NCBI GenBank assembly: GCA_947487765.1
Contig: CANKXO010000007.1
Location: 22,180 to 86,179, forward strand
Direction: 5' to 3'
Source of the DNA: an uncultured Pseudomonadales bacterium
GTDB taxonomy: Bacteria > Pseudomonadota > Gammaproteobacteria > Pseudomonadales > Cellvibrionaceae
DNA: 64,000 nucleotides
Part shown: positions 1 through 64,000 of the stretch, one piece after another
Layout of the letters: each line of letters starts with the position of its first letter
How positions within the stretch are numbered: the stretch's first letter is position 1
The notes under the pieces: model-generated
What the model was told of the DNA's origin: nothing
What the model saw: the letters and a program-made list of their open reading frames with translations, nothing else
Database searches by the model: none
Position numbers and translations under genes: made by a program

Positions 1-1
1 T

Positions 2-253
2 GCAACTGGAATCGAAGAATCTAAGAAAATAGGTGACCTTACTGAAGGTCAAATGGATGAGTTACGTGCTGAAGTTGGCAAAGTTACCGTTGAGGGTGAC
101 TTACGTCGTGAAGTATCCATGAACATTAAGCGTTTAATGGATTTAGGTTGCTTTCGTGGTATCCGTCATCGTCGTAATCTACCACTACGTGGTCAACGGA
201 CTAAAACTAATGCCCGTACCCGTAAAGGTCCTCGTAAACCCATCAAGAAATAA
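2..253 (+). CDS. rpsM: 30S ribosomal protein S13, C-terminal part (5' end lies outside the window)
   Basis: The frame is open from the window edge. The tail ...[54 protein letters not shown] is the canonical S13 C-terminus. It is followed by rpsK-rpsD-rpoA-rplQ. Confidence 0.95.
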
Positions 254-301
254 TCTCTCTTGAATTTCTACTTTCACAGTAAAAAAGGTTAGGTATTTGC
301 T

Positions 302-694
302 ATGGCTAAGCCAGGTAAACAAACAACAAAGAAAAAAGTTAAAAAGACGGTGGTCGATGGCGTTGCCCATGTCCATGCATCTTTCAACAACACAATTGTA
401 ACAATCACTGATCGCCAAGGTAATGCTCTTTCTTGGGCAACTGCAGGTGGCTCTGGCTTCCGTGGTTCTCGTAAAAGCACACCATTTGCTGCACAGGTTG
501 CTGCTGAGCGCGCTGGTCAAGCTGCGCTAGATTATGGTTTGAAAAACTTAGACGTTGAGGTTAAAGGTCCAGGACCTGGCCGTGAATCAGCTGTTCGTGC
601 ACTGAACAATGTCGGTTACACTATTACTAATATCACTGATGTGACGCCCATTCCTCATAATGGCTGCCGTCCACCTAAAAGACGCAGGGTATAG
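302..694 (+). CDS. rpsK: 30S ribosomal protein S11
   Basis: 130 aa. Contains ...[43 protein letters not shown]..., typical of S11. Sits at the conserved alpha-operon position. Confidence 0.97.
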
Positions 695-704
695 GGGAAT
701 ATAA

Positions 705-1322
705 ATGGCTCGTTATCTTGGACCTACTTGTAAATTAGCTCGCCGTGAAGGTACAGATCTGTATCTGAAAAGCGGTGTTCGTCCTTTGGACTCAAAATGT
801 AAAATTGAAACAGCGCCTGGTATGCATGGTGTTCGTCGTGGTCGCTTATCTGACTATGGTGTTCAGTTACGTGAAAAGCAAAAAGTACGTCGTATGTACG
901 GTGTTCTTGAAAAGCAATTCCGTGGCTACTATAAAGAAGCTGCTCGTCGTAAAGGCGCAACAGGTGAAAACTTGTTACAACTTCTAGAATCTCGTCTTGA
1001 TAATGTTGTTTATCGCATGGGCTTCGGCGCTACACGTGCTGAATCTCGTCAATTGGTATCTCATAAAGCAATATTGATTAATGGTAGCACCGTTAATATT
1101 CCTTCTTATCAGGTACAAGTTAACGATGTTATCTCTATTCGTGAGAAAGCTAAAAATCAATTGCGTATTAAAAGTGCATTAGATTTGTCCGCTCAGCGCG
1201 AAGTAGAATGGGTAGAAGTTAATAATGGCAAGCTTGAAGGTACATTTAAACGTGTTCCTGATCGCGCTGATTTGCCAGCCGAAATTAACGAAAACTTAAT
1301 TGTTGAACTTTACTCAAAATAA
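705..1322 (+). CDS. rpsD: 30S ribosomal protein S4
   Basis: 205 aa. The [19 protein letters not shown]... N-terminus and an S4 RNA-binding domain are present. Operon context fits. Confidence 0.97.
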
Positions 1323-1403
1323 TTAGCTATATTTTTATATTCGCTATTATTTATGTAAGTTTTTATAAAAGTTAAAACTAAACTATTACCGGAAAAAGTA
1401 GGT

Positions 1404-2402
1404 ATGTCTATGCAAGCTGTGAACGAATTTTTGACACCACGTCATATTGATGTAACTGAAAATTCACCCACGCACGCCAAGGTTGTGTTGGAGCCTTTAG
1501 AACGAGGCTTCGGGCATACCTTAGGTAATGCATTACGCCGTATTTTATTGTCCTCAATGCCTGGTTGCGCCATTATCGAAGTAGAGATCGATGGTGTAGA
1601 GCATGAGTACAGTGCGATAGAAGGTGTACAAGAAGATGTTATTGAGATATTGCTAAACTTAAAAGGTGTAGCAGTAGTCATGAATGACGAAGAGAAGGTT
1701 CAAGCAACTGTTTCTCTAAGCAAAAGTGGCCCTGGTGTTGTGACGGCTGGCGATATTATTGTTGATCATGGTGTTGAAATTAAAAACCCTGATCATGTTA
1801 TCGCTACTATCACAGGCAAGGTTGATCTTAACATGCATATTACCATTGCTCGTGGGCGTGGTTATCAGCCAGCTGATGCACGAGTGAGTGATGAAGAAGA
1901 AACTCGTACAATTGGTCGTTTGCAGTTAGATGCATCATTTAGTCCAGTTAAACGATTAGCTTATTCTGTTGAGAGTGCACGTGTTGAGCAACGTACGGAC
2001 TTGGATAAATTGGTACTTGATCTAGAAACTGACGGTACAATTGATCCTGAAGAAGCTATTCGTCGTTCTGCTACTATCCTGCAGCAGCAGCTTGCAGTGT
2101 TTGTTGATCTTGAGCATGAGAAGTCATCTGAGCCAGAAACGAAAGAAGTCGAAATCGATCCAATTCTTTTGCGACCTGTTGATGACTTAGAGCTAACAGT
2201 TCGTTCGGCGAATTGCTTGAAAGCAGAAAATATTTATTACATTGGTGATCTAGTTCAGCGCACAGAAGTTGAATTGTTGAAAACACCAAACTTAGGTAAA
2301 AAATCTCTTACAGAGATTAAAGATGTTCTAGCCTCTCGTGGATTATCACTAGGCTTGCGTCTAGAAAATTGGCCACCAGCCAGTTTACGTAACGAAGATT
2401 AA
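1404..2402 (+). CDS. rpoA: DNA-directed RNA polymerase alpha subunit
   Basis: 332 aa. Contains ...[27 protein letters not shown]... and the C-terminal domain ...[23 protein letters not shown]... The true start could be the second ATG at 1410. Confidence 0.96.
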
Positions 2403-2486
2403 TATTGTTAAAATTGAATGTGCTAACGATTAGTTAGCCTTTATAAATTATTGCTGTGAAGCAGGAAATACGGAAGGGTTAAAGTC

Positions 2487-2882
2487 ATGCGTCATCGTCA
2501 AAGCGGACGTCAGCTGAATCGTAACAGTTCTCATCGTAAAGCTATGTTTAAAAACATGAGTATATCTCTTGTTGAACATGAATTGATTAAGACAACTGTA
2601 CCTAAAGCTAAAGAATTACGTCGTCATATTGAGCCATTAATTACTTTGGCTAAAAAAGATAATGTAGCTAACCGTCGTTTAGCGTTTAGTCGCTTAAACT
2701 CTAAAGAAGCTGTTGGTAAACTATTTAGTGACTTAGGGCCTCGTTACGAGTCACGCCCAGGTGGTTACGTACGTATTTTGAAGTGTGGTTACCGCACGGG
2801 TGATAAAGCACCAATGGCTTATGTTGAGTTGGTGGATCGTCAAACTGATGTTGCTGAAGATGAAGTGGCAACTGAAGAGTAA
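2487..2882 (+). CDS. rplQ: 50S ribosomal protein L17
   Basis: 131 aa starting [24 protein letters not shown]... It is the last gene of the alpha operon. Confidence 0.96.
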
Positions 2883-2898
2883 AAATTATCAAGTATCA

Positions 2899-2927
2899 AA
2901 AAGCCAGCATTAGCTGGCTTTTTTTTG
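2899..2927 (+). terminator. Rho-independent terminator after rplQ (possibly bidirectional)
   Basis: Stem AAGCCAGC (2901-2908), loop ATTA, stem GCTGGCTT (2913-2920), followed by a T-run. An A-run lies on the other side, and the convergent gene ends at 2929. Confidence 0.8.
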
Positions 2928-2928
2928 C

Positions 2929-4791
2929 CTACAATTTATAGGATCTTTGTGAATTGTAGTTCTTGTTGTAGTTTATAAAATTATCCGCCGGTAGAGGTTT
3001 ACTGAAATAGAACCCTTGTATTATTTTGCAGCCTAAGTCTTCTAATAAATTTAATTTTTCTTGGCTATCTACACCCTCTGCGATCAAGTTAACTCCGATT
3101 TTATTGCATAGCTCAATCATGGCTTCTGCAATGGCCGCGTCTTTTGGTGAATCAATAATATCTTTCACAAATATTCTGTCGAGTTTTAAACAATCGATGG
3201 GAAATGCTTTCAAATACCCTAGTGATGAATAGCCGCTACCAAAGTCATCGATGGCTAACCGAAATCCATCTTCTTTAAGGTTTTTTAAGGCCTCTAAATT
3301 TTTAGGTGTTATATCGATAAAAGCATCTTCTGTTAATTCAAATTCTATTTGGTGTTTCTGAAGAGAGAAATTGCTACAAATTTCAGAAATGGTTTCATAA
3401 GCTTTTTGCTGACGAATAAATTTGGGCGGGATGTTGATAGAAACATGCATGTCTTCATTAACGATTCCTTGCTTCAGCCATTGTTCCCAAAGCCCTAGTG
3501 CGTTAGCGATGATCCACTCTGTTGCGGGTATGATTAAGCCTGTATCGTCGAGTGCAGGGATAAAACCATTTGGCGGTATGATACCGTAATCGGGGTGGCT
3601 CCAGCGTACTAACGCTTCAGCTCCATATAGTTTACCTGTTTGGATATCTATTTGTGGTTGAAAATAGAGTTCTAATTGGTCTTCTTCGATTGCTACTCGT
3701 AAATTCTTTTCTAAATTATTTCGAATCTGAGCGGTTACTTGTAACTCGCGGGTAAAGAAGCCAACTTGGTTACCTCCTTTTTTCTTCGCAGCGTACATGA
3801 CAATATCAGAGTTTTTCAGAATGCTTTCGGCATTAACATCTTTTTCATCGTTGGAGCTGGATACTCCGATGCTGCATGTAGTGAAAATAGGCCTGTTATC
3901 GATAATAAATGGTTCGGCAAGCGTATTGATAATTTTATTTGCAATGGCATTGACAGTACTTAAATCTTTGACGTTTTCGTAGAGAATAGTGAACTCATCG
4001 CCGCCCAATCTTGCAACAGTGTCAGTATCTCTCACACAATTTTTTAGCCTATTAGCAACCTGTATTAAAAGAGCATCACCAACAGCATGCCCCATGGTGT
4101 CATTAATTGTTTTGAAGTTATCAAGGTCAAGCAGCATGACAACAACGTGATTCTCTATGACTTGGCGTTTGGTATTTTCGAGAGCATGTTTTAATCGATC
4201 CATAAAAATGGGACGATTAGATAGCTTAGTCAGTGCATCATGATGTGCTAATAGCTGTAATTCCTTTTCTGTTTTTTTACGCTCAATAGCATAACGAATG
4301 GTGCGATCTATAATTTTTAGACTGAATTCGTCTTTATGAATATAGTCTTGTGCACCATAGTGAATGACTTCATTGATAATGGTTTCATCATGACTTCCAG
4401 TAAGGACAATAATCGGTGTGTCGCGGTTGCAACGGCGGACTTTTTCTAAGGTGTCAATGCCTGTGCTATCAGGAAGTGAAAGGTCTAAGAAGATAATGTC
4501 ATAACTATGATCTTTTAGCTTTTCAATTGCTGTAGATAGAGTACTGCTATTTTCAATTTTATAGTTTGTACGGCTTTTTCTGTGGAGTTGCTCGGTAACA
4601 AGGTGGATGTCTGCCTCGCTATCTTCAATATGTAAAATTGAGATGTGCTGGGCTGGGTCTGGTCCTTTGACCATATTTATATCGCGTGTTTCTGCCGTCA
4701 TAACTGCTCTTGATAGCTTTTTACGTATAGGTAATGCTAGAAGTATCCCTGACGAGATAGATACAGTTAAGTATAGATGAGGTTTCGACAA
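2929..4791 (-). CDS. Response-regulator receiver + GGDEF + EAL protein (c-di-GMP turnover)
   Basis: A REC-like region (...ILHIEDSEADIHL...DIIFLDLSLPDSTG...), an intact GGDEF motif (ARLGGDEFTILY) and an EAL motif (GAEALVRW) are present. The real start may be an internal Met (MTAETRD or MVKGPD). Confidence 0.85.
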   Translation of the reverse strand: MSKPHLYLTVSISSGILLALPIRKKLSRAVMTAETRDINMVKGPDPAQHISILHIEDSEADIHLVTEQLHRKSRTNYKIENSSTLSTAIEKLKDHSYDIIFLDLSLPDSTGIDTLEKVRRCNRDTPIIVLTGSHDETIINEVIHYGAQDYIHKDEFSLKIIDRTIRYAIERKKTEKELQLLAHHDALTKLSNRPIFMDRLKHALENTKRQVIENHVVVMLLDLDNFKTINDTMGHAVGDALLIQVANRLKNCVRDTDTVARLGGDEFTILYENVKDLSTVNAIANKIINTLAEPFIIDNRPIFTTCSIGVSSSNDEKDVNAESILKNSDIVMYAAKKKGGNQVGFFTRELQVTAQIRNNLEKNLRVAIEEDQLELYFQPQIDIQTGKLYGAEALVRWSHPDYGIIPPNGFIPALDDTGLIIPATEWIIANALGLWEQWLKQGIVNEDMHVSINIPPKFIRQQKAYETISEICSNFSLQKHQIEFELTEDAFIDITPKNLEALKNLKEDGFRLAIDDFGSGYSSLGYLKAFPIDCLKLDRIFVKDIIDSPKDAAIAEAMIELCNKIGVNLIAEGVDSQEKLNLLEDLGCKIIQGFYFSKPLPADNFINYNKNYNSQRSYKL

Positions 4792-4846
4792 TTTCAGGGA
4801 AATTGCCGAGATTGTAGAAAGGAGCTTTTATAGACCTAAATGTTAT

Positions 4847-7666
4847 TTATAGTAACTTTTTTAAAAACGCTCCAGTATGAGACAGTTTAACTTCACAAAT
4901 GGCTTCTGGAGTACCTTCGGCGATGATTTGGCCGCCACCACTGCCACCTTCGGGGCCTAGGTCAATAATCCAATCAGCTGTTTTAACAACGTCTAAATTG
5001 TGCTCGATGACGACAATAGTATTGCCGTGGTCGCGCAATCGATGCAGAACAGTTAAGAGTTGTTGGATATCATGGAAGTGGAGCCCTGTTGTGGGTTCGT
5101 CCAATATATAGAGCGTCTGGCCAGTATCTCTTTTAGAGAGTTCTTTTGATAACTTAACACGTTGAGCTTCACCACCCGAAAGGGTCGTTGCAGACTGCCC
5201 TAAACGAATATAAGAGAGGCCAACATCAATCAAGGTTTGCAGTTTGCGTGCAATCGCGGGTATGGCATCAAAAAACTCACGAGCATCCTCAATCGTCATA
5301 TCTAAGACTTGATGGATATTTTTCCCTTTGTAAAGAATCTCTAATGTCTCGCGGTTATAGCGTTTACCATGACAAACATCGCAAGCCACATAGACATCCG
5401 GTAGAAAATGCATTTCTACTTTAACAACACCGTCGCCTTGGCAGGCTTCGCAGCGTCCGCCTTTAACATTGAAGCTAAACCTCCCCGGCTTATAACCACG
5501 AGAGCGTGCTTCCTGTGTGCCAGAAAATAGCTCCCTGATGGGAGTAAAGATACCTGTATAGGTCGCTGGGTTTGATCGTGGCGTTCGGCCAATTGGGCTT
5601 TGGTCAATATCGACACACTTGTCAGCATGTTCCAGCCCTGTTATCTCTTTATAAGGAGCTGGCTTTAGAGTAGTTGCGCCATTCAATTCTGTTGCGACAA
5701 TGGGGTAAAGAGTCCCGTTAATCAATGTTGATTTTCCTGAGCCTGAAACACCGGTGATACACGTCATTAAGCCAAAAGGAATCGTCAGCGTTACATCTTG
5801 TAGATTATTGCCTGTGGCTCCACTTAAGACGAGCTGCTTTTCTGGATCCGCTTGGTGGCGCTTTTCAGGAACAATAATTTTCTTCTTTCCTGATAAATAC
5901 TGGCCAGTAAGCGAATGCTTACTTTTTGTAATATCCTTCAATTTACCTTGGGCGATAATCTCGCCACCGTGAACGCCCGCTCCCGGACCGATATCGATCA
6001 CGTGGTCTGCTTCACGAATAGCATCTTCATCATGTTCTACAACGATTACGGTATTGCCTAGGTCGCGTAAATGAATCAGTGTTTTCAATAGCCGCTCGTT
6101 ATCGCGCTGATGTAAGCCAATGGATGGTTCATCGAGAATATACATAACCCCAACTAAGCCCGCACCAATTTGGCTAGCTAAACGAATACGTTGTGCCTCG
6201 CCACCAGATAACGTCTCTGCACTGCGGTTCAATGTTAAATAGTTCAGGCCAACATCGTTAAGAAATCGAAACCGATCGCCAATTTCTTTCAATATTTTGT
6301 CAGCAATTTCGCCTTTGGCGCCCGTTAGTGTTAATTGCTGAAAATAATCATAGGCTTCGCCAATAGGGTAGGTGCAGATGTCGGGTAGTATTTTATTATC
6401 GATAAATACATTGCGTGCTTCTTCTCGTAATCGAGTCCCATTACAGCTGGGGCAATGTTGAGTTGACAATAGTTTGGCTAGATCTTCTCGTACTGTCTGG
6501 GATTCGGTATCCCTGTAGCGTCTCTCTAAGTTAGGAATTACACCTTCGAATGTATGTTTGCGCTTATAAGTATCGCCACGGTCATTAACATACGTAAAAT
6601 TGATTTCAGTGTCTCCAGAACCGAAGAGAATCACGTCTCTTTGTGCTTTTTTTAATTTTTCCCATGGAGTATCGGTATTAAATTTAAAATGTTTGGCTAG
6701 AGATTCCAGCATATGGAAATAATAGATATTACGTTTATCCCAGCCTCTTATAGCTCCTTCGGAGAGTGACGACTCAGGGAATTGGACAATTTTGCTTTCG
6801 TCGAAGTATTGTTTGACGCCGAGACCATCACAGGCAGGGCACGCACCTGCTGGATTGTTGAACGAGAATAATCTGGGCTCTAGTTCTGTAAGTGAATAGT
6901 CACAAACTGGGCAGGCATGTTTTGTCGAGAATATCTGATCTTCTCGCTCACCATCCATATAGCTAATTGCGATCAGGCCGCTCGATAACGTAACGCCTGT
7001 TTCAATGGATTCGGCCAGCCTGAGTTGTAAGTCATCGCGGACTTTAAATCGATCAACAACCGCATCGATTGTGTGCTTTTTCTTTTTGTCGAGTTCGGGT
7101 ACTTCATCTAAATCAACAACAAGACCATCAACTCTGACTCGAACAAAACCATCACGTCGTAACTGTTCAAAGACATGAACATGCTCACCTTTACGGTCAC
7201 GGACTATCGGTGCTAAGAGCATTAGTTTCGTGCCTTCAGGTAAGGCCAAAATAGAATCAACAATTTCACTTACAGTTTGTGCGGCAAGTGGAACGCCATG
7301 AGTAGGGCAGCGGGCTTCGCCAACGCGAGCGAAGAGCAAGCGCAAATAGTCGTATATTTCTGTAATAGTTCCTACGGTTGATCGGGGGTTGTGAGAGGTT
7401 GATTTCTGTTCGATTGAAATTGCCGGGCTTAGTCCTTCAATATGATCGACATCGGGTTTTTCCATCATCGACAGAAATTGTCGTGCGTAAGTAGAAAGTG
7501 ATTCGACGTAGCGTCGTTGCCCTTCAGCATAAAGTGTATCAAATGCTAACGATGATTTTCCTGAGCCGGATAGTCCAGTGATAACAATAAATTTATCGCG
7601 AGGAATGTTGAGATCAATGTTTTTTAAATTATGGGTGCGTGCACCCCGAACAGTAATAGTATCCAC
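4847..7666 (-). CDS. uvrA: Excinuclease ABC subunit A
   Basis: 939 aa starting [58 protein letters not shown]... It has two ABC modules and zinc-finger cysteines. Confidence 0.97.
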
Positions 7667-7945
7667 AAAAACGACTCAGTGACGGAATAAACAGCGAAGT
7701 ATAATTCATTAGGGTGAATGGGGGCAGGTTGTTTCCCTCAAAAAACTACTTTTAGATTCAGTATGAACAATATATTTCAGTATTGATTATTTCTCAGTCA
7801 TTTGAATGTATAAAGCAAAGTGATCCATTATTTTGAAACAACATTAAGCAGGTTCGCTATCCTATTATTTTTCGAGGGCTGATATTCCTTAACAGCGATG
7901 CACTCGCTTGATAGAATGCCGTGTTACTCATTATTTTAGGTCGTC

Positions 7946-9145
7946 ATGTCCGCAGTAAAAACCTCAGAATCTCGTGCCGTCTTCTCTCTTGCTTCTCTTT
8001 ATATAGTCCGGATGCTGGGCTTATTTATGGTTTTGCCTGTATTGACGTTATCAGGTGGGGAATATGCAGGAAGCAATGTGTTTTTATTGGGCGTCGCTTT
8101 AGGGGTTTATGGCTTGACGCAAGCTTGTTTGCAAATCCCCTATGGCATCCTCTCAGATCGATATGGCCGTAAACCCTTAGTTGTTATTGGGTTAATCGTG
8201 TTTGCACTTGGCTCAGTAGTAGCGGCATCAGCAGAGACCATTGAAGGATTAATTATCGGGCGTGCTCTGCAAGGTGCTGGTGCGATTGCAGGCGTCATTA
8301 TGGCAATGGTGGGTGACCTCACAACCGATACCAGTCGAACCAAAGCAATGGCGACCATTGGCGCTTCAATTGGTGTTGCCTTTGCTTTATCTCTCGTGAT
8401 TGGGCCGGTGATTACGGGCTTAGGCGGGATTCGTTGGGTATTCTGGATAACACTGATTTTGTCATTTATTGGTATTGTTATTTTGGTGTGGGGAGTGCCA
8501 GCAGTGCCAGAAGGCAAATCTCGCCGACTCCTTTCTATTACAGATTTGAAAGAGGTTGCCAGTGATTTCAACTTATTCCGGCTCAATGTTGGTATCTTTA
8601 TATTGCATGCTGTACTGATGGCTTTGTTTGTGGCTATTCCTTTATTGCTTGAGTTAGTAGGTATTGCTCAACGTCAGCATGCTTGGGTTTATTTAGGTGT
8701 AATGGGCATCGCTTTTGTATTGATGGTCCCTCTGATTATTATTGGCGAACGCCAGCAAAAACTGAAATCCATCTTTTTAGGTATGTTAGTTGTAGCCGCA
8801 GTGGCATTGATAGGGTTATTCCTTGTTGCCAGTCATATGATGCTAGTACTACTGTGCATCTTATTATTCTTTATCAGCTTTAATTATTTAGAAGCAACAT
8901 TACCGTCTCTGATGAGTAAAATCGTTCCGGAGCATGCCCGAGGCGCAGGTTCTGGTTTATTTTCAACCTGTCAATTTTTGGGTGCTGCGACAGGCGGCAT
9001 TCTGGGTGGCTGGCTATTTACCCACTTTGGCCTTTCGGGCCTGATGGTGGTTTGTGCGAGTGCATTTGTGGTTTGGTGGTTGTTAGCCCTTAAGATGATT
9101 GTGCCAAAACGAACCGCTATATCTGCCGAAAATGTGGTAGCATAA
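7946..9145 (+). CDS. MFS transporter
   Basis: 399 aa with about 12 hydrophobic segments. An MFS loop motif is present (GILSDRYGRKP). Confidence 0.8.
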   Translation: MSAVKTSESRAVFSLASLYIVRMLGLFMVLPVLTLSGGEYAGSNVFLLGVALGVYGLTQACLQIPYGILSDRYGRKPLVVIGLIVFALGSVVAASAETIEGLIIGRALQGAGAIAGVIMAMVGDLTTDTSRTKAMATIGASIGVAFALSLVIGPVITGLGGIRWVFWITLILSFIGIVILVWGVPAVPEGKSRRLLSITDLKEVASDFNLFRLNVGIFILHAVLMALFVAIPLLLELVGIAQRQHAWVYLGVMGIAFVLMVPLIIIGERQQKLKSIFLGMLVVAAVALIGLFLVASHMMLVLLCILLFFISFNYLEATLPSLMSKIVPEHARGAGSGLFSTCQFLGAATGGILGGWLFTHFGLSGLMVVCASAFVVWWLLALKMIVPKRTAISAENVVA

Positions 9146-9181
9146 CGCCCTTGTAACATTAAAAAAATAGAGGAAAATCTA

Positions 9182-9712
9182 ATGGCTCGCGGAATCAATA
9201 AAGTCATTCTTGTCGGTAATTTAGGACAAGATCCAGAGGTACGTTATATGCCTTCTGGCGGTGCTGTCACTAACGTCAGCATTGCTACCTCCGAGAGCTG
9301 GAAAGATAAGCAAACCGGTCAGCCGGTTGATCGTACTGAATGGCATCGCGTTGTATTTTTCAACCGCTTGGCTGAGATTGCAGGCGAGTACCTTAAAAAA
9401 GGCTCTCAGATCTATATTGAAGGCAAGCTGCAGACTCGTAAATGGCAAGATCAATCGGGTTCAGATCGCTACACGACAGAAATTGTTGCGAATGAATTGC
9501 AAATGCTCGGTGGTCGTCAAGGTAGCGATATGAGCGGCGGTATGGGTGGTGATCCCGGTTACGGTGCAGACCAAAGCTATGGTGGTGCCCCAATGGGCGG
9601 TGCTCCAGCGCAAAAACCACAAGCAGCGCCTCGGCCTCAGGCTCCTCAACAAGCTCCAGCACCTGCTGCACCTCAAGGAATGGATAGCTTCGATGATGAT
9701 ATACCGTTCTAG
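9182..9712 (+). CDS. ssb: Single-stranded DNA-binding protein
   Basis: Starts [40 protein letters not shown]... It has a Gly/Pro/Gln-rich linker and the acidic tail DDDIPF. Confidence 0.97.
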
Positions 9713-9752
9713 GATTTTCCTAGTGCTAGTATTGTAAAATTTTTATTCTTAA

Positions 9753-9778
9753 GGCCCTGTTTTTACAGGGCTTTTTTG
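9753..9778 (+). terminator. Rho-independent terminator after ssb
   Basis: GCCCTG (9754-9759) pairs with CAGGGC (9766-9771), followed by TTTTTT. Confidence 0.75.
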
Positions 9779-9817
9779 TATTTTTTAGGGTTGCTTGTTT
9801 AGCCTCACAGAAAATGT

Positions 9818-11203
9818 TTACCAATGCCCCCCTAAGGCTAAATAAAGGTCTGTTCGTTGATCTAGTATTAAGCGTTTTATTGTCGTTAAGTTAGATTTAG
9901 CGCCAATTAATCGTTGCTGGATGGCAAGTACATCTAGCAGATTAATTTCACCCTCTTTATAACGTAAGCTGGAAATGCGATAAGCTTCTCGAGCCTGTTG
10001 TTCAACAATGACCAGTTCTTCTTTACGTTTGTCCAATACGACACCTTGATCAAGGGACGTTTCCACTTCGTTGAAAGCGTTGAGAGCCATTTGCCCATAA
10101 GTAAATAGGGTTTGTTTCTGCTCTGCCGTTGCAGCGTCTATTTGGGCTTGTTTGGCACCGCCATCAAAAATAGAGGCGAGCAGGTTTGCACCTAGACGCC
10201 AAGTCGTATTGGCGGGGTCTAGAACGCTTGATAGTGAATTAGACGCTCCCCCTAAATTGCCGGTTAAGCTCAGAGACGGCAATCGAGCAGCTTTGGCAAC
10301 TTCCCGTTTATTAAAGGCAGCGGCAACACGGCGTTCAGCAGCAACTAAATCGGGTCGTCGTTCCAATAGTTCAGAGGGAATACCTGCGGGTGGCGCCAGT
10401 GGTGTTTTGGGTAATGATGCTCGTACTTGTAACTCCGCATTGGGGTAACGACCGAGTAGCACTTCTAAGGCCCTGGTAGCACTTCGCTGTGCGCCTTCTA
10501 GGGTAATTAACTGTTCGCGAGCACTGGCTATATCCGAGCGAGTCAATGCAAGGTCTTGAGCAGAGACAATCCCATTTTTGTACTGCACATCGACGATACG
10601 CAAGGTTTCTTCCAGTATCTCTAAACGCTCCATCGCTACGGCAATCTGACTATTGGCATCAATCAATGCAAAATAAGCTTTGGCCGTTGTGGCAGCCAAT
10701 GAGTGTTGGGTATAGCGAAAATCTGCTTGTGCAGCTCGTGCACTATTTGCGGCGGCTTGTTCGTTACTGCGAATACGTCCCCACAAATCTACCTCCCAGC
10801 TGACTTGTAAACCAATGCTTCGACTGTCGATGGGGGCAGTCGAAGCATCACGGCTTCCGGTTCGACTCCCTTCTGTTGATAATCCCGCATTCGGTAATAA
10901 TGCAGCACCTGCTTGCTTTGCTAGCGCTTGTGCACTTTCTACACCTGCGGAAGCGGCCAGTAAATTACGATTATTCGCTTGTGCTTCGCTCACCAGTGCT
11001 GTTAATACATCATCATTGAATGACTCTAACCAATTAACTGTAATGTCATTGCGATTTGCTTGGCTACTCCATTCTGAAGCAGTGAACGTCGTTTGTCCCG
11101 CAAGCTTTTCTTTAACTGCTTGTTCCGTTTGCTTTGTTGAAGCCGTACCACAACTGAGTAAGGTCACCGCAATCATAGGTATTAATACTATTTTAATCGC
11201 CAT
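9818..11203 (-). CDS. RND efflux outer-membrane lipoprotein (NodT/OprM family)
   Basis: 461 aa. It has a signal peptide with a lipobox (LLSCG) and a duplicated OEP-type alpha-helical repeat. It sits immediately downstream of the RND permease. Confidence 0.88.
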   Translation of the reverse strand: MAIKIVLIPMIAVTLLSCGTASTKQTEQAVKEKLAGQTTFTASEWSSQANRNDITVNWLESFNDDVLTALVSEAQANNRNLLAASAGVESAQALAKQAGAALLPNAGLSTEGSRTGSRDASTAPIDSRSIGLQVSWEVDLWGRIRSNEQAAANSARAAQADFRYTQHSLAATTAKAYFALIDANSQIAVAMERLEILEETLRIVDVQYKNGIVSAQDLALTRSDIASAREQLITLEGAQRSATRALEVLLGRYPNAELQVRASLPKTPLAPPAGIPSELLERRPDLVAAERRVAAAFNKREVAKAARLPSLSLTGNLGGASNSLSSVLDPANTTWRLGANLLASIFDGGAKQAQIDAATAEQKQTLFTYGQMALNAFNEVETSLDQGVVLDKRKEELVIVEQQAREAYRISSLRYKEGEINLLDVLAIQQRLIGAKSNLTTIKRLILDQRTDLYLALGGHW

Positions 11204-14200
11204 CTATATTTCCTCAGCTCTGATATTAAAGAAAATACTATAGAGTACGGGCACAACAATCAGTGTTAATACCGTGGCAAACAATAGACCAAAAATTAAC
11301 ACAATCGACATGGACTTAAAAAAGGCATCCAAGTAGAGGGGAAGGACACCAAGTACGGTCGTTAGTGTACCCATCATCACAGGGCGAACACGACTCGCAG
11401 CAGAATCAATAATCGCTGCATAGCGCGCTTTCCCCCGATTGATTTCAAAATCAATTTGATCCACTAATACAATGGCATTTTTAATGAGCAAGCCAGATAA
11501 CGACAATACGCCCAATATGGCCATAAATTCCATTGGCAACCCCATAACCAGTAAACCAATAACAACGCCAATGATTGCTAACGGTACAACCAGCCAAATA
11601 ATAAGCGGTTGTCTAACTTTACCAAATAAAACAAACACCACTAACACCATAGCGAGTAAGCCCAGTGGCAAAGTAGAGGCTAAATTGTCATTAGACTCTT
11701 TAGAGTCTCCATATTCGCCATCCCATTCCAAAGTGTACCCATCAGGAAGCGAGATCGACTCAATAGCAGGCCGTAAGCGTTGATGTAAGCTGGAAGCCAG
11801 TTCACCAGGGAAAGGGTCAGATTGCGCTTTAATGGTCCAGAGTCGATCTTCTCGACGTAGTACACCATCACGCCACACAGTATTAAAGCCATCGACGACT
11901 TGTAGGATGGGTACAAATTTCCCTGTTGCTGAACTTAATACTTGAATGCTACGAATATCATCAATGCCCACGCGTTCATCTGCCGGCGCACGCGAAATGA
12001 TCGGGATTAGCTCATCACCTTCACGGTACACCCCAACTGAGCGTCCGGAAAAATTGGTTTGTAAGGCAGCCGCTAAATCTTCTCGTGAGATACCAGCCCT
12101 TCGACCTTTTACCTCTGAATATAAAGGCTCAATGATACTGACTTGTTGACGCCAATCATCTTTAACGGATAAGGCTTTACCATCTTCAATCATAATGGCT
12201 TTGGCTTGATTGGCTAATTGTCGCAGTATCACCGGATCAGGCCCCTTAAATGTGGCTTCAATTTTTGAACCGCCACCAGGGCCTAATTGAAAGCGCCATA
12301 CTTTCGCTTGTGCATTCGCGTAGTTGCTGTCGAGATACGATTGAATTTTTGGAATCAGAGCATCAATCTTTTTGTAGTCATCGACTTTAATCAGTAACTG
12401 TCCGTAGGCTTCGTTACCAGACTCAGGAGAATAAACCAACATAAAGCGAATGCCACCGGCGCCGATACTGGTTTGTATATCTGCTACCCCATCTAATTGA
12501 CTAACAAACTGTTCAACCTTCTCAATATCGTTTTGGGTGGTTGCAATATTAGCTCCTTCCGGTAGCCAATAGTCGATAACGACTTGCGGTGTTGTCGATG
12601 CGGGGAAAAAACCTTCTTTAACAAACTGAAAGCCCCACGCAGATACGAAAAATACACCAATAACGGTTGCAACCGTTAACCAGCGTACCGCAATCGCTTT
12701 TTTAACACACTGCTTATAGAGTCGAATAAAATGACTTTCGGTTTTAGTTTTATTAGATGTGCTATCCACCTCTTTAAATAGCCAGTAACAAAATAACGGC
12801 GTCAAGGTGATCGCAAACAGCCAACTATATAACAATGAAATAAGAATCACCCAAAAGAGGTGCCCCGTAAACTCTGCTGTTGAACCTGGCGCAAAACCAA
12901 TCGGTGCAAAGGCGATAATGCCCACTAGGGTACCGCCCAATAAAGGCCACTTGGTTTGTGTCACAATATCTTTGGCAATGTTTAATTTTTTTCGACCCTG
13001 TTGAACACCGATTAAAATCCCTTCTGTGACCACAATGGCATTATCCACCATCATGCCCAGTGCGATTATTAACGCGCCGAGAGAAATGCGGTGCATAGGA
13101 ATATCAGTAATACTCATGGTTGCCAGCGTTGCTGCAATAGTGAGTAATAAAATTGCCCCAATAACAACGGCAGATTTAAGCCCCATGAAAATTAATAAAG
13201 TTGCGATTACAATAATTAGAGCAACCACAACATTGACGACAAAGTCTTGTACGGCAACATCAACGATATTGCCTTGGTGATAATATTCTTGTAACTCAAT
13301 GCCTAAGGGGCGACGGCTTTCAGATGCTTGTATTTTTTTATCAACAGCTTCACTAATGGCAACAATATTACCGCCTGATTGCCCTGCTATGCCGATTCCA
13401 ATCGCCGTTTTACCATTATACCGATGGAGTAAACGGGGTGGCGTTTGGTAACCACGCCAGACATAAGCGATATCCTTTAAATAAATCAATTGTGATGAAG
13501 TGTTTTGATTACTTGTAGAAACAACAACATTTTTAATGGCTTCGACAGAATCAATACCGCCAGAAGGATCAATAGTAATACGTTGTTCATCAATAACCAC
13601 ATTACCTGCAGCTGCAATGGTATTTTGCTGCTGCAACATTTGGTAAACACTGTTGAGTGACACACCTAAACTTTTTGCATCTTCTCGTGATATTTCTACA
13701 AAGATAGCTTCTTGTTGAGCACCGCTAAGAACAACCTTGGCAACACCATCGACTTGTAATAATTCGTCTTGTAAGGATTTGGCATAACGCTTTAATTCAG
13801 CCGGGGTATAACCTTCACCTGTAATAAAATAATACAGACCATACACATCGCCAAAATCATCATTCACGATTGGCGTTTGTACTCCAGGTGGCAACGATGA
13901 TTCGGCATCTTTAATTTTATTGCGTAGCTTTGTCCAAATTAGTTGTAAATCCGCTTTGGATGGTGAAAATTCATATTTAATATCGACGGTAATTTCGGAA
14001 ACGCCAGCACGGGATTTTGACGTAATAACATCGACTTCTTGCAACTGTTTAATGGATCGTTCTAAAGGCGATGTGACTTCTTCAGCAACTTGCTTGGGGC
14101 TTGCGCCGGGATACTGGGTAATGACCAAAGCACTACGTATGGTAAATTCCGGGTCTTCAAAGCGTGGCATACTTTGGTAAGCCGTCCATCCACCCATTAA

Positions 14201-14263
14201 CATAAGTAGAATAGCGATGACACTGATCACGGTATTTTTAATTGTAAATTCTGCAATATTCAT
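11204..14263 (-). CDS. RND efflux permease (AcrB/HAE family)
   Basis: 1019 aa starting MNIAEFTIKNTVISVIAILLML... It shows the 12-TM architecture with two large periplasmic loops. Its stop abuts the start of the OMF gene. Confidence 0.92.
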   Translation of the reverse strand: MNIAEFTIKNTVISVIAILLMLMGGWTAYQSMPRFEDPEFTIRSALVITQYPGASPKQVAEEVTSPLERSIKQLQEVDVITSKSRAGVSEITVDIKYEFSPSKADLQLIWTKLRNKIKDAESSLPPGVQTPIVNDDFGDVYGLYYFITGEGYTPAELKRYAKSLQDELLQVDGVAKVVLSGAQQEAIFVEISREDAKSLGVSLNSVYQMLQQQNTIAAAGNVVIDEQRITIDPSGGIDSVEAIKNVVVSTSNQNTSSQLIYLKDIAYVWRGYQTPPRLLHRYNGKTAIGIGIAGQSGGNIVAISEAVDKKIQASESRRPLGIELQEYYHQGNIVDVAVQDFVVNVVVALIIVIATLLIFMGLKSAVVIGAILLLTIAATLATMSITDIPMHRISLGALIIALGMMVDNAIVVTEGILIGVQQGRKKLNIAKDIVTQTKWPLLGGTLVGIIAFAPIGFAPGSTAEFTGHLFWVILISLLYSWLFAITLTPLFCYWLFKEVDSTSNKTKTESHFIRLYKQCVKKAIAVRWLTVATVIGVFFVSAWGFQFVKEGFFPASTTPQVVIDYWLPEGANIATTQNDIEKVEQFVSQLDGVADIQTSIGAGGIRFMLVYSPESGNEAYGQLLIKVDDYKKIDALIPKIQSYLDSNYANAQAKVWRFQLGPGGGSKIEATFKGPDPVILRQLANQAKAIMIEDGKALSVKDDWRQQVSIIEPLYSEVKGRRAGISREDLAAALQTNFSGRSVGVYREGDELIPIISRAPADERVGIDDIRSIQVLSSATGKFVPILQVVDGFNTVWRDGVLRREDRLWTIKAQSDPFPGELASSLHQRLRPAIESISLPDGYTLEWDGEYGDSKESNDNLASTLPLGLLAMVLVVFVLFGKVRQPLIIWLVVPLAIIGVVIGLLVMGLPMEFMAILGVLSLSGLLIKNAIVLVDQIDFEINRGKARYAAIIDSAASRVRPVMMGTLTTVLGVLPLYLDAFFKSMSIVLIFGLLFATVLTLIVVPVLYSIFFNIRAEEI

Positions 14264-14317
14264 AATGCGCCTTGTGGAATATAGTCATATCGTAGCGAGT
14301 TAAATACGGTGGGACAT

Positions 14318-15379
14318 TCACTCCCAAGGTCGGATTGTCATACCTTCGGCAAGGTAAGCTGCTCCAGCACCAGCGATGACATCACCGGGCGACAAACCAT
14401 TTTTGACAACGAGCGTATTACCAATTCCTGACTCTAGTTCCACGGCTCGTTTGGATACGGTCATTGATTGTTGGTTAACAAGCCAAACGAATTGCTGATC
14501 GCCATCGGATAAAATCGCCGCCAAAGGTAGCGCTACACTCGCGGTCTCAACCGTGCCCGATGATTCAAGAATCATAGTGGCATTCATGCCGGGAAGAATG
14601 AGTAAGTCTTCTGGTGCAGCAAATGAAAAGGTTACTTTATAGGTTTGAGAAAGTGCATCTGCGAGTAGTGTTGCTTCTTTGAACGTCGCTTCTACTCTAG
14701 TATCCGGTGCTGCATCTAACACAACAGAGGCTTGTTTATTCTGGCGCTGCTCCACCGTGGCAATAACACTGGCGGGCAAATCGATAGACGCTTCCAATGT
14801 CGTTAAATCGATAACCGACGCAACCACTGTACCCGGTTGTACGGTTTGTAATTTTTTAACGGGAAGTTCAGCAATAGCCCCATCGAAAGGTGCACGTAAG
14901 ACAGTGTCTTCTAACGCTTTTTTAGCCGAATCCAAACTGGATTTGGCAACATCTCGCTGAGCTTTACGTTGGTCCAGTACATTTTTGGCAATGGCGTTTT
15001 CTTTGGCGAGTCGGAGTGCTCGTTGGTATTCCGTATCTGCATTCTTAAACTGTGCCTGAGCTGAATCCAAATTGTTACGGAAATCTCGTTGACGCAATTT
15101 TGCAATAATTGCACCCTTTTTAATATCCTGAGACTCGGTCACAGGAACATCTTCAATCAAGCCACCGACTTCAAACGTGAGGTTGGACGATTGAGCGGCA
15201 TCAATCACAGCGGGGTAACGATTAGATAGTCGTGAACTCGCTTCTGCCACGGTAATGAGCTTAACTGGGCGAACCACAGTTTCTGTTGTTTGATCAGCGG
15301 TTTCATTCCCGCCACAAGCTGTTAATAATGCTGCGAGCGATAGAATGGGGACATAACGGGTAAAGACTTCGATAGGCAT
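14318..15379 (-). CDS. RND efflux periplasmic adaptor (membrane fusion protein)
   Basis: 353 aa. A lipobox (LTACGG) and a coiled-coil hairpin region are present. It is the first gene of the MFP-RND-OMF operon. Confidence 0.88.
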   Translation of the reverse strand: MPIEVFTRYVPILSLAALLTACGGNETADQTTETVVRPVKLITVAEASSRLSNRYPAVIDAAQSSNLTFEVGGLIEDVPVTESQDIKKGAIIAKLRQRDFRNNLDSAQAQFKNADTEYQRALRLAKENAIAKNVLDQRKAQRDVAKSSLDSAKKALEDTVLRAPFDGAIAELPVKKLQTVQPGTVVASVIDLTTLEASIDLPASVIATVEQRQNKQASVVLDAAPDTRVEATFKEATLLADALSQTYKVTFSFAAPEDLLILPGMNATMILESSGTVETASVALPLAAILSDGDQQFVWLVNQQSMTVSKRAVELESGIGNTLVVKNGLSPGDVIAGAGAAYLAEGMTIRPWE

Positions 15380-15521
15380 AAGAAAAGACCTTTGTTACCA
15401 TTGTTCGAATTAAGTGTGCCGAAATTGAAAAGTTGTAATAGAACGACGGAGAGTATTTAATCAAACTATTGTTCCAAATAACTAGTACCAATTATGCTTT
15501 TAATGTCAGTCAATTGCCACC

Positions 15522-15959
15522 ATGATTAATCAACTACTGCTAGGCTCTACCATTATTGTGATCACTGTGATTGTACAGGTGGTCTTTTTTAATATCGCCA
15601 TTGACCGATTAACACGTATTGGCCGATGGTTAAGCGATTCTGCCTCTTTTTTAAAAACCTCATTTATCATGGTGATTGTCGTATTATGGACATTATTGGG
15701 TATTACTGTGAGCACGTGGATATGGGCGGTTCTTTTTAAGGTAATCGGTGCACTAGCGACATTAGATGAGGCGATTTATTTTGCCACAGTCACATTTACC
15801 ACGTTAGGTTACGGTGATATTACACTGACGACAGAATGGCGTTTGCTTTCAAGTCTTGCAGCGGTTAATGGTTTAATTATCTTTGGTTTAAATACCGCAT
15901 TTTTAGTCCAGTTTGTGGAGAAAACCAGAGGCCTACATATGAAAAAAGACAAGCACTAA
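15522..15959 (+). CDS. Small two-TM potassium channel family protein
   Basis: 145 aa. A K+ selectivity filter TTLGYGD lies between hydrophobic helices. Confidence 0.8.
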   Translation: MINQLLLGSTIIVITVIVQVVFFNIAIDRLTRIGRWLSDSASFLKTSFIMVIVVLWTLLGITVSTWIWAVLFKVIGALATLDEAIYFATVTFTTLGYGDITLTTEWRLLSSLAAVNGLIIFGLNTAFLVQFVEKTRGLHMKKDKH

Positions 15960-15974
15960 CTAGAGAAAAACAGA

Positions 15975-17180
15975 ATGAACAGCTATGTAGTGGATGACTT
16001 TTTAACGTATACACTCGGCATATTAGTGTTCTTTATTGGGGTGCACGTTAATCGACGAGTTGCCTTTCTACGTAACTACAATATTCCTGAACCTGTCACA
16101 GGTGGCCTGCTCGCAACGACGTTTACGTTTCTTATTTTCTTAACTACCAATACAGAAATTCAATTTCAACTCGATACCCGCGATACATTATTGGTCTATT
16201 TTTTTACAGCTATTGGTATTAATGCGCGTTTATCCGACTTGATCAGTGGCGGTAAGCCCCTACTGATTATGCTGGTACTAACGCTCTCGTATATATTTCT
16301 GCAAAATATCGTTGGCATTGCTGGTGCGACATTGGTTGATAGCCCTTCTGCGGTCGGTGTGTTAGCAGGGTCAGCATCATTGATTGGCGGTCACGGTACG
16401 ACGATTGCTTGGGCACCCGACATTGCGGGATTGGGTGTCGATAATGCTTTAGAAATTGGTATTGCCTGTGCGACCCTAGGGTTGATTATTGCTAGCTTAA
16501 TCGGCGGGCCTATTGCGAAGTTTTTACTGTCAAAACATAAGCTGAGTGGGCAAACAGGTGAGCAACCGATGGTGGGCATTGCTTATAAAGAGGCAGATAC
16601 TGACCAAGGCTCCATTAATCACATGAACCTAATGGCCGTTGTTTTAAGTTTGCATATAGCTATTATTATTGGCTATGTGCTTAATGAACAAATTACCGCG
16701 TTAGGATTTAAACTACCGCTGTTTGTTACTTGCTTGCTGACGGGTATTGTTCTATCCAATAGCATCCCTTACGTGCTTCCCCAGCTACATTGGCCTGCTC
16801 GAACACGAGCATTAGCATTAGTCTCTGATTTTTCGTTAGGTTTATTCTTGGCAATGTCCCTCATGAGTATGCAATTATGGACTATCGCTGGTCTTGCCGG
16901 TCCATTGTTAGTTATTCTGTTATTGCAAACCATTGCAGCAGTACTCTTTATTATTTTTATTCTTTTCCCGCTAATGGGAAAAAATTATCAAGCAGCGGTT
17001 CTGAGTGCTGGATTTGGCGGTTTTGCATTAGGTGCAACACCCACTGCGATTGCCAATATGACTGCTGTTACTAAATCACATGGACCAGCGCCTACGGCTT
17101 TTCTTATACTGCCCTTAGTCGCTGCTTTTTTTGTGGATATTGCCAATGCTTTTGTGATTCGATTTGCTCTTCAGTTGTGA
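15975..17180 (+). CDS. gltS: Sodium/glutamate symporter
   Basis: 401 aa polytopic membrane protein. Length and sequence character are GltS-like (...GIACATLGLIIASLIGGPIAKFL...). Confidence 0.8.
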   Translation: MNSYVVDDFLTYTLGILVFFIGVHVNRRVAFLRNYNIPEPVTGGLLATTFTFLIFLTTNTEIQFQLDTRDTLLVYFFTAIGINARLSDLISGGKPLLIMLVLTLSYIFLQNIVGIAGATLVDSPSAVGVLAGSASLIGGHGTTIAWAPDIAGLGVDNALEIGIACATLGLIIASLIGGPIAKFLLSKHKLSGQTGEQPMVGIAYKEADTDQGSINHMNLMAVVLSLHIAIIIGYVLNEQITALGFKLPLFVTCLLTGIVLSNSIPYVLPQLHWPARTRALALVSDFSLGLFLAMSLMSMQLWTIAGLAGPLLVILLLQTIAAVLFIIFILFPLMGKNYQAAVLSAGFGGFALGATPTAIANMTAVTKSHGPAPTAFLILPLVAAFFVDIANAFVIRFALQL

Positions 17181-17361
17181 ATAGAAAATCAGCGTTGAAT
17201 GATTAAATTTTTATGTGTTGGATAGTAATTATTAAAAGGCTTCAAGCATTGCCAAAAGTATGTTTGTTAATGCGGGTGCAAGGCCAAGAGAGCAAGAACT
17301 TATTTTTGACTATCTTAGTAAGAATGCGAAAGATGCTGTGAAGTAAATCAAGGTTTTTATT

Positions 17362-18609
17362 ATGAAATTAGTTTTTTATATTTTTTTCACGGTGCTATGT
17401 GTTTCTGGTTGCACATCCTACAGTAGTATTTCGCAAATCACAGCGATGCCAGAGCCGATAATTTATCAGCAGCAAGTGCTGCGTGATCGTCTTTATACTG
17501 ATGGAATAAGTGAAAATAATACCATCTTTTATGCTACTGATAGAGAATCATCAAGTGATCAAGATGACGGACTGTTTTATACAAATCAAAGAGGCAGCTT
17601 TATACGGGTAGGCTTAGGGAATATTTCCCCCTCTACCTTTAATGATAAAAATAAAATTAAAGTATCAGACGTTAATGAATATGGATACTTATCAACAGCT
17701 TTACCTTATGGAAAACTTAGCTCACCGGAAGAGGCAAATGAACCTGGTCTGAAAATCGCAAATCAACAATTTTCTGAAGCGGTTGATGAAAAATTAGCAG
17801 CATCAAGGCAAAAAGATATTTTTATCTATGTTCATGGATATAAGACAGTTTTTGAAAACCCATTATTAGTATCCTCAGAGTTTTGGCAATACATGAATAA
17901 CGACGGAGTATTTATTGCCTATGCTTGGCCTGCAACCCCTAAACGACTTGCTTACTTTAAAGATGTTGAAACTGCACAACTCTCTGGCCACAACTTACGC
18001 TTGTTTATTGAATACTTAGCAAAAAATACAGAGGCTGAACGTATACACATTATTGGCTATAGCGCAGGCACTCGTGTTGTGATCACTGCCACACAACAGC
18101 TTGCTTTAAAATATTATGATCAGCCTCAGCAAAAGATTAAACAAGAATTACGTATCGGAAATATTATACTTGCTGCTAGTGATTATGATCCTAGAGTCTT
18201 TGCGGCTGCTATTGGTCACGAACTGCTTAATATTCCAGAAATGATGACAGTGTATATGTCAGCATCGGATGACGCTCTGGGCTTATCACGTTTTTTATTC
18301 GGCGAAGGGCGCCTCGGCCAATTCATTGATAAATCAGCTAGTATGGCAGATCACACAAAATCTTTTTTTAATAAAAATAAAAAGCTGTATTTTATCAATG
18401 CCAGTACCGCTAAAAAAGCGGCCATTGGAAATGGTCATGGATATTACTTCAGCAGTCCTTGGGTCAGTAGCGATTTGTTACTTATTCTGAGATACGGTTT
18501 AAAGCCTGGTCTTCGTGGCTTAATTAAGCCCGAAGGGAAGCTGCATTGGATATTTACCGACAATCATCCAAATACGTTGCAAGATAAGCTTTCATGGCTT
18601 GCTGAGTGA
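17362..18609 (+). CDS. Lipoprotein, alpha/beta-hydrolase fold (DUF900-like esterase)
   Basis: A lipobox (VSGCTS) and a nucleophile-elbow-like motif GYSAGTRV are present. 415 aa. Confidence 0.65.
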   Translation: MKLVFYIFFTVLCVSGCTSYSSISQITAMPEPIIYQQQVLRDRLYTDGISENNTIFYATDRESSSDQDDGLFYTNQRGSFIRVGLGNISPSTFNDKNKIKVSDVNEYGYLSTALPYGKLSSPEEANEPGLKIANQQFSEAVDEKLAASRQKDIFIYVHGYKTVFENPLLVSSEFWQYMNNDGVFIAYAWPATPKRLAYFKDVETAQLSGHNLRLFIEYLAKNTEAERIHIIGYSAGTRVVITATQQLALKYYDQPQQKIKQELRIGNIILAASDYDPRVFAAAIGHELLNIPEMMTVYMSASDDALGLSRFLFGEGRLGQFIDKSASMADHTKSFFNKNKKLYFINASTAKKAAIGNGHGYYFSSPWVSSDLLLILRYGLKPGLRGLIKPEGKLHWIFTDNHPNTLQDKLSWLAE

Positions 18610-18944
18610 GATGGTAAAGCGAATATACTGATCTGACGTAGCCTCTATTGAAATATGAGGTGAAAATGATCGTAATTAAGGTGGTCATTTCCAGTGGGGA
18701 TAATCGGGTGTGGATAAAAATGCAACGTTGCTTTTTTGTTAACACTTAACGTTCCCAAGGCTCCAAATTAAAATTTACATTAACCTCGTTCTCCTCTGCA
18801 AAAATCTCACAATGTGCCTGCTTAATTCTTCTTGGTAGTTCTGTTGCCTTAATTCGAACAATAAATGCTATATTTGTTATTTTTTAAAACACAAAAACAA
18901 GTGAGAATAGCAAAAACAGTAAACATGGTGATTCCGGAGAAAGT

Positions 18945-19826
18945 ATGACCCAGAAAACAATAGGTATAGTTGGTCTAGGTAGTATGGGCAGTGGTATGGC
19001 TCAGACCTTATTGCGTGAAGGCTTTGAGGTTGTGGGTACAGACGTGAATAAGGCTCAACAACAAGTAGCTCGGGACCTCGGCGTTGAGGTTGTCCCTGAT
19101 ATTCAAACATTGTGTGGTAAAACCAATACCCTTTTATTATCGCTACCTATGGCAAAGCATGTACAGACGGTGATCAAGGGCAGTGGTGGCATTATTGAGC
19201 ATGCACAAATAGATACTTTAATCATTGATACCTCGACCTCTGAGCCAGAGGTAACCCGTATGTTAGCGGCTGAGCTTACTGAACAAGGCCATCACTTATT
19301 AGATGCTCCTGTCAGTGGGGGCCCGTCTGGTGCGGCAGCAGGCACAATGGTTATGGTCGTTGGTGGGGAAAAGCATGTACTGAACCGTGCCCAACCATAC
19401 CTTAATGCCTTGAGTGCAAAAGTGGTTCATTTGGGTCCGTCAGGTAATGGTCATGTGGCAAAGCTGATTAATAACTTATTGTGTGCGGCGCACTTAGTCA
19501 CGACAGCAGAAGCCGTTGCTTTGGGCAAAAAAGCAGGTTTAGATCCTGAGATGCTTATCGCAGGGTTAAACGCAGGGTCGGGGCGTAGTGCTGTCAGTGA
19601 AGTAAATTTCCCTCGCTGGGTTTTAAATGAAGCGTTTGATTCTGGTTTTACAATGCAATTAATGCGTAAAGATATTCGTTTGGCAAAAAACCTGATGAGC
19701 GAAATGGGGTTAGAGCTACCGATGTCAGAGCAAGTGGCTGCTATCTGGGCGCAGAGTGAGGAAAACTTGCCTGACCAAGATGACTTTAATTGTATCGTAA
19801 AAAATGCTGGCTTAGAGGAAAAGTAA
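18945..19826 (+). CDS. NAD(P)-dependent oxidoreductase, 3-hydroxyisobutyrate dehydrogenase family
   Basis: An N-terminal Rossmann motif IGIVGLGSMGSGMA is present. 293 aa, with a beta-hydroxyacid dehydrogenase layout. Confidence 0.85.
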   Translation: MTQKTIGIVGLGSMGSGMAQTLLREGFEVVGTDVNKAQQQVARDLGVEVVPDIQTLCGKTNTLLLSLPMAKHVQTVIKGSGGIIEHAQIDTLIIDTSTSEPEVTRMLAAELTEQGHHLLDAPVSGGPSGAAAGTMVMVVGGEKHVLNRAQPYLNALSAKVVHLGPSGNGHVAKLINNLLCAAHLVTTAEAVALGKKAGLDPEMLIAGLNAGSGRSAVSEVNFPRWVLNEAFDSGFTMQLMRKDIRLAKNLMSEMGLELPMSEQVAAIWAQSEENLPDQDDFNCIVKNAGLEEK

Positions 19827-19827
19827 C

Positions 19828-21366
19828 ATGACGTTTACCGTTGAAAATAATGGCGAGAAGCAAGTTGAGCAATTGCTGAATGGTTTACTAGGTGACAGTC
19901 AATTTGGTAGTTGGATTGCAGGAAAAATAGTGGTTGGTGAAGGGGAAGAAATAAAACTAACAAACCCTGCAACTGGCCACACATTTATGACGTATTGTGA
20001 TGCAGGCAGCTCAGTTGTTGATAGTGCTGCCGAAGCAGCCGTTATTGCACAGAAGCAGTGGTGGGGAATGACAGCTACTGCCCGTGGACAGCTAATGTGG
20101 AAATGCGGTTTTTTAATTCGAGAAAATTTAGAACCTCTTGCCCGATTAGAATCTGTTTCGGCTGGTAAGCCTGTTAGAGACTGTCGCATTGAAGTGACAA
20201 AAGTGGCAGAGATGTTTGAATACTATGCGGGCTGGTGCGATAAAATAATAGGGCAGGTCATTCCTGTGCCGACAAGCCACCTCAATTATACGAGGCATGA
20301 ACCTTACGGTGTTGTGACACAAATTACGCCATGGAATGCGCCCATATTTACAGCTGGTTGGCAGATTGCTCCCGCTATTTGTGCGGGCAATGCAGTGTTA
20401 CTAAAACCGTCTGAATTAACACCGTTAAGTTCTACCGTGTTAGCTAAATTAATTGAAGAGGCAGGTATCCCTAAAAGCTTGGTCAATATTGTTAATGGGC
20501 TAGGGCATACAACGGGCGCATCAGCGATTGCCCATTCAGCAACTAAAAAAGTGGTCTTTGTCGGGTCACCAAAAACCGGAGGTCTTATTGCTGCAGCTGC
20601 TGCTCAACGTGTGATTCCCTGTGTTTTGGAGTTGGGCGGTAAGTCAGCCAATATTGTCTTTGATGATGCGGATTTAGACCGAGCTGTTGTGGGTGCGCAA
20701 GCAGCTGTATTTGCAGCGGCAGGTCAGAGCTGTGTATCTGGGTCGCGTTTACTGGTTCATCGCAACGTGTATGAACAAGTTGTAGAGCGAGTGGCGTCAG
20801 CAGCCAATAAAATTCCAGTAGGTATGCCATGGTTAGAGGATACAATGGTTGGGCCTATTAATAATCTACCACAATTTACTCATGTGAATAATTTAGTGTC
20901 TGGGGGTGTTGCTGAAGGTGCAGTCATTGCCTGTGGAGGATCCCGTGCAGATATTAAAGGCGGTGAGCAGGGATATTTCTTCCGCCCGACGGTACTGGCT
21001 GAGGTTAACAATAGGATGCAAGTGGCTCAGGAAGAAATCTTTGGTCCCGTCGTTTCTGTGATTCCATTTGAGGATGAAGAAGAAGCTGTTGCCATTGCTA
21101 ACGATAGCCGTTTTGGTTTGGCTGGTGCCGTATGGACGGCAGATGTGGGGCGAGCTCACCGCATGGCCGCGCAAATTAACGCAGGTACTTTCTGGATCAA
21201 TAGCTATAAAGCGATTAACGTTATGTCACCCTTTGGCGGCTTCGGCGAAAGTGGTTACGGTCGCTCTAGTGGTTATGATGGTTTGCTGGAGTATACGCAG
21301 GTAAAAAGTGTTTGGGTCGAAACCGCAAAAGATGCCGCTATTCAGTTTGGTTATTCAGTCGAGTGA
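19828..21366 (+). CDS. Aldehyde dehydrogenase family protein
   Basis: The ALDH motifs ELGGKSANIV and catalytic-Cys region GQSCVSGSR are present. Translationally coupled: its ATG lies 2 nt after the upstream stop. Confidence 0.9.
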   Translation: MTFTVENNGEKQVEQLLNGLLGDSQFGSWIAGKIVVGEGEEIKLTNPATGHTFMTYCDAGSSVVDSAAEAAVIAQKQWWGMTATARGQLMWKCGFLIRENLEPLARLESVSAGKPVRDCRIEVTKVAEMFEYYAGWCDKIIGQVIPVPTSHLNYTRHEPYGVVTQITPWNAPIFTAGWQIAPAICAGNAVLLKPSELTPLSSTVLAKLIEEAGIPKSLVNIVNGLGHTTGASAIAHSATKKVVFVGSPKTGGLIAAAAAQRVIPCVLELGGKSANIVFDDADLDRAVVGAQAAVFAAAGQSCVSGSRLLVHRNVYEQVVERVASAANKIPVGMPWLEDTMVGPINNLPQFTHVNNLVSGGVAEGAVIACGGSRADIKGGEQGYFFRPTVLAEVNNRMQVAQEEIFGPVVSVIPFEDEEEAVAIANDSRFGLAGAVWTADVGRAHRMAAQINAGTFWINSYKAINVMSPFGGFGESGYGRSSGYDGLLEYTQVKSVWVETAKDAAIQFGYSVE

Positions 21367-21419
21367 TTAATTTTTTGATGATATAAAAATGAAATATTTT
21401 GTAATAAAGGTTACATTAC

Positions 21420-22223
21420 ATGGCTGATTATGAACGTGAAATAGATATTGAAAACGTATGGGAAATAATTTTACAAGAAGCTGAGGCGGTTGCTAATGCA
21501 TTCCCTTTGGTTGCTGACTTTTACCAGCGTAGTATCCTTCAGCATAATAGTTATGATGCGGCGCTGGCATATGTGTTGGCAGAAAAATTAAGTGACCCTA
21601 TTTCGCAATCTAATTTGTCTCAAACAAATTCTTCCAAAACTAATGCCTCAACAATCAAAGATTGGCAAGATTTTTTGTTAGCCATTATGTCTGAAGCTCC
21701 TGCTATTGGAAAAGCAGCAGTGAAAGACTTAGTTTGTCAGCTAAAAAGTAATGCATCTATTAAGGACCACTATACGCCATTGCTTTATTTTGGTGGTTAT
21801 CAAGCATTGCAAAGTTATCGTTTTTCGCATTACTGCTGGAACAATAATCAACACGCTATTGCAAATTATATACAGGCGAGAGTTGTTACTTTGCATGGTG
21901 TCGATATTCATCCGGGAGCAAAAATTGGCGAAGGTATTTTTATCGACCATGCTGTCGGTATTGTCATTGGAGAAACGGCAGTTGTTGAAAATGATGTGAC
22001 GCTATTTCAAAGTGTTACTTTAGGTGGCACAGGAAAAGGCGTTGGTGACAGGCACCCCAAAGTGCGCAAGGGCGCTTTTATTGGTTCTGGCGCAGTTATA
22101 TTTGGCAATATTGAAATTGGTAAAAACGCAAAAGTTGCCGGCGGCGCTGTCGTTGTTAAACCTGTCGCTGCAAATACAACGGTTGTTGGGCCTGCTGCGA
22201 AGGTAGTGGTCCCCCCCTCATAA
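21420..22223 (+). CDS. Serine O-acetyltransferase-like hexapeptide transferase
   Basis: A CysE-type C-terminal half is present (DIHPGAKIGEGIFIDHAVGIVIGETAVVENDVTLFQSVTLGGTG). The N-terminal SATase helical domain carries an S/N/T-rich insertion. Confidence 0.8.
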   Translation: MADYEREIDIENVWEIILQEAEAVANAFPLVADFYQRSILQHNSYDAALAYVLAEKLSDPISQSNLSQTNSSKTNASTIKDWQDFLLAIMSEAPAIGKAAVKDLVCQLKSNASIKDHYTPLLYFGGYQALQSYRFSHYCWNNNQHAIANYIQARVVTLHGVDIHPGAKIGEGIFIDHAVGIVIGETAVVENDVTLFQSVTLGGTGKGVGDRHPKVRKGAFIGSGAVIFGNIEIGKNAKVAGGAVVVKPVAANTTVVGPAAKVVVPPS

Positions 22224-22261
22224 ATAAATGAAAAGTTCATTGGGAGAGGTTATTAATAAAA

Positions 22262-23152
22262 ATGAAAAAAAATCATCTTGGTATTGATCATCCGCTTGTG
22301 GCTGTACGAGATATGGATAAAGCGAGTGAAGACTTCGCTCGCATAGGTTTTTTTATTAATCCACGCCATCATCATCCATGGGGTACTGATAATCACTTGT
22401 TGATGTTTCCTGAAAATTTTATTGAATTAATCAGTATTTATGATGACAGTAAGTTAGATTTAAAAAATGAGAAAGGCTTCGCGTTTGGACGCTTTATCAG
22501 TGATTCTATTGAGCGGCGAGAAGGCATTTCTCTCGTGGCGTTACACAGTGAAGATGCCCGTCAAGATCACCAGCTTATGAATGAGCGAGGCGTTGAAAAC
22601 CAAGGCATTGTCGATTTTCGTCGTGTGGCACATCGGCCTGATGGGACTGAAGAAGAAGCCGTTGTGTCTTTAGTCATGTTAGTGAACTCTAGTTGCCCGC
22701 CAGTCTCGAACTTTTTCTGCCATCAACATAAGCCGCATCTTGTTTGGGTTAAAGAATGGATGAATCACCCTAACGGTGCTAATGGTATTGCTGCTGTGAG
22801 TTATATTGCAGACAATCCAGCTGATTTTTTACCAAGGTTTGCAGGTATCTATGGTGAGGAAGCTGTCACTCTCGATAGCGATATATTGATAGCAAAAACT
22901 GACCGAGGTGTATTCGAAGTGTTAAGCCCTGATCGGGCTAATGATCGTTTCGCTGGTGTTGGTATTCCTGTAAGTGGAGCACAGCGTCCCAGTGGGGTCG
23001 CGATTAGAGTCAGTACACATTCAATGGCACAAGCTAAATCTCATTTAGATAAAAATCAGGTTATCTATATCGAGACTGATGATGGTGGCTTGCGTATTCC
23101 TGCTCATTACGCAGGCAATACAATTTTTGAAATTTACCCTGAGTCACTGTAG
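22262..23152 (+). CDS. VOC (glyoxalase-like) family protein
   Basis: 296 aa. The N-terminus LGIDHPLVAVRDMDKA... is typical of glyoxalase-like domain proteins. Function unknown. Confidence 0.6.
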   Translation: MKKNHLGIDHPLVAVRDMDKASEDFARIGFFINPRHHHPWGTDNHLLMFPENFIELISIYDDSKLDLKNEKGFAFGRFISDSIERREGISLVALHSEDARQDHQLMNERGVENQGIVDFRRVAHRPDGTEEEAVVSLVMLVNSSCPPVSNFFCHQHKPHLVWVKEWMNHPNGANGIAAVSYIADNPADFLPRFAGIYGEEAVTLDSDILIAKTDRGVFEVLSPDRANDRFAGVGIPVSGAQRPSGVAIRVSTHSMAQAKSHLDKNQVIYIETDDGGLRIPAHYAGNTIFEIYPESL

Positions 23153-23160
23153 GAGCGACT

Positions 23161-24333
23161 ATGTTGCCAATTTCCCAGGAAGATACGTTACACCAATTAA
23201 TGCGCGAGTGGCGACGTGATCTTCATGCTCACCCTGAAACCGCTTTTGAAGAGCATCGAACCTCTGCCAAAGTCATTGAATTGCTCAAGAGTTTTGGGCT
23301 GAATGTGAGTACAGGTTTGGCCACGACAGGTGTTGTGGCAACGCTTGAAGGCAAGCAGAAAAGTAATAAAGCTATTGGCTTAAGGGCAGATATGGATGCA
23401 CTTAATTTGCAGGAGTTAAATACCTTTTCACATTGTTCGAAACATAAAGGCAAGATGCACGGTTGCGGTCACGATGGCCATACAGCCATGTTATTAGGAG
23501 CTGCTAAATATCTTTCAGAGAATAGAGATTTTGCAGGTACTGTCGTTTTTATTTTCCAGCCTGCTGAAGAAGGGGGGGCTGGCGCTAAGGTCATGTGTGA
23601 ACAGGGGCTGTTTGAACAATTTCCTGTCGATGCTGTTTATGGCATGCATAATTGGCCAGGACTTGATGCCGGCTGTTTTGCTGTTAATTCAGGGCCAGTG
23701 ATGGCAGCTACCGACATATTTGATATTACAATTACGGGTAAAGGCTGTCATGCGGGTATGCCAAACATGGGGGTGGACCCTGTGGTAGTGGCAGCACAAT
23801 TAATCAGTGCTTTGCAAAGTATCATTAGTCGTACCCTCGACCCCCTTGAATCCGGTGTCGTCAGTGTGACTCAAATGCGCGGCGGCAACGCTTATAATGT
23901 TGTACCTGATAGCGTGACGTTATCAGGCACTTGCAGAACATTTTCTGACGATGTGCAAAAACTGATTGAAGAAAAAATACGAAGGCAAGTTCAAAGTCTA
24001 TGTCATGCCTTTGATGCAGAAGGCGTATTAGATTATCGACGTGTTTATCCTTCTACGGTTAATGATAAAACGCATGCGGGCATATGTGCTGATGTGGCAG
24101 ACTCGTTAGTTGGTAGTGATTATGTCAAGCGCGATTTACCTCCTAGTATGGGTGCGGAAGATTTTTCATTTATGTTACAGCAACGGCCAGGCGCATATCT
24201 CTGGCTTGGTAACGGCTCTAGGGATGACGGTAAAGGTTTGCATAATCCTTATTATGATTTTAATGACGAAGTGCTTTCTTTAGGTGCAAACTTTTGGATT
24301 AAGCTTGTGCAATCACAATTAATGTCAGGCTAG
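23161..24333 (+). CDS. M20 family amidohydrolase (hippurate hydrolase / N-acyl-amino-acid amidohydrolase type)
   Basis: A metal-site region MHGCGHDGHTAMLLGAA and ...FIFQPAEEGGAGA... are present. 390 aa. Confidence 0.88.
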   Translation: MLPISQEDTLHQLMREWRRDLHAHPETAFEEHRTSAKVIELLKSFGLNVSTGLATTGVVATLEGKQKSNKAIGLRADMDALNLQELNTFSHCSKHKGKMHGCGHDGHTAMLLGAAKYLSENRDFAGTVVFIFQPAEEGGAGAKVMCEQGLFEQFPVDAVYGMHNWPGLDAGCFAVNSGPVMAATDIFDITITGKGCHAGMPNMGVDPVVVAAQLISALQSIISRTLDPLESGVVSVTQMRGGNAYNVVPDSVTLSGTCRTFSDDVQKLIEEKIRRQVQSLCHAFDAEGVLDYRRVYPSTVNDKTHAGICADVADSLVGSDYVKRDLPPSMGAEDFSFMLQQRPGAYLWLGNGSRDDGKGLHNPYYDFNDEVLSLGANFWIKLVQSQLMSG

Positions 24334-24356
24334 TGATAGCTTAGGCGCTAAAAAAT

Positions 24357-25265
24357 ATGAAAGAAATTAATGAGAAGCGAGTCGCTTATCTTTACGAAGC
24401 CGTGACAATGGGGACTATTCGTGCCGCAGCAGATAAGCTAAATGTTGCGCCTTCAGCTGTCAGTCGTCAAATAACATTATTGGAAGAAGAGCTCGCCAGT
24501 ACCTTGATTGAGCGTCACCGTAAGGGTGTCACAGCAACGGAGGCGGGTGAAGTCATTTTACGTTTTTATCGCGAAGCACTTTCCAGCGAAGAAACCTGCA
24601 TTTCTAAACTACAAGCATTACAAGGCCTGCAAAGCGGTCACATTAAATTAGCGATAGGCGAAGGCTTTGTGGGTGATTTAATGTCGGGCCCTCTACCTGA
24701 ATTTTCTCGACGGTATCCCTCGCTAACCTTATCGATTAGTATGGCGGGATCGAATGAAGTGATCCGCAAAGTAGAAGAGGATGAAGCTCATATCGGTTTA
24801 TTGTTTCATCCTGCATCACATCCGAATATTCGTTCTCAAGTTATCAGCTCTCAACCCATTTGTGCGATTGTCTCTCCAGAGCATGTATTGGCAAATAGGG
24901 CTAGTGCAATTACATTGGAAGAGCTGCTGGAATATCCCGTTGCATTACTCGAATCTCAATATGGTGTACGGCAATTACTAGGCATGGCCGAATTTAAGGA
25001 ACGTATTCGTTTCCGACCAATAGTAACTTCAGATTCAATTGCTGTTTTAAAATTTTTTGTGCGTTCTAATATGGGATTCGCCTTTCTTCCTGAATTTGTG
25101 GTGGCAAAAGAAATTGAAGATCAACAGTTAGTTGCAATTAAAATAGATCAAGAAATATTGGCTGGTGGCGAGGCGCATATGATTACTCGTTTAGGTCGTC
25201 AGCTTTCGGAAGGGCCACATTGTTTATTAGAGCATTTGAGAGCTTGGATGAAGGCATTTAGTTGA
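24357..25265 (+). CDS. LysR family transcriptional regulator
   Basis: An N-terminal wHTH (...GTIRAAADKLNVAPSAVSRQITLLEEEL...) is followed by a LysR substrate-binding domain. 302 aa. Confidence 0.9.
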   Translation: MKEINEKRVAYLYEAVTMGTIRAAADKLNVAPSAVSRQITLLEEELASTLIERHRKGVTATEAGEVILRFYREALSSEETCISKLQALQGLQSGHIKLAIGEGFVGDLMSGPLPEFSRRYPSLTLSISMAGSNEVIRKVEEDEAHIGLLFHPASHPNIRSQVISSQPICAIVSPEHVLANRASAITLEELLEYPVALLESQYGVRQLLGMAEFKERIRFRPIVTSDSIAVLKFFVRSNMGFAFLPEFVVAKEIEDQQLVAIKIDQEILAGGEAHMITRLGRQLSEGPHCLLEHLRAWMKAFS

Positions 25266-25518
25266 GGCTTTCAAAAATATATCGCTATATTTTGTATAAA
25301 TAATAAAAATAAGCTTGAAATTTATCGTTACAAGCCTAGAATGCACATCAAATTAATTAATGCAGAGACTTTATCTTTGAAGCATTTACTCATATTTACA
25401 AATTACAGCATCGCTTCTGGGGCCGATAGTGCCCAAGAGATACGCTGTGCGTCAATATAACCTGTCTAAGTAAATATAGCTGGCAGGTTTAGCCTTCCAG
25501 TTTTAAAAAGTTATTAAA

Positions 25519-25553
25519 AACCCGGAAGGCATAACTGCTTTTCGGGTTTTTTT
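25519..25553 (+). terminator. Terminator-like hairpin + T7 run (copy 1 of a repeated module)
   Basis: AACCCG (25519-25524) pairs with CGGGTT (25543-25548), followed by a run of 7 T. The string CGGGTTTTTTTATGCCC recurs at 26150-26166. Confidence 0.55.
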
Positions 25554-26128
25554 ATGCCCGAGTTTTAAAAGTAAATGATGAGAGTAATTAGAACTTTGCT
25601 CTTATAAAGTTGTTGGTAGTTGCAATTTTGACAAATGCATAAAAATAGGAGAGTTATTATTGAAAGTTAATCAGAGGCTTAGATCGTTTATTTATAGATG
25701 AATAGTGTCATTCCACGAGTAGGGAAAATTTATTTTACAGATAAGTTTTCCTCGCTAAATTATTGTCGAATTTTTGTGAATATAGCCGCAATGGCATCGC
25801 TCGCCTATTGATTGCTAATACAATATAACTTATTGATATATAGATATTATTTCAAAAAATACTATGCCTTGTTTTAATTTTTATTACGGGCTATTGTTTA
25901 AAAAGATTTACGAAACAACACATCCAAGTGTTAACAAAAAAGAGATTTAACCATGAACCGATTACTCGGAATAAATAACCATCATACAGCTTCAGAGTGG
26001 CCATTAAAGAGTCAGCTGCTGCCGTTTAGTAATTGTTATCGTCAAAATCAAGGCGATATGAGTTTAGAGATGTAATTTGCACTTTCCTTACCGGAAGGCT
26101 GCAAGGCCAACCGGATACGTTTTTTTGA

Positions 26129-26160
26129 AACCCGATTGGCTTTGCTTATCGGGTTTTTTT
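26129..26160 (+). terminator. Terminator-like hairpin + T7 run (copy 2)
   Basis: AACCCGAT (26129-26136) pairs with ATCGGGTT (26148-26155), followed by a run of 7 T. Confidence 0.55.
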
Positions 26161-26193
26161 ATGCCCTTCATGGATGAAGGGTACATCGAAAAT

Positions 26194-26243
26194 GCAGGTC
26201 GGCTTTTGCTCCTGCAAAACCGACATTCACGCCATCCATGGCG
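26194..26243 (+). repeat. Conserved ~50-nt two-hairpin module, copy A (loops GCTCCTGC and ATCCAT)
   Basis: GCAGGTCGGCTTTTGCTCCTGCAAAACCGACATTCACGCCATCCATGGCG aligns with 27383-27429. Shared blocks are GCAGGT, GCTCCTGCAAAACC, CATTC and CCATCCATGG. The stems differ but stay paired. Confidence 0.7.
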
Positions 26244-26498
26244 CTTGAGCAATTTTTTGAGTGCCCAAAGATGGAAGATGAACCCATAACGCTCGAGAAC
26301 CTTTCGAGTATTAAAGGATTAATTTTACATGGCAGTATTTTAGGAAGTTACTCCACAAGGATGTTTTTTAATAGTGCAATGCCCACTTACACGGCATTAG
26401 TTTTTTAACAATTTGGTCGCTTTTTCCGGCATATAAGAAAGGTAAATACATTCTCGGTAATCTCGATGAGTCGTATTTTTTACTTATATGCCAAGTAT

Positions 26499-26653
26499 GC
26501 CCCTATCGTCTAGTTGGATAGGACGCTGGGTTTTCAATTCAGTAACGTCGGTTCGCCGCAAGCGGACCGGTCCAAAGTTATAAACTTTGGCCGTTCAAGA
26601 AACGCAAAGCATGCTTTGCTTAACATGTTTCTTTCACCCATCTAGGGGCACCA
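26499..26653 (+). tRNA. tRNA-Glu(UUC)-like gene interrupted by an ~85-nt structured insert in or after the T arm
   Basis: The 5' part is canonical: GCCCCTA-TC-GTCT-AGTTGGATA-GGAC-G-CTGGG-TTTTCAA-TTCAG-TAAC-GTCGG-TTCG. The 3' end TAGGGGC-A-CCA pairs perfectly with the 5' acceptor strand. The intervening sequence forms hairpins CCGC/GCGG, CCAAAGTT/AACTTTGG, and AAGAAAC..GCAAAGC/GCTTTGC..GTTTCTT. Confidence 0.6.
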
Positions 26654-26663
26654 ATAATTTGTT

Positions 26664-26740
26664 ACGTCGATAGCTTAACTGGCAAAAGCTCTGGCCTCCA
26701 AAACCAGGCGATGTAGGTTCGAACCCTACTCGGCGTGCCA
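26664..26740 (+). tRNA. tRNA-Trp (anticodon CCA)
   Basis: Hand-folded cloverleaf. Acceptor ACGTCGA/TCGGCGT, D stem GCTT/AAGC, anticodon loop CTCCAAA, T arm GTAGG-TTCGAAC-CCTAC, then G-CCA encoded. Confidence 0.85.
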
Positions 26741-26749
26741 AACATAAAT

Positions 26750-26909
26750 GCAGTGATAGCCCCAATAGATCGGCAGATTTTTGTTTCATTGAAGATCAGG
26801 AGAGTGCTGGTTCGACAGCTTTGTAGGAGCAAAAGTTGGACGCTTGTATAGGCGGTCGAGAAGCGATTATGCACAAGGATGTGTATAACAATTCCGGCTC
26901 ACTGCACCA
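26750..26909 (+). tRNA. tRNA-like gene, anticodon undetermined, with a ~72-nt four-hairpin insert in the T loop
   Basis: The acceptor GCAGTGA/TCACTGC is perfect, followed by A-CCA. T stem GCTGG (26806-26810)/CCGGC (26894-26898), with TTCGA then the insert from 26816. The anticodon arm is a 7-bp stem (GATTTTT/GAAGATC) with an 8-nt loop GTTTCATT. Confidence 0.55.
26819..26888 (+). repeat. Four-hairpin insert module, copy 1 (inside the T loop of the 26750 gene)
   Basis: P1 CTTT-GTAGGAGC-AAAG; P2 CGCTT-GTAT-AGGCG; P3 GTCG-AGAAG-CGAT; P4 TATGCACA-AGGA-TGTGTATA. Order and spacing match 29484-29551, with compensatory stem changes. Confidence 0.75.
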
Positions 26910-26916
26910 GTTTTAT

Positions 26917-26993
26917 TTCGGTGTGAAGCAGAGTGGTAATGCGCCTGACTGTTAATCAGGAGTTCGTTGGTTCGACCCTAGCCGCCGGAGCCA
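26917..26993 (+). tRNA. tRNA-Asn (anticodon GUU)
   Basis: Acceptor TTCGGTG/CGCCGGA (with G-U pairs), anticodon arm CCTGA-CTGTTAA-TCAGG, T arm GTTGG-TTCGACC-CTAGC, then G-CCA. Confidence 0.8.
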
Positions 26994-27001
26994 ATTTTAT
27001 T

Positions 27002-27083
27002 GAGGGTGTTGAGCAGGTGGTGAGCTCAGCGGACTGTAAATTCGCCGGAAACTATGTAGGTTCGATTCCTTCCACCCTCACCA
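27002..27083 (+). tRNA. tRNA-Tyr (anticodon GUA)
   Basis: Acceptor GAGGGTG/CACCCTC, D stem GAGC/GCTC, anticodon arm GCGGA-CTGTAAA-TTCGC, a 10-nt variable region, T loop TTCGATT, then A-CCA. Confidence 0.85.
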
Positions 27084-27090
27084 AATTTCC

Positions 27091-27168
27091 GGGCCAATAG
27101 CATAATCGGTAAATGCCCCGGCCTCATAAGCCGGAGAAGGAGCGGTTCGAATCCGCCTTGGCCTACCA
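27091..27168 (+). tRNA. tRNA with CAU anticodon (elongator Met or lysidine-dependent Ile2)
   Basis: Acceptor GGGCCAA/TTGGCCT, D stem GCAT/ATGC, anticodon arm CCGGC-CTCATAA-GCCGG, T loop TTCGAAT, then A-CCA. Confidence 0.8.
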
Positions 27169-27186
27169 ATTAAATGATTAGTTAAT

Positions 27187-27261
27187 AGCGGTGTTGAGCA
27201 ATGGCTGCTTTCGGGTTTCATATGCCCGAGCTTGTTGGTTCGATTCCAACCACCGCAACCA
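27187..27261 (+). tRNA. tRNA with CAU anticodon, initiator-like features
   Basis: Positions 1-72 are unpaired (A.A) above the 6-bp stem GCGGTG/CACCGC. The 3' end CACCGCAACCA resembles the fMet end CCCCGCAACCA. The anticodon stem CGGGT/GCCCG carries three consecutive G-C pairs, and the loop is TTCATAT. Confidence 0.75.
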
Positions 27262-27265
27262 AATT

Positions 27266-27356
27266 GGAAGTGTGGCCGAGTGGTAAGGCAGCGGATTGCT
27301 AATCCGTACAGTGATAAATCGTTGCTGCATGAGTTCGAATCTCATCACTTCCTCCA
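27266..27356 (+). tRNA. tRNA-Ser (anticodon GCU), type II
   Basis: Acceptor GGAAGTG/CACTTCC, anticodon arm GCGGA-TTGCTAA-TCCGT, a long variable arm, T arm ATGAG-TTCGAAT-CTCAT, then T-CCA. Confidence 0.85.
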
Positions 27357-27382
27357 AAATACTCCGGTGATGCAATTGGAAG

Positions 27383-27483
27383 GCAGGTTAAGGCTCCTGC
27401 AAAACCTGCATTCCCACCATCCATGGTGGTCACATAGCCCACTTAAAATCGGTTTGTTGCGAGTTCGACTCTCGCCGTCTGCA
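27383..27483 (+). tRNA. tRNA-like gene (anticodon loop CTTAAAA = UAA, Leu-type) carrying the two-hairpin module in its 5' (D-arm) region
   Basis: The T arm GCGAG-TTCGACT-CTCGC is canonical. The 3' acceptor strand CGTCTGC-A pairs with GCAGGT at 27383. The anticodon arm is GCCCA-CTTAAAA-TCGGT (4 of 5 bp), and there is no encoded CCA (TCA instead). An alternative outer pairing is TGATGCA (27368-27374)/TGCATCA (27480-27486). Confidence 0.4.
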
Positions 27484-27492
27484 TCAGTTTTT

Positions 27493-27565
27493 CGTGAGGT
27501 AATTCAATTAGCAGAATGCGATTTTCATAAAATCGGCGATAGTGGTGCAAGTCCACTCTTCACGA
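27493..27565 (+). tRNA. tRNA with CAU anticodon, non-consensus T loop
   Basis: Acceptor CGTGAGG/CTTCACG, D stem ATTC/GAAT, anticodon arm CGATT-TTCATAA-AATCG. The T arm AGTGG-TGCAAGT-CCACT has G instead of T at position 55. The 3' end is A-CCG, so CCA is incomplete. Confidence 0.7.
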
Positions 27566-27574
27566 CCGGTTAAT

Positions 27575-27648
27575 AGCAGCGTGGTGTAACGGTAACACAC
27601 CGGACTTTGACTTCGGTATTTCAGGTTCGAATCCTGGCGCTGTTGCCA
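27575..27648 (+). tRNA. tRNA-Gln (anticodon UUG)
   Basis: Acceptor AGCAGCG/CGCTGTT, D stem GTGT/ACAC, anticodon arm CCGGA-CTTTGAC-TTCGG, T arm TCAGG-TTCGAAT-CCTGG, then G-CCA. Confidence 0.85.
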
Positions 27649-27688
27649 AATAGTATGTTGAGTAGGGTTCTAAAAATATTTAATTTTT

Positions 27689-27763
27689 GTGCGAGTGGCA
27701 GAATGATGATGCGCGGAACTGCAACTTCCGTTTACGCCGGTTTGATTCCGGCCTCGCACTCCA
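27689..27763 (+). tRNA. tRNA-Cys (anticodon GCA)
   Basis: Acceptor GTGCGAG/CTCGCAC, anticodon arm CGGAA-CTGCAAC-TTCCG. The T arm GCCGG-TTTGATT-CCGGC has T rather than C at position 56. Ends T-CCA. Confidence 0.8.
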
Positions 27764-27769
27764 AATTTT

Positions 27770-27914
27770 CTGGATATAGCACAGCCTAGTAGCGTGTTGG
27801 GTTTAACTAAAATACATCCAAGTATTTTGCCCTTCGGGTTCTTCGAAGTTCAAAACGTTCCAGACGTTTTGTGGAGCTCAAAGTTTGTGGGTTCAAACCC
27901 TGCTATCCAGACCA
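27770..27914 (+). tRNA. tRNA-like gene, anticodon undetermined, with ~70 extra nt between the anticodon region and the T arm
   Basis: The acceptor CTGGATA/TATCCAG is perfect, followed by A-CCA. D stem GCAC/GTGT and T arm GTGGG-TTCAAAC-CCTGC are present. The interior holds hairpins AAAACGT-TCCAG-ACGTTTT and TTTG-TGGAGCT-CAAA, the latter resembling the GYAGGAGC hairpin. Confidence 0.5.
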
Positions 27915-27926
27915 ATTAATTTAAAC

Positions 27927-28000
27927 GCGGTGTTGACCGAATGGTTAGGTACCTGCCTTCCAAGCAGAGGAAATGGGTTCGATTCCCATACACCGCTCCA
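27927..28000 (+). tRNA. tRNA-Gly (anticodon UCC)
   Basis: Acceptor GCGGTGT/ACACCGC, anticodon stem CTGC/GCAG with loop CTTCCAA, T arm ATGGG-TTCGATT-CCCAT, then T-CCA. Confidence 0.85.
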
Positions 28001-28008
28001 AAATTTAA

Positions 28009-28082
28009 TGAAGGTTGGCTTAGTGGCTGAGCACCGGACTTTTAATCCGGCTAGATGGGTTCGATCCCCATACCTTCAACCA
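28009..28082 (+). tRNA. tRNA-Lys (anticodon UUU)
   Basis: Acceptor TGAAGGT/ACCTTCA, D stem GCTT/GAGC, anticodon arm CCGGA-CTTTTAA-TCCGG, T arm ATGGG-TTCGATC-CCCAT, then A-CCA. Confidence 0.88.
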
Positions 28083-28115
28083 ATTACAATAAAACAACTA
28101 AAAGGAGATCGTATT

Positions 28116-29312
28116 ATGGCGATTAAAAAAGTATTGGCGCCGCATAAAGATCAGCGGTTGCCTGTAAAAATTTGGACGGATGATATTGATTACAGCACGC
28201 AGGCTCAGTTGAGTCGTGTAGCGAACTTACCATTCGTTTATAAGCATGTAGCAGCGATGCCTGATGTACATCTCGGAAAAGGCGCCACTGTTGGTTCAGT
28301 GATTGCAACCGATAAAGCTATTATCCCTGCAGCTGTGGGTGTGGATATTGGATGTGGAATGAATGCAGTGAGATTATCTATTAAAGCAAAAGATTTGCCT
28401 GATAGCCTAAAATTGATTCGAAACGGAATTGAATCAGTTGTACCTTTAGGTCCCGGAGGTCAACATCGTGACCCCAAAATTGCTGGTGGTCATGATATAT
28501 CAATGCGTCTATGTACTATTTTTGAAAAACACCCGAAGTTAAGTAAGCGCGTTAAAGTGAATGGGTTTGCGAAACAATTAGGAACGCTGGGCTCAGGAAA
28601 TCATTTCATTGAATTATGTTTAGATGAAAATGATGACGTGTGGATTATGTTGCATTCAGGGAGTCGTGGAGTTGGCAATAAAATCGGTATGTACTTTATC
28701 GAAATTGCTAAACGAGAAATGGAAAAATGGATGATTCACTTACCTGATAAAGACTTGGCTTATCTATCTGAAGGGTCAGAATATTATGATGACTATATTG
28801 AAGCAGTTTCTTGGGGGCAAGATTATGCGGCATTGAATCGCACGCATATGATGAATGCAGTAATGCTAGAACTACGTAAGTATTTACCTGCGTTTACAAT
28901 CACACAAGAGGCTATCAATTGCCACCATAATTATGTTGAAAAGGAAAATCATTACGGCAAAAACGTATGGGTAACGCGTAAAGGCGCAATCCGTGCGAGA
29001 AAGGATGATCTTGGTATTATTCCCGGGTCCATGGGTGATAAAAGTTTTATTGTTCGTGGTAAAGGTGAATCTGAATCATTTTGTTCTTGTTCCCATGGTG
29101 CGGGTCGACGATTGAGTCGTACTGCAGCTGCAAAAACTTTTTCCGTTGCTGATCTCGTATCAGCTACTGAAGGAATAGAATGTCGTAAAGACAGGGGTGT
29201 CATTGATGAAATTCCAATGGCATATAAGCCTATCGATAGCGTGATGGATAACCAAACTGATCTAGTGGATATAGTTCATACACTTCGACAAGTCGTCAAT
29301 GTAAAAGGCTAG
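28116..29312 (+). CDS. rtcB: RNA-splicing ligase RtcB (copy 1)
   Basis: The start was moved to the ATG at 28116, which has the RBS AAGGAG 8 nt upstream. The track ORF start at 27885 runs through three tRNA genes. RtcB motifs are present: GVDIGCGMN, GSGNHFIE, HSGSRGVGN, CHHNY, PGSMGDKS, SCSHGAGR. Confidence 0.93.
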   Translation: MAIKKVLAPHKDQRLPVKIWTDDIDYSTQAQLSRVANLPFVYKHVAAMPDVHLGKGATVGSVIATDKAIIPAAVGVDIGCGMNAVRLSIKAKDLPDSLKLIRNGIESVVPLGPGGQHRDPKIAGGHDISMRLCTIFEKHPKLSKRVKVNGFAKQLGTLGSGNHFIELCLDENDDVWIMLHSGSRGVGNKIGMYFIEIAKREMEKWMIHLPDKDLAYLSEGSEYYDDYIEAVSWGQDYAALNRTHMMNAVMLELRKYLPAFTITQEAINCHHNYVEKENHYGKNVWVTRKGAIRARKDDLGIIPGSMGDKSFIVRGKGESESFCSCSHGAGRRLSRTAAAKTFSVADLVSATEGIECRKDRGVIDEIPMAYKPIDSVMDNQTDLVDIVHTLRQVVNVKG

Positions 29313-29358
29313 AAAGGACTTAGCCTTTTCTTTCACCTCTTTCCTCATTTTTAATTTA

Positions 29359-29432
29359 GCCCAATTGGCATAGTGGTCGTGCAGCTGCTTTGTAAGCAGC
29401 AGAGACAGGTTCAATTCCTGTATTGGGCTCCA
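29359..29432 (+). tRNA. tRNA-Thr (anticodon UGU)
   Basis: Acceptor GCCCAAT/ATTGGGC, D stem GCAT/GTGC, anticodon arm GCTGC-TTTGTAA-GCAGC, T arm ACAGG-TTCAATT-CCTGT, then T-CCA. Confidence 0.85.
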
Positions 29433-29441
29433 GTTTACATC

Positions 29442-29593
29442 GCCTGATTAGTTCAATTGGACTTAGAGCATCCGCCTACGACAATTTTGCAGGAGCAAAA
29501 ATTGGGCGTCTATAGAGGCGATCGTGAAACGATAATGTGCAGGACGCATATTACAAACGGGAAGATGCGGGTTCGAATCCTATTCAGGTGCCA
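29442..29593 (+). tRNA. tRNA-Arg(ACG)-like gene with the four-hairpin insert in the anticodon loop
   Basis: The 5' half is canonical: GCCTGAT-TA-GTTC-AATTGGACTTA-GAGC-A-TCCGC-CTACGA. The insert follows from about 29482. The 3' part GCGGG-TTCGAAT-CCTAT-TCAGGTG-CCA has a weak T stem, and no clean 3' anticodon-stem strand was found. Confidence 0.45.
29484..29551 (+). repeat. Four-hairpin insert module, copy 2 (inside the anticodon loop of the 29442 gene)
   Basis: P1 ATTTT-GCAGGAGC-AAAAT; P2 CGTCT-ATAG-AGGCG; P3 ATCG-TGAAA-CGAT; P4 ATGTGC-AGGAC-GCATAT. Collinear with 26819-26888. Confidence 0.75.
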
Positions 29594-29601
29594 AATTTAT
29601 T

Positions 29602-29678
29602 ACTCTCGTAGCTTAATTGGATAGAGCGTCTGTCTTCGAAACAGAACGGTGTTGGTTTGATTCCAACCGAGAGTGCCA
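29602..29678 (+). tRNA. tRNA-Arg (anticodon UCG)
   Basis: Acceptor ACTCTCG/CGAGAGT, D stem GCTT/GAGC, anticodon arm TCTGT-CTTCGAA-ACAGA, T arm GTTGG-TTTGATT-CCAAC (T at position 56), then G-CCA. Confidence 0.82.
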
Positions 29679-29917
29679 ATAATTATTATTAATAAACCCG
29701 AGAATCTTTAGGTGTGGCCGTGGCAGATTGATAAATTTACCGGGAGTAAATTTAGACGCGGGAGAGAAGCGACGGCGCCCGTAGGGGTTGTAACATGGAT
29801 GTTACAAACCAATGTGCGCTTAACTTTGGCTTAAGTGCCCTTGGTTTTTGGAAAGGGGAGTTCAGGTCGCATCGGTCACCCCTAAAGGTTTTTACTAATA
29901 GAAAAGGAGGTCAAGCA

Positions 29918-30211
29918 ATGAGACTTGCTATAACGCGATCAGGTTTTTATAACGCTGATCTTTATTGCGCTGATACTCGTACAGCTAAAAGAGTGTTGCG
30001 TGAAAAAAATATTTCCATATTGGCTATCGACTATTATCTAGTTGGCCAGGGAAATGGTTGCGATATTATTGATTGGGCTAAAAGAAATGCAGTTTTGCCT
30101 AATTTTATCGTTGTTATTGAACGTAATCGCAACAAACGAGCCTTATTATCGAATACATTACGAAATATAGGTTATCGCTCTGGTGATGATACTACCTTTA
30201 TAAGGCATTAA
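29918..30211 (+). CDS. Small receiver-fold-like protein, possibly a degenerate 'cyclic-phosphate processing receiver' (cREC)-type domain
   Basis: The start was moved to the ATG at 29918, which has a strong RBS AAGGAGG. The upstream part of track ORF 29795.. overlaps a structured RNA region. The 97-aa protein contains ...ILAIDYYLVGQGNGCDIIDWAK...PNFIVVIERNRNKRA... This resembles from memory the hhhDhDLG...G.dhh.Wh...hhhHS.N layout of small REC-like proteins that accompany RtcB, but the catalytic-type residues are replaced. Confidence 0.45.
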   Translation: MRLAITRSGFYNADLYCADTRTAKRVLREKNISILAIDYYLVGQGNGCDIIDWAKRNAVLPNFIVVIERNRNKRALLSNTLRNIGYRSGDDTTFIRH

Positions 30212-30250
30212 ATTTAGTTAAAGCGACCACTATGATTAATTGAGAATAGG

Positions 30251-30814
30251 ATGATGAATATTCAAATTTTGCAGCTATCGAAGTCAGGTCACCCAATGTC
30301 TTGGGTGAACCGTGAAGAAGCCGCAACACTGTATGCAAAAAATAGGGTGTTATGGGAGCTGGGTGACGAAGTTATTCCAATTGTCGGCGGTATTAATCGC
30401 TTGGGCATTCAAAGTCGCTTCGATATGGCACCAATTATTGCTTGTGATGGTGATGTGAAACAACCTCGTTTACGACCATCGTTAAGTAATCGTATGCTGT
30501 TTCGCCGAGACGATTACCGATGCTTGTATTGTGGTGTTCAGTTTAATCACGACGGATTAACGCGGGACCATATTGTGCCGCGTATTCAAGGTGGTTTAGA
30601 TCGTTGGGAAAATGTGGTTGCTGCTTGTAAACGCTGTAATCACAGTAAGGGTGGTCGAACGCCAGAGCAGGCAGGGATCAAGCTATTGGCCATTCCATTT
30701 GTGCCGAATCCGTTTGAGTTTCTGTTTTTGGCAAATCGACATATTCTGGCTGACCAGATGGATTATCTTGCGACAAGCTTTTCGTCAAAGCGAGACTGGA
30801 AAAAAGTGGCTTAA
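30251..30814 (+). CDS. HNH endonuclease
   Basis: The HNH core is present: CLYCGVQFNHDGLTRDHIVPRIQGGLDRWENVVAACKRCNHSKGG. 187 aa. Two hairpins follow (30806-30826 and 30837-30862). Confidence 0.85.
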   Translation: MMNIQILQLSKSGHPMSWVNREEAATLYAKNRVLWELGDEVIPIVGGINRLGIQSRFDMAPIIACDGDVKQPRLRPSLSNRMLFRRDDYRCLYCGVQFNHDGLTRDHIVPRIQGGLDRWENVVAACKRCNHSKGGRTPEQAGIKLLAIPFVPNPFEFLFLANRHILADQMDYLATSFSSKRDWKKVA

Positions 30815-30991
30815 CTATTAAGCCACCCACATATTTGGAATACAGGTATTAACCTGTATTCCATACCGATGTTTATACGTATGTTGGCGAAACAGCGGCT
30901 CTGGTTCTGAATGCCAGGCTGGCACAGTCATGTTTTATGTCCTGTGTACCGATTCACTAACACGTTAAACAGTATGCTCTGAAAAAGCATA

Positions 30992-31064
30992 GTTTTTGTA
31001 GCTCATAGGGTAGAGCAATCGACTCATAATCGATGGGTAGCAGGTTCGATTCCTGCCTCAAACA
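30992..31064 (+). tRNA. tRNA with CAU anticodon (fourth CAU gene), weak acceptor stem, no encoded CCA
   Basis: D stem GCTC/GAGC, anticodon arm ATCGA-CTCATAA-TCGAT (perfect), T arm GCAGG-TTCGATT-CCTGC. The acceptor GTTTTTG/CTCAAAC pairs at only 5 of 7 positions. The 3' end is A-CAG. Confidence 0.65.
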
Positions 31065-31424
31065 CAGTCAGTTTTAATAAACTGAAGGAAAAGCCGAGAG
31101 GCTGAGGTTCGAATCCTCATTTGGTCTACTAAACCAAATATAAAACAAGAGGCTCATAGCAACGTAATGCTGTTATAGATTATGTTGCGTTGACATTAAT
31201 ACCGTTAATGATGGGTTAAGGTATTGCGTAGTAAATAATAAGTTTACCTCACTATCAACAGCTAAGGATGGTGTCCTAGGGATGGGGATAATCAAGAGTG
31301 ATTAGGTTAGTGTGGAGCAACCGCTGTATTTGTCTACCCATTACATTTAAGTTATTTACCGTACTCATGGCAAATGGGCCTCGCCATTATAGTCATTGGA
31401 AGAAATAAATAAGGGAGAATAATA

Positions 31425-32576
31425 ATGATTCTTTGGAAAACAATCGATATTGCGGAACATGAACGTGTATTACTTTATGTCCGTGATCAATTTAAACAAG
31501 TGCTAGGCCCAGGTCGGCATCGTGTCTCGACCTTGAAGGGAAAAGTTCGCCAGGAAACCTATGATATTACCGAAGTAGTATTCAGGCATCCTAAAGAAAA
31601 ATTTTTGCTGTCACACTACCCAGAAAAACTGGCAATGCACCTTGAGCAGTTTGACTTAAAAGATACTGAAGTGGGCTTGTTATATCGAAATGGCCATTTA
31701 ATGAATGTGTTGGCACCTGGTAGTTTATTTACAGTTTGGAAAGGTGTTGAGGATATTCGTGTTGACGTTATCGATATTAATAACCACTATCAGATAGAAG
31801 AGTCTTTAATTGGCTTATTGGGGCGAGGCATTAAAATTGGTCAAAGCCGAGAAGTCGTTAATGCGATTGCTTATGCAGAGGTAGTTGATGAGCATGTAGG
31901 TTTATTGCTGGTTAACGGTAAGCTAGAAAAGATCTTGCAACCGGGTAGTTACGGCTTCTGGAAATATAACCGTTCAATTGCGGTTAAAATGCTTGATCTT
32001 CGTTTACAAGCAATGGAGGTTAGTGGCCAAGAGATTCTGACCAAAGATCGCGTGAGTTTGCGTATTAACTTAACTGGTAGTTATAAAATTAAAGATCCTC
32101 AAATTGTTGCCTCTAAGGTGAATGATTACGCAGGTTTTATCTATCGTGAGTTGCAATTAAGTTTGCGAGAAATTGTAGGCACACAATCATTAGATGGATT
32201 GTTAGAAGATAAAGATGCTTTAAATTCTGTAATTACTCAGAGTACACGAGAAAAATTAGCGGAATACGGTATTCAGTTAATGAGTGTCGGGGTTAAAGAT
32301 ATTATTTTACCTGGTGAAATGAAGCAGATTCTGAATCGAGTAGTAGAGGCGCAAAAAGAGGCTGAAGCTAATTTGATTAAGCGTCGTGAGGAAACTCAGG
32401 CAATGCGTTCATTACATAATGCTGCCAAGATGATGGAAAACAACCCTGTGTTGTTACGTTTAAAGGAATTAGAAGCATTAGAAAGAGTGACTGGGAAAAT
32501 CGATAAGATTTCTGTCTATGGTGGCCTTGATAGTGTTCTTAATGACTTGGTAAAACTGGCGCCGGTCAAAACCTAA
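31425..32576 (+). CDS. SPFH/Band-7 (slipin-like) domain protein
   Basis: 383 aa. The C-terminal half is SPFH-like (...VSLRINLTGSYKIKDPQIVA...GIQLMSVGVKDIILPGEMKQILNRVVEAQKEAEANLIKRREE...). No clear N-terminal TM helix was seen. Confidence 0.8.
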   Translation: MILWKTIDIAEHERVLLYVRDQFKQVLGPGRHRVSTLKGKVRQETYDITEVVFRHPKEKFLLSHYPEKLAMHLEQFDLKDTEVGLLYRNGHLMNVLAPGSLFTVWKGVEDIRVDVIDINNHYQIEESLIGLLGRGIKIGQSREVVNAIAYAEVVDEHVGLLLVNGKLEKILQPGSYGFWKYNRSIAVKMLDLRLQAMEVSGQEILTKDRVSLRINLTGSYKIKDPQIVASKVNDYAGFIYRELQLSLREIVGTQSLDGLLEDKDALNSVITQSTREKLAEYGIQLMSVGVKDIILPGEMKQILNRVVEAQKEAEANLIKRREETQAMRSLHNAAKMMENNPVLLRLKELEALERVTGKIDKISVYGGLDSVLNDLVKLAPVKT

Positions 32577-32609
32577 AGAAAGCTGCTAGGTTATTTAGCA
32601 GCTTTCTTT
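32575..32609. terminator. Bidirectional terminator hairpin between the convergent SPFH and RT genes
   Basis: The 14-bp stem AAAGAAAGCTGCTA (32575-32588)/TAGCAGCTTTCTTT (32596-32609) is perfect, with loop GGTTATT. Confidence 0.7.
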
Positions 32610-32749
32610 GATGAGAAGTTTACCTTTTAAATGACTGTTTCATGCAATGATGAAACAATAGCAATATCGAACATCATTTGTTATTAATGAGTTAATTTTT
32701 TTATAATTGAATGCTAGGGTTGAAGTTCATAAGATGTTTTTATTGAGCG

Positions 32750-34531
32750 CTAGCGAAAAGATACAATCAAAAATATAAGTACAGCAATTGCCGCAAAAAT
32801 CATTACGCGAGCGAAGGGTTGCATAGAATCTGTATTAGATGCATCCGATAGCCATGGTGATTGAGATTCTTTCTGTTGTTGTGACTTAGTTTCTTCCTTT
32901 TTTGTTTGTTTTTTTGCGGTCGCTATTTGTTTAAGCTCTTCTGTAGTATTCTCTTTAACAGGTGGTGCTGGTGGCTCAGCTTGCCACCAGTTTTCGCGTG
33001 GTGCTTCACCGGCAGCGGCCTTTAAGCGTAAAAGTTTATTATTTAATTTGCCAATGCGACTTGGATTAACTTGATAACTGTATTTTTGTTTTAGTTGTAC
33101 TATTTGCTTTTGTAAAGGAATGCCCTTGCTAGGGTTAACCATTGCGACAAAGTTGGCGTAACCTTCTATGGAGCACAATAAATTGCTACTGCTATTGTGA
33201 GAACGATGAGCCCAGTGCTTACCCTCTAGCCCGCTTTTGTCAATTTGATGTAGTAAGGCTCTGAAGCGCTTTAAGGTCTTGCGATCAACGCTAAGGTTAT
33301 TATTCACTACCACGCCGGTCACTTCTTGTTTTTTATGCTTGCGCATAATGCGTGTTTTTTCGGGGTGAACAATAAAACCTTCATCCTTAATAATACTATG
33401 ACAACGCCACAATAGTTTTTTTACAATGCTGTCGTCAATATTCTGTGGATTAATATCATCGCCCTTGTTGGAGCTTGCCGAAAAAGTAACATCGTCAGCA
33501 TATCGCGTATAAGTAAAGCCTAATTTTTTAGCCATCCCTTGTAAGCGAGCATCCAATTTTCTACAGATGATATTGCTAATATTAGGGCTAGTTGGCGCTC
33601 CTTGCGGTAAAAAGCGCTCTCCGTTACTAACAAACCAAGACTGACTATCTAGTTCAACCTCCTGTGTATTCGCTTCGGTGCAAAGTAAGGCTAGTACTGT
33701 TGCAATGTGTTCACTGTAACCTAGAGCTTTAAACATCCCCTTAACTCTTGGATAGCTAATTGTTGGAAAGAAGTTTTTAAGGTCGAGGTTAATAACAATA
33801 TCTTTGCCTACATGAGGCGCAGCATTGGTTACGATAGAGCGCGTGCGTACAAAGCCATGAGCGGCATCATGTAATGCCAGCGGCTCTAAAATATTGGATA
33901 AAACCCAATACTGGGCAAGTTTCAACCGTGGCATAGGGGCAGATATTAGGCGAGTTCCACCGGTTTTCTTGGTCATTTGGAAGCGTTGATAATGACTAAT
34001 CGTGCAGACATCTTTTTGGTAGACTAAAAAACGTAGCTCATTAACGGTAATGCCCATGGCTCTGGCCAACATTTGGCTGTCGTGCAGTAGTGGTAACTGT
34101 TGGGCTTGGAGTTTGTCTTCATCGCTGTTAACTTTTGATAGCCCTATCGATAAACCTTCCCCTACGAAGGTAATAAATTTCTTTTGGATGTCGTACCAAT
34201 TCTTTGCTCGTTGGTATCGTGTTTCATTGCGTTCTTTACGCTTTTCTTCTCTACGAATAAGTGCTTCTTTTTTACGCTGTTTGTGTAACTCCTTTAGTGC
34301 TTGCTCTGGGTCTTGATACAATTGCTGTTGCTTTCCTAATTCACGCAGTTGCTTTTGTAACTGCCCGCGCTTTTCAATAAAGGTTTCTGTTAGTGTTGGC
34401 TGTTCACTATTTTTTGGCCAAAACCCAAGACGTTTCATCTCTGCTAAAATATAAACTTCTTTACCACCTGTTTCGCGTACGCGCTGGTAGAGTTCTTGGC
34501 GGCTTAATTTTTTAGTGCTTTCGTCAGACAT
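32750..34531 (-). CDS. Reverse transcriptase, retron/Abi-DRT-like, with N-terminal extension and C-terminal TM anchor
   Basis: RT motifs are present: NAAPH (NAxxH), INLDLKNFFPTI, LPQGAPTSP, YTRYADDVTFS, and QEVTGVVVNN (VTG). There is a ~190-aa charged N-terminal extension, a K/E/Q-rich tail, and a terminal hydrophobic helix MIFAAIAVLIFLIVSF. The RBS GGGAGA lies upstream. Confidence 0.9.
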   Translation of the reverse strand: MSDESTKKLSRQELYQRVRETGGKEVYILAEMKRLGFWPKNSEQPTLTETFIEKRGQLQKQLRELGKQQQLYQDPEQALKELHKQRKKEALIRREEKRKERNETRYQRAKNWYDIQKKFITFVGEGLSIGLSKVNSDEDKLQAQQLPLLHDSQMLARAMGITVNELRFLVYQKDVCTISHYQRFQMTKKTGGTRLISAPMPRLKLAQYWVLSNILEPLALHDAAHGFVRTRSIVTNAAPHVGKDIVINLDLKNFFPTISYPRVKGMFKALGYSEHIATVLALLCTEANTQEVELDSQSWFVSNGERFLPQGAPTSPNISNIICRKLDARLQGMAKKLGFTYTRYADDVTFSASSNKGDDINPQNIDDSIVKKLLWRCHSIIKDEGFIVHPEKTRIMRKHKKQEVTGVVVNNNLSVDRKTLKRFRALLHQIDKSGLEGKHWAHRSHNSSSNLLCSIEGYANFVAMVNPSKGIPLQKQIVQLKQKYSYQVNPSRIGKLNNKLLRLKAAAGEAPRENWWQAEPPAPPVKENTTEELKQIATAKKQTKKEETKSQQQKESQSPWLSDASNTDSMQPFARVMIFAAIAVLIFLIVSFR

Positions 34532-34689
34532 CTGCCTGTCTCCCTAATATAAATAAGGATAAATGTTGAGTGTTAAAAAAATGGATAATGATAGTTGTTA
34601 CAAGAACAAATAAAGAAGAGAAGTGCGCAAGATAAAAGGGTGCCAGCGTGCTCAATGTTTCCTTCGTAGAGCTCTTAGTACTGGATTGA

Positions 34690-34785
34690 TCAACTCGACG
34701 CGGCACGCCCCTACTATCGCTCATTGACTTCATGGAAGTCATACCGCAATAGCGATAGTAGGGGCTGTGCCGCCCTATGAAGATC
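34690..34785 (-). ncRNA. Highly structured non-coding element immediately upstream of the RT (candidate RT template or msr-msd-like RNA)
   Basis: A 22-bp interrupted inverted repeat joins GCGGCACGCCCCTACTATCGCT (34700-34721) to AGCGATAGTAGGGGCTGTGCCGC (34751-34773). It encloses a second hairpin TGACTTC-ATG-GAAGTCA (34725-34741). It lies in the 400-nt gap between the SWIM gene and the RT. Strand and ends are not determined. Confidence 0.45.
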
Positions 34786-34931
34786 AGGCCAGTGACGCGT
34801 GTGTAGTCTATAAACCAGAACGGCGATGCACCGCTCAAATTGCAAGGTAGATAAGTCACGCTGACACCTGTGCTAGTATAGCAGTGTTGTTAGGTTTTAA
34901 AAGAGCGCTATTAAAATTCTTCATGATCTCT

Positions 34932-36572
34932 TTAACCGTTTGCTAAGGAATATTGTTTTCTGATCGCTAATATATGTTCGCATGGCCCCATGCGCAGTAA
35001 ATTCGTTCGATAAAAATAACAGTCGCAGCTAGCCTCTTTTAAACGTTGATCGCCGTCAATTTTAATCTCAGTGTTCAAATGGTGTCCGTCATCAATGACT
35101 GTTCCTTGAATTTGAGCACCTCTTTCATTTTCTAGCTTATGATGAATTGTCACCAAGTTGGCGGCCACAAATCGAGCAGACTTTTCATCGCGCTCATTAG
35201 CAAAACGCAATGAGTCCATCGGTAAAGGTTGTTGGCTAAGTTCACGGATACGATAAACACTTCCGGCTAAATCATAAAGCACTTGCCCCTGTTGGCTATA
35301 GGCAGCCAATGCAGATTTCACTACTGACTCATCTAAATGCAGTCGTCGTGCCAGTGAGTCACTGGATTCTTGCCATGTCTCTGATAGTGCTTGGTAAACA
35401 CGTTTAAGTGTTACTTCGTCAACATCACCTCTAGGCGCTAATAGATCAAAGTTACCCATTCGTGACCAATCATTTGCTGACCAGCCCGACAAACCTAAGG
35501 TAAATGTCATATCGCCTAAATCGGCAACGTAAAAACTAGGTAAGCCATTACCTAATAGATGTACCGTAAATTTTTTGGCGATAGGGATTAAACGCTCCAA
35601 TATATGCAGGCGACGGCGCCCCCATATACGAATTGATCTAGCGTCATTTCCTGTATAAATGCTTCTGGCTAATATTAATTCTGTGCCCCATGGCTCTAAG
35701 ATAATTTTAATAGGCTCATCTGATGCCAGTTCAAATCGTATTGCCCGAGGGCCTACGCGCTCTCTTTTACGCCGCAACATATAACAAATATTGTGAATAT
35801 CCATTGGGTGCAATGTTAATGTGGTCATGGGTAAGGTCATAGCTGAGCTTACCTGTAAAAAACCACGCACCCAGCTTTCAGGAAGATCAATTTTCTTTTC
35901 GTCAAATTGTTCCTCATGGCTGGTTTGCATACTGAAACCATCGGGGTCAATTGCCAATGCTGTTTGGCGATACTCTCTTATTTTTTGAAATTCGTTGTAT
36001 AAACCTTCCGAGTAATCAATATTTGTGGTGCCGTAAGAAGTATCGGTTATATTATCAAATACGTCATAGCTACAGCTAAGTTTTCCGTAACTTGATTCAT
36101 CTTCAGAAAAACATTCAAAAAAAACTTCGTCGGGATGGACGGTAATTACTGGGTCAAGTACATACCAAGCATCCATATCGGTTTTATAAAGATGTTTGAA
36201 ATATTTGTTCTGAGCTGTATAAAAAGGCCCCATTAATGCTTGGCTTTGCTTGCTAAGTTCAGATAGTTCTTTGCGCACAAGCTCAATTTCGCCTTCCACC
36301 TGTGACTTGCGACCAATAAATTCTGCCAATAGCCGCTCTTCTTCTTCAGCTAGCCAGCGCTCGTATTCGCTGCGATCTTTTGGCTGAAAGCGCATATCAG
36401 AAATCACAACATTGTGTAGTGCCGATATCGCCTCACGAAAAGCTATTTTCTGCTTAAGCTGTCCTACAAAATAAGTAGGTAGGCGCAAACTGTCAGGCAC
36501 AAAAGATACATCTGTACTCGCTGCATTGCTCGCAACATGGCTCTGCCCATGATATCGATAACGAAATTCCAT
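34932..36572 (-). CDS. SWIM zinc-finger domain protein
   Basis: 546 aa. A C-terminal SWIM CxC...CxH signature is present (ASCDCYFYRTNLLRMGPCEHILAIR). It lies directly downstream of the WGR protein on the same strand. Confidence 0.8.
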   Translation of the reverse strand: MEFRYRYHGQSHVASNAASTDVSFVPDSLRLPTYFVGQLKQKIAFREAISALHNVVISDMRFQPKDRSEYERWLAEEEERLLAEFIGRKSQVEGEIELVRKELSELSKQSQALMGPFYTAQNKYFKHLYKTDMDAWYVLDPVITVHPDEVFFECFSEDESSYGKLSCSYDVFDNITDTSYGTTNIDYSEGLYNEFQKIREYRQTALAIDPDGFSMQTSHEEQFDEKKIDLPESWVRGFLQVSSAMTLPMTTLTLHPMDIHNICYMLRRKRERVGPRAIRFELASDEPIKIILEPWGTELILARSIYTGNDARSIRIWGRRRLHILERLIPIAKKFTVHLLGNGLPSFYVADLGDMTFTLGLSGWSANDWSRMGNFDLLAPRGDVDEVTLKRVYQALSETWQESSDSLARRLHLDESVVKSALAAYSQQGQVLYDLAGSVYRIRELSQQPLPMDSLRFANERDEKSARFVAANLVTIHHKLENERGAQIQGTVIDDGHHLNTEIKIDGDQRLKEASCDCYFYRTNLLRMGPCEHILAIRKQYSLANG

Positions 36573-36643
36573 ATTTTTGCCTGAGAAATTTTTCTGAAAA
36601 TTATGAATCTAATGCGTTTTTGTATAATTTTTATATAGCGTTT

Positions 36644-39600
36644 TTAAACACCCAGCGATGCAGGTTGTTTAATGGGTACCTTTTTGGCTGTTAAGGGTGA
36701 TGCTATATCTGGATACAATGATTGTAATTTAAGCATAGCTTTTATCAAAGCGGCTTTATCTTTATGTACCATAGTTAACGAAATTCGTTCCAATAAAGGC
36801 ATTACCATAGTGGCAACACTTATATCTTTTTCTGCTTCTCTTAATAAAAACAGTAGAATCCTATCTTTACAAACGCGACCCTTATTAATTTGTGATAACG
36901 CTGTTGTAAAATAAGCTTGTAATGAAAGTATATGGCTAGGAATACCCGCCGCGTATTCTTCTAAAAAACTGCTGACAAAAAGCTGTACATTATTTGACGG
37001 ATGCTGGCTTAACTTAAGCAAGTATTCTGGGCCATACTCAGCTTTAAAAAAAGATTGTAGTATTTCGCGTCCAAAGCTTTGTACGTCATCTCTGATGCTG
37101 TCGCAAATAAAAATAACAATTTCAGGGCTCCAATCTTCTTGGCTGTATTGTTGTCGAAAAAAATCAAAGCCAAAGGTTCTTGCATCGTCCCAGTTGCTAT
37201 TTAGAATTCGAAGAGCATCACGACTGTATTGTTTAATTTCATCTACATTTTTCTCGTAAGCCTGAAATGCAAACTGCCTGACAGATACATCGCTATGCTG
37301 GCCTAATATTGCCCATTGTTTGACTGAAAATATATCTGCATTACGTTCAGTTAAGGTTATGGCGCCCACTCGTTGAGCACAGATAGATTGTGCCTGTAAT
37401 AAGCGCCATAGCATATCATTGTCTAGTTTCGTTAAATGTGATTGTGCCAATGAAGTAAAAAAGGCAATTAATTCTTCATGTTGCCCAGGCTGCTCTTCAG
37501 ACTTAAATGTCAGCGCTAATAATGTATTTTCAATCTGCTCGGATCCCTGTTGAGAGTTGGTCATTAGGCGGGAAAAAATAGAAAGTAGGGAGGCGCGCTC
37601 TTGAGTATCGCCCTTGCAATACAAGCCGACTAATAAGTCTAATTGTTTGATTAAGTCTTTATCGGCTTGTTTGCCTAGTAATGCAGCACCTATCCCTCTA
37701 ACTTCGGCTGAGGATGAATCATGAATTGCCTGTAATAAGCTGTCGGGAATATCTCCATAAGATATTTTGTGTCCAAGCAATAATTTTGCACCTAATATTT
37801 TTCTGGGTACTTTCTCGTCATGAATTAAACGTTGCAAACTAGTAAGAGGGAAGTGTTTAATTGCATCATTTAGGTTCTCAAGTGCAAAATCGGCCAAATA
37901 CTCTGCATGCTTTTCGCTTAAGTTGCTGTTCTCTAAAAAGATAGAATCAACTATAGCTTGCAATAGTTTCTCAGCATTTCTACCAGAAATCTTTTGCTGG
38001 CAAACAGCCGTTTTAATGTCACTTTGTACATCACTATGAAGAATCAATAGTAGTGATGTTAATAGTGAAATATCATCATTAATTTTGAACCTTAGTAAAG
38101 ATTGCTTACCTAATACTCTAGCCTCAGTCAGCGAGCTACTTAGTAGAGCGATTAATAATTCACTACTTAAATCGTCTTGTTTAATGCGTTCGCGAACAAT
38201 TGCTAGTGCAAATTCACAAGTACTCGCATAGTTGCTGTTCAGTAAAAGAGCTAAATCTACAGGGCTGATTTTCTGGCAAAAACTCGGTTGATTTTCTAAT
38301 ATCCGACGAGCGAAAGGATGAACCAGCTCGCATCGACTTGTTTTTAATAAGCGTAGTGCATGGCTAGGCTTTTGATCCCAAAGTTCAGCAAAGCATTCGG
38401 TACGAGATCCATTTATCAAGGAAGTACCGTCGGTATTCGACTCATCACTTTTTATCCAGACGCGGCCACTAGGTGCAAGTTGATACCCTGGATGATGTTC
38501 GAAGAGGATATGATTTAAGCTTAAGAAGCTGGCAAAAGGGCCATATTCATTGCTGGATATCAACTGGCGTTGCCAATTGTCGCCACTATTATCCCAGCGA
38601 TAAACCTCTGATGTTCGAGGCTTGCTACCATGCTCATCATTAATCGCAAGCAATGATTCTGTTGCCATATCAACATAACGGAGATCACCGGCCTGTCCTA
38701 TACGCCTGAGTACTCGCCAGCTACGACGGCGAAAGTAATCTCGTGTACGATGCGAGAAGGTCAATTTTGCATTGGCCTTTTTCAGTTCTTTAGATGGTTT
38801 AATACTGCCTTCACCGGGAAGCCATGCCCAATCCCAATCATTACGAAAAAATGCGGGTGCTGTTTCTATACGCTGCGCTAATAAGCCAAATACAGACCCG
38901 TCAAGACGTAGCTCGGATGCTTTATAAATTGATCTAATGCCCCGAAAATATCCTGGGGTTAGGGGAATAATAGCCAGTTGACTTAATAATGCTTGATGCA
39001 ATATGGGGTAAGCTAGCGATAGCTGATAACAAAGTACCAATAGCTGATTAGTATTGTTAACGTTGTCACTAGCCCCATGACTGAGCAACGCGCCAAGTTG
39101 CTGATGAGCAGTGCTACTATTTCCTTCCATAACAGCAGATTTAAACTGTGCAGGAAAGTGCTGCCAATGGCTGCCTAACAAGGCTTTGCGCGATGTTTGG
39201 TCGCTGATTAATAGTTGCGATTCAAAGGCTATATGACAAACTTGTGCTTGTTTGTGTTGCCTCAAGGTTTCTAAAACCGCCTTGTGTTGCGTGGCAACCA
39301 TCCGCCCCAAGGCCCAAGCAATAGAGTAATCCTCTAACCAATGGCCTTTCTTAATATAGGGCACAATTGCATTGGCAATAGGTTCACAATCTCGGTGCCC
39401 TAATTCCCCGAGTCGCCATATCATGCGGCTGCGAGATTTAGTCTCTTTTTCATTGGGTAAATGATTGAGTATCTGTTCAATTAGTTTAAAAGGAAAGTCA
39501 TCGGAGGCAAGATTGCTAGAAGGGACGCCTGCAAGTGTAGGCGAGGTAGTAGTAGGGGACTGTTTTGCTTGTTCTCTATCCCAATAGCCTTTATTGACTT

Positions 39601-39820
39601 TGGATACAACAACACTATCAAATAGCTTCTCTGCTTTGCTAAGCTCAACAGCTTCAGGGGTTTTAGTGCCTTCTCTTAATTGATTGCCGCGACGCCCGTA
39701 TCGAAAATTAACGAGATAACGTTCATCTTTTCGGCTTGCTAACTCACATAAATCAACTTCATAAACTTTGTCGGAATTGCCTTCCTGATACACCAATCGA
39801 GATTGCTTGATTAGTCGCAT
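36644..39820 (-). CDS. WGR-domain protein with long helical (HEAT/ARM-like) repeat region
   Basis: 1058 aa. An N-terminal WGR domain is present (LVYQEGNSDKVYEVDL...YLVNFRYGRRGNQLREGTK...AEKLFDSVVVSKVNKGYW). The remainder is leucine-rich and alpha-helical in character. Confidence 0.8.
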   Translation of the reverse strand: MRLIKQSRLVYQEGNSDKVYEVDLCELASRKDERYLVNFRYGRRGNQLREGTKTPEAVELSKAEKLFDSVVVSKVNKGYWDREQAKQSPTTTSPTLAGVPSSNLASDDFPFKLIEQILNHLPNEKETKSRSRMIWRLGELGHRDCEPIANAIVPYIKKGHWLEDYSIAWALGRMVATQHKAVLETLRQHKQAQVCHIAFESQLLISDQTSRKALLGSHWQHFPAQFKSAVMEGNSSTAHQQLGALLSHGASDNVNNTNQLLVLCYQLSLAYPILHQALLSQLAIIPLTPGYFRGIRSIYKASELRLDGSVFGLLAQRIETAPAFFRNDWDWAWLPGEGSIKPSKELKKANAKLTFSHRTRDYFRRRSWRVLRRIGQAGDLRYVDMATESLLAINDEHGSKPRTSEVYRWDNSGDNWQRQLISSNEYGPFASFLSLNHILFEHHPGYQLAPSGRVWIKSDESNTDGTSLINGSRTECFAELWDQKPSHALRLLKTSRCELVHPFARRILENQPSFCQKISPVDLALLLNSNYASTCEFALAIVRERIKQDDLSSELLIALLSSSLTEARVLGKQSLLRFKINDDISLLTSLLLILHSDVQSDIKTAVCQQKISGRNAEKLLQAIVDSIFLENSNLSEKHAEYLADFALENLNDAIKHFPLTSLQRLIHDEKVPRKILGAKLLLGHKISYGDIPDSLLQAIHDSSSAEVRGIGAALLGKQADKDLIKQLDLLVGLYCKGDTQERASLLSIFSRLMTNSQQGSEQIENTLLALTFKSEEQPGQHEELIAFFTSLAQSHLTKLDNDMLWRLLQAQSICAQRVGAITLTERNADIFSVKQWAILGQHSDVSVRQFAFQAYEKNVDEIKQYSRDALRILNSNWDDARTFGFDFFRQQYSQEDWSPEIVIFICDSIRDDVQSFGREILQSFFKAEYGPEYLLKLSQHPSNNVQLFVSSFLEEYAAGIPSHILSLQAYFTTALSQINKGRVCKDRILLFLLREAEKDISVATMVMPLLERISLTMVHKDKAALIKAMLKLQSLYPDIASPLTAKKVPIKQPASLGV

Positions 39821-40200
39821 AGCTTCCTTAAACTCTTTTATTTTTTGATAAACTTATTTTTTTGAGTATAGCATTATCCTAATAATGGACAAGACTACAT
39901 GGCTATATTATATCTAGAGTTTACACTCGCTCTATCGTAAAGACTATGCTTCTATATACTTCATTCACGTTTTATTAGATAGCAATTATAACCTTTACCC
40001 CTTTCCCTGACGTGATTGTAAAGTGTTAATTTCATATTTGGGTTTACGGCGGTGCTATAATTTTGGTTGCTGTGTCAGGAAGTGTCGCGTTATTTTCAAT
40101 TCTAAAGGTTATCTTGATGAATGTGTTACCTAGCCCGATGACAAATATGTAATTACTATATTTTAAACAATTTTTAAATGCTTAACTGGTAGTAAAGTAT

Positions 40201-41460
40201 ATGCAATTAAATAATAAAAAAGTTTACTTAGTTGGCGGAGCTGTCCGTGACGAACTATTGAATCGCCCAGTTTCAGATCGAGACTGGGTGGTGATTGGTG
40301 TGACTCCAGAAATGTTGATTAAGCAAGGCTATCGGCAAATCGGTAGTGACTTTCCTTGCTTTTTGCATCCTGAAACCAAAGATGAATATGCACTGGCACG
40401 TACGGAGAAAAAATCAGGAAGCGGCCATACAGGGTTTGTGTGTGATTTTAGTCCTGAGGTAACTCTCGAAGAAGATTTATCTCGGCGCGACCTCACCATC
40501 AATGCCATTGCTAAAACAGTAGAGGGTGAATATGTTGATCCTTATGGAGGCAGAGAAGATTTAGAGAATCGAATATTGCGCCATGTATCAGATGCATTTG
40601 CTGAAGACCCATTGCGTGTGTTACGCGTTGCTCGTTTTGCCGCTCGCTACGCAGAGTTAGGTTTTACGGTACACCCAAGTACATTAGCCTTAATGGCTCA
40701 GTTAGTCAGTTCTGGTGAACTATCAGAATTAACACCAGAGCGAGTCTGGAAAGAAATGTCTCGTGCATTAACAGAGCCTCGTCCTAGTGAGTTCTTTCGT
40801 GTGCTTCGTGCCTGTGGTGCTTTGTCGGTACTATTACCCGAAGTAGATTGCTTATTCGGTGTTCCTCAGCCACCCCAACATCATCCTGAAATTGATACCG
40901 GCGATCATGTAATGATGGTGGTTGATATCGCTAAAGAGCGCTTTGATTCTATTAATATCACTTGGGCTGCCTTAATGCATGATTTAGGAAAAGGGCTGAC
41001 GCCTGAAGAGGAGTGGCCCAAGCATATCCGTCATGAAATTAAAGGTGTGCCATTAGTTGAGGCTGTTTGCGAGCGTTATAAAGTTCCGCGTGATTTTAAA
41101 ACATTAGCAATGTTAGTTTCTGAGCACCATTTGCGTTGCCATAAATTATTAGAGATGAGACCAAAATCCATTATGCGCTTATTAGAAGCGCTGGATGCTT
41201 TTAGGCGGCCAGAGAGGGTTAAATATTTTGCGCAAGCCTGCGAAGCCGACGCCAGAGGTCGCTTAGGTTTAGAAGATAGAGATTACCCACAATCGTCACT
41301 ATTAATAAAATGCGGTGAAGTGGGGAAGGATATAGATATTAAGCCTTTACTGGATGAAGGCTACCAAGGCTTGAAGCTGGCGGAACAGATTCGCCGTTTA
41401 CGACTAGGGGCGATTAAGAGGTTTATGGCAAATTATCGAAAAGAAATATTAGGGAAATAA
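40201..41460 (+). CDS. cca: Multifunctional CCA-adding tRNA nucleotidyltransferase with HD domain
   Basis: Starts VYLVGGAVRDELLNRPVSDRDWVV. The class-II NTase head is followed by an HD region (HHPEIDTGDHVMMV...HDLGK). 419 aa, like gammaproteobacterial Cca. Confidence 0.92.
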   Translation: MQLNNKKVYLVGGAVRDELLNRPVSDRDWVVIGVTPEMLIKQGYRQIGSDFPCFLHPETKDEYALARTEKKSGSGHTGFVCDFSPEVTLEEDLSRRDLTINAIAKTVEGEYVDPYGGREDLENRILRHVSDAFAEDPLRVLRVARFAARYAELGFTVHPSTLALMAQLVSSGELSELTPERVWKEMSRALTEPRPSEFFRVLRACGALSVLLPEVDCLFGVPQPPQHHPEIDTGDHVMMVVDIAKERFDSINITWAALMHDLGKGLTPEEEWPKHIRHEIKGVPLVEAVCERYKVPRDFKTLAMLVSEHHLRCHKLLEMRPKSIMRLLEALDAFRRPERVKYFAQACEADARGRLGLEDRDYPQSSLLIKCGEVGKDIDIKPLLDEGYQGLKLAEQIRRLRLGAIKRFMANYRKEILGK

Positions 41461-41464
41461 TAAG

Positions 41465-42367
41465 ATGAGCAGTAAAACTCAGCATTTAATTAAACAAGGT
41501 TTACTCAAGTCTCCGCCTAAGTTTTTGGAAACCGGGGTACAGTATGAAGTGGTTATGGGCTCTATTGCCTATGGTGTTGCTGAAGATCACTCTGATATGG
41601 ATATTTATGGTTTTGCCATTCCACCACGAGACTGGGTATTTCCTCACTTAAGAGGAGAAATTTCAGGTTTTGATGAATCTGGCCCTCAATTTGAGCAAGT
41701 GCAGCAACATCATATGTTGGATAAGTCTGCACGTGGAGGTAAAGGCAAGGAGTATGATTTGGTCATCTATTCGATTATTAAATACTTTCGCTTACTGATG
41801 GATAATAACCCTAATATTATTGATTCTTTATTTGTGCCGCGCAATTGTGTGCTTTATAGCACTGCTGTTGGTGAGATGGTCCGCGAAAACCGTCATCTAT
41901 TCTTGCATAAAGGTTGTTGGGCAAAGTTCAAAGGTTATGCTTATTCACAAGTACATAAAATGCGAACAAAGGTTCCAGAAGGTGGCCGTCAAGCGATCAT
42001 TGATGAATATGGTTATGATGTAAAATTTGCCTATCATGTTGTTCGGTTACTGAATGAAGTCGAGCAAATATTAATTGAAAAAGACCTTGATTTGGCACGA
42101 AATAAAGAGCAATTAAAATCGATACGCCGTGGCGAATGGACACAGCAAGCCATTGAAGAATATTTTACTAATAAAGAAAAACAACTTGAGCAAACTTATC
42201 TGGACAGTGCCTTGCCTGCGTTACCGGATAAAGCAGCTATTAAAAAGTTATTGTTGGAATGCTTGGAGCATCATTACGGCTCATTATCTGAATGTATTGT
42301 TCAGGAAGATGAGGCTTTGATCGCTATTCGAGAAATTGAAACGATAGTGCAACGCTTGAAAAAGTAA
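41465..42367 (+). CDS. Pol-beta-superfamily nucleotidyltransferase (RNA-repair-associated 'RlaP'-like family, from memory)
   Basis: The NTase signature GSIAYGVAEDHSDMDIYGF (GS...DxD) is present. 300 aa. It starts 4 nt after the cca stop. Confidence 0.65.
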   Translation: MSSKTQHLIKQGLLKSPPKFLETGVQYEVVMGSIAYGVAEDHSDMDIYGFAIPPRDWVFPHLRGEISGFDESGPQFEQVQQHHMLDKSARGGKGKEYDLVIYSIIKYFRLLMDNNPNIIDSLFVPRNCVLYSTAVGEMVRENRHLFLHKGCWAKFKGYAYSQVHKMRTKVPEGGRQAIIDEYGYDVKFAYHVVRLLNEVEQILIEKDLDLARNKEQLKSIRRGEWTQQAIEEYFTNKEKQLEQTYLDSALPALPDKAAIKKLLLECLEHHYGSLSECIVQEDEALIAIREIETIVQRLKK

Positions 42368-42864
42368 GCCTTTATTTTTTAATTGAACCACTTTGTATTT
42401 GTTAACCTATAAAAATACTCATTAATATAGTTGTAGTTAATTTTTGTAAGGAAATGTTATAAAAATTATGAATAAAGATATTGATATATAATTTTAATAT
42501 GACTATAGTGCGCGCAGTTTTTACAAATCACCTTTAATCAATACTCTACAGGAGGCTCAAGTATGTTGTATCTAAATAATCAAATCGCATTGTTGGGTTT
42601 GTCTGTATCTTGTTCTTATAGCTAACATTTTTGTTAACGCTATAGCTATCTTTCAGATAAATCCTCTTAGCTAAACGTCTTAACTGTACGTTATAGGTAG
42701 TTTTGCGTAATTTTTTAAGCTAATTCTTGTTGGTCAAATTCTATCGACCATACATTTGCATTTTTTTATGCGGTTAGCGATTAATCTGTATCGCCTTTTG
42801 TTTCAACTCGAAAATATTTTTTGAGGGGGCAATGTCGTGCCTAAAAACATGAGTAGAAATTTTA

Positions 42865-44091
42865 ATGGACACTTATATTAAAAAAATTAATACGCTGGTT
42901 GATCGGCAGGCGAGAGTTGTTATCTTTGATGATAATTGGCTTGAAGATTCTGCTGTTGAGCAGTTGAAAAGAACAATGGAATTAGACGGCATGTTGAGAG
43001 GTATCGGTATGCTTGACCTGCACCCAGGTAAGGGGCAACCAATTGGTGCAGCGTTTGTAACGTGTAATGCCATCTATCCTCACCTTGTCGGGAGTGATAT
43101 CGGTTGTGGTATGGGATTATGGGATTTAGATATTCCAGTCCGAAAAGTTAAATTGGATAAATGGGAGAAGCAATTAGTTGGCCTTGATGAATTTTGGGAT
43201 GGATATCCAAATGATCGGTTACAGAAAAAAGATATTGATACAACTGATACTTTTTTATTATCTGAAAACGGTAAGTTAGGAACCATCGGTGGTGGTAATC
43301 ATTTTGCAGAGCTACAGAAAATTGACAGTATTATTGATTCTGTTGCGTTTAAGCAGTCAGGTCTCAATCATCAGTCTGTTAAATTACTAGTGCATAGTGG
43401 TTCGAGAGGTCTGGGCCAAAAAATTCTCAGGCGCTATGTTGATGATTTTGGCTCAAGCGCTATTTCGACAAATGAACAACCTGAACTTGGTCAACATTAT
43501 ATTCAGCAACATAACTACGCTATCAGATGGGCTGAAGTGAATCGTGATGTCATTGCAGACCGGTTCTGTGAACAGCTCAAAGCGCAGCGGAGATTGGTAT
43601 TGGATGTTGCTCACAACAGGGTTGACCCATTGGCTGAGGAATACGCTGAAGCGATGGGGTTATTAACAAAGAGGCTGCCAGGAAATGGCAACAAAAAATA
43701 CTGGATACACCGTAAAGGCGCAAGCCCAACTAATGAAGGGTTGGTCATGATACCGGGGTCTCGTGGTAGCTTGAGCTACCTTGTTAAGCCTCGTTTGTCG
43801 AATATTCATAGTCTTTCTCAAGGTGGTTTTTCATTGGCCCATGGTGCAGGACGTAAATGGAAGCGAAGTGATGTTCGAGGACGATTAGAAAGCCGCTATA
43901 AAGTAAAAGATTTGGAAAAAACAGCCTTGGGTAGTCGAGTTATTTGTAAGCAACGCGACTTACTGTATGAGGAAGCACCTCAGGCTTACAAAAATATAAG
44001 TCATGTAATAAGTGATTTGGTTGGCGCTGGTCTTGTCGATATTGTTGCAACATTTAAACCGTTACTGACTTATAAGACACGGAGGGTATAA
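42865..44091 (+). CDS. rtcB: RNA ligase RtcB, PrfH-associated paralog (copy 2)
   Basis: RtcB motifs are present: GSDIGCGMG, GGGNHFAEL, HSGSRGLG, AHNRV, PGSRGSLSY, LAHGAGRKW. prfH begins 2 nt after its stop. Confidence 0.9.
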   Translation: MDTYIKKINTLVDRQARVVIFDDNWLEDSAVEQLKRTMELDGMLRGIGMLDLHPGKGQPIGAAFVTCNAIYPHLVGSDIGCGMGLWDLDIPVRKVKLDKWEKQLVGLDEFWDGYPNDRLQKKDIDTTDTFLLSENGKLGTIGGGNHFAELQKIDSIIDSVAFKQSGLNHQSVKLLVHSGSRGLGQKILRRYVDDFGSSAISTNEQPELGQHYIQQHNYAIRWAEVNRDVIADRFCEQLKAQRRLVLDVAHNRVDPLAEEYAEAMGLLTKRLPGNGNKKYWIHRKGASPTNEGLVMIPGSRGSLSYLVKPRLSNIHSLSQGGFSLAHGAGRKWKRSDVRGRLESRYKVKDLEKTALGSRVICKQRDLLYEEAPQAYKNISHVISDLVGAGLVDIVATFKPLLTYKTRRV

Positions 44092-44093
44092 AT

Positions 44094-44789
44094 ATGAAAA
44101 TAGTGAAAGGAGAAAATGAAAAAAATATTGCATGGTTGCAAGTAACCTCTGGTCAAGGGCCGAAAGAATGCGCTTGGGTTGTCGCACGATTAGAGCCGAT
44201 CATTTTGCAAGAGGCTAAAAAGGCTGATCTGTCTGCTGAGCGCATTGAAGCTTTGGCTTTTGATAAATTGCTACGGAAGCAAAATCTTATCGAGACTGAT
44301 GCTTATTTATCGATATTAATCCGCTTGCAAGGGAGGGGAGTCGACGAGTTTGTTCAATCTTGGCAGGGAACGATTAAATGGCAAGGCGAAAGCCCCTATC
44401 GTCCCAAGCATAAGCGATTTAACTGGTTTGTCGGTGTTGCAACACTTGCTATACCAGAGAAGCAAAACGTTGAGTTAAGTAGTTTATCTAAAGATATTGA
44501 TTTTGAATCAATGCGAACAAAGGGGCCAGGTGGGCAACATGTAAATAAAACGAATAGCGCGATTCGTGCGACGCATCGACCAACAGGTTTGCAAGTACGG
44601 GTTGAAACGGACCGTTCTCAGCATAGGAACAAGCAAATAGCATTGGAGCGTTTGCAAATGTTGCTAGCTCAAAGAGGTAGTAATGAGAAAAAATCAATAG
44701 AGCATGCACGCTGGCTGCAACACTATGATGTGAAAAGGGGCAGTCCTACACGCATATTTTATGGGAAAGGATTTACCGAAAACCATTGA
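44094..44789 (+). CDS. prfH: Peptide chain release factor H
   Basis: The GGQ motif region RTKGPGGQHVNKTNSAIRATHRPTG and the N-terminal LQVTSGQGPKECAWVV are typical of PrfH. It is tightly coupled to rtcB. Confidence 0.88.
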   Translation: MKIVKGENEKNIAWLQVTSGQGPKECAWVVARLEPIILQEAKKADLSAERIEALAFDKLLRKQNLIETDAYLSILIRLQGRGVDEFVQSWQGTIKWQGESPYRPKHKRFNWFVGVATLAIPEKQNVELSSLSKDIDFESMRTKGPGGQHVNKTNSAIRATHRPTGLQVRVETDRSQHRNKQIALERLQMLLAQRGSNEKKSIEHARWLQHYDVKRGSPTRIFYGKGFTENH

Positions 44790-44917
44790 TCTATTAAAAA
44801 ACTGGAGTAATGAAATGAATAATCAACAAACCCCGTTGGGCATTTATCGAAATAAGAAGCGAATTTTTACGCCTTCCAAATGGCAGGTTGCTGTAATGAA
44901 CGAAAGAGAATACGAAG

Positions 44918-45874
44918 ATGAAACAGGAAGAGTTAAGCGAGGTGTTGGATTGCCTAGGGAATGAAAGAACACTTTTTTACTACTTTAAAGATCGCTATTG
45001 CTTAGATTTAATTGGCTGGTATATGGATAAAACAAAAAGTCGGTCATTGTTGATTAGGGATTTAAATAAAAGCGGCTTGAAAAATATTCTTCAGAAACCA
45101 GTCATGAGAGAGATTATTAAAAATTGCGGCCATGGTTTTTTGACAAAAGAAATCATAAAAGCCTTCTGGTTCCATGACTTTTTAACGTTCACTTTAACAT
45201 TGGATCATTGGGGAGAAGGGGATAGAGGTTATGACCAAACCTCCAGAAACCAAAAGAATTTAGTGTTGCAGCTGAATTTTGACAATAAACATACGAGTGA
45301 ATATCAGCGTTTATTAAAGCCTGACGACCACTATGGGCCTTTTGAGTGCTGGTGTCACCCTGTTAGGCAGGATGCTAAAAAGACGATGTCGTGGGTAAGA
45401 ATGGATTTCGACTTTACAACCAATGAAGCGCTAATCGAAGAGGTTCAAAATGATTGGTTGCGACAGGCAAATGGAGGATTAACTCGTGTTAAAAAAAGTT
45501 TATCGAGAAAATCAACGCTTAAGCCAGGTGATATTGTTAGCGGCATTCATTGTGAATATAAAGACTTGGAATATTATGTTGAAGAAGTACTGAAGCCTTA
45601 TCGAAAGCTATGGGCAGAAGCTTCTATGCTGGCAGCCATACAATTTATACGTAATGAGTTAGGTATTAATACGATTTACTATCATAGCTTCAGTACAGGT
45701 AATAAGTTGAAGAAGGTTTATGGTTTGCCACCTAGATCAATGTATACACAATTGCCTAAAAAATTTGGTTTTGAATTGACTGAAGAAGCACCTGAGTTTT
45801 TAGCAAGAGATAAACATGCTAAGCGTTACATTAAGGCCATTGAAAACCCGCGATGGTATCGTATGGCGTTATAA
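44918..45874 (+). CDS. Hypothetical protein, 318 aa, downstream of rtcB-prfH
   Basis: A long ORF on the same strand as rtcB-prfH. No family was recognised. The segment ...WVRMDFDFTTNEALIEEVQNDW... could be a D...ExQ/K nuclease-like motif, but this is speculative. Confidence 0.6.
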   Translation: MKQEELSEVLDCLGNERTLFYYFKDRYCLDLIGWYMDKTKSRSLLIRDLNKSGLKNILQKPVMREIIKNCGHGFLTKEIIKAFWFHDFLTFTLTLDHWGEGDRGYDQTSRNQKNLVLQLNFDNKHTSEYQRLLKPDDHYGPFECWCHPVRQDAKKTMSWVRMDFDFTTNEALIEEVQNDWLRQANGGLTRVKKSLSRKSTLKPGDIVSGIHCEYKDLEYYVEEVLKPYRKLWAEASMLAAIQFIRNELGINTIYYHSFSTGNKLKKVYGLPPRSMYTQLPKKFGFELTEEAPEFLARDKHAKRYIKAIENPRWYRMAL

Positions 45875-45920
45875 GTGCATTAAACAACCTAATTAAGGAG
45901 AAATGCTATGAATACTTACA

Positions 45921-46116
45921 ATGAAAATCAAAAGAGCTTTCGAGGTCACTAGCAAACGACGTAAAGGTTACCCTTCAGAAACACAGGTTATGAAGGGAGA
46001 CCGCGTGGTTCACGGAGACAAAGAGCTCATCGAAAAGCTGGGCAGGAATGACCCTTGCCCTTGTGGCTCCAGGAGGTTATTTTAAAAAGTGCTGTCTTAA
46101 ATCAGGTTGCTTTTGA
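45921..46116 (+). pseudogene. Small SEC-C-motif metal-binding protein, apparently frameshifted in a T-run
   Basis: The ORF 45921-46085 ends ...[14 protein letters not shown]. The +1 frame continues KKCCLKSGCF* (to 46116). Removing one T from TTTT (46080-46083) restores the canonical SEC-C pattern CPCGSxxxFKKCC. Confidence 0.5.
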
Positions 46117-46251
46117 CGGTGCCAATCGTGATTACTACTACCGTTAGCGAATACTCTCCGCCTCCATTTTCGTGGAAGTGGAGAGTGAATAAAAGTTTGA
46201 GATGAGAGTAACAAGGTATACTTTGTCAACATGTTCCTAATTGATAAAATG

Positions 46252-47946
46252 CTAGACCGCTATAGAACTATCCAGTATTTCTTGTGGCAGTGTAAACCAG
46301 CGCAGTTTTTCAGCTGCATCTGATAGCTCTAAACAGTATGTGTTTTCAGTGCGATTTTTTTTAGATATTTCTTTTTCAGCAGCAACAATATATTGTTCAA
46401 GTAATGCTGTATCTTGCGATGGTAATTGTGTTTCCTCTTGATCTTTTAGCGATAAAAAATTAATAAATTTCAAATGGCCATTTAATTCCATGGCTGAGTT
46501 TTGATAGCGCCATACACCATTGACGAAGTTATAATAAGGTAAAAGTTGCCATCCATGCTCTGCTACTAATTCTATTGCCCGTACGATGTATTCAAACGTT
46601 GGTTCATCAATAAAGTAATTGAAATTAACTCGTACCCAGCCTGGGCGTAAAATTATTTCTCCTTTTAGTAACTGTTTTTCCAGTGCGCGACTATATTCCA
46701 TCGTCATTCCTAGTAGTGTGTGCCCGTAAGGGCCAGCACAGGAGCAACCTCCTCTTGCTTGAATGCCAAAAAAATCATTCAGTAACGCGACGACAAAACC
46801 ATAGTGAAGGTCTTTCCTTTGATGCTTTATGCGAAGAGAGGCGATGGATAAACGAGGTAACTCAGGGTTGCCGAGAATTTCTATGTTGTCGCAACTTGAC
46901 CAGCGAGCTATAGCTCTTTCAATAAAATCCTTCTCACGATGCTCAATATTTCCTGTGCCAACCTGTTGTTGTAATTTGAAAACAAGCCCTGCTCGAATGG
47001 ACTCAACAATTGCTGGAGTGCCACCTTCTTCACGTCGTTCAGAGTCATTAATATATTGATGATCTTCTGGTGTGACATACATTACTGTGCCGCCTCCTGG
47101 CATAGCGGGTACGCGGTTTTTTAGCAGCTGTTTTTTTACCGCCAATATACCAGGTGTGCCCGGACCTCCTATAAATTTATGAGGGGAGATAAATACAGCA
47201 TCTTTGCTGGTCTCTTTTGATGTTGACATAGTAATGTTTACATAAGGCGCTGCTGCTGCATAATCCCAAAAAGCAAATGCGCCATAGCGATGCAGTAATT
47301 GAGAAACACTATTCGTATCTGTTTTAATGCCTGTCACGTTTGAGGCAGCTGAAAAACTGCCTATTTTAAAAGGTCTATCTTGATAGCGTTGTAACTGTGC
47401 TTCCAGTGCATTGATATCCAAAGTACCCTCTTTATCAAGAGGGATGCTCACCAGTGTTGCGATAGTTTCTCTCCAAGGTAATTCATTGGAATGGTGCTCA
47501 TAAGGTCCAATAAATATTACGGGGCGACCCTCTAAAGGGATATGTTGCTCGAGTTGATAGCGGTCGTTTAAGTCGGCCGGCAGGCGTAAGTTGAGGATAT
47601 CGATAAGCTTGTTAATCGCGGCTGTGGCACCGGAGCCACAGAAAATAATATCGTAATCCTCATAGGCATTAATGGCTTTGCGAATTTCCTGTCTAGCCTC
47701 TTCTCGATATGTAGACGTTTGAGCACCGGTATAAGAGGTCTCCGTATGAGTGTTGGCATAATAAGGCAGTACGTTTTTCTGAATAAAATCTTCTATCATT
47801 TTCAGGGAACGACCCGAAGCAGTGTAGTCAGCATAGACTAAGGGTTTGTTTCCAAAAGGGGTTTTAATTAGTTGATTATTGCCAATAACATCTTCTCGAA
47901 TAGATTGGACGAGTTGTTCATTACACATAAGCTTGCACCACTTCAA
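46252..47946 (-). CDS. Class-V-fold PLP-dependent aminotransferase / cysteine-desulfurase-like protein
   Basis: 564 aa. The N-terminal region (...YADYTASGRSLKMIEDFIQKNVLPYYANTHTE...) and the ...ISPHKFIGGPGTPG... lysine region are typical of this family. Confidence 0.8.
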   Translation of the reverse strand: MKWCKLMCNEQLVQSIREDVIGNNQLIKTPFGNKPLVYADYTASGRSLKMIEDFIQKNVLPYYANTHTETSYTGAQTSTYREEARQEIRKAINAYEDYDIIFCGSGATAAINKLIDILNLRLPADLNDRYQLEQHIPLEGRPVIFIGPYEHHSNELPWRETIATLVSIPLDKEGTLDINALEAQLQRYQDRPFKIGSFSAASNVTGIKTDTNSVSQLLHRYGAFAFWDYAAAAPYVNITMSTSKETSKDAVFISPHKFIGGPGTPGILAVKKQLLKNRVPAMPGGGTVMYVTPEDHQYINDSERREEGGTPAIVESIRAGLVFKLQQQVGTGNIEHREKDFIERAIARWSSCDNIEILGNPELPRLSIASLRIKHQRKDLHYGFVVALLNDFFGIQARGGCSCAGPYGHTLLGMTMEYSRALEKQLLKGEIILRPGWVRVNFNYFIDEPTFEYIVRAIELVAEHGWQLLPYYNFVNGVWRYQNSAMELNGHLKFINFLSLKDQEETQLPSQDTALLEQYIVAAEKEISKKNRTENTYCLELSDAAEKLRWFTLPQEILDSSIAV

Positions 47947-48105
47947 TACGGTTACTAATGTGGAATAGTGTAGGTTAAGGCGTGGAAAACAATGTGCCTA
48001 TTTTTATGATTTTTGGTTTTATGTTGGCATTTTGTTCCTTAATTTGTTTAAATTTTGAGAAATTATTTCTATTTTGGTGTTTTTAACTATTTTTTTGTTT
48101 TTTAG

Positions 48106-48588
48106 GTGGGTGCTATGTCTACACGTTGGGGAAAATATGATCGACAAATTCTAGAGCTTCTACAGCGGGATGCATCGCTATCAGTGGGTGAGGTGGCTGA
48201 GCGAATTGGTGTATCAAAATCTGCCTGTTGGCGACGAATACAAAAGTTAGAGCAAGAGAATGTCATTAGAGAAAAAGTGGCATTGCTAGATCAAGAACAA
48301 CTTAACTTACCCCTTACCGTTTATATTGTTGTGCGGACAAACCAGCACAATGATCAATGGTCACAGCAATTCCAAGAGGTTATAGATTCTCTCCCTGAAA
48401 TCCTTGAAGCATACCGTATGAGTGGTGATCTCGATTACCTGATTAAGGCGGTGGTGACTGATATGCCTGGATATGACAGGCTCTATAAAAAAATTATTAA
48501 AGCCAATTTGTTTGATGTAAGTTCTAGCTTTGTGATGGAAACGATGAAAAGTACTACACAACTTCCTTTAAATTATCTTAAAACTTAA
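48106..48588 (+). CDS. Lrp/AsnC family transcriptional regulator
   Basis: An HTH (DRQILELLQRDASLSVGEVAERIGVSKSACWRRIQKLE) is followed by an AsnC-type ligand domain. It is divergent from the aminotransferase gene. Confidence 0.9.
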   Translation: MGAMSTRWGKYDRQILELLQRDASLSVGEVAERIGVSKSACWRRIQKLEQENVIREKVALLDQEQLNLPLTVYIVVRTNQHNDQWSQQFQEVIDSLPEILEAYRMSGDLDYLIKAVVTDMPGYDRLYKKIIKANLFDVSSSFVMETMKSTTQLPLNYLKT

Positions 48589-48754
48589 ATAAAAAAATAT
48601 ACCCTCTCTCAATATCACCTTTCTAATATCCTGCTTTTTACACGATTGTTATTGACATCTTTTTTTTGTTGTGAAACTATTTAAACATTAAATAGTTTAA
48701 TGAAAAAATAATTACAAAAAATTCTCGATACACTTTACTGATAGTGGGTGACCT

Positions 48755-49540
48755 ATGAGCCTTCAGGCTGAAGTTTCTCCTGTATCACGATTTAATGATG
48801 CTGGCCGTGCCCCGCTTTTATTAGTATGTGAGCATGCATCAAACTTTATTCCGGCGGAATTGGATAACTTACAACTTTCTGATGAAGTGCTGCATAGCCA
48901 TGTAGCGCTTGATCTTGGCGCATTCGATCTTGCGAAAAAAATAAGTGATTTATTAGATGCTCCATTAATCACAAGCGCTATATCCCGGTTAGTGTATGAC
49001 TGTAATCGTTCGTATGGTCTGGCTGATACGATTCCAGAGCGTAGCGAAGCGTTTCAGATCCCAGGCAATCGACACTTGAATAGCACTGACTCTAGAGATA
49101 GATACAATAAATATTATGTGCCATTTGAGGAAGCAATTTCTAGTCGCTTATTGGTATTTTCTAAGCCACCTATATTACTGACTATTCATAGTTTTACTCC
49201 AGTATATTTAGGTGAAGAAAGAGCAGTGGATATAGGGATTATTGACGACGAGGATGAGCGCTTTAGCTTTGAAATGATTAATGTGGCTCGAAAGCAGCCC
49301 CATTTTTGTATAGAGCATAATCAACCCTACGGTAATGGAGATAACACAACCTACACGTTGTCATTGCACGGTGTTAAAAATGGTTTTTTGAATGCCATGA
49401 TTGAAGTAAAAAATAATTTACTAGAAACAATGGATCAACGTAAAGAAATGGCTTTGTTGCTTGCAAAAATAATATCCGAGACTGCCGAAAAATTCGATTA
49501 CGTTATACCAATAAAGGTCGATGATGCTAGCGATCATTAG
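48755..49540 (+). CDS. N-formylglutamate amidohydrolase family protein
   Basis: The FGase-type N-terminus ...PLLLVCEHASNFIP... is present. 261 aa. Confidence 0.75.
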   Translation: MSLQAEVSPVSRFNDAGRAPLLLVCEHASNFIPAELDNLQLSDEVLHSHVALDLGAFDLAKKISDLLDAPLITSAISRLVYDCNRSYGLADTIPERSEAFQIPGNRHLNSTDSRDRYNKYYVPFEEAISSRLLVFSKPPILLTIHSFTPVYLGEERAVDIGIIDDEDERFSFEMINVARKQPHFCIEHNQPYGNGDNTTYTLSLHGVKNGFLNAMIEVKNNLLETMDQRKEMALLLAKIISETAEKFDYVIPIKVDDASDH

Positions 49541-50030
49541 AAAGTATGTTTTATTTGTCGAAGCGATTAACTATCGTGTTGGTCGCATTGTTATGTACGG
49601 TATTTTTGTCATGGTTGGTGTTCTTTTGTGGTCATCAATATCGAAAACATTTTTCCTACCTTCACTTTGGACATTGGAAACCGCTCAGTTTCTAATGGTT
49701 GGGTACTATATGTTAGGTGGTGCCTATTCTCTTCAGCTGGGCTCAAATGTTCGAATGGATCTCTTTTATTCAAATTGGTCTGTAAAGAAAAAAGCATGGT
49801 TTGATGCAATTACTATCTTATTCCTTATTTATTTTCTCGGAGTTTTACTGTGGGGAGCGATTGATAGTACTCAATATGCAATTCAATATGGAGAGCGAAG
49901 TTATTCCAGTTGGCGCCCTTATATGTGGCCGATAAAAGTGACTATGTGCACTGGTATCATTTTAATGCTACTGCAATCAACCTGTGAACTGATTAAAGAT
50001 ATTGCAACCATTCGTGGAGTGGAACTTTAA
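49521..50030 (+). CDS. TRAP transporter small permease (DctQ-like)
   Basis: About 165 aa with 4 hydrophobic helices. It sits directly upstream of, and overlaps, the DctM-like gene. Confidence 0.85.
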   Translation: MMLAIIRKYVLFVEAINYRVGRIVMYGIFVMVGVLLWSSISKTFFLPSLWTLETAQFLMVGYYMLGGAYSLQLGSNVRMDLFYSNWSVKKKAWFDAITILFLIYFLGVLLWGAIDSTQYAIQYGERSYSSWRPYMWPIKVTMCTGIILMLLQSTCELIKDIATIRGVEL

Positions 50031-51352
50031 TGCCGTATGAAATGATTGCACTACTGATGTTTTCTTCAATGATGTTGATGTTGCTGACAGGACAAAGAGT
50101 ATTTGGTGCTATCGGTGCCGTTGCTGCAATAGCGGGTGTGACTCTCTGGGGAACTGGTGGGTCAGATATCCCATTCGCATCCGCTATGAAATTAATGAAG
50201 TGGTATCCATTGCTGACTTTGCCGATGTTTATTTTTATGGGGTACATTTTATCGGAGTCAAAAATTGCAGATGACCTCTATAAAATGTTCCATGTTTGGA
50301 TGGGAAATGTTCGCGGCGGTTTAGCAATTGGCACCATTGGTTTGATGGTGCTTGTATCTGCTATGAATGGTTTGTCTGTTGCGGGAATGGCCATTGGAGC
50401 CACTATTGCGCTGCCAGAATTACTTCGCAGAAATTACGACAAGCGTATGGTAACGGGGGTGATTCAGGCGGGCTCTTCTCTCGGTATTTTAGTGCCGCCT
50501 TCAGTTGTCTTAGTGCTGTATGCCATGATTGCTAGACAACCTGTAGGGCAGTTATGGTTGGCAGGTATTGTGCCTGGTCTAATGATGGCAGGATTATTCA
50601 TTGCGTATATTGCGATTCGATGTCACTTGCAGCCTGAGTTAGGCCCAACGCTGTCAAAAGAAGAGCGCGACGTCCCTCTGTCAGAAAAAATTCGCTTACT
50701 CGGCGCAGGCTTTTTGCCGATATTGATCTTCGCTGCGATGATGGTGCCCTTTGTTAATGGTTGGACAAGTTTAGTTGAGAGCTCTGCTATTGGAGCGATG
50801 ACCGCTTTTTTGGTGGCGGTAATAAAAGGGCGCATGACACGCCTTGTTTTTGAAACATCCGTGCGCCAGACGTTAGCGATTTCTTGCATGTTTATGTGGA
50901 TTATTCTGGCCGCACTAGGTTTTGGTGCAGTGTTTGATGGTTTAGGTGCAGTTAAAGCAATCGAAGAATTGTTTACCGGTCAACTTGGCCTAGATCCTTG
51001 GACGATTTTAATTCTAATGCAATTGTCGTTTATTTTAATGGGTACTTTTTTAGATGATACGGCAATGTTGGTGATTGTTGCTCCATTGTATGTACCATTG
51101 GTTGACTCGTTAGGCTTTGATCTGATTTGGTATGGTGTGCTCTATACCATTACGACACAAATTGCTTATATGACCCCACCTTTTGGTTACAACTTATTTT
51201 TGATGCGGGCTATGGCGCCCCCTGAAATAAATATGAAAGATATTTACAGCTCAGTTTTTCCCTTTGTTATAGCCATGATCTTCGCGCTAATGTTGGTAAT
51301 GATATTTCCGCAGATCGCTCTATGGCTACCCGAATCTATTTACGCACGTTAA
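50030..51352 (+). CDS. TRAP transporter large permease (DctM-like)
   Basis: 440-aa polytopic membrane protein in the DctQ-DctM-DctP arrangement. Confidence 0.9.
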   Translation: MPYEMIALLMFSSMMLMLLTGQRVFGAIGAVAAIAGVTLWGTGGSDIPFASAMKLMKWYPLLTLPMFIFMGYILSESKIADDLYKMFHVWMGNVRGGLAIGTIGLMVLVSAMNGLSVAGMAIGATIALPELLRRNYDKRMVTGVIQAGSSLGILVPPSVVLVLYAMIARQPVGQLWLAGIVPGLMMAGLFIAYIAIRCHLQPELGPTLSKEERDVPLSEKIRLLGAGFLPILIFAAMMVPFVNGWTSLVESSAIGAMTAFLVAVIKGRMTRLVFETSVRQTLAISCMFMWIILAALGFGAVFDGLGAVKAIEELFTGQLGLDPWTILILMQLSFILMGTFLDDTAMLVIVAPLYVPLVDSLGFDLIWYGVLYTITTQIAYMTPPFGYNLFLMRAMAPPEINMKDIYSSVFPFVIAMIFALMLVMIFPQIALWLPESIYAR

Positions 51353-51414
51353 TTAAAATTGGCGGTGAGTAGAGTAGTAGTAGCGATTTATGAATAAACC
51401 AAGCGGAGTAATTT

Positions 51415-52476
51415 ATGACTATCAATGAAAAGAGTACGAGAAGAAAGTTTTTAAAAACAGCGGGCGCTGGTCTTGCGGGTGCTGCAATAATGGGGGCGCC
51501 AGCGGTACATGCAGCAAAAAAATCAACGATTAAATGGAGAATGCAAACTTACGCAGGAGCATCTTTAGCCGCGCATGTAATTAAACCTGCTATTGAGTCT
51601 TTTAACAAAGTTGCTGGTGGAGAGATGCAAATTGAATTGTATTACGGTGATCAATTAGTGCCTACTGGTGAGTTGTTCCGCGCCATGCAAAAAAGCACCA
51701 TTGATGCAGTTCAATCAGATGATGATTCTATGGCATCGCCAACAGAAGTGACTGTATTTGGTGGGTATTTTCCTTTTGGTAGTCGTTATTCTCTTGATGT
51801 CCCTGTTTTATTTAATCAATATGGTTTGAATGAAATTTGGGATGCGGAGTATTCTAAAGTAGGCATTAAACATATTTCTGCCGGTGCGTGGGACCCTTGC
51901 CATTTTGCAACCAAAGATCCTATTCGCAGCCTTGCTGATATGAAAGGCAAGCGAGTGTTTACCTTTCCAACTGCTGGCCGTTTTCTTAAACAATTTGGTG
52001 TGGTGCCCGTAACATTGCCTTGGGAAGATATTGAAGTAGCCGTGCAAACGGGCGAGCTGGACGGTGTTGCCTGGTCAGGCATTACTGAAGACTATACTGT
52101 TGGTTGGGCAGATGTGACTAATTACTTTTTGACAAATAATATATCGGGGGCATGGGCTGGCTCTTTCTTTGCAAATATGGATCGTTGGAATTCGTTGCCT
52201 GATAGAATGCAAGAGTTATTGAAAATAACGATGGATAGCTCGCATTATTACCGTCAATGGTGGTATTGGGGTGGAGAAGCATCCTTACGTGTCAACGGAA
52301 CAAAAATGGAGTTGACAACGATACCTGATGAAGAGTGGGCAACTGTTGAAAATGCAGCGGTTAAATTCTGGGATGAAATTGCTAAAGAATCCAAAACAAA
52401 AGAAAAAATTGTTAATATCTTTAAAAAATATAACGAAGATATGAATAAGGCTGGGCGGCCATATCGGTACAGTTAA
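51415..52476 (+). CDS. TRAP transporter substrate-binding protein (DctP-type) with twin-arginine signal
   Basis: A Tat-like signal STRRKFLKTAGAGLAGAAIMGAPAVHA is present. 353 aa. Adjacent to DctQM. Confidence 0.85.
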   Translation: MTINEKSTRRKFLKTAGAGLAGAAIMGAPAVHAAKKSTIKWRMQTYAGASLAAHVIKPAIESFNKVAGGEMQIELYYGDQLVPTGELFRAMQKSTIDAVQSDDDSMASPTEVTVFGGYFPFGSRYSLDVPVLFNQYGLNEIWDAEYSKVGIKHISAGAWDPCHFATKDPIRSLADMKGKRVFTFPTAGRFLKQFGVVPVTLPWEDIEVAVQTGELDGVAWSGITEDYTVGWADVTNYFLTNNISGAWAGSFFANMDRWNSLPDRMQELLKITMDSSHYYRQWWYWGGEASLRVNGTKMELTTIPDEEWATVENAAVKFWDEIAKESKTKEKIVNIFKKYNEDMNKAGRPYRYS

Positions 52477-52568
52477 TTACCTTTTAATCCGTAAAAAGGC
52501 GCATTTTGCGCCTGCTTTTGGGCACTATTGGCTATGTTGCATGGTAGAAATAAATAACAGAGAAAATA

Positions 52569-53939
52569 ATGATGACTGGTTTACTTTCGTTTGAAGAATT
52601 AAAACAACAGGTTAAACAAGGCGCTATCGATACTGTTATTGTCGCTTGCCCAGATATGCAAGGAAGGCTTATGGGTAAGCGTATGCAAGCGGAGTTTTTT
52701 GTTGAGACTGCATGGGAAGAAACGCATTGCTGTAATTATTTGCTCGCAACGGATTTAGAAATGAATACAGTAGATGGATATGTTTCCACAAGCTGGTCTG
52801 CTGGTTATGGCGATTATGTGATGCGCCCAGATATGGGGACGTTACGTAGGCTGCCATGGCTAGAGGGAACGGCAATGGTTCTGTGTGATTTTCTGGATCA
52901 TCATGACCATTCTTTTATTCCTCATTCCCCGAGAGCTATCTTAAAGCGCCAAGTTGAGCGGCTTGAAAAGTTAGGCTTTCGATCTGCTGTGGCGACTGAA
53001 TTGGAGTTTTTTGTTTTTGACGAAACCTATAGCCAAATGCGACATGGCAATTATCAAAAAATGACAACGATCAGCCCTTATAATGAGGACTACCACATCT
53101 TTCAGACAACCAGAGAAGAAGGATTAATGCGGCAGATTCGTAATGGGCTGCAGGGAGCGGGTATTCAAGTAGAAAATACTAAAGGCGAAGCGGCTGCCGG
53201 GCAGGCTGAAGTTAATGTGCGTTATAGCGATGCGATTAATATGGCCGACTCACACAGTATTATAAAAAATGCGGTGAAGGAAATCGCCTTCTTAAATGAT
53301 AAATCAGTAACTTTTCTAGCCAAGTGGAGCCATAACACGGCAGGTTCGTCGAGCCATATTCACCAATCTTTAGTATCTCTAAAGGGGGATTCCGTTTTTC
53401 AAGATAGCAATGGTCAGTATGGTATGTCCGATACTATGAAGCATTATTTAGCGGGGTTATTAAAATATGCTGATGACAATACATATTTTCTAGCACCTTA
53501 TGTTAATTCCTATAAGCGATTTTCAGAGAGTACATTTGCGCCAACAAAAGCAATCTGGTCGCTCGATAATCGAACGGCAGGATTTCGTATTGTAGGGGAA
53601 GGTACATCCGCTGTGCGTATTGAGTGTCGTATTGGGGGTAGTGACCTTAACCCTTATCTGGCAATTGCTGCACAACTGGCAGCTGGTATTGCGGGTATAG
53701 AACAAAAGCTCGAATTAGAAGATGAATTTGTCGGTGATGCTTATCAATCTGAACAGGCTCGCAGTATTCCTATTAATTTAGTAGCGGCAACCAAGGCATT
53801 AAAATCGTCATCGATGTTACGTGATGCGTTTGGCTCTGAAGTAATTGATCATTATGTTAATGCTGCAGAGTGGGAGCAAAAAAGCTTTGAGCAAGTGGTT
53901 ACTGACTATGAAGTGAAGCATGGGTTTGATCAGGCATAA
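52569..53939 (+). CDS. Glutamine synthetase family protein (gamma-glutamyl-amine synthetase-like, PuuA type)
   Basis: 456 aa. The GS catalytic-domain character is present (...EVNVRYSDAINMAD..., ...NSYKRF..., ...RIECRIGGSDLNPYL...). The context of ALDH, ADH and an amidohydrolase fits. Confidence 0.8.
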   Translation: MMTGLLSFEELKQQVKQGAIDTVIVACPDMQGRLMGKRMQAEFFVETAWEETHCCNYLLATDLEMNTVDGYVSTSWSAGYGDYVMRPDMGTLRRLPWLEGTAMVLCDFLDHHDHSFIPHSPRAILKRQVERLEKLGFRSAVATELEFFVFDETYSQMRHGNYQKMTTISPYNEDYHIFQTTREEGLMRQIRNGLQGAGIQVENTKGEAAAGQAEVNVRYSDAINMADSHSIIKNAVKEIAFLNDKSVTFLAKWSHNTAGSSSHIHQSLVSLKGDSVFQDSNGQYGMSDTMKHYLAGLLKYADDNTYFLAPYVNSYKRFSESTFAPTKAIWSLDNRTAGFRIVGEGTSAVRIECRIGGSDLNPYLAIAAQLAAGIAGIEQKLELEDEFVGDAYQSEQARSIPINLVAATKALKSSSMLRDAFGSEVIDHYVNAAEWEQKSFEQVVTDYEVKHGFDQA

Positions 53940-54022
53940 GCTTGAGAGGCCGTTTAGCTGCCAAATTAATTGTTATGATGAAATATGTGAATAAAAGAGA
54001 AATAAAGGCATGAAAGAGAGTA

Positions 54023-54907
54023 ATGAAAGATAAATCAATTTCTGATAACGATAGTGTTTTCAATGCACTCAAACAAGTTTCTGATTCCTTAACTCGTTCA
54101 GAACGAAAAGTAGCGAATGCTATTTTAGAAAACTACCCAATATCAGGTTTGGGATCCATTACCCAGATCGCAGATAAGTCTGGAGTGTCTTCGCCAACGA
54201 TTGTGCGATTGGTAAAAAAAATTGGTTTCAATGGTTTTTCAGAATTTCAGAATTCACTACGAAATGAATTAGAAGCTAAAGGTACAGGGCCTATAGCAAA
54301 GCACGATGTGTGGGCGCAAAAAGCACCAGAAAGTCATATTTTAAATCGCTTTACCGAAGTGGTTATTGACAATATTCATAAATCATTAAGGCAAATAGAA
54401 ACAGAAAGTTTTGATGCCAGTTGTAAGCTGTTATCTGATACGAATCATTCTTTATATATTATTGGTGGTCGAATTACCCGTTCTTTAGCGGATTATCTCT
54501 ATCTGCATATGCAGGTTATTCGTAAAGGGGTAACTCATATCAGGCCGATTTCTAATTCCTGGCCACATTATATGCTCGATATTGATGAGGGCGATGTGGT
54601 TGTTATTTTTGATATTCGCCGTTATGAGAATAGTACCTTGAGGCTTGCTGAAATTGCTCATGAAAGAGGCGCAAATATTATTCTTTTTACTGATCAATGG
54701 CGCTCGCCGGTAGAAAAATATTGTCACTATTGTTTTAGTGCAAAAACGGAAGTGCCATCAGCGTGGGACTCAACGGTAGAAATAATGTTGTTGATAGAAA
54801 TATTTGTTGCCGCTGTTCAAGAACTTATCTGGCCAGAGACACGTAGACGGATGGAAGATCTTGAAGATCTATTTGATCGTACACGTTTTTTTCAAAAGTT
54901 CAGTTAG
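54023..54907 (+). CDS. MurR/RpiR family transcriptional regulator
   Basis: An N-terminal HTH_6 (LTRSERKVANAILENYP...SITQIADKSGVSSPTIVRLVKKIGFNGFSEF) is followed by a SIS domain. Confidence 0.88.
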   Translation: MKDKSISDNDSVFNALKQVSDSLTRSERKVANAILENYPISGLGSITQIADKSGVSSPTIVRLVKKIGFNGFSEFQNSLRNELEAKGTGPIAKHDVWAQKAPESHILNRFTEVVIDNIHKSLRQIETESFDASCKLLSDTNHSLYIIGGRITRSLADYLYLHMQVIRKGVTHIRPISNSWPHYMLDIDEGDVVVIFDIRRYENSTLRLAEIAHERGANIILFTDQWRSPVEKYCHYCFSAKTEVPSAWDSTVEIMLLIEIFVAAVQELIWPETRRRMEDLEDLFDRTRFFQKFS

Positions 54908-54922
54908 TTTTAGTGAGTTGTT

Positions 54923-56332
54923 TTGCATTATGGAAAATTATTAATTATGACAATTATTCAATGTATATCACCGGTCGATAATAGTCTCTATGTAGAACGT
55001 CAAACAGCTAGCGCTGAAGAGATTGAAAAAGTTCTAGATGCTGCTGTTCTGGCGCAAAAAAAATGGAAAAATATGCCCATTAAGGAGCGTCAAGCTCTAT
55101 GCAATAAAGCTGTCGATGCTTTTGTGAGTATGAAAGAGGATATTTCTGAAGAATTAACATGGCAAATGGGGCGGCCTATCTCTCAAGCAGCAGGTGAAGT
55201 CAGCGGCTTTGAAGAGCGGGCTCGTTATATGATTGATATCGCAGAGGATTCGCTTGCTGATATCAGACCTTCCGAAAAAGAAGGCTTCAATCGTTATATT
55301 AAGCGCGAGGCATTGGGCGTTGCTTTTATCATTGCGCCTTGGAATTTCCCTTATTTAACATCGGTAAATGCCATTATACCTGCATTGTTAGCGGGTAATA
55401 CTGTGATACTTAAACATTCGGCACAAACTCCATTATGTGCAGAACGGTTAGAGCAAGCCTTTGTGACCGCAGGGTTTCCCCTAGGTGTTTTTCAATATTT
55501 ACATTTAAGCCATGTTGATACTGAAGCTGTTATTCAGTCTCCTAAAATAAATTTTGTTGCGTTTACCGGATCGGTTCCTGGGGGGAAAATGGTTGAACGC
55601 GCAGCAGTTGGTCGTTTTATTGGTGTTGGTCTTGAATTAGGCGGGAAAGACCCTGCTTATGTAAGAAAGGATGCTGATCTGCAATATGCGATAGAAACAA
55701 TTACGGATGGAGCAATATTTAATACGGGGCAATCTTGCTGTGGTATCGAACGTGTTTACGTTGATCAATCAATTTATCAGGTATTTGTTGATGGCGTCGT
55801 TTCTCTGGTTAAGCAGTACAAATTTGGCAGGCCGGAAAATCCATCGACTAACCTTGGACCGATGGTCAAAGCGAGTTCAGCTGAATTTGTACGTAGTCAA
55901 ATAGATGAAGCAATTGTAGCCGGTGCAAAATCGTTGGTTGATGCAAACAGTTTTGATGCGGATCAGCTTGGTTTGCAATATCTTGCTCCTCACGTGTTGA
56001 TTGATGTTGATCACTCTATGCGTATTATGAATGAAGAGACCTTTGGCCCAGTGATTGCCATTATGTCTGTTAGTAGTGATGATGAAGCTATTCGTTTAAT
56101 GAATGATAGTGAGTTTGGTCTAACTGCTGCCGTGTTTACACAAGATGAGCAAGCGGCTATTGAGATTGGTAATCAAATTGAAACAGGTACGTTGTTTATG
56201 AATCGTTGTGATTACCTTGACCCTGCTTTGGCATGGACCGGCGTTAAAAATTCGGGGCGCGGTTGTACACTATCGTCAGTTGGCTTTGAAAGTATGACAA
56301 GACCTAAGTCATATCACTTGAAGAGAGTATGA
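54923..56332 (+). CDS. Aldehyde dehydrogenase family protein
   Basis: The motifs ELGGKDPAYV and GQSCCGIERVYV are present. The true start is probably the internal Met at 54947 (MTIIQC...). Confidence 0.88.
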   Translation: MHYGKLLIMTIIQCISPVDNSLYVERQTASAEEIEKVLDAAVLAQKKWKNMPIKERQALCNKAVDAFVSMKEDISEELTWQMGRPISQAAGEVSGFEERARYMIDIAEDSLADIRPSEKEGFNRYIKREALGVAFIIAPWNFPYLTSVNAIIPALLAGNTVILKHSAQTPLCAERLEQAFVTAGFPLGVFQYLHLSHVDTEAVIQSPKINFVAFTGSVPGGKMVERAAVGRFIGVGLELGGKDPAYVRKDADLQYAIETITDGAIFNTGQSCCGIERVYVDQSIYQVFVDGVVSLVKQYKFGRPENPSTNLGPMVKASSAEFVRSQIDEAIVAGAKSLVDANSFDADQLGLQYLAPHVLIDVDHSMRIMNEETFGPVIAIMSVSSDDEAIRLMNDSEFGLTAAVFTQDEQAAIEIGNQIETGTLFMNRCDYLDPALAWTGVKNSGRGCTLSSVGFESMTRPKSYHLKRV

Positions 56333-56335
56333 AAA

Positions 56336-57487
56336 ATGAATGCAAATTGGAATTACCCAACGAACGTTCGTGCCGGCGCTGGCAGAATTAATGAATTAGT
56401 CAATATTTGTCAGGAGCTAAACATACAAGCCCCTCTGTTTGTGACAGACCCTGGCCTGGCTATAATGCCAATGGTGATGAATATTATTCGTGACTGCGAA
56501 GAAGCTAATTTAGCGATTGGAATGTTCAGTGATATTAAACCAAACCCAACGGGGCAAAATATTAATGATGGCATTGCTGCTTATCGTGCAGGAAAGCATG
56601 ATGGTGTTATTGCATTTGGGGGTGGTAGCGGAATAGATGCGGGTAAAGCGATTGCGGTTGTTGTTAATCAAACGTGTTCAGTTTGGGATTTAGAGGATAT
56701 TGGTGATAATTGGTTGAATGCAGACCCGGATAGAATCCCACCGATTATTGGTATTCCAACCACAGCAGGAACCGGTTCAGAAGTTGGGCGAGCATCGCTT
56801 ATCATTAATGAAGATGAGCGCAAAAAAGCAATTATTTTTCATCCCAAAATGTTGCCCACTTGCGTTATTTTAGATCCAGAGTTAACCATTGGTTTGCCTC
56901 CTGTTTTGACAGCGGCAACAGGAATGGATGCTCTCTCTCATAATTTAGAAGCCTACTGCTCGCCAAGTTATCACCCGATGGCTAAAGGCATTGCGATTGA
57001 AGGTATTCGTCTGGTGAAAGACTATTTGCCCACCGCTGTTGCAGATGGTGTAAATATTGATGCACGGACACAAATGATTGTTGCGTCATCAATGGGTGCG
57101 ACTGCTTTTCAGAGAGGGTTGGGTGGAATGCATGCGCTTGCTCATCCCTTAGGTGCTATATACGATGCTCACCATGGCATGTTGAATGCTATTTTGATGC
57201 CTTATGTATTAAAAGCAAATTATAAAGCAATTGATTCAGACATTGCTAAACTAGCACAGTATCTTGATCTTGATGCAACTTTTGATGCCTTTCTTGAATG
57301 GATTTTATCGATAAGGCAAGAGATAAAAATTCCCCATGCGCTGTCTGCAATTATTCCTGAGGACTCTCGCCTTGCTGAAATTGGTGAAATGGCTGTGCTC
57401 GATCCTTCCGCTGGCACCAACCCGATTGCGCACGATGTCGCTACGTATACCCGCATTGCTCAAAATGCTTATAATGGAAGCTTGTAG
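56336..57487 (+). CDS. Iron-containing alcohol dehydrogenase
   Basis: The GGGSGIDAGKA motif and His-rich metal site (...HALAHPLGAIYDAHHG...) are present. 383 aa. Confidence 0.9.
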   Translation: MNANWNYPTNVRAGAGRINELVNICQELNIQAPLFVTDPGLAIMPMVMNIIRDCEEANLAIGMFSDIKPNPTGQNINDGIAAYRAGKHDGVIAFGGGSGIDAGKAIAVVVNQTCSVWDLEDIGDNWLNADPDRIPPIIGIPTTAGTGSEVGRASLIINEDERKKAIIFHPKMLPTCVILDPELTIGLPPVLTAATGMDALSHNLEAYCSPSYHPMAKGIAIEGIRLVKDYLPTAVADGVNIDARTQMIVASSMGATAFQRGLGGMHALAHPLGAIYDAHHGMLNAILMPYVLKANYKAIDSDIAKLAQYLDLDATFDAFLEWILSIRQEIKIPHALSAIIPEDSRLAEIGEMAVLDPSAGTNPIAHDVATYTRIAQNAYNGSL

Positions 57488-57509
57488 AATAATTTAACGG
57501 CTCCAGCTA

Positions 57510-57998
57510 ATGACTCCAGTATTTGTGTACGGAACCTTGAAACAAGGGTTCCCTAATTTTCATGTTAATAAAGGCACGCGGGTTGCCGGTATTTTCTATA
57601 CTAAAAATTGTTACCTGTTTTATTTGGTTGGTGAGCGTCATACACCGTGGTTAATCTTTGATGAAAATAAAGGTTATCAGGTGAGGGGGCAGCTATATAT
57701 GGTTGATGATGAGACGTTGGCTGGTATGGATATCTTGGAAGGGATTGGTCAACCTGATGGTTATCAAAAGATACAGATTCCTATCATCCCTGAAAAAAAC
57801 AGTTCAAAAGAAAAAATTTCACAAAAAAGCGTTTTGAACAACGGTGTTGTAGCTGAGACAAAGAGCGAAATTTTTGCAACGGTGTATGTGAAATCAATAG
57901 AGCAATTAAAAAATGCGGATATTCAGCTAGGGCCACTTAAAGAATATGAAGTTAAGCATACATTGCTCTATAAGCCTCGTAGTACCTTAGTTGGATGA
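57510..57998 (+). CDS. Gamma-glutamylcyclotransferase (AIG2/GGACT-like) family protein
   Basis: The N-terminus VFVYGTLKQGFPN and ...YMVDDETLAGMDILEG... are typical of the GGCT fold. Confidence 0.75.
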   Translation: MTPVFVYGTLKQGFPNFHVNKGTRVAGIFYTKNCYLFYLVGERHTPWLIFDENKGYQVRGQLYMVDDETLAGMDILEGIGQPDGYQKIQIPIIPEKNSSKEKISQKSVLNNGVVAETKSEIFATVYVKSIEQLKNADIQLGPLKEYEVKHTLLYKPRSTLVG

Positions 57999-58883
57999 GT
58001 TGTCTAAGGCGTTAAAAATTTCTAAAACGGCAGGGTGCTTCAATCGCCTTTCTGGTGAAATAGCGTAATAATTATCTTTTATTGTTTCGGTATTTCCGAT
58101 GGCGATAACATTGTATTGGCTAACAATGTTTTTTTCGATAATCGTTGGGCCTATAAAGATCCCATAACCTGCTTGTGCAAAGGATTTGAGCATGGCACTG
58201 TCATCAAACTCGGCAACAATCTGCGGTATAATATTGTGCTGCTCAAACCATGCCAGCAAACTTTGCCGAATAACAGAACGTTTCCCTTGTAGTAAAAAGG
58301 GTTGACCTGATAAGCTTTCGGGGAAATTTTTTTTACATGATTTAGCTAATGACGGCGGAGCAAAAAAGGTAAATCCACTCTCTGTGAGGTTGTGATTATA
58401 GGCTTTAACTTGGCTGCTCGGAGGAAGTGGTTGATCTGAGATAATCATATCTAGTTTGTCGATGGCAAGGTCGGCTAACAAACTCTCTTGTTCGCCTTCG
58501 TGGCAAATTAACTTAATTGGGCCTGCCATCGCCAGAACAGGTTGTAATAATTGGCAGGTTAAAATTTTAGGAATAACATCAGTGATGCCAACATGAAATT
58601 TTTGCCATGTCGAGTGTTGCTGTGTTTTGAGTACATTTTTTAGTTCATCTCCTAGTTGAAATATCTCGTCCGCATATTCGTAAATTAATCGCCCCATTTC
58701 TGATAAGTACAATCGCTTACCTTTTCGCTCAAATAACTCTGAACCTATTTGTGTTTCAAAACTACTGATTTGGCCGCTAATGGTTTGTGGTGTCAAATGC
58801 AGTCGATCGCTTGCCTTGCTAATACTGCCATCTTTGGCGACAGCATAAAAATAATATAAGTGGTTGTAATTAAGCTTTGACAT
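57987..58883 (-). CDS. LysR family transcriptional regulator, NhaR-like
   Basis: The N-terminus LNYNHLYYFYAVAKDGSISKASDRLHLTPQTISGQISSFE closely resembles the NhaR N-terminus. Confidence 0.8.
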   Translation of the reverse strand: MSKLNYNHLYYFYAVAKDGSISKASDRLHLTPQTISGQISSFETQIGSELFERKGKRLYLSEMGRLIYEYADEIFQLGDELKNVLKTQQHSTWQKFHVGITDVIPKILTCQLLQPVLAMAGPIKLICHEGEQESLLADLAIDKLDMIISDQPLPPSSQVKAYNHNLTESGFTFFAPPSLAKSCKKNFPESLSGQPFLLQGKRSVIRQSLLAWFEQHNIIPQIVAEFDDSAMLKSFAQAGYGIFIGPTIIEKNIVSQYNVIAIGNTETIKDNYYAISPERRLKHPAVLEIFNALDNSSN

Positions 58884-59049
58884 AGCATTTTCTCAGTTAT
58901 TCGATTTTTTCGATGTATAAGGCAATATTATTCGAATTTACTTGATTTATGCAAATGGTATATAAAGGTGATCGTAAATAAAAGTGAGCTCCAACCAATA
59001 GTCGTTTCATCACATTCTAAGCATGAACTTAACTAGAGAGGTCAATATT

Positions 59050-59544
59050 ATGCAGATAGCTATTTATTCAAACGATTTTGCCATTACAGAGGGTATTAGA
59101 GAGCATATTAACCGTAAATTACGTTTTGCTCTGGCGCGAGTGAGGTCTCATATTAAATCAGTCTCTATAAGGCTGGGCGATATTAATGGCCCTAAAGGCG
59201 GAAGAGATAAGCGCTGCCTCCTAACGGTATCTATCAGTAATACTCAGGAATTAGTGATTTATGATGTTCAAGTCGATATGTACCACGCCATCGATAATGC
59301 GCTAAGTCGATTAAGCCGCGTCGCGGTGAGAAAAATCGATCGTCTACAAAAACGAAAAAGGCAAGCAATGAAAATGATTCGATCAAGAGAACCTCAAGAA
59401 GATGATATGCAGCTCAATCATAACGATATTGAACCCTATTACTATGACCGGCTACAGGGGGAAGAAGGCTTGCTGCAGCATGACAGCTATGGGCAGGCTC
59501 TAGAGGAAATGGATCAAGTCACTGATAAAAAAACGCAACAATAA
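59050..59544 (+). CDS. HPF/RaiA-family ribosome-associated protein with acidic C-terminal extension
   Basis: The start was chosen at MQIAIYSNDFAITEGIREHINRKL (RBS AGAGAGG). An S30AE-type fold signature is followed by a Q/E/D-rich tail. Confidence 0.7.
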   Translation: MQIAIYSNDFAITEGIREHINRKLRFALARVRSHIKSVSIRLGDINGPKGGRDKRCLLTVSISNTQELVIYDVQVDMYHAIDNALSRLSRVAVRKIDRLQKRKRQAMKMIRSREPQEDDMQLNHNDIEPYYYDRLQGEEGLLQHDSYGQALEEMDQVTDKKTQQ

Positions 59545-59580
59545 ACGAAAGTTTATATAAATACTGTAGAGAGGTTTACT

Positions 59581-60267
59581 ATGTTGAATTCTAATTCTCA
59601 TCAAGAGACTCAGATAAAAAGTGCTGTTTATGATGTTTCTTATGAGCCCGCATCGAAAGTGTTGCGTAATACCTACGCTTTGTTATCGATGACATTGTTG
59701 TTTAGTGCTGTTGTGGCAGGCATCACGGCTTCACTTAACTTACCGCATCCAGGCTTGATTATTACTTTAGTTGGGTATTTCGGATTGCTGTTTTTAACCA
59801 CTAAATTCCGCAATAGCGCAAAAGGCATACTCTGTATTTTTGCTCTAACAGGTTTTATGGGGTACACCATCGGCCCTATTGTTAATGCTTATCTCAGTAT
59901 GAGTCATGGTCCACAGTTAGTGATGATGGCAATGGCATCAACTGGGCTCATCTTCTTGTCTCTCTCAGCCTATGCTCTCATGAGTAAAAAAGATTTCAGT
60001 TTTATGGGGTCTTTTTTAATGGTCGGTATTTTAGTTGCTTTCCTTTTGGGGCTGGGCGCATTGCTTTTTGATGTATCTGGGTTGTCTCTAGCTGTTTCGG
60101 CAATGTTTGTGTTATTGATGAGTGGGCTTATCCTGTACCAGACTAGCCAAATTATTCATGGTGGCGAGACGAATTACATCATGGCGACGACCACATTATT
60201 TGTCTCTATCTTTAATCTGTTTACCAGTCTTCTGCACTTGCTTGGTTTTATGGGGAGTAGCGAATAG
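59581..60267 (+). CDS. Bax inhibitor-1/YccA family membrane protein
   Basis: 228 aa with 7 hydrophobic segments. The ...NTYALLSMTLLFSA... start is typical of the family. Confidence 0.85.
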   Translation: MLNSNSHQETQIKSAVYDVSYEPASKVLRNTYALLSMTLLFSAVVAGITASLNLPHPGLIITLVGYFGLLFLTTKFRNSAKGILCIFALTGFMGYTIGPIVNAYLSMSHGPQLVMMAMASTGLIFLSLSAYALMSKKDFSFMGSFLMVGILVAFLLGLGALLFDVSGLSLAVSAMFVLLMSGLILYQTSQIIHGGETNYIMATTTLFVSIFNLFTSLLHLLGFMGSSE

Positions 60268-60369
60268 AAAGCATTAAATGATACCCTTTTGCCCATGTCA
60301 GATCCCTCTCGTCCTGACATGGGCTTTTTTACGCCTGAAAATTCATTATAGAAGTAGATAAAAGCAAAT

Positions 60370-61305
60370 ATGGATCCCATTATATTATTCTTCTTGTTCG
60401 GCATTCTTGCCGGAGTTGCCCGCTCTCCGCTACGTCTACCAAGCCAAGTGTACGACTTTATCACTCTAGTTTTATTAATATCTATTGGGTTAAAAGGCGG
60501 TGTAGAGCTTTCTAAGTTATCCTTTTCAGCTCTTCTTCCACAAATAACAACTGTCTTGTTAATGGGGTTTATCTTACCTCTAGTCGCTTTTCCCATCTTA
60601 TTTTCAATGGGGCGATTTAAGCGGGCAGATGCTGCATCAATTGCGGCGCATTATGGCTCTGTCAGTGTCGGTACTTTCGCCGTGGCGGTTGCGTATATGA
60701 GTTCCCAAGCAATACCTTTTGAGGAACATGTTGCATTATTTGTCGTCTTGCTTGAAATCCCCGCCATTCTTGTTGGTATTGTGTTAGCAAAAGGCTTAAA
60801 TAGTGAGACACATTGGGGAAAGATTGCCCACGAAGTTTTTTTGGGCAAAGGTGTTATTCTATTAGTTGGCGGGCTTATCATTGGTTGGATTGCCGGTCCT
60901 CAAGGTGTTGCTTCGATAGAACCTCTATTCTTTGATTTATTTAAAGGAATTCTGGCGCTATTTTTATTGGAGATGGGGCTGATAACTTCTAGCCATCTTA
61001 GTAGCTTAAAAAAGCATGGAGTATTTTTGGTGTGTTTTGGAATAATCATGCCAGTGGCTTCTTCAGTTGTTGGTGCCTTAGCTGGTGTGTTCCTCAATCT
61101 GTCGATAGGTGGCACGGCAATTCTAGCGACACTTGCCGCAAGTGCGTCTTATATCGCCGTGCCTGCGGCTATGCGCATTTCTGTTCCTGAAGCGAATCCT
61201 ACGCTGTCGTTAACCGCATCTTTAGGTATTACTTTTCCGTTTAATATCGTATTTGGCATACCGCTCTATTATTATTTGAGTGGATATCTTCATACTATCA
61301 TTTGA
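60370..61305 (+). CDS. Sodium-dependent bicarbonate transporter family permease (SbtA-like)
   Basis: 311-aa polytopic membrane protein starting MDPIILFFLFGILAGVARSPLRLP... It is followed by a small PII-like gene, as in SbtA/SbtB pairs. Confidence 0.7.
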   Translation: MDPIILFFLFGILAGVARSPLRLPSQVYDFITLVLLISIGLKGGVELSKLSFSALLPQITTVLLMGFILPLVAFPILFSMGRFKRADAASIAAHYGSVSVGTFAVAVAYMSSQAIPFEEHVALFVVLLEIPAILVGIVLAKGLNSETHWGKIAHEVFLGKGVILLVGGLIIGWIAGPQGVASIEPLFFDLFKGILALFLLEMGLITSSHLSSLKKHGVFLVCFGIIMPVASSVVGALAGVFLNLSIGGTAILATLAASASYIAVPAAMRISVPEANPTLSLTASLGITFPFNIVFGIPLYYYLSGYLHTII

Positions 61306-61342
61306 TCGCCATCGATAGCTTAATTTAGGAGGCAACTGTTCA

Positions 61343-61660
61343 ATGAATACGCTTAATCCACAATCATCCGATCATCAGTTACTCACGATTATTACGGAGG
61401 CTGTATTAGAAAGTACGCTTGTTGAAGAAATAGAGAAGCTGGGTGCGAATGGCTATACCATTATGGATGTGCGAGGCAAAGGCCATAAAGGCGTGCGCAA
61501 TGCTGGATGGGATGCCAATGCCAATATTCGTATTGAAGTCATTTGCGGTAGTGACGTTGCTGAGTCCATTTCTGTTTATTTAAAAGAAAAGTACTATAAC
61601 GATTATGCGATGGTCATTTTCACTGTTGATGTGAACGTTATGCGGCCCGAAAAATTCTAA
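61343..61660 (+). CDS. PII-like signalling protein (SbtB-like)
   Basis: 105 aa. The ferredoxin-like PII pattern ...LLTIITEAVLESTLVEEIEKLGANGYTIMDVRGKGHKG... is present. Confidence 0.7.
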   Translation: MNTLNPQSSDHQLLTIITEAVLESTLVEEIEKLGANGYTIMDVRGKGHKGVRNAGWDANANIRIEVICGSDVAESISVYLKEKYYNDYAMVIFTVDVNVMRPEKF

Positions 61661-61717
61661 GGTATACTTTTCTCCTCTATATCTTCATCTTAAATCACAT
61701 ACACCTAAACGGATCTA

Positions 61718-62563
61718 ATGAAAAAAACAATACTAGTCACCGGTTGTTCCAGCGGCATAGGCAAATGTGTCGCCTATGGTTTACGTGATAAAGGGTATGT
61801 TGTCTATCCTACCGCGAGAAGGGCAGACGATGTACAGCAACTAATTGACGATGGTTTTGACGCAATTCAACTGGATTATGCCGATAGCGAGAGTGTCCAA
61901 AGTGCTTTTGCATCATTAATGCAAAAAACAAACAACGAGCTATATGCTGTGTTTCATAACGGCGCTTATGGGCAGCCAGGTGCAGTAGAAGATCTCACAA
62001 GAGAAACCTTAGAAAAACAATTCTCTACCAATGTGTTTGGTTGGCATCAGCTAAATAATTTACTCTTGCCCATTATGAGAAAACAAAGCTATGGGCGAAT
62101 ACTGATAAACAGTTCTGTGCTGGGTATTATTGCGTTTCCTATGCGTGGTGCATACAACGCCTCTAAATTTGCCTTGGAGGGTTTGTTTGACACATTGCGT
62201 TTGGAGTTGAAAAACACGGGTATTTTTATTTCCTTAATTGAACCAGGTCCCATAACCAGTGATTTTAGAAAAAATGCTAAAAAGGCATTTGAAAACAATG
62301 TGTATACTAATAAGGCTGTAATGGAAAAAAGCGCTCATAAAAATCATTATCAGCAAGTGTTAGAGCGACTCAATAAAGAAGGTCATGTTGACCCTTTTAC
62401 CTTACCGCCCGAAGCTGTACTCAAAAGAGTCGAACATGCTCTTACTAGTTCGAGGCCAAGTATTCGGTATCCTGTGACTTTCCCTACTTATTTTTTAGGT
62501 TTTTTAAAAAGAATCTTGCCTCATCGTTGTTTGGATTGGGTACTGTTAAAAGCCTCTAAGTAA
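61718..62563 (+). CDS. Short-chain dehydrogenase/reductase (SDR)
   Basis: The cofactor motif TGCSSGIGK and catalytic motif YNASKFAL are present. Confidence 0.9.
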   Translation: MKKTILVTGCSSGIGKCVAYGLRDKGYVVYPTARRADDVQQLIDDGFDAIQLDYADSESVQSAFASLMQKTNNELYAVFHNGAYGQPGAVEDLTRETLEKQFSTNVFGWHQLNNLLLPIMRKQSYGRILINSSVLGIIAFPMRGAYNASKFALEGLFDTLRLELKNTGIFISLIEPGPITSDFRKNAKKAFENNVYTNKAVMEKSAHKNHYQQVLERLNKEGHVDPFTLPPEAVLKRVEHALTSSRPSIRYPVTFPTYFLGFLKRILPHRCLDWVLLKASK

Positions 62564-62963
62564 AATACCTAATAAAAAGCATAAGCGAATATAACGGATA
62601 GTTAATAAAACGGCTGTTGTGTTGTGCTCTATTGGTTTATCGCCTGTAAATGTTTGCCTATAACTATTTTTATAGGTGAATCCTTCTAGAAATTCCAAAT
62701 TGCTATTCCCTTGGTTATATCAAAGAACGTGCTCGTTGAGATGCTGTTTGGGGAGGTATAGACTACTCGCATATCAGATTGAATACGCGAAAGTGCCCAA
62801 CAAATTTTCTTTGTGTGTCAGGTTGCCAGAAAAATAATAGTACCTGACAGCACTCAATAACTTTGTTTGTATTCGTTGTTTGGTTAATGTCTATTCTATT
62901 AATAGTTTATAAAACATATTTATAACAATAGTAACGCTACATAAAATATTTAAGGAGTGAACG

Positions 62964-63965
62964 ATGAAATCACTAAAATTAATAGCTCTTGCATCTGCAA
63001 TAGCGCTTGTCGCATGCGGTAAGTCTCCAGAACCAAAAGCTGAACAAGCAGCAGCACCACAAGAATCCCAAGCGCGATTTGTCACAATTGGTACGGGTGG
63101 TGTCACAGGGGTTTACTATCCAACAGGTGGTGCCATTTGTCGCTTAGTTAATCAAAAACGCAGTGAACATGGTATTCGGTGTTCTGTAGAGAGTACGGGT
63201 GGTTCGGTTTATAACATTAATACGATTCGCGGTGGCGAGTTAGATATGGGTGTGGCCCAATCTGATTGGCAGTATCACGCTTATAATGGAACCAGCAAAT
63301 TTAAAGATGCAGGTGCGTTTAAAGACTTGCGCGCAGTCTTTTCTGTTCATGCTGAGCCATTCACCGTTGTTGCTAGAGCGGATGCAGGTGTGAAAACATT
63401 CGATGACCTAAAAGGTAAGCGTGTTAATGTTGGCAACCCTGGTTCTGGACAACGCGGAACAACTGAAGTGCTATTGGATGCACTAGGCTGGACATTAGAT
63501 GATTTTTCTCTGGCATCAGAATTGAAAGCCGCTGAGCAATCGAAAGCCTTATGTGATAACAAAATTGACGCCATGGTATATGTAGTAGGGCACCCAAGTG
63601 GCTCTATCAAAGAAGCAACCACATCATGTGATAGTGTACTTGTTGAAGTCTCGGGTTCTGCTGTTGACGGTTTAGTGAATGACAATAGCTTCTACCGTAA
63701 AGCAACCGTTCCTGGTGGCATGTATTCTGGTAATGCAAATGATGTAGCAACCTTTGGTGTTGGTGCAACCTTTGTGTCTTCTGCTGCTGTTCCAGACGAT
63801 GTTATCTATGAAGTAGTTAAAGCAGTCTTCGAAAACTTTGAAGCATTTACAAAGTTTCACCCTGCGTTTGCTAACTTGAAAAAACCAGAAATGATTAAAG
63901 ACAGTCTTTCTGCTCCATTACACCCTGGCGCTGCTAAATATTATAAAGAAGCCGGTTTAATGTAA
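62964..63965 (+). CDS. TAXI-family TRAP transporter solute receptor (lipoprotein)
   Basis: A lipobox LVACGK is present, and [25 protein letters not shown] is characteristic of TAXI receptors. Confidence 0.85.
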
Positions 63966-63979
63966 TCGTTGTTCAAAAC

Positions 63980-63999
63980 AAGCCAGCATTTGCTGGCTT
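63980..63999 (+). terminator. Probable terminator hairpin (T-run would lie beyond the window)
   Basis: AAGCCAGC-ATTT-GCTGGCTT lies 15 nt after the stop. It is nearly identical to the hairpin after rplQ. Confidence 0.5.
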
Positions 64000-64000
64000 G

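Follow-up and report, generated by a model that had tools for sequence, protein, structure and literature searches.

Long tRNA arrays, described in 2021 (PMC8421152), are dense runs of about 20 tRNA genes that are unlike the housekeeping ones, include some pseudogenes and are acquired horizontally; they have HNH and rtcB neighbors, and their induction under stress has been published. An HNH neighbor is typical of long arrays. RtcB is also encoded with a tRNA mimic in Rtc operons, such as Salmonella rsr-yrlBA-rtcBA, and in RtcB2-PrfH systems RtcB2 stands beside a PrfH-like release-factor homolog, with RlaP adjacent. [quoted passage not shown]"

We analyzed a 64,000 nt stretch of DNA (the window) from a Cellvibrionaceae-type gammaproteobacterium (Table 1). 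Of the 14 tRNA genes that ARAGORN called in the window, four have a CAT anticodon, all of these on the plus strand; the loops were CTCATAA, TTCATAT, TTCATAA, and CTCATAA in the genes starting at 27091 (W1), 27187 (W2), 27493 (W3), and 30992 (W4), respectively. Rfam agreed on all four (gathering score of the tRNA model, 29 bits). A preliminary description had claimed four CAU genes with these same loop letters, and both the count and the letters held up; the positions it gave for the loops are the gene starts. We consider it likely, though well short of certain, that each CAU gene encodes a different RNA and that all four lie in a horizontally acquired translation-repair island, with W1, W2, and W3 inside the array and W4 a b7a-tRNA.

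Table 1. Features of the island, with positions in the window
Feature	Position	Strand	Basis
Long tRNA array with embedded RtcB	26503..29678	+	13 callable and at least 6 interrupted or chimeric genes
75-nt four-hairpin RNA module	26814..26896	+	In T loop of Phe-derived gene
W1, Ile2-like CAU tRNA, predicted TilS substrate	27091..27168	+	ARAGORN; Rfam 56.6 bits; acceptor determinants
W2, initiator (fMet)-like CAU tRNA	27187..27261	+	ARAGORN; Rfam 42.9 bits; identity nucleotides; E. coli tRNAfMet identity; array relatives
W3, elongator-Met-like CAU tRNA, degenerate copy	27493..27567	+	ARAGORN; Rfam 48.6 bits; stems; orthologs
RtcB RNA ligase inside array	28116..29312	+	Pfam PF01139, E = 7.5e-128
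75-nt module, second copy	29480..29561	+	After C38 of Arg(ACG)-derived gene 29441-29595
97-aa ORF, weak cREC_REC (cyclic-phosphate processing receiver) match	29918..30211	+	Pfam E = 7e-4, below curated cut-off
HNH endonuclease	30251..30814	+	Pfam HNH_5 and HNH
W4, b7a-tRNA	30992..31065	+	ARAGORN; Rfam 61.0 bits; position upstream of SPFH
Conserved leader, b7a-tRNA to SPFH	31066..31424	+	Conserved blocks, six-locus alignment
SPFH/Band-7 protein	31425..32576	+	Pfam PF01145
CCA-adding enzyme, RlaP, RtcB2, PrfH-like RF-1 domain protein, conserved 318-aa protein	40201..45874	+	Pfam

Taken together, the locus belongs to an established type, the long tRNA arrays that are accompanied by HNH and RtcB. 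All of the array's callable and tRNA-derived genes lie within 3.2 kb. The intact genes are Trp, Asn, Tyr, Ile2 (W1, queried), fMet, Ser, Met (W3, queried), Gln, Cys, Gly, Lys, Thr, and Arg, and the genes interrupted or chimeric relative to a related locus, L001, include Glu, Phe, Leu, His, and Arg-ACG. The "19-gene array" of the preliminary description is therefore roughly right, with W4 standing apart. The same array sits between differing flanking genes in L001, L002, L003, L004, L006, and L095, which argues for horizontal acquisition, and its genes are distinct from housekeeping ones. In contrast to the published long arrays, this one belongs to a gammaproteobacterium, has RtcB inside it, includes several genes with a structured insert of 75 nt, and is part of a wider repair island of SPFH, b7a-tRNA, CCA-adding enzyme, RlaP, and RtcB2-PrfH. 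No promoter signal stood out in promoter scans.

Among RtcB homologs in Cellvibrionaceae and other Gammaproteobacteria, tRNA genes often lie upstream. The 97-aa ORF is kept after RtcB in L001, L088, and L095, HNH homologs occupy the same position in L001, L002, L003, L006, L053, L072, and L095, and SPFH is paired with RtcB in 17 loci. In L001, the set of CCA-adding enzyme, RlaP, RtcB2, and PrfH-like genes directly follows SPFH. The RtcB2, PrfH-like, and RlaP genes are arranged as in RtcB2-PrfH systems; in contrast to Rtc operons, however, Rsr/Ro, RtcA, and RtcR are all absent from the window, and its mimic, unlike YrlA, forms a full cloverleaf, anticodon loop included. If this array behaves like the one in Anabaena, its tRNAs would be made during translational stress, either as spares or to absorb toxins, and RtcB, the CCA-adding enzyme, RlaP, and RtcB2-PrfH may repair cut tRNAs and ribosomes.

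The decay of the array raises another reading, that all four CAU genes are relics: pseudogenes that no longer function or play any role in the cell, left by a decaying array that was acquired horizontally and may derive from a phage. Six or more of the window's array genes are interrupted or chimeric, and the RtcB cluster of a relative includes the symbiont Ca. Endobugula sertula, whose lifestyle is prone to gene decay. However, the protein genes of the island are intact by Pfam, and we regard this reading as unlikely, if deserving of real weight. Individual genes may nonetheless be non-functional, since nearby genes have decayed and the L001 copy of W1 has a broken acceptor stem, which also speaks for relics.

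The CAU genes can be sorted, from identity elements and comparison with the nearest references, into Ile2-like W1, initiator-like W2, and elongator-Met-like W3, in line with the distinct isotypes proposed earlier. The published TilS acceptor determinants are 4:69 and 5:68 (C4:G69, C5:G68) in E. coli and G3:C70 and C4:G69 in Burkholderia (PMC11947777). The W1 acceptor reads G1·U72, G2-C71, G3-C70, C4-G69, and C5-G68, followed by A73, with the loop CUCAUAA; W1 thus carries both determinant sets and W2, W3, and W4 carry none of these pairs, although these E. coli and Burkholderia sets may not be those of the host. The suggested check of TilS determinants hence singled out one gene. Through these pairs, TilS would turn C34 into lysidine, and W1 would read AUA as Ile.

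With bacterial tRNA-Ile2 (E. coli ileX; L002 1591-1667), W1 shares CAU, A37, A38, A73, C4:G69, and C5:G68, and with the L002 housekeeping gene also G3:C70 and the 5′ acceptor strand GGGCC. Among the references, W1 comes closest to the housekeeping Ile2 of a relative (61% identical), and the W1 ortholog in L002 (75% identical; position 9317), which differs from the housekeeping Ile2 of that genome, retains GGGCC and G1·U72 with compensatory changes. W1 nevertheless departs from tRNA-Ile2 in its G1·U72 wobble, its variable region of 6 nt, and its mismatched A49·C65. Of the IleRS determinants it has A73, A37, and A38; 12:23 is A-U and 29:41 is G-C, in place of U12-A23 and C29-G41, minor IleRS determinants in E. 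coli, and their lack speaks against the Ile2 reading, as does the mismatch.

W2 has an A1·A72 mismatch, the acceptor pairs G2-C71, C3-G70, and G4-C69, A11-U24, the loop UUCAUAU, and A73-CCA (gene end CACCGCAACCA). Its identity with E. coli tRNAfMet is 68%, as compared with 47% for Met and 51% for Ile2. All of these pairs, together with an unpaired 1:72, G5-C68, G29-C41, G30-C40, CAU, and A73, are shared with E. coli tRNAfMet (metZWV/metY); W2 differs in having A·A rather than C·A at 1:72, U·G rather than G-C at 31:39, and UUCAUAU rather than CUCAUAA as its loop. The initiator hallmarks named in the preliminary description, an unpaired 1:72, the 3′ end, and three consecutive G-C pairs, are all present, but the run of G-C pairs (28:42, 29:41, 30:40) is shifted one step from the canonical 29-31/39-41 position, and the canonical G31-C39 is absent. 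When W2 is aligned with E. coli tRNAfMet and four of its relatives from arrays, none of the six sequences has a pair at 1:72, and all other cells, covering the 20 remaining pairs, hold standard pairs. G2-C71, C3-G70, G4-C69, G29-C41, and G30-C40 are invariant across these six and U31·G39 is common to W2 and its four relatives, which were retrieved by an exact anticodon-arm search, so that sharing of the arm is built in. W2-type relatives with an unpaired 1:72 are present in other long tRNA arrays, and initiator-like genes occur in other RtcB-linked arrays (L053 2776-2849, with a canonical 3GC arm; L095, a remnant).

The determinants of the formylating enzyme Fmt are a 1:72 mismatch, 2:71, and 3:70 (PMC5389676). 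The unpaired 1:72, G2-C71, and C3-G70 of W2 would allow its formylation and exclude EF-Tu. G30 has been named the most crucial 3GC position, A1339/G1338 contact the first two GC pairs, and G29-C41 and G30-C40 of W2 would thus permit P-site selection. Natural variants at initiator 31:39 are G·U. Efficient initiation by W2 is less certain, because U31·G39 is the reverse of that pair and U32/U38 stand in place of C32/A38.

Enteric VapC cleaves tRNAfMet between A38 and C39. The link of initiator tRNA to VapC drawn earlier is thus reasonable, and at this very site W2 and its array relatives have U38-G39. W2 and W4 might accordingly act outside translation as anticodon-nuclease decoys or sensors, W2 absorbing or escaping VapC-type nucleases and the loop of W4 serving as bait whose cleavage engages the RtcB system; sponge and competitive-inhibitor roles have already been proposed for array tRNAs and YrlA. 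However, W2 retains every acceptor feature for formylation and an encoded CCA, both superfluous in a mere decoy, we identified no toxin gene within the window, and the argument is inferential throughout. We judge such a role rather improbable and take W2 as an initiator-like member of the array.

All four genes share CAT and A73, and ARAGORN labels each as Met, as would be expected of simple elongator tRNA-Met duplicates that raise Met decoding capacity. In an alignment with the references, however, each gene stays below about 70% identity to all of them, and the four rows differ widely; acceptor stems, D arms, and anticodon stems differ among the genes as well. Moreover, the 1:72 mismatch of W2, the TilS determinants of W1, and the origin of W4 in a separate family without a fixed anticodon do not fit duplicates. 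This extremely improbable candidate was rejected as already contradicted by the sequence.

The remaining array gene, W3, has a paired C1-G72, G4-C69, A5-U68, 6:67 as G·U, and A73. Of the E. coli MetRS determinants only A5-U68 and G2-C71 are present, not U4-A69, C3-G70, or C32, and W3 is assigned to elongator Met largely by exclusion; it is closest to an elongator-Met-like gene of L020. Its D loop (AATTAGCA) lacks GG, its T loop is TGCAAGT (G55), and its 3′ end is ACCg, so that G18G19, U55, and the CCA end are lost. Since these include tertiary-fold nucleotides, the window copy is probably impaired. The orthologs in L001 (9550) and L095 (4347) have canonical loops, ACCA, and compensatory stem changes.

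The state of W3 adds to the case for relics, against which stand the regular cloverleaves of W1, W2, and W4 (43-61 bits on the Rfam model) and compensatory changes across genomes in the W1, W3, and W4 families. We thus keep to distinct RNAs in an island whose single genes may have failed. The proposed self-sufficient backup decoding set does not survive in this genome, where no fewer than six genes of the array are disrupted and W3 is damaged. Nor is there a four-fold redundancy, the four genes being three functionally distinct species and one tRNA mimic. Because fMet, Met, and Ile2 are different functions, any near-complete set needs three CAU genes; the three are a normal minimum. By our own arithmetic, all three CAU species would turn up in 13 draws from about 40 anticodon species in about 3% of cases.

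The 75-nt module has 26 pairs, 14 of them with compensatory changes (RNAalifold), and its copy at 26814-26896 has a CM R2 score of 94 bits; no Rfam match was found for it. Its T-loop insertion point is exactly between A58 and N59, and once it is taken out, the T loop is again a canonical one of 7 nt. The Arg(ACG) insertion is also found in L001 and L002, whereas the gene is uninterrupted in L095; one and the same gene thus has the module in some genomes and lacks it in others. Such a structured insert in array tRNA genes, whether in the T loop or the anticodon loop, is undescribed. Presence and absence across genomes, T-loop restoration, strong covariation, and the lack of an Rfam match are consistent with a new bacterial tRNA intron, excised by a cellular or self-cleaving activity and with its exons rejoined by the array RtcB, an idea we hold as a long shot; if true, it would be the first bacterial tRNA splicing without group I introns. 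Equally well, the module may be a regulatory RNA on a tRNA scaffold, with its two GGA loops binding a protein or the anti-Shine-Dalgarno sequence.

W4 had been taken for a possible extra copy, but it lies 1.3 kb past the last array gene and is the tRNA mimic of the SPFH/RtcB operon. It lies 355 nt upstream of SPFH, and homologs lie 290-540 nt upstream of an SPFH gene in 15 other loci with SPFH beside RtcB, so that the scaffold is shared by 16 loci, window included, in distant Gammaproteobacteria. As far as the accessible description of b7a-tRNA goes, W4 agrees with it in its SPFH neighbor, RtcB setting, and near-authentic cloverleaf; it differs in that RtcB lies upstream of the b7a-tRNA here, not downstream of SPFH. 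Across the family, the D, anticodon, and T stems are 99%-100% paired with covariation, the acceptor stem 80%, and all stems 93%. The anticodons among the loci are CAU, CAG, GAU, CGU, UUU, GUA, UAG, GUU, UUA, and UUG, with one loop that ARAGORN could not assign. Some loops lack U33, and a Tyr anticodon sits on a class-I body. CCA is missing from nearly all members, W4 included.

The two acceptor mismatches of W4, U5·C68 and U6·U67, could mark a relic; its conserved position across distant loci argues otherwise. A hypervariable anticodon loop on a fixed scaffold, odd loops included, and the missing CCA would suit a nuclease bait. Taken as a mimic outside the array, W4 is probably unused in decoding. 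Inside the leader that joins it to SPFH, a T-arm-like hairpin lies at 31103-31119.

In the window, ARAGORN called 14 tRNA genes. Of these, four, all on the plus strand, carry the anticodon CAT (W1 to W4; table). ARAGORN and the Rfam tRNA model (gathering score 29) both confirmed the CAU loops of the preliminary description, whose coordinates are the starts of these genes. The four genes had been taken there as a four-fold redundancy, possibly an initiator, an elongator Met, an Ile2 and an extra copy. [quoted passage not shown] Identity nucleotides, orthologs and covariation set the four CAU RNAs apart, and, because every decoding set needs the initiator/Met/Ile2 trio, a CAU cluster in a tRNA array is no redundancy. 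The system in the window belongs to known kinds: a long tRNA array, an RtcB repair island and a b7a-tRNA.

Features of the window and of related loci (L001, closest relative; other L numbers, further genomes); bits refer to the Rfam tRNA model
Feature	Locus	Position	Strand	Description
W1	window	27091-27168	+	CAT; loop CTCATAA; 56.6 bits
W2	window	27187-27261	+	CAT; loop TTCATAT; 42.9 bits
W3	window	27493-27567	+	CAT; loop TTCATAA; 48.6 bits
W4	window	30992-31065	+	CAT; loop CTCATAA; 61.0 bits
Glu gene	window	26503-26655		~80-nt insert interrupting T loop
Leu chimera	window	27357-27489		Leu(UAA) 5' part fused to Leu(CAA) 3' end; left by deletion
tRNA-like gene	window	27771-27915		uncalled; extra 35-nt segment
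His homolog	window	29700-29880		D-loop and T-arm inserts; anticodon TTG
RtcB ligase gene	window	28116-29312		inside dense tRNA array; part of island (~26.5-45.9 kb)
97-aa ORF	window			island; weak cyclic-phosphate receiver match
HNH endonuclease, W4, SPFH/Band-7 gene	window			island members
Type XIII retron	window	32750-39820	-	RT_XIII, SWIM_XIII, WGR_XIII (PADLOC models)
Second repair block	window	40201-45874		CCA-adding enzyme, RlaP, RtcB2, PrfH-like RF-1 domain protein, conserved 318-aa protein
Module copies	window	26814-26896, 29480-29561
Module copies	L001	8750-8832, 11371-11452
Module copies	L002	8958-9040, 9212-9294, 11282-11363
Module copy	L003	9547-9627
b7a-tRNA homologs	L001, L003, L004, L011, L017, L027, L030, L039, L041, L047, L052, L053, L072, L076, L081, L088, L095			compared with W4

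As references we used the E. coli tRNAfMet, tRNA-Met and tRNA-Ile2 sequences, which matched E. coli genomes at 100% identity. W2 was 68% identical to tRNAfMet, versus 47% to tRNA-Met and 51% to tRNA-Ile2, and has A11-U24, as in tRNAfMet. We found both the unpaired 1-72 position described before, as A1 facing A72, and the 3' end CACCGCAACCA. The three G-C pairs noted in the anticodon stem are consecutive, but lie at 28:42, 29:41 and 30:40, one step off the canonical 29-31/39-41; the pair adjoining the loop is U31·G39, with U32 and U38 in the loop. The three GC pairs of initiators are 29:41, 30:40 and 31:39, with G30 the most important; the first two are contact sites of 16S rRNA A1339 and G1338, and natural initiator variants are known at the first and third.

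Searching with the exact W2 anticodon arm gave 88 metagenome matches, five of them within CAU tRNAs and four of these in tRNA clusters (two in 22-gene arrays); a viral scan for the arm returned a single match, not a tRNA. We aligned W2 with the four array relatives and E. coli tRNAfMet (n = 6). Position 1:72 was unpaired in 6/6 (A·A, U·C, A·C, U·C, A·C and C·A), and the 20 remaining pairs were standard in all cells. G2-C71, C3-G70, G4-C69, G29-C41 and G30-C40 were invariant, where retrieval by the exact arm built the common arm into the search but not the 1:72 mismatch or the acceptor sequence. A 1:72 mismatch together with 2:71 and 3:70 is the determinant of the formylating enzyme Fmt (PMC5389676). 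We class W2 as initiator-like rather than as a proven initiator because it misses one defining feature (U·G at 31:39) and has U32/U38. ARAGORN missed two further genes in RtcB-linked arrays: a truncated W2-like remnant in L095 and an initiator-like gene in L053 (2776-2849) that has the canonical GGG/CCC arm, the loop CUCAUAA, A11-U24 and an A1-U72 pair.

In tRNAfMet, the cut by enteric VapC falls between A38 and C39; W2 and its relatives have U38 and G39 at these positions, a pattern that would fit escape from VapC-type toxins. Initiator-like tRNAs of long arrays keep the formylation and P-site elements with the VapC cut-site nucleotides changed, which offers a testable idea for why arrays have an initiator of their own.

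W1 was examined for the determinants of TilS. The E. coli enzyme reads pairs 4:69 and 5:68, and the Burkholderia enzyme reads G3:C70 and C4:G69, inversion of either nearly abolishing activity (PMC11947777). W1 has G3-C70, C4-G69 and C5-G68, and this set is absent from W2 (C-G, G-C and G-C at the same positions), W3 (U-A, G-C and A-U) and W4 (U-A, U-A and U·C). A housekeeping-type CAU gene that resembles E. coli ileX lies outside the array in L002 (1591-1667); it shares the 5' start GGGCC with W1 and is 61% identical to W1 and 75% identical to the L002 ortholog of W1, both values above those for any other reference. [quoted passage not shown] Counting against Ile2, the minor IleRS determinants U12-A23 and C29-G41 are missing from W1, and A49·C65 is mismatched. 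We describe W1 as Ile2-like. In L001, the acceptor stem of its copy is broken and ARAGORN did not call the gene.

W3 has C-G at 1:72, G4-C69, A5-U68 and A73, with no TilS pairs and no initiator features. The closest reference to W3 and its orthologs (55-61%) is an elongator-Met-like gene from another gammaproteobacterium (L020). The orthologs in L001 (9550) and L095 (4347) have canonical D loops (GG), TTCAAGT T loops and ACCA ends, and their anticodon- and T-stem changes compensate. The window copy has the D loop AATTAGCA, the T loop TGCAAGT, with a G in place of the near-universal U55, G6·U67 and the 3' end ACCg; it is elongator-Met-like and probably impaired.

The L001 counterparts of the disrupted Glu, Leu, tRNA-like and His genes (table) are intact or simpler, indicating decay of the array in this genome; compared with L001, the D region of the Phe-derived gene is also disrupted. 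W1 and W3 decay in opposite ways in the window and L001, which suggests weak selection on individual array genes. The preliminary description had also proposed a self-sufficient decoding set; intact genes of the window's array cover only about 13 specificities, and the array in this genome is not self-sufficient. We set aside a weak YrlA match at 27434-27545 (24 bits; gathering score, 69).

W4 is placed 1.3 kb after the array's last gene and precedes the SPFH gene by 355 nt. In 15 further loci, where SPFH is next to RtcB, we observed a tRNA-like homolog upstream of SPFH at a distance of 290-540 nt; the element in L007 is more divergent, and neither ARAGORN nor the W4-family covariance model R1 found such a gene upstream of SPFH in L009. 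As a classifier, R1 behaved as a general tRNA model that left Met and Ile2 bodies inseparable, and was rejected. The homologs share a scaffold (D arm ATAGCTCA..GGGTAGAGC, T arms that resemble each other and an anticodon stem that is often ATCGA/TCGAT). Over 17 sequences, pairing reaches 99-100% in the D, anticodon and T stems, where compensating changes are numerous, and is 80% in the acceptor stem. W4 has U5·C68 and U6·U67, and a 6:67 pyrimidine-pyrimidine mismatch recurs in the Cellvibrionaceae copies. Nearly all homologs lack an encoded CCA, which is present in every callable array gene but W3. Seven loci have the anticodon CAU, and others have CAG, GAU, CGU, UUU, GUA, UAG, GUU, UUA or UUG; one loop could not be assigned by ARAGORN, some loops lack U33, and the body with a Tyr anticodon has no long arm.

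We assign W4, from these features, to the b7a-tRNAs and not to the array. This RNA was predicted by Burroughs and Aravind (2016) and is described as experimentally unvalidated in a secondary source; our literature search found no paper linking RtcB, SPFH and tRNA-like RNAs. A fixed body with a variable anticodon loop, a weak acceptor stem and mostly no CCA suggest that b7a-tRNAs act as a bait or sensor in RNA-repair operons rather than as a decoder. A fourth "tRNA-Met" call adjoining an SPFH gene is a b7a-tRNA, and annotation pipelines will mislabel it. The 330-nt leader between W4 and SPFH (31066-31424) is conserved across six loci. It contains a GYCGARAGRC hairpin followed by one that is T-arm-like (31103-31119) and may therefore be another structured RNA.

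The gene content and mobility of the island were directly evident. The chromosomal genes of the window include UvrA, AcrB-type and LysR-type genes, and the island core is flanked by different chromosomal genes in L001, L002, L003, L004, L006 and L095; it was therefore horizontally acquired. SPFH and the CCA-adding enzyme are separated by the inserted type XIII retron, which the otherwise syntenic L001 lacks. RtcB homologs in Cellvibrionaceae (Aurantivibrio, Simiduia) are 78-95% identical; the L002 protein is 89% identical to that of the window, and its cluster includes a Ca. Endobugula sertula protein. Homologs alone place the organism with Cellvibrionaceae and Ca. Endobugula relatives. The 318-aa protein has no Pfam match, and its homologs lie before or after RtcB in many gammaproteobacterial loci. 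A phage origin was considered; megablast of the 4.9-kb region against phages returned nothing and a distant search returned weak T-arm matches only, and a known phage source is therefore unsupported. A small ORF with a Pfam match to ArfA, the alternative ribosome-rescue factor A, lies inside the tRNA arrays of L003 (9162-9302) and L095 (3641-3796), with no clear counterpart found in the window.

Long tRNA arrays have been reported from Cyanobacteria and every class of Proteobacteria; an HNH gene lies next to them, rtcB is a neighbor or co-regulated gene, and translational stress induces the Anabaena array (PMC8421152). In unrelated Gammaproteobacteria MAGs (L053 and L072, about 400-5800), 25-gene arrays are followed by HNH, b7a-tRNA, SPFH and RtcB, the same order as in the window. 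L105 and L116 are the further loci of this comparison, and metagenomic 22-gene arrays have W2-like initiators. Together, the shared order and these initiators indicate that the architecture is widespread. By analogy with published relatives, the array tRNAs would be made under stress as spares or toxin sponges, RtcB would rejoin tRNA halves, RlaP would fill in lost nucleotides and RtcB2-PrfH would rescue cut ribosomes; the CCA-adding enzyme would complete 3' ends, a completion that W3 and W4 would need. Sequence searches for sigma-54 promoter, sigma-70 and terminator signals gave results at or below chance.

Several array tRNA genes carry an undescribed 75-nt module (table), a structured RNA inserted next to the gene of an RNA ligase. 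A four-hairpin fold is shared by six copies (26 RNAalifold pairs, 14 with compensating changes), with AGGA or GGA in loops 1 and 4. A covariance model of the module (R2) added two copies with strong scores and a weaker match at 27 bits and E about 0.01; all matches were in Cellvibrionaceae arrays. The module is inserted exactly between T-loop A58 and N59 in Phe (window, L001 and L002), Tyr-like (L002) and Leu-UAG (L003) genes, and exactly after C38 of Arg-ACG (window, L001 and L002). Both target contexts are YCGA/C (slash, insertion point), and both the Phe-derived and the Arg(ACG)-derived genes carry the module in the window and L001. Module-free Leu-UAG genes occur in L001 and L002, a module-free Arg-ACG gene occurs in L095, and taking the module out gives back a canonical T loop of 7 nt.

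The module could be a new type of intron linked to RtcB or a tRNA-scaffolded RNA. A group I intron would have to be longer; Rfam searches over the inserts at E<=1 found no ribozyme, intron or sRNA family, the junctions had no archaeal-type bulge-helix-bulge motif by eye, and a literature search found no paper on bacterial T-loop introns. In the window and L002, the Arg "exons" flanking the module are less well kept than the module itself, a pattern that speaks at least as strongly for a functional RNA presented on a tRNA scaffold as for an intron. A viral scan for the first hairpin returned chance-like matches only, without tRNA context. This hairpin (TTTTGC-AGGA-GCAAAA) also stands alone near the array start on the opposite strand (26203-26218, read minus) and in L095 (about 4622-4637), and adjoins a conserved CCATGGAYGGC motif.

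Follow-up and report, generated by a model that had tools for sequence, protein, structure and literature searches.

A chromosomal RNA-repair island of about 21 kb (25.3–46.2 kb of the window, the 64,000-nucleotide stretch of DNA analysed here) carries both bacterial RtcB types, two distantly related ligases in one island of a marine gammaproteobacterium of the family Cellvibrionaceae. We consider it probable (roughly 0.75) that the island was assembled from known modules with both RtcB types aboard. Since both kinds of ligase, and what each does, are already known from E. coli, the island is a new example and not a new system. What is observed directly is the family membership and orthology of the genes, the intactness of the catalytic motifs, and a gene order that is found again in at least five related genomes.

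The two ligases and the genes that accompany RtcB-2 are the following:

28116–29312, plus strand: RtcB-1 (Pfam PF01139, 428 bits, E = 7.5e-128), of the canonical E. coli RtcB1-like clade and the SPFH/Band-7-associated type
42368–42864, plus strand: AT-rich leader of rtcB-2/prfH, 497 nt, 29% GC against 41% for the whole window
42865–44091, plus strand: RtcB-2 (NF007153, 487 bits, cut-off 407; TIGR03073, 423 bits, cut-off 272; Pfam RtcB, E = 4.6e-66)
44094–44789, plus strand: PrfH, a release-factor homologue with a GGQ motif (TIGR03072, 208 bits, cut-off 167)
44918–45874, plus strand: orf318, conserved but uncharacterised; its predicted fold is GNAT-like, and it accompanies RtcB-1-type ligases

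RtcB-1 shares 54.5% identity with E. coli K-12 RtcB (RtcB1) and 29% with E. coli RtcB2, whereas for RtcB-2 the figures are 43.5% with E. coli RtcB2 and 27.6% with RtcB1. The phylogeny proposed by the first-pass annotation, an NJ tree of 44 sequences, places the copies in different, deeply separated clades (split 100/100), and they are not recent duplicates. DIGCGM, GNHF, HSGSRG, the (H)HN histidine and HGAGR align in RtcB-1, RtcB-2 and both E. coli paralogs, in agreement with the earlier statement that both copies keep the metal and His-GMP motifs yet differ clearly (25% identity to each other). Judged by sequence, RtcB-1 is orthologous to E. coli RtcB1 and RtcB-2 to E. coli RtcB2. The substrates of the two E. 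coli enzymes are mutually exclusive (Tian et al. 2022; PMC9304027), and the role of RtcB2/PrfH is not replaceable by RtcB1 or other rescue factors (PMC9304027). RtcB2–PrfH repairs 16S rRNA cut by colicin E3 and protects against this toxin, but not against the tRNases colicin E5/D (PMC9304027, PMC9223846). Given the mutual exclusivity in E. coli, a division of labour between RtcB-1 and RtcB-2 can soundly be expected by orthology; the idea is not new, as it has already been published for E. coli.

RtcB-2 passes both models for PrfH-coupled RtcB ligases and is assigned to that group; RtcB-2, PrfH and Cca each exceed the equivalog cut-offs of their NCBIfam models. Related loci have prfH after rtcB-2 in 56 of 65 cases, and most RtcB2–PrfH loci (L008–L067) are bare pairs. 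The 2-nt gap reported between the two genes was confirmed: the TAA of rtcB-2 is followed by "AT" and the prfH ATG at 44094, with GGAGG inside the end of rtcB-2. PrfH shares 36% identity with its E. coli counterpart and lacks a basic C-terminal tail. The AT-rich gap before rtcB-2, also noted earlier, has the reported length and composition, and contains a promoter-like site (42481–42509), a 20-codon upstream ORF with a Shine–Dalgarno sequence (42563–42625; MLYLNNQIALLGLSVSCSYS) and a terminator-like hairpin with a U-tract (42777–42794). About 390 nt of this leader are kept at 74–86% identity directly upstream of rtcB-2 in L001, L005 and L007, in the latter two although other genes separate rlaP from rtcB-2.

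RtcB-1 lies in a tRNA array of about 20 units, followed by conserved genes and a conserved RNA:

26499–28082, plus strand: upstream part of the tRNA array (ARAGORN, Rfam tRNA matches and a deletion scan restoring tRNA calls; collinear with L001)
29359–29882, plus strand: downstream part of the tRNA array (compared with intact Arg(ACG) and His genes of L010 and an intact His gene of L001)
29918–30211, plus strand: orf97, a small conserved protein found after RtcB-1 in arrays, with its own Shine–Dalgarno sequence and ATG
30251–30814, plus strand: HNH endonuclease (Pfam HNH_5 and HNH; NCBIfam), with an HNH domain like those of IscB and Cas9
30892–31146, plus strand: conserved ncRNA, about 255 nt long, ahead of the SPFH gene (8-locus alignment)
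31425–32576, plus strand: SPFH/Band-7 protein (Pfam Band_7, 1e-30)

ARAGORN found 11 tRNA genes upstream of RtcB-1 (26664–28082) and 3 downstream (29359–31065), which bears out its embedding in the array as first described. Upstream are 11 intact genes (Trp, Asn, Tyr, three Met, Ser, Gln, Cys, Gly and Lys) and four interrupted or degenerate ones: Glu (26499–26653), Phe (26750–26909), a chimeric Leu(taa) (27361–27486) and a Pro-like unit (27770–27914). Downstream are Thr (29359–29432), an interrupted Arg(ACG) (29442–29593), Arg(TCG) (29602–29678) and a heavily disrupted His remnant (29711–29882). The RtcB-1 ATG has AAGGAG 8 nt upstream. A longer ORF starting with TTG at 27885 was rejected; it would overlap tRNA-Gly and tRNA-Lys.

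Long tRNA arrays are tied to HNH and rtcB genes and, in Anabaena, induced by translational stress, and such arrays spread horizontally along with an HNH gene (PMC8421152). That gene, a hallmark of cyanobacterial L-arrays, also stands beside the RtcB-1 array here and is kept beside RtcB-1 arrays in L001–L003, L010, L078–L080, L120 and L355. Homologues of orf97 occupy the same position in L001 (99%), L002 (35%) and L010 (37%); searches of Pfam, NCBIfam, PADLOC and PHROG gave no family for orf97. An ArfA-like rescue gene is part of the L002 and L003 arrays. On metagenome contigs, RtcB-1-type genes are tied to orf318, SPFH and HNH genes and arrays of 20–24 tRNAs.

In the ncRNA, a hairpin block at the 5' end is followed by a tRNA-like cloverleaf (30992–31065) that has the anticodon CAT and lacks CCA, and then by a second module made up of a variable arm and a T-arm. 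Across eight loci whose SPFH proteins are 46–92% identical, 16 of 39 pairs show compensatory changes, and no Rfam family other than tRNA matched. Endozoicomonas and Aliiglaciecola have a comparable T-arm module in the interval from rtcR to the Band_7 gene. RtcR is the usual regulator of the RtcB-1 type; in Aliiglaciecola the RtcB-1-type gene is tied to Band_7 under RtcR, and in Endozoicomonas Band_7, RlaP and the 1-type RtcB form one RtcR-linked operon. Band_7 also adjoins RtcB-1-type genes in L003, L005, L007, L010, L078–L080, L083, L089, L120 and L356–L358. The SPFH/Band-7 protein is presumably the scaffold of the RtcB-1 repair module: where other Rtc systems have Ro and Y RNA, this protein and the tRNA-like ncRNA stand in their place.

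Between the SPFH gene and the rtcB-2 leader lie the following:

32750–39820, minus strand: type XIII retron (PADLOC RT_XIII, E = 9e-188; SWIM_XIII, E = 1e-232; WGR_XIII, E = 0), comprising, on the minus strand, RT (32750–34531), orf111 (34524–34859), a SWIM protein (34932–36572) and a WGR/HEAT protein (36644–39820)
40201–41460, plus strand: cca (NCBIfam NF008137, 621 bits, cut-off 451; Pfam PolyA_pol, PolyA_pol_RNAbd and HD), a multifunctional CCA-adding/repair enzyme with an HD phosphoesterase domain
41465–42367, plus strand: rlaP (Pfam PF10127, 69.6 bits; GS...DMD NTase motif), an RNA-ligase-associated pol-beta nucleotidyltransferase

The retron, which sits mid-island, is an unrelated later insertion. 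The close relative L001 lacks it and has 58 nt between the SPFH gene and cca, then about 3 nt between cca and rlaP. The slot is variable among relatives, and since it is here filled by a retron on the opposite strand, there is no read-through from the SPFH gene to cca. The pol-beta NTase of the first-pass annotation, correctly placed 4 nt after cca, is RlaP, which in Pseudomonas adds 1–2 nt to damaged RNA 3' ends (PMC12776372). Its allotment, together with cca, to RtcB-2 had rested on upstream position only and is not well supported. Because of the contiguity in L001, the Endozoicomonas operon and the separate conserved leader of rtcB-2, it is more likely that cca and rlaP belong to the SPFH/RtcB-1 module or work for both modules.

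The same island order is present in L001/L006 and in L010 (Ca. Endobugula sertula), where only a 60-residue remnant of rlaP is left. In L005 and L007 the order is [RtcB1-type + RtcA]–ncRNA–SPFH–HD–NTase–Cca–RlaP–RlaP2–...–RtcB2–PrfH–orf318. All sequence-level statements of the first-pass annotation, its coordinates, gaps, motifs and absences, stood on rechecking. RtcA, RtcR, archease and Ro/TROVE are absent from the window according to Pfam scans of the larger ORFs (a set leaving out three ORFs at 61.3–64 kb and most of those below 100 aa) and tblastn with E. coli RtcA and RtcR; the absence does not extend to RtcA in the same island of L005 and L007. The SPFH/Band-7 gene, HNH gene, conserved ncRNA and two conserved function-unassigned genes had been omitted from that annotation, and the retron falls within the coordinates it gave.

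Several tRNA genes of the array are interrupted by small structured elements:

26556–26637, plus strand: family A, 82 nt and rich in hairpins, interrupting tRNA-Glu in its T-loop; the orthologous tRNA-Glu of L001 is intact, without the element
26815–26890, plus strand: family B, about 75 nt with four hairpins, in the T-loop of the Phe-like tRNA right after TTCGA (nhmmer family search)
27383–27432, plus strand: family C, 50 nt, in the D-loop of the chimeric tRNA-Leu(taa); absent from L001

A family A homologue with compensatory stem changes occupies the T-loop of the L010 tRNA-Cys. For family B, alignment A3 shows compensatory changes in 17 of 26 pairs; the tRNA-Phe of L010 is intact, and a second element (29482–29556) interrupts Arg(ACG). 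A second family C copy, also absent from L001, lies upstream of the array at 26198–26246, outside any tRNA and nested in an upstream repeat. At least five of the roughly 20 units in the window are interrupted, with more in L001, L002, L003 and L010, by inserts of 50–130 nt in T, anticodon or D loops. The many interrupted or decaying tRNAs weaken the idea of a finely tuned spare-tRNA set.

This abundance, the covarying structures, the mostly sense orientation and the exact placement of family B between A58 and T59, where precise removal would give a canonical TTCGATT T-loop, would suit a protein-dependent bacterial tRNA splicing in which inserts are cut from transcripts and the tRNA halves joined by RtcB-1 as processing ligase, the part that RtcB plays in tRNA splicing in archaea and animals. 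We regard this as very improbable. The island encodes no splicing endonuclease or RNase leaving 2',3'-cyclic-phosphate ends, and HNH nucleases yield 5'-phosphate and 3'-OH ends. In L010 Gly, a family B copy is reverse-oriented, the upstream family C copy is outside tRNAs, family A replaces three T-loop bases, and most RtcB-1 relatives lack any array. Exons of interrupted tRNAs also diverge faster than intact ones (75–90% against mostly 95–100% identity), with broken stems, a Leu/Leu fusion and lost nucleotides, and these genes look like pseudogenes. The place of RtcB-1 in the array remains the sole pointer suggesting that it acts specifically on tRNA, and a restriction to tRNA is too narrow given that E. 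coli RtcB1 reportedly also religates 16S rRNA cut by MazF (PMC9223846). That finding would also suit a Ro/Y-RNA-like arrangement in which the main client is not the tRNA pool but the tRNA-like ncRNA bound by the SPFH protein, or else ends of rRNA or mRNA that are processed on this scaffold, and the array position reflects co-transfer and co-transcription only. The ncRNA is conserved with covariation, and Band_7 and tRNA-like RNA are much commoner partners of the RtcB-1 type than arrays are (at least three tRNAs within 4 kb in 3 of 80 metagenome and 2 of 80 viral loci). This client nevertheless seems improbable: among the nearest relatives (L001, L002, L003 and L010, at least 85% identical) rtcB-1 is always within an array, and anticodon-loop-cleaved tRNAs are the best documented RtcB1 substrates (PMC9304027, PMC9223846).

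It is also possible, though rather unlikely, that the site is an integration hot spot where independent mobile cassettes (array, RtcB-1 and HNH; retron; RtcB-2/PrfH) piled up, adjacency of the ligases being functionally meaningless beyond each module's role. Such co-location would fit the retron in mid-island, the separate rtcB-2 leader, the horizontal travel of long arrays with an HNH gene (PMC8421152), arrays with RtcB-1 at other chromosomal sites in L002 and L003, and SPFH–cca and rlaP–rtcB2 slots that vary among relatives (HD, NTase, RlaP2, DUF3087 and GGDEF genes). However, a 1-type RtcB and RtcB2/PrfH flank SPFH–Cca in five of five species-level genomes, four of which also have RlaP and one, L010, a remnant of it; this holds even with a different 1-type ligase in L005 (58% identical, with RtcA). 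All but the retron encode RNA-end chemistry, and Pfam found no integrase or transposase among the window's larger ORFs scanned. Moreover, orf318, elsewhere a companion of RtcB-1-type genes, lies beyond prfH, so that the RtcB-2 pair is nested inside the RtcB-1 module.

Against our preferred reading, an assembly of two known modules, stands that the modules need not cooperate: the genome of L007 has its array and RtcB-1 330 kb away (L002), and most RtcB2–PrfH loci are pairs on their own. We infer all substrates and activities from experiments on E. coli orthologues and Pseudomonas RlaP. The first module would be a horizontally mobile long tRNA array with RtcB-1 inside, orf97, the HNH endonuclease, the tRNA-like ncRNA, the SPFH/Band-7 scaffold, orf318 and probably cca–rlaP. 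RtcB-1 would be a general ligase for 3'-phosphate or 2',3'-cyclic-phosphate and 5'-OH ends, most likely resealing tRNAs and other small RNAs that anticodon nucleases or toxins have cut, with the array as a possible source of spare tRNAs. Cca could rebuild CCA ends and remove 2',3'-cyclic phosphates, and RlaP could put one or two nucleotides onto trimmed 3' ends. [quoted passage not shown]

The two RtcB ligases of the window belong to different branches of their family. RtcB-1, the ligase inside the tRNA array, and RtcB-2, the one coupled to prfH, both match Pfam RtcB (PF01139) over their full length (428 and 224 bits, cut-off 27) and share 25% identity. Their metal-binding and His-GMP motifs (DIGCGM, GNHF, HSGSRG, HN, HGAGR) line up with those of the two E. 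coli paralogs, which bears out the first-pass annotation of two divergent copies with retained motifs. Against E. coli K-12 RtcB, RtcB-1 has 54.5% identity, compared with 29% against E. coli RtcB2; for RtcB-2 the figures are 43.5% against E. coli RtcB2 (strain E189) and 27.6% against RtcB1. On the two curated equivalog models for 'release factor H-coupled RtcB', NF007153 and TIGR03073, RtcB-2 scores 487 bits (cut-off 407) and 423 bits (cut-off 272), and RtcB-1 falls below the cut-offs with 173 and 142 bits. In a neighbour-joining tree of 44 sequences the two clades split in 100 of 100 bootstraps with a between-clade mean identity of 30%, and the copies are therefore not recent duplicates of one clade.

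The genes and elements from RtcB-1 to the right-hand end of the island include the following.

28116-29312: RtcB-1; AAGGAG lies 8 nt 5' of its ATG, and the start lies 33 nt past a tRNA-Lys gene
29918-30211: orf97, a small gene kept after RtcB-1 in arrays
30892-31146: ncRNA of ~255 nt, 5' of the SPFH gene
31425-32576: SPFH/Band-7 gene (Pfam Band_7)
32750-39820, minus strand: type XIII retron (RT, orf111, SWIM, WGR/HEAT; PADLOC E-values 9e-188, 1e-232 and 0)
40201-41460: cca, ending 4 nt before the next gene
41465-42367: rlaP, the gene after cca
42368-42864: leader of rtcB-2, with a promoter-like site at 42481-42509
42563-42625: upstream ORF of 20 codons in the leader (MLYLNNQIALLGLSVSCSYS), with a strong SD; frame and stop are kept in four genomes
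42777-42794: terminator-like hairpin with U-tract in the leader
42865-44091: RtcB-2, its stop 2 nt ahead of prfH
44094-44789: prfH, whose GGAGG sits within rtcB-2
44918-45874: orf318, with ~780 homologues, none named and none with a Pfam domain

This layout, including the 2-nt rtcB-2/prfH gap, the 4-nt gap between cca and the nucleotidyltransferase gene, and the AT-rich 497-nt spacer from rlaP to rtcB-2 (29% GC vs 41% for the whole window), agrees with what had been read initially, as judged from the ORF table, the tRNA scan and the raw sequence. The locus is chromosomal, with ordinary genes on its flanks: the island is bordered by a LysR gene ending at 25265 and an aminotransferase gene (46252-47946, minus strand), and the remaining window holds rpsK-rpsD-rpoA-rplQ, uvrA, ssb, efflux pumps and catabolic genes. 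A megablast search of phage genomes with the island as query gave no match. The nearest relatives of the source organism are Cellvibrionaceae MAGs and Ca. Endobugula sertula. Likewise in line with the initial reading, RtcA, RtcR, archease and Ro were not found by Pfam among the larger window ORFs (a scan covering the ORFs apart from three between 61.3 and 64 kb and most of those below 100 aa), nor were RtcA and RtcR by tblastn with the E. coli proteins.

RtcB-2 and PrfH resemble the E. coli RtcB2-PrfH pair in their families, each above the curated cut-offs, in gene order, and in the GGQ and ligase motifs. PrfH scores 208 bits on TIGR03072 (cut-off 167), contains GPGGQHVNKT, and aligns end to end with E. 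coli PrfH at 36% identity; its gene lies directly 3' of rtcB-2 in the same orientation. The window pair is separated by a 2-nt gap, whereas the genes overlap by 4 nt in E. coli strain E189; unlike the E. coli pair, it is preceded by a 390-nt conserved leader that contains an upstream ORF of 20 codons; and it is nested in an RNA-repair island, while the E. coli pair is found alone between yafP and pepD. Beyond this lineage, pairing with prfH is common to 56 of 65 related RtcB2 loci, nearly all of which lack the other island genes; one alteromonad contig reads RtcB2-PrfH-Cca. The length of the window PrfH (231 aa) raised the dual-function PrfH-CT subfamily, which has an added basic C-terminal helical tail and totals 225–250 aa (Tian et al. 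2026, PMC12829566). This assignment was rejected, as the extra residues are N-terminal and internal, and the C-terminus stops where that of E. coli PrfH stops, with no basic tail. Four loci of distant lineages (L027, L068, L069 and L032, from Melainabacteria and uncultured bacteria) have an RtcB2 gene within 10 kb of runs of 5–9 tRNAs or right after two tRNAs; prfH was detected only in L027 and L032.

All E. coli strains are reported to have RtcB1 and RtcB2, 28% identical, whose RNA substrates are mutually exclusive, and RtcB1 is no substitute for RtcB2/PrfH (Tian et al. 2022, PMC9304027). The protection that RtcB2-PrfH gives E. coli covers colicin E3 but does not extend to the tRNases colicin E5 and D (Maviza et al. 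2022, PMC9223846), and ligation of colicin-E3-cleaved 16S rRNA but not of cleaved tRNA is known for E. coli RtcB2 only (PMC9304027, PMC9223846). The present locus itself shows to which families the proteins belong, that their active-site motifs are intact, and a gene order that recurs in relatives; the division of labour proposed for the two ligases is the model of these E. coli papers carried over by orthology. The core of the proposal is right, and its assignment of partners needs revision.

The gene context of RtcB-1 relatives changes with distance. Those that are 85–95% identical, in the Cellvibrionaceae MAG L001, the related locus L002, Aurantivibrio infirmus (L003) and Ca. Endobugula sertula (L010), always lie in a tRNA array and are followed by orf97 and an HNH gene. 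At 66–69% identity, Endozoicomonas numazuensis has RtcR-Band_7-RlaP-RtcB and Aliiglaciecola lipolytica has RtcR-Band_7-RtcB, each with tRNA-like T-arm modules in the interval from rtcR to the Band_7 gene; Burkholderia gladioli has Band_7-RtcB in a region where an integrase and phage-like genes also lie. Of 80 metagenome loci at 58–64% identity, 14 have an orf318 homologue beside the ligase, 6 have an SPFH gene and 5 an HNH gene; arrays of 20–24 tRNAs occur in three of the loci and 7 tRNAs in a fourth. In 80 viral contigs with an RtcB-1-type ligase the gene mostly stands by itself. The linkage of RtcB, Band_7 and a tRNA-like ncRNA recurs in at least 12 loci, and RtcB-1 is therefore of the SPFH/Band-7-associated type. 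Such an RtcB system, with 'a novel tRNA-like molecule', was reportedly predicted by Burroughs and Aravind in 2016. Compared with the Endozoicomonas and Aliiglaciecola operons, the window has in common the ligase (66–69%), Band_7, the upstream tRNA-like ncRNA and RlaP, but its ligase gene is inside a tRNA array, it lacks RtcR, it has Cca, HNH, orf97 and orf318 in addition, and a retron splits the SPFH gene from cca-rlaP. RtcB-1 is also an orthologue-level relative of the ligase of E. coli rtcBA/RtcR (54.5%, same clade and motifs), whereas the window, unlike canonical Rtc, has neither the RtcA cyclase nor RtcR, which in that system is a divergently encoded sigma-54 activator, and tRNA genes flank rtcB-1.

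The ncRNA upstream of the SPFH gene is real: it is kept across loci whose SPFH proteins are just 46–92% identical, and 16 of its 39 pairs show compensatory changes over eight loci. Its fold comprises a 5' hairpin block, a tRNA-like cloverleaf (anticodon CAT, here without CCA), and a second module made of a variable arm and a T-arm. The RNA is absent from Rfam. Y-RNA models did not match it, the one YrlA match (24 bits, cut-off 69) being at 27434-27545 in the array. Salmonella rsr-yrlBA-rtcBA is an operon of Ro (Rsr), Y RNA and RtcB; the window follows the logic of such operons, in which a ligase goes with a scaffold protein and a cognate ncRNA carrying a tRNA-like domain, the scaffold being SPFH/Band-7 in the window vs Ro/TROVE in the Ro/Y-RNA operons. 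As for the small proteins, a confident AF2 model predicts a GNAT-like core for orf318. The orf97 product matched no family, and its single-sequence AF2 model was unusable (pLDDT 39).

Relatives show how the island is put together. L001 has the order array-RtcB1-tRNAs-orf97-HNH-ncRNA-SPFH-(58 nt)-Cca-RlaP-(497 nt)-RtcB2-PrfH-orf318, relative to which 7.6 kb has been inserted in the window, after the SPFH gene and before cca. The type XIII retron found there is missing from this close relative; for its msr/msd ncRNA, Rfam gave no match at gathering level. L010 has the full order with rlaP reduced to a 60-residue remnant. Two further loci, L005 (233-9619) and L007 (501-7698), have no array at the island site. 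Their variable slots hold a stand-alone HD protein, a further pol-beta nucleotidyltransferase and a second RlaP, and RtcA is present in both islands. In L005 another 1-type RtcB (58% identical) lies with RtcA 5' of the ncRNA and the SPFH gene, and the island has an additional 213-aa gene of no known identity; L007 has a DUF3087 gene and a GGDEF gene between rlaP and rtcB-2, shares its right-hand flanking gene with the window, and comes from a genome whose array with RtcB-1 is 330 kb off on the same contig (this array being L002). SPFH-Cca is bracketed by a 1-type RtcB and RtcB2/PrfH in five species-level genomes, four of them with RlaP, where the L007 locus begins downstream of the position of the 1-type RtcB and that ligase was observed in L005. 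Since orf318, elsewhere a companion of 1-type ligases, lies past prfH, the RtcB-2 pair is nested in the module of array, RtcB-1, ncRNA and SPFH gene.

This arrangement bears on cca and the nucleotidyltransferase, which had been taken as partners of RtcB-2. The nucleotidyltransferase is RlaP (PF10127, 69.6 bits, cut-off 23), with the pol-beta GS...DxD motif as GSIAYGVAEDHSDMD, and Cca is of the multifunctional type (NF008137, 621 bits, cut-off 451; Pfam domains PolyA_pol, PolyA_pol_RNAbd and HD). SPFH, cca and rlaP are contiguous in L001, Band_7, RlaP and a 1-type RtcB form a single operon in Endozoicomonas, RlaP lies between rtcB and rtcA in Pseudomonas, and rtcB-2 has a leader of its own. The evidence thus points to the SPFH/RtcB-1 side for cca and rlaP, or to shared use, rather than to RtcB-2.

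About 390 nt directly 5' of rtcB-2 are conserved at 74–86% identity in L001, L005 and L007, although other genes part rlaP from rtcB-2 in the latter two. We considered whether the 497-nt gap might be the remains of a second rlaP such as L005 and L007 carry, and rejected this, since it shows no similarity at the protein level and instead aligns with the conserved stretch just 5' of rtcB-2 in these two loci. Scans with consensus promoter and terminator models did not rise above chance. From the four close sequences at hand we hypothesize that the leader might be a leader-peptide attenuator which would sense impaired ribosomes.

The array comprises 14 intact tRNA units, 11 upstream and 3 downstream of RtcB-1 (ARAGORN), and about six broken ones, with the HNH gene nearby; it occupies differing sites among relatives. 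A longer, TTG-started RtcB-1 ORF would run over two tRNA genes. The rtcB-1 message is probably freed from the array transcript by tRNA processing. Long tRNA arrays described earlier (PMC8421152) are alike in their non-periodic, varied tRNAs, patchy distribution, HNH neighbour, nearby rtcB and some pseudogenes. By definition such long arrays are supernumerary, acquired horizontally, not expressed under normal growth and switched on by translational stress. The window array differs from these in its gammaproteobacterial host, in being shorter, in having RtcB inside the array, and in that many units are interrupted by small structured elements, none of which are described in PMC8421152. In the 1.2-kb non-coding stretch 5' of the array there is also a near-identical hairpin pair (25520-25560 and 26127-26166, 607 nt apart), both ending in TTTTTTTATGCCC, which may be terminators or a further repeat family.

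The interrupting elements are inserts of 50–130 nt in T, anticodon or D loops of array tRNAs, at the following window positions and likewise in the arrays of L001, L002, L003 and L010.

26198-26246: family C copy 5' of the array, outside any tRNA
26556-26637: insert
26815-26890: insert
27383-27432: insert
~27806-27872: insert
29482-29556: insert
29729-29870: insert

A deletion scan restored tRNA-Glu (T-loop), Leu-taa (D-loop), and Pro-like and Arg-ACG (anticodon loop) in the window, as well as Phe and Arg-ACG in L001, Tyr and Pro-like in L002, Leu-tag in L003, and Met and Cys in L010; further interrupted tRNAs were recognized by eye (Phe and His in the window, Gly and Lys in L010). Insertions vary between genomes with ~90% identical arrays, those in Glu, Leu and one upstream copy being new in the window. 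Three sequence families were distinguished: A (82 nt; window Glu and L010 Cys), B (~75 nt; ten copies in four genomes) and C (50 nt). The family B fold has four hairpins with conserved AGGA loops and 17 of 26 pairs covarying, and it is strand-specific because many of the pairs are G-U. Elements of this family always lie 3' of a T-N-S-R-A pentamer, e.g., the T-loop TTCGA. Orthologous inserts of window and L001 are 91–95% identical and the host tRNA halves 75–90%; for the same two genomes the RtcB-1 coding sequence gives 88%, a spacer 75%, and intact tRNAs mostly 95–100%. One copy is reversed, and another is nested in an upstream repeat.

Searches beyond the array returned little. The insert motif had no further occurrence in the window and none in non-array loci, no transposase was found among the larger window ORFs scanned with Pfam, and 14-mers of family B matched IMG/VR only at chance level. 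The single match of a 22-nt pattern of family A was spurious, as it fell within a coding region that has no tRNA close by. Rfam, both at gathering level and at E<=1, matched only tRNAs in the array and assigned the inserts to no ribozyme or intron family; with their short length and occurrence in both orientations, this led us to drop self-cleaving ribozymes and group I introns. A deletion between T-arms fused Leu(taa) and Leu(caa) at 27361-27486, which are separate in L001; the acceptor halves of the fused gene are mismatched, and tRNA-Leu(tag) is lost from the window.

We prefer to read the inserts as small non-autonomous DNA-level elements in the palindrome style of the IS200/IS605 type, which would target a pentamer resembling that of the T-loop and persist only where the array tRNA is dispensable. 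They might instead be functional small RNAs carried on tRNA scaffolds. A more far-reaching alternative is that the inserts are excised from array transcripts and RtcB-1 rejoins the tRNA halves, which would be a bacterial case of protein-dependent tRNA splicing, perhaps with a separate function for the released hairpin RNAs. The precise position of family B between A58 and T59, the strand-specific covariation, and the greater conservation of the elements than of their host tRNAs are compatible with such excision. However, inserts occur in either orientation and the host genes are decaying, and of the archaeal/eukaryal-type splicing machinery only RtcB is present, no endonuclease family having been found among the ORFs scanned. 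We therefore consider splicing very improbable.

By analogy with the known systems, PrfH would act on ribosomes with a cut decoding centre and free their peptide, after which RtcB-2 would reseal the 16S rRNA, and RtcB-1 would reseal breaks with 2',3'-cyclic-phosphate or 3'-phosphate and 5'-OH ends in tRNAs and other RNAs. Cca would rebuild CCA ends and RlaP would append 1–2 nt to trimmed 3' ends. The HD domain of E. coli Cca opens cyclic phosphates, and that of the window Cca may do so as well. The array would provide spare tRNAs during translational stress, as the long array of Anabaena does (PMC8421152). Short genes resembling ArfA, an alternative ribosome rescue factor, lie inside the arrays of L003 (9162-9302) and L002 (8667-8771) and fit this theme; no such gene is present in the window.

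The locus is an unusually complete example of known RNA-repair systems, with several conserved unknowns. The pairing of an RtcB for general or tRNA breaks with a PrfH-linked RtcB for cut ribosomes confirms the E. coli picture in a distant marine lineage. The value of the locus lies in holding almost every known RNA-repair accessory within 21 kb: a tRNA array, an SPFH scaffold with a tRNA-like RNA, Cca and RlaP, to which relatives add RtcA, an HD protein and further nucleotidyltransferases. Three conserved unknowns accompany them, namely orf318 with its predicted GNAT-like fold, orf97, and the leader with its upstream ORF before rtcB-2. The tRNA-targeting mini-elements may represent an undescribed family of small mobile or functional elements. 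The locus is thus suited to questions left by E. coli: how rtcB-2/prfH is switched on, what role the SPFH ribonucleoprotein has, and how the products of RlaP, which carry 3'-OH ends, are fed to a 3'-phosphate ligase.

Follow-up and report, generated by a model that had tools for sequence, protein, structure and literature searches.

A probable type XIII retron in the variable slot of a tRNA and RNA-repair island of an uncultured gammaproteobacterium

Inside a group of tRNA and RNA-repair genes of an uncultured Pseudomonadales bacterium lie three co-directional minus-strand genes, for a WGR-domain protein (1058 aa), a SWIM zinc-finger protein (546 aa) and a reverse transcriptase (RT, 593 aa), separated by gaps of 71 nt and 400 nt respectively. 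Do these genes form an RT-based system that had not been described before, and do they work together with the RNA-repair genes around them? A preliminary description of this DNA had raised both ideas. We analysed the locus within its window, that is, the whole stretch of 64,000 nt, and found the gene order, lengths and gaps exactly as that description gave them. The idea of an "undescribed" retron-like system, however, had to be given up, as the locus is assigned to retron type XIII (PMC7736814), which both PADLOC and DefenseFinder detect.

The three proteins and their retron type

The protein-coding features are the following.

32750-34531, minus strand: retron RT, 593 aa (PADLOC RT_XIII, Pfam RVT_1, invariant motifs)
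32756-32815, minus strand: C-terminal hydrophobic helix of the RT, residues 573-592, FARVMIFAAIAVLIFLIVSF, predicted tail anchor (Kyte-Doolittle 2.65 over 19 aa)
34932-36572, minus strand: SWIM protein, 546 aa (PADLOC SWIM_XIII)
36644-39820, minus strand: WGR-HEAT/ARM accessory protein, 1058 aa (PADLOC WGR_XIII)

All three proteins match the PADLOC "retron type XIII" profiles along their full length (RT_XIII 8.8e-188, SWIM_XIII 1.3e-232, WGR_XIII E=0), so that each ORF is complete with respect to its own family. Among the PADLOC models, RT_XIII reaches 623 bits over RT residues 3-552, the next one, RT_other, 323 bits, and the remaining types score lower; by these profile scores the RT falls into the type XIII (clade 10) lineage. 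Judged from its sequence, the locus as a whole is a complete type XIII retron of the Mx162 family, with RT, template RNA and the WGR-HEAT and SWIM partners. The architecture of this type, which covers the classical retrons Mx162, Mx65, Sa163 and Ne144, was defined by Mestre et al. (2020; PMC7736814), and PADLOC and DefenseFinder list it via homology only. Since the class was catalogued in 2020, the locus is not a new system, and since standard defence-annotation tools already call retron type XIII, the module opens no new class. The preliminary description had allowed that the RT might fall into a known retron type with known partners; this turned out to be the case for the classification and not for the function. 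Two other kinds of RT were considered and rejected. A DRT/UG defence RT is disfavoured by the NCBIfam Drt2 score (37 bits against a cut-off of 390) and by the top PADLOC matches, all of which are retron RT models, and a group II intron RT or maturase by the TIGR04416 score (57 bits against a cut-off of 300) and by the lack of intron RNA in an Rfam search of positions 28000-42000. The retron models of NCBIfam matched the RT below threshold only.

The reference retrons of the type, Retron-Mxa1 (Mx162), Mxa2 (Mx65), Sau1 (Sa163) and Nex2 (Ne144), have RT clade, gene order and ncRNA family in common with this locus, and an identical pair of partners, one with WGR and HEAT/ARM, the other with the DEDE motif, a winged helix and a SWIM finger. 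Type XIII contains the first retrons ever found and is among the most widespread types. Our neighbourhood survey (80 RT loci kept of about 600+ genome matches) bears out the proposal that the WGR and SWIM genes are conserved partners: a SWIM gene adjoins the RT in 70 of the 80 loci and 63 contain SWIM and WGR genes alike, most of the others being cut by contig ends. The three-gene order is constant, most loci keep a non-coding gap of about 300-700 nt, and the loci span Proteobacteria, Bacteroidota, Cyanobacteria, Myxococcota, Planctomycetota, Acidobacteriota, Verrucomicrobiota and Bacillota. As far as gene neighbourhoods tell, then, WGR-HEAT and SWIM proteins are near-universal partners of type XIII RTs, in the same order across many phyla. 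The host has about 41% G+C, and the closest relatives of the retron are gammaproteobacterial.

The RT consists of a family-specific N-terminal domain (residues 1 to about 140), the RT domain, a low-complexity linker (about 490-570) and the C-terminal membrane helix. Its retron-type signatures, as previously proposed, are read directly in the translation: NAAPH (N236 to H240), YADD (344-347) and VTG (404-406), with N236, A237, H240, Y344-D347 and V404-G406 invariant in 28 RT homologs. Pfam RVT_1 covers residues 188-408. The N-terminal extension, first put at about 190 aa, measures about 187 aa ahead of RVT_1 and about 130 aa relative to the Ec86 RT; it is conserved and included in the RT_XIII profile. 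The closest solved structure is that of the retron Ec86 RT (7v9u_A, 9e-44, residues 141-430). The single C-terminal helix was also confirmed, and a similar hydrophobic tail, not conserved in sequence, ends 97 of the 120 closest RT homologs and is found in beta- and alphaproteobacterial type XIII RTs as well; from these comparisons, a C-terminal membrane tail is a conserved predicted feature of proteobacterial type XIII RTs. The compared myxobacterial RTs, at about 510-530 aa, are about 100 aa shorter than the RT of this locus and, like many others, end in a short basic-aromatic motif of the KKKWWKLF type instead of a transmembrane helix.

In the SWIM protein, N-terminal long helices are followed by a predicted PCNA-like two-domain clamp (about 140-365), a winged helix (about 385-445) and the SWIM zinc finger, whose CxCx12CxH ligands (C516, C518, C531, H533) are all invariant. 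Invariant, too, are the acidic "DEDE" residues D140, D148, E153, D186 and E225, which are sited on the predicted clamp region. The protein therefore carries the three marks of the type XIII partner (cluster 114): the DEDE motif, the winged helix and the C-terminal SWIM finger. Its closest 120 homologs are 57-72% identical and of fixed length. The two-domain processivity fold appears in a structural model of moderate confidence (pLDDT 72, pTM 0.51), and the clamp fold thus remains a prediction at this level. The known sliding clamps (PCNA, 9-1-1, beta clamp) have no detectable sequence similarity to the SWIM protein, and a comparison of its profile with human PCNA by hhalign (with a PCNA sequence entered by hand) gave none either; unlike them, its predicted clamp shares the chain with a coiled coil, a winged helix and a SWIM finger, and bears the invariant acidic motif. 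Neither Pfam (E<=0.01) nor NCBIfam had a match to the SWIM protein, and PDB sequence searches with the SWIM protein, the SWIM profile and the WGR protein gave no useful match.

The WGR-HEAT protein has a WGR domain (residues 1-81), a disordered linker (85-106) and a long alpha-solenoid with a beta-rich insert (about 330-460). The WGR domain is barely above the Pfam threshold (23.1 against 22 bits, residues 12-85) and the HEAT_2 match lies under the Pfam cut-off; beyond the WGR domain, only the HEAT solenoid was recognised in the protein.

The template RNA in the 400-nt gap

The gap between the SWIM and RT genes holds the following features.

34639-34868, minus strand: retron ncRNA (msr-msd), 230 nt including both repeat arms, a1 and a2 (fold z, same-position conservation, covariation)
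34857-34868, minus strand: a1 arm of the terminal inverted repeat, GGTGTCAGCGTG (inverted repeat I3, 12 nt, 92% complementary)
34804-34836, minus strand: two msr hairpins, 34836-34818 and 34817-34804 (RNAfold helices)
34678-34796, minus strand: long msd hairpin, 119 nt, 38+7 pairs, predicted template of the msDNA stem-loop (inverted repeats, fold, covariation)
34639-34650, minus strand: a2 arm of the terminal inverted repeat, CACGCTGGCACC (inverted repeat, fold, homologous RNAs)
34875-34883, minus strand: putative extended -10 promoter element, TGCTATACT (read by eye from the sequence)

The gap folds with a dG of -106.9 kcal/mol (z = -7.66), and none of 200 shuffles folded as well; together with covariation across loci, this agrees with the structured RNA next to the RT that had been suspected. 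An ncRNA occupies the same position at about 50 loci of many phyla, and 60 full-length profile matches lie in the SWIM-RT gap of other loci. In the ncRNA alignment, 34 of 41 consensus pairs have compensatory (double) changes; the share of paired cells is 91.1%, against 69.1% in shuffled alignments (0/500 as high) and 36-48% in slid ones, and the covariation score is 0.598, against 0.200 and about 0.1 respectively. Already among four Vibrionaceae-level relatives, compensatory changes affect 17 of 71 pairs. The first msr hairpin (helix 2) covaries at 5 of 8 pairs, with 99.4% of cells paired, and the msd helices at every pair (15/15 in helix 5, 5/5 in helix 6); the msd hairpin contains a perfect 15-nt repeat (34707-34721 and 34751-34765). 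An a1/a2 repeat of differing sequence surrounds the core in 52 of 61 homologous RNAs (p<=0.05), the 12-nt repeat of this locus being short compared with the type XIII references.

The ncRNA sequence is unusually conserved across phyla. The single-stranded motifs CTTGC, TCACTG, GAGTTGA, CAGTCCT and ACGAAGG are invariant from Gammaproteobacteria to Cyanobacteria and Myxococcota, the RNAs of five myxobacterial loci (L014, L024, L025, L031, L059) align with that of this locus, and all helices and motifs are retained here. The best-understood retron, Ec86/Eco1 (type II-A), has a similar ncRNA layout (a1/a2, msr hairpins, msd hairpin); its msd sequence, in contrast, is not conserved across phyla. 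Conservation and covariation together indicate that the 400-nt gap encodes a genuine type XIII msr-msd RNA, for which an Rfam search of positions 28000-42000 gave no family, the matches being to tRNAs only. The branching G would lie at a1 or immediately 3' of it; in close relatives, AGCGYGRC is conserved at the 3' edge of a1 and is a candidate for this G. Tandem copies of the ncRNA were observed in some type XIII relatives.

The putative extended -10 element ends 7 nt upstream of a1, which would place the start of transcription near the first base of a1. The element is a tentative one because a strict two-hexamer scan did not list it; the strict sigma-70 matches were no more numerous than in shuffles. 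A 111-aa ORF (34524-34859) was rejected as a fourth gene: it lies wholly on the ncRNA, has no family match, lacks the start codon in the relatives L001-L003 and suffers single-base indels in the distant RNA alignment.

The tRNA/RNA-repair island and its variable slot

The neighbouring RNA-repair island was confirmed and comprises 14 tRNA genes, two RtcB genes, HNH, SPFH, a CCA-adding-like enzyme, RlaP and PrfH. One further feature emerged from its comparison by blastn with the closest island relative, L084.

32572-40230, no strand: variable cargo slot interrupting the island, here with the retron (blastn against L084)

Homology to L084 ends at 32571, the end of the SPFH gene, and restarts at 40231, at the CCA-adding-like gene. 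L084 has the same island genes in the same order, and the retron is replaced by 1.78 kb with a 559-aa ORF of HEAT repeats. The retron is most probably cargo in a variable slot and not a working part of the island, and the locus offers a clean example of a retron filling such a slot in a conserved tRNA/RNA-repair island. No convincing direct repeats bounding a mobile element were found at 24-48 kb. A phage origin of the island SPFH gene was considered and rejected, with only two weak matches to a YbbK-like gene.

Proposed function and alternative explanations

We consider it probable that the locus is an intact type XIII retron whose msDNA complex holds its partners at rest and which sits as cargo in the island slot. 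As in all studied retrons, a promoter immediately ahead of a1 would drive ncRNA and RT, a guanosine where a1 ends on its 3' side would offer its 2'-OH as primer to the RT, and copying of the msd would begin immediately 5' of a2 and run through the long hairpin. This would yield branched multicopy single-stranded DNA, roughly 120-150 nt in length, that stays bound to the RT. From the predicted structures, the WGR-HEAT protein may lack enzymatic activity and act as a scaffold, with a nucleic-acid end bound by its WGR domain; the SWIM protein, with its clamp fold, winged helix and zinc finger, may bind the msDNA duplex, and the C-terminal helix of the RT may tether the particle to the inner membrane. 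The RT-msDNA complex would keep the partners resting until phage infection alters the msDNA or the complex and so brings about growth arrest. By analogy with other retrons this is the most likely role, and we would give it about an even chance. In Ec86/Eco1, whose RT domain is homologous, an RT-msDNA complex restrains the partner, and the same logic may be expected here. The effector there is a nucleoside deoxyribosyltransferase-like toxin, instead of WGR and SWIM proteins, and the RT is short, with neither N-terminal domain nor membrane tail. Type I-A (Ec78), with the co-opted Septu proteins PtuAB, and type IX likewise combine a retron cassette with two separate accessory proteins; those are recognisable ATPase/HNH or HEPN nucleases cutting tRNA or rRNA, whereas no toxin or nuclease fold was recognisable in the SWIM and WGR proteins. 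Since the searchable literature yielded no experiment on the function of any type XIII retron, nor a structure, "defence" applies to this type by analogy only.

The preliminary description had suggested another possibility, a working link between the module and the tRNA/RtcB genes beside it, in which, for instance, damaged or tRNA-like RNA would serve as template for cDNA. An RT_XIII gene stands beside tRNA genes and an orthologous SPFH gene (37-43% identity) in three phyla, namely at this locus, in Nostoc (L078) and in Flavobacterium (L069); by a rough estimate, three co-occurrences in 84 RT loci (this one and 83 others) exceed chance for a rare cassette, and they stay unexplained. Moreover, the RT of L015 is directly followed by a convergent RtcB gene, and that of L020 has an RlaP-like gene downstream. 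Against this stand the 80 related SPFH/tRNA cassette loci, none of which has RT, SWIM or WGR genes, the SPFH gene itself being present in just 2 of 83 compared RT loci. L084 carries a HEAT-repeat ORF in place of the retron; six gammaproteobacterial retron loci (L001-L003, L081-L083) have no RNA-repair genes or tRNAs nearby, and close relatives lie among housekeeping genes. The RT also owns a dedicated, covarying template RNA, and that of L078 looks like a remnant because it is N-terminally truncated and lacks partners and ncRNA. As a general rule, coupling to the island is largely refuted, and for this locus we hold it improbable. Still less credible is an inactive remnant that has lost msDNA production: the locus is inserted in an island with cargo turnover, but all three ORFs are full length, all catalytic and zinc-binding residues are intact, and the ncRNA has kept every helix and motif.

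A more serious alternative, possible though on the doubtful side, is that the type XIII retron was domesticated for a cellular and not an anti-phage role, for example as a particle of DNA metabolism or repair in which a clamp-like protein and a WGR domain that binds DNA ends join a DNA hairpin made by the retron itself. Mestre et al. (PMC7736814) reported a correlation of type XIII with 16S and vertical inheritance, and suggested domestication. This pattern, the invariant single-stranded ncRNA motifs and the housekeeping neighbours of relatives (genes for ETF, a glycosyltransferase, a racemase and a deacetylase) are easier to reconcile with a domesticated cellular role than with an arms-race system, and the high identity and fixed length of the SWIM protein, the predicted clamp fold and the failure to find a toxin-like domain point the same way. 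However, the retron here fills the variable slot of a conflict-type island, the type XIII RT of L078 has defence-like neighbours (TriTu immunity and a DUF4011 helicase-REase), the distribution is patchy and not universal, and, in the portions of the literature available to us, all retron types tested to date proved defensive.

The SWIM protein, earlier read as a transposase-derived nuclease, might be a true clamp subunit of the PCNA/9-1-1 kind, assembling on the msDNA hairpin of the retron; the WGR domain might read the DNA end, the RT tail (transmembrane helix or WW motif) might keep the particle at the membrane, and the module might prefer tRNA/RNA-repair conflict islands. This combination is speculative and rather unlikely as a whole, and no link between clamps and retrons was found in the searchable literature; if true, the retron would make its own "DNA junction plus clamp" sensor, a kind undescribed for any retron. 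The predicted SWIM clamp fold, the scaffold-like WGR-HEAT protein, the membrane-targeting RT tail and the ncRNA motifs conserved across phyla are leads for the whole family. Relative to the searchable papers, the points that appear new are the clamp fold, predicted with moderate confidence, the membrane tail of proteobacterial RTs and the tandem ncRNA copies of some relatives.

Genes and class of the retron locus

The locus comprises three minus-strand ORFs, at exactly the coordinates claimed in the preliminary description, with gaps of 71 nt (WGR/HEAT-SWIM) and 400 nt (SWIM-RT):

36644-39820, minus strand, WGR/HEAT gene (1058-aa ORF)
34932-36572, minus strand, SWIM gene (546-aa ORF)
32750-34531, minus strand, RT gene (593-aa ORF)

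The NAAPH, YADD and VTG motifs that had been reported for the RT are all seen in its translation, and that of the SWIM protein contains CDCx12CEH. Among Pfam families, the RT matches RVT_1 (3.7e-24), the large protein has a WGR domain barely over the threshold and a sub-threshold HEAT_2 match, and the SWIM protein has no match. In a PADLOC-DB scan, the RT matched RT_XIII (8.8e-188, 623 bits; next model, 323 bits), the SWIM protein SWIM_XIII (1.3e-232) and the large protein WGR_XIII (E = 0, 1030 bits), each match covering nearly the entire protein and the entire profile. The models stem from the work in which Mestre et al. (2020; PMC7736814) classified retrons and, because all three proteins match them, the profile searches settle the class of the locus as a type XIII retron. 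The idea of an undescribed system must therefore be abandoned; what had been given is a correct description of an already known system class. Both PADLOC and DefenseFinder already call "retron type XIII" in genomes, and in a 2026 survey it ranks with the most abundant retron types and with those of widest taxonomic spread. The classical retrons Mx162, Mx65, Sa163 and Ne144 belong to it, and an ncRNA structure of its own, co-evolution of RT and HEAT protein, and a correlation with host 16S have been reported (PMC7736814). Two other identities for the RT were rejected: the Drt2 and group II intron RT models scored far under their cut-offs, and Rfam gave no intron RNA.

For the neighbourhood survey, one genome per species was scanned for RT relatives; from 587 confirmed relatives 80 loci were kept, and their gene neighbours were sought by tblastn using the window's proteins as queries. 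The SWIM gene adjoins the RT in 70 of the 80, and WGR and SWIM genes were both found in 63, almost always in the order WGR-SWIM-gap-RT, while loci lacking the full module are mostly cut by contig ends. A non-coding SWIM-RT gap of ~300-700 nt is retained in most. The loci come from Proteobacteria, Bacteroidota, Cyanobacteria, Myxococcota, Planctomycetota, Acidobacteriota and Verrucomicrobiota, among other phyla, with one Bacillota member. WGR and SWIM are conserved RT partners, as had been suspected, and the adjacency is a real and defining feature of the known type.

The retron ncRNA

The structured RNA proposed for the 400-nt gap was borne out: the gap folds at -106.9 kcal/mol, far better than shuffled sequence (z = -7.66). 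Its elements are:

34868-34639, minus strand, retron ncRNA, from a1 to a2
34868-34857, minus strand, a1 arm GGTGTCAGCGTG, pairing with a2
34836-34818 and 34817-34804, minus strand, two msr hairpins (predicted fold)
34796-34678, minus strand, msd hairpin of 119 nt (predicted fold)
34650-34639, minus strand, a2 arm CACGCTGGCACC, pairing with a1

The window's ncRNA also has the conserved short CCUU/AAGG helix. A candidate extended -10 element, TGCTATACT, read from the sequence, ends 7 nt upstream of a1; it obtained no score in a strict promoter scan.

When the window's RNA was compared with those of three close relatives from Vibrionaceae, compensatory changes were already seen at 17 of the 71 predicted pairs. 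A sequence profile built from these four RNAs gave 60 full-length matches in the SWIM-RT gap of ~50 other loci (E 1e-79 to 1e-4). On the resulting 61-sequence alignment RNAalifold predicted 41 pairs, 34 of them with double changes. Paired cells reached 91.1%, against 69.1% in column shuffles (0/500 as high) and 36-48% when the 3' partners were slid, and the covariation score was 0.598, against 0.200 for shuffles and ~0.1 for slid partners. The a1/a2 arms could not be aligned because their sequences vary from locus to locus; inverted repeats with a median length of 13 nt nevertheless flank 52 of the 61 RNAs (p<=0.05). Five single-stranded motifs, CTTGC, TCACTG, GAGTTGA, CAGTCCT and ACGAAGG, are near-invariant across phyla, a degree of sequence conservation that is unusual among retron RNAs. 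These results show that the gap encodes a conserved, covarying msr-msd RNA.

Several loci carry two or three tandem ncRNA copies between SWIM gene and RT (L019, at 7363, 7576 and 7871; L035, at 2260, 2586 and 2866; also L032, L042, L006, L052, L055, L011 and L012). Since the copies differ in msd stems and in a1/a2 arms, a single RT may serve several msDNAs at these loci.

A 111-aa ORF of the window (34524-34859, minus strand) lies over the ncRNA and was judged spurious. In L083, a close relative of the retron, the gene caller annotated a 136-aa ORF in the same situation (9601-10011). Both are likely false genes, kept open by the near-invariant RNA sequence.

Protein models and proposed role

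The SWIM protein is 57-72% identical to its 120 closest homologs (540-557 aa), with D140, D148, E153, D186, E225 and the zinc ligands invariant. Its AlphaFold2 model (pLDDT 72 overall, 81-94 over most of residues 250-360) was compared with the PDB, where Foldseek matched it to PCNA (E = 9.5e-10, probability 1.0, TM-score 0.6-0.74 on target). A clamp-like fold is thus predicted; no similarity to clamps was seen at sequence level. Mestre et al. described the same region as transposase-like from its DEDE motif (PMC7736814), and our literature search found no paper joining retrons and a clamp fold. The WGR-HEAT model, which is of high confidence (pLDDT 87.5), comprises the WGR domain, a disordered linker and an alpha-solenoid of ~950 residues with a beta-rich insert. 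No toxin or nuclease fold was recognisable in either protein.

The N-terminal ~140 residues of the RT form a conserved, family-specific domain, and the C-terminal TM helix claimed for it corresponds to 20 hydrophobic residues (573-592). Of the 120 closest homologs, 97 also end in a hydrophobic tail, whose sequence is not conserved. Across 80 loci the C-termini fall into three classes, of which the paper defining type XIII makes no mention (PMC7736814):

Class 1, one or two hydrophobic helices: proteobacterial RTs
Class 2, low-complexity linker and terminal WW motif, mostly KKKWWKLF- or KPWWDVV-like: 33 RTs of Bacteroidota, Myxococcota, Acidobacteriota, Planctomycetota and others
Class 3, no tail: cyanobacterial and some other RTs

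Among the gammaproteobacterial homologs there are several in which the WW motif starts the hydrophobic helix itself; this suggests a common membrane-targeting role for both tails.

From retron biochemistry as summarised in PMC7736814, the RT would prime from the 2'-OH of a G at the a1 edge and begin copying the msd region beside a2. The product would be a branched msDNA of an estimated 120-150 nt, in accordance with the names Ne144, Mx162 and Sa163, which imply msDNAs of 144-163 nt. According to the models, the WGR-HEAT protein may act as scaffold, the SWIM protein may bind the DNA duplex through its clamp-like module, winged helix and zinc finger, and the RT tail may place the particle at the membrane.

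A phage-sensing, abortive-infection role is probably the most likely one, by analogy with all retrons that have been tested to date. A domesticated cellular role is a serious rival, if a rather unlikely one: it is favoured by the deep conservation of the retron RNA, by the vertical inheritance that has been reported and by the partner proteins' lack of a toxin domain. For type XIII as a family, the clamp fold, the membrane tail, the tandem ncRNAs and the cargo slot treated below offer leads.

The RNA-repair island and its cargo slot

The RNA-repair island noticed earlier around the retron is present:

26664-31065, 14-tRNA array, upstream of the retron in window coordinates
~28.2-29.3 kb, RtcB, among the tRNA genes
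30251-30814, HNH, followed by tRNA-Met
31425-32576, SPFH/Band-7 protein
40201-45874, plus strand, operon of CCA-adding-like enzyme (PolyA_pol+HD), RlaP, RtcB2-PrfH and a 318-aa ORF

RtcB, HNH and SPFH protein lie on the tRNA-array side, where a 138-aa ORF is also found (region 26664-32576). The RtcB2-PrfH ribosome-repair pair exceeds NCBIfam equivalog cut-offs (TIGR03073, TIGR03072); the conserved 318-aa ORF matches no family.

A functional link between retron and island had been suggested. Three close relatives of the retron (L081, from Hahella, to L083) have ETF, glycosyltransferase, racemase, deacetylase and similar genes as neighbours, and any tRNA gene occurs in only 9 of the 83 other RT loci. 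Conversely, among 80 metagenomic loci found starting from the window's SPFH protein, tRNA genes occur in 56 (mostly directly upstream of the SPFH gene), RtcB in 37 (mostly just downstream) and HNH in 18, and RT, SWIM and WGR genes in none; tRNA-SPFH-RtcB looks like a conserved cassette. The closest island relative, L084, keeps the window's order (RtcB, tRNAs, HNH, tRNA, SPFH, CCA, RlaP, RtcB2, PrfH, 318-aa ORF), with 55-83% protein identity over the plus-strand operon. In the retron's slot (window 32572-40230), between SPFH and CCA genes, it has instead a 559-aa HEAT-repeat ORF (9189-10868), whose match to PADLOC HEAT-ARM_XIII is non-significant (E=3.9e-4); DNA homology with the window ends at 32571 and restarts at 40231. 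The slot appears to be a cargo exchange site and, judging from gene content in L084 and the 80 SPFH loci, the retron is cargo in it, which argues against the functional link.

Some co-occurrences deserve mention. Nostoc L078 (8858-13704) and Flavobacterium L069 (6698-11194) each have a type XIII RT that adjoins tRNA genes and an orthologue of the window's SPFH gene, with no WGR or SWIM genes and no detectable ncRNA, and in another RT locus, L015, a convergent RtcB lies just downstream of the RT. Roughly estimated, a rare cassette would not be expected by chance to co-occur with the RT three times in three phyla (the window, L078 and L069). In L078 the RT lacks part of its N-terminus and sits amid defence-like genes, with a TriTu immunity protein and a DUF4011 helicase-REase encoded nearby; this suggests that the two reside together in conflict islands rather than share a mechanism.

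Cassette tRNAs were often called "tRNA-Stop" or "tRNA-???" by ARAGORN (L088, L091, L151 and many others of the SPFH loci). These genes adjoin the SPFH gene on its upstream side, and their anticodons are unusual or undetermined, so that tRNAs of an atypical or suppressor-like kind may belong to the cassette. The window's RtcB ORF was listed as 475 aa (27885-29312), from a TTG start inside the tRNA array. It overlaps tRNA-Gly and tRNA-Lys (27927-28082), and its RtcB domain starts only at residue 108, which places the true start further downstream.
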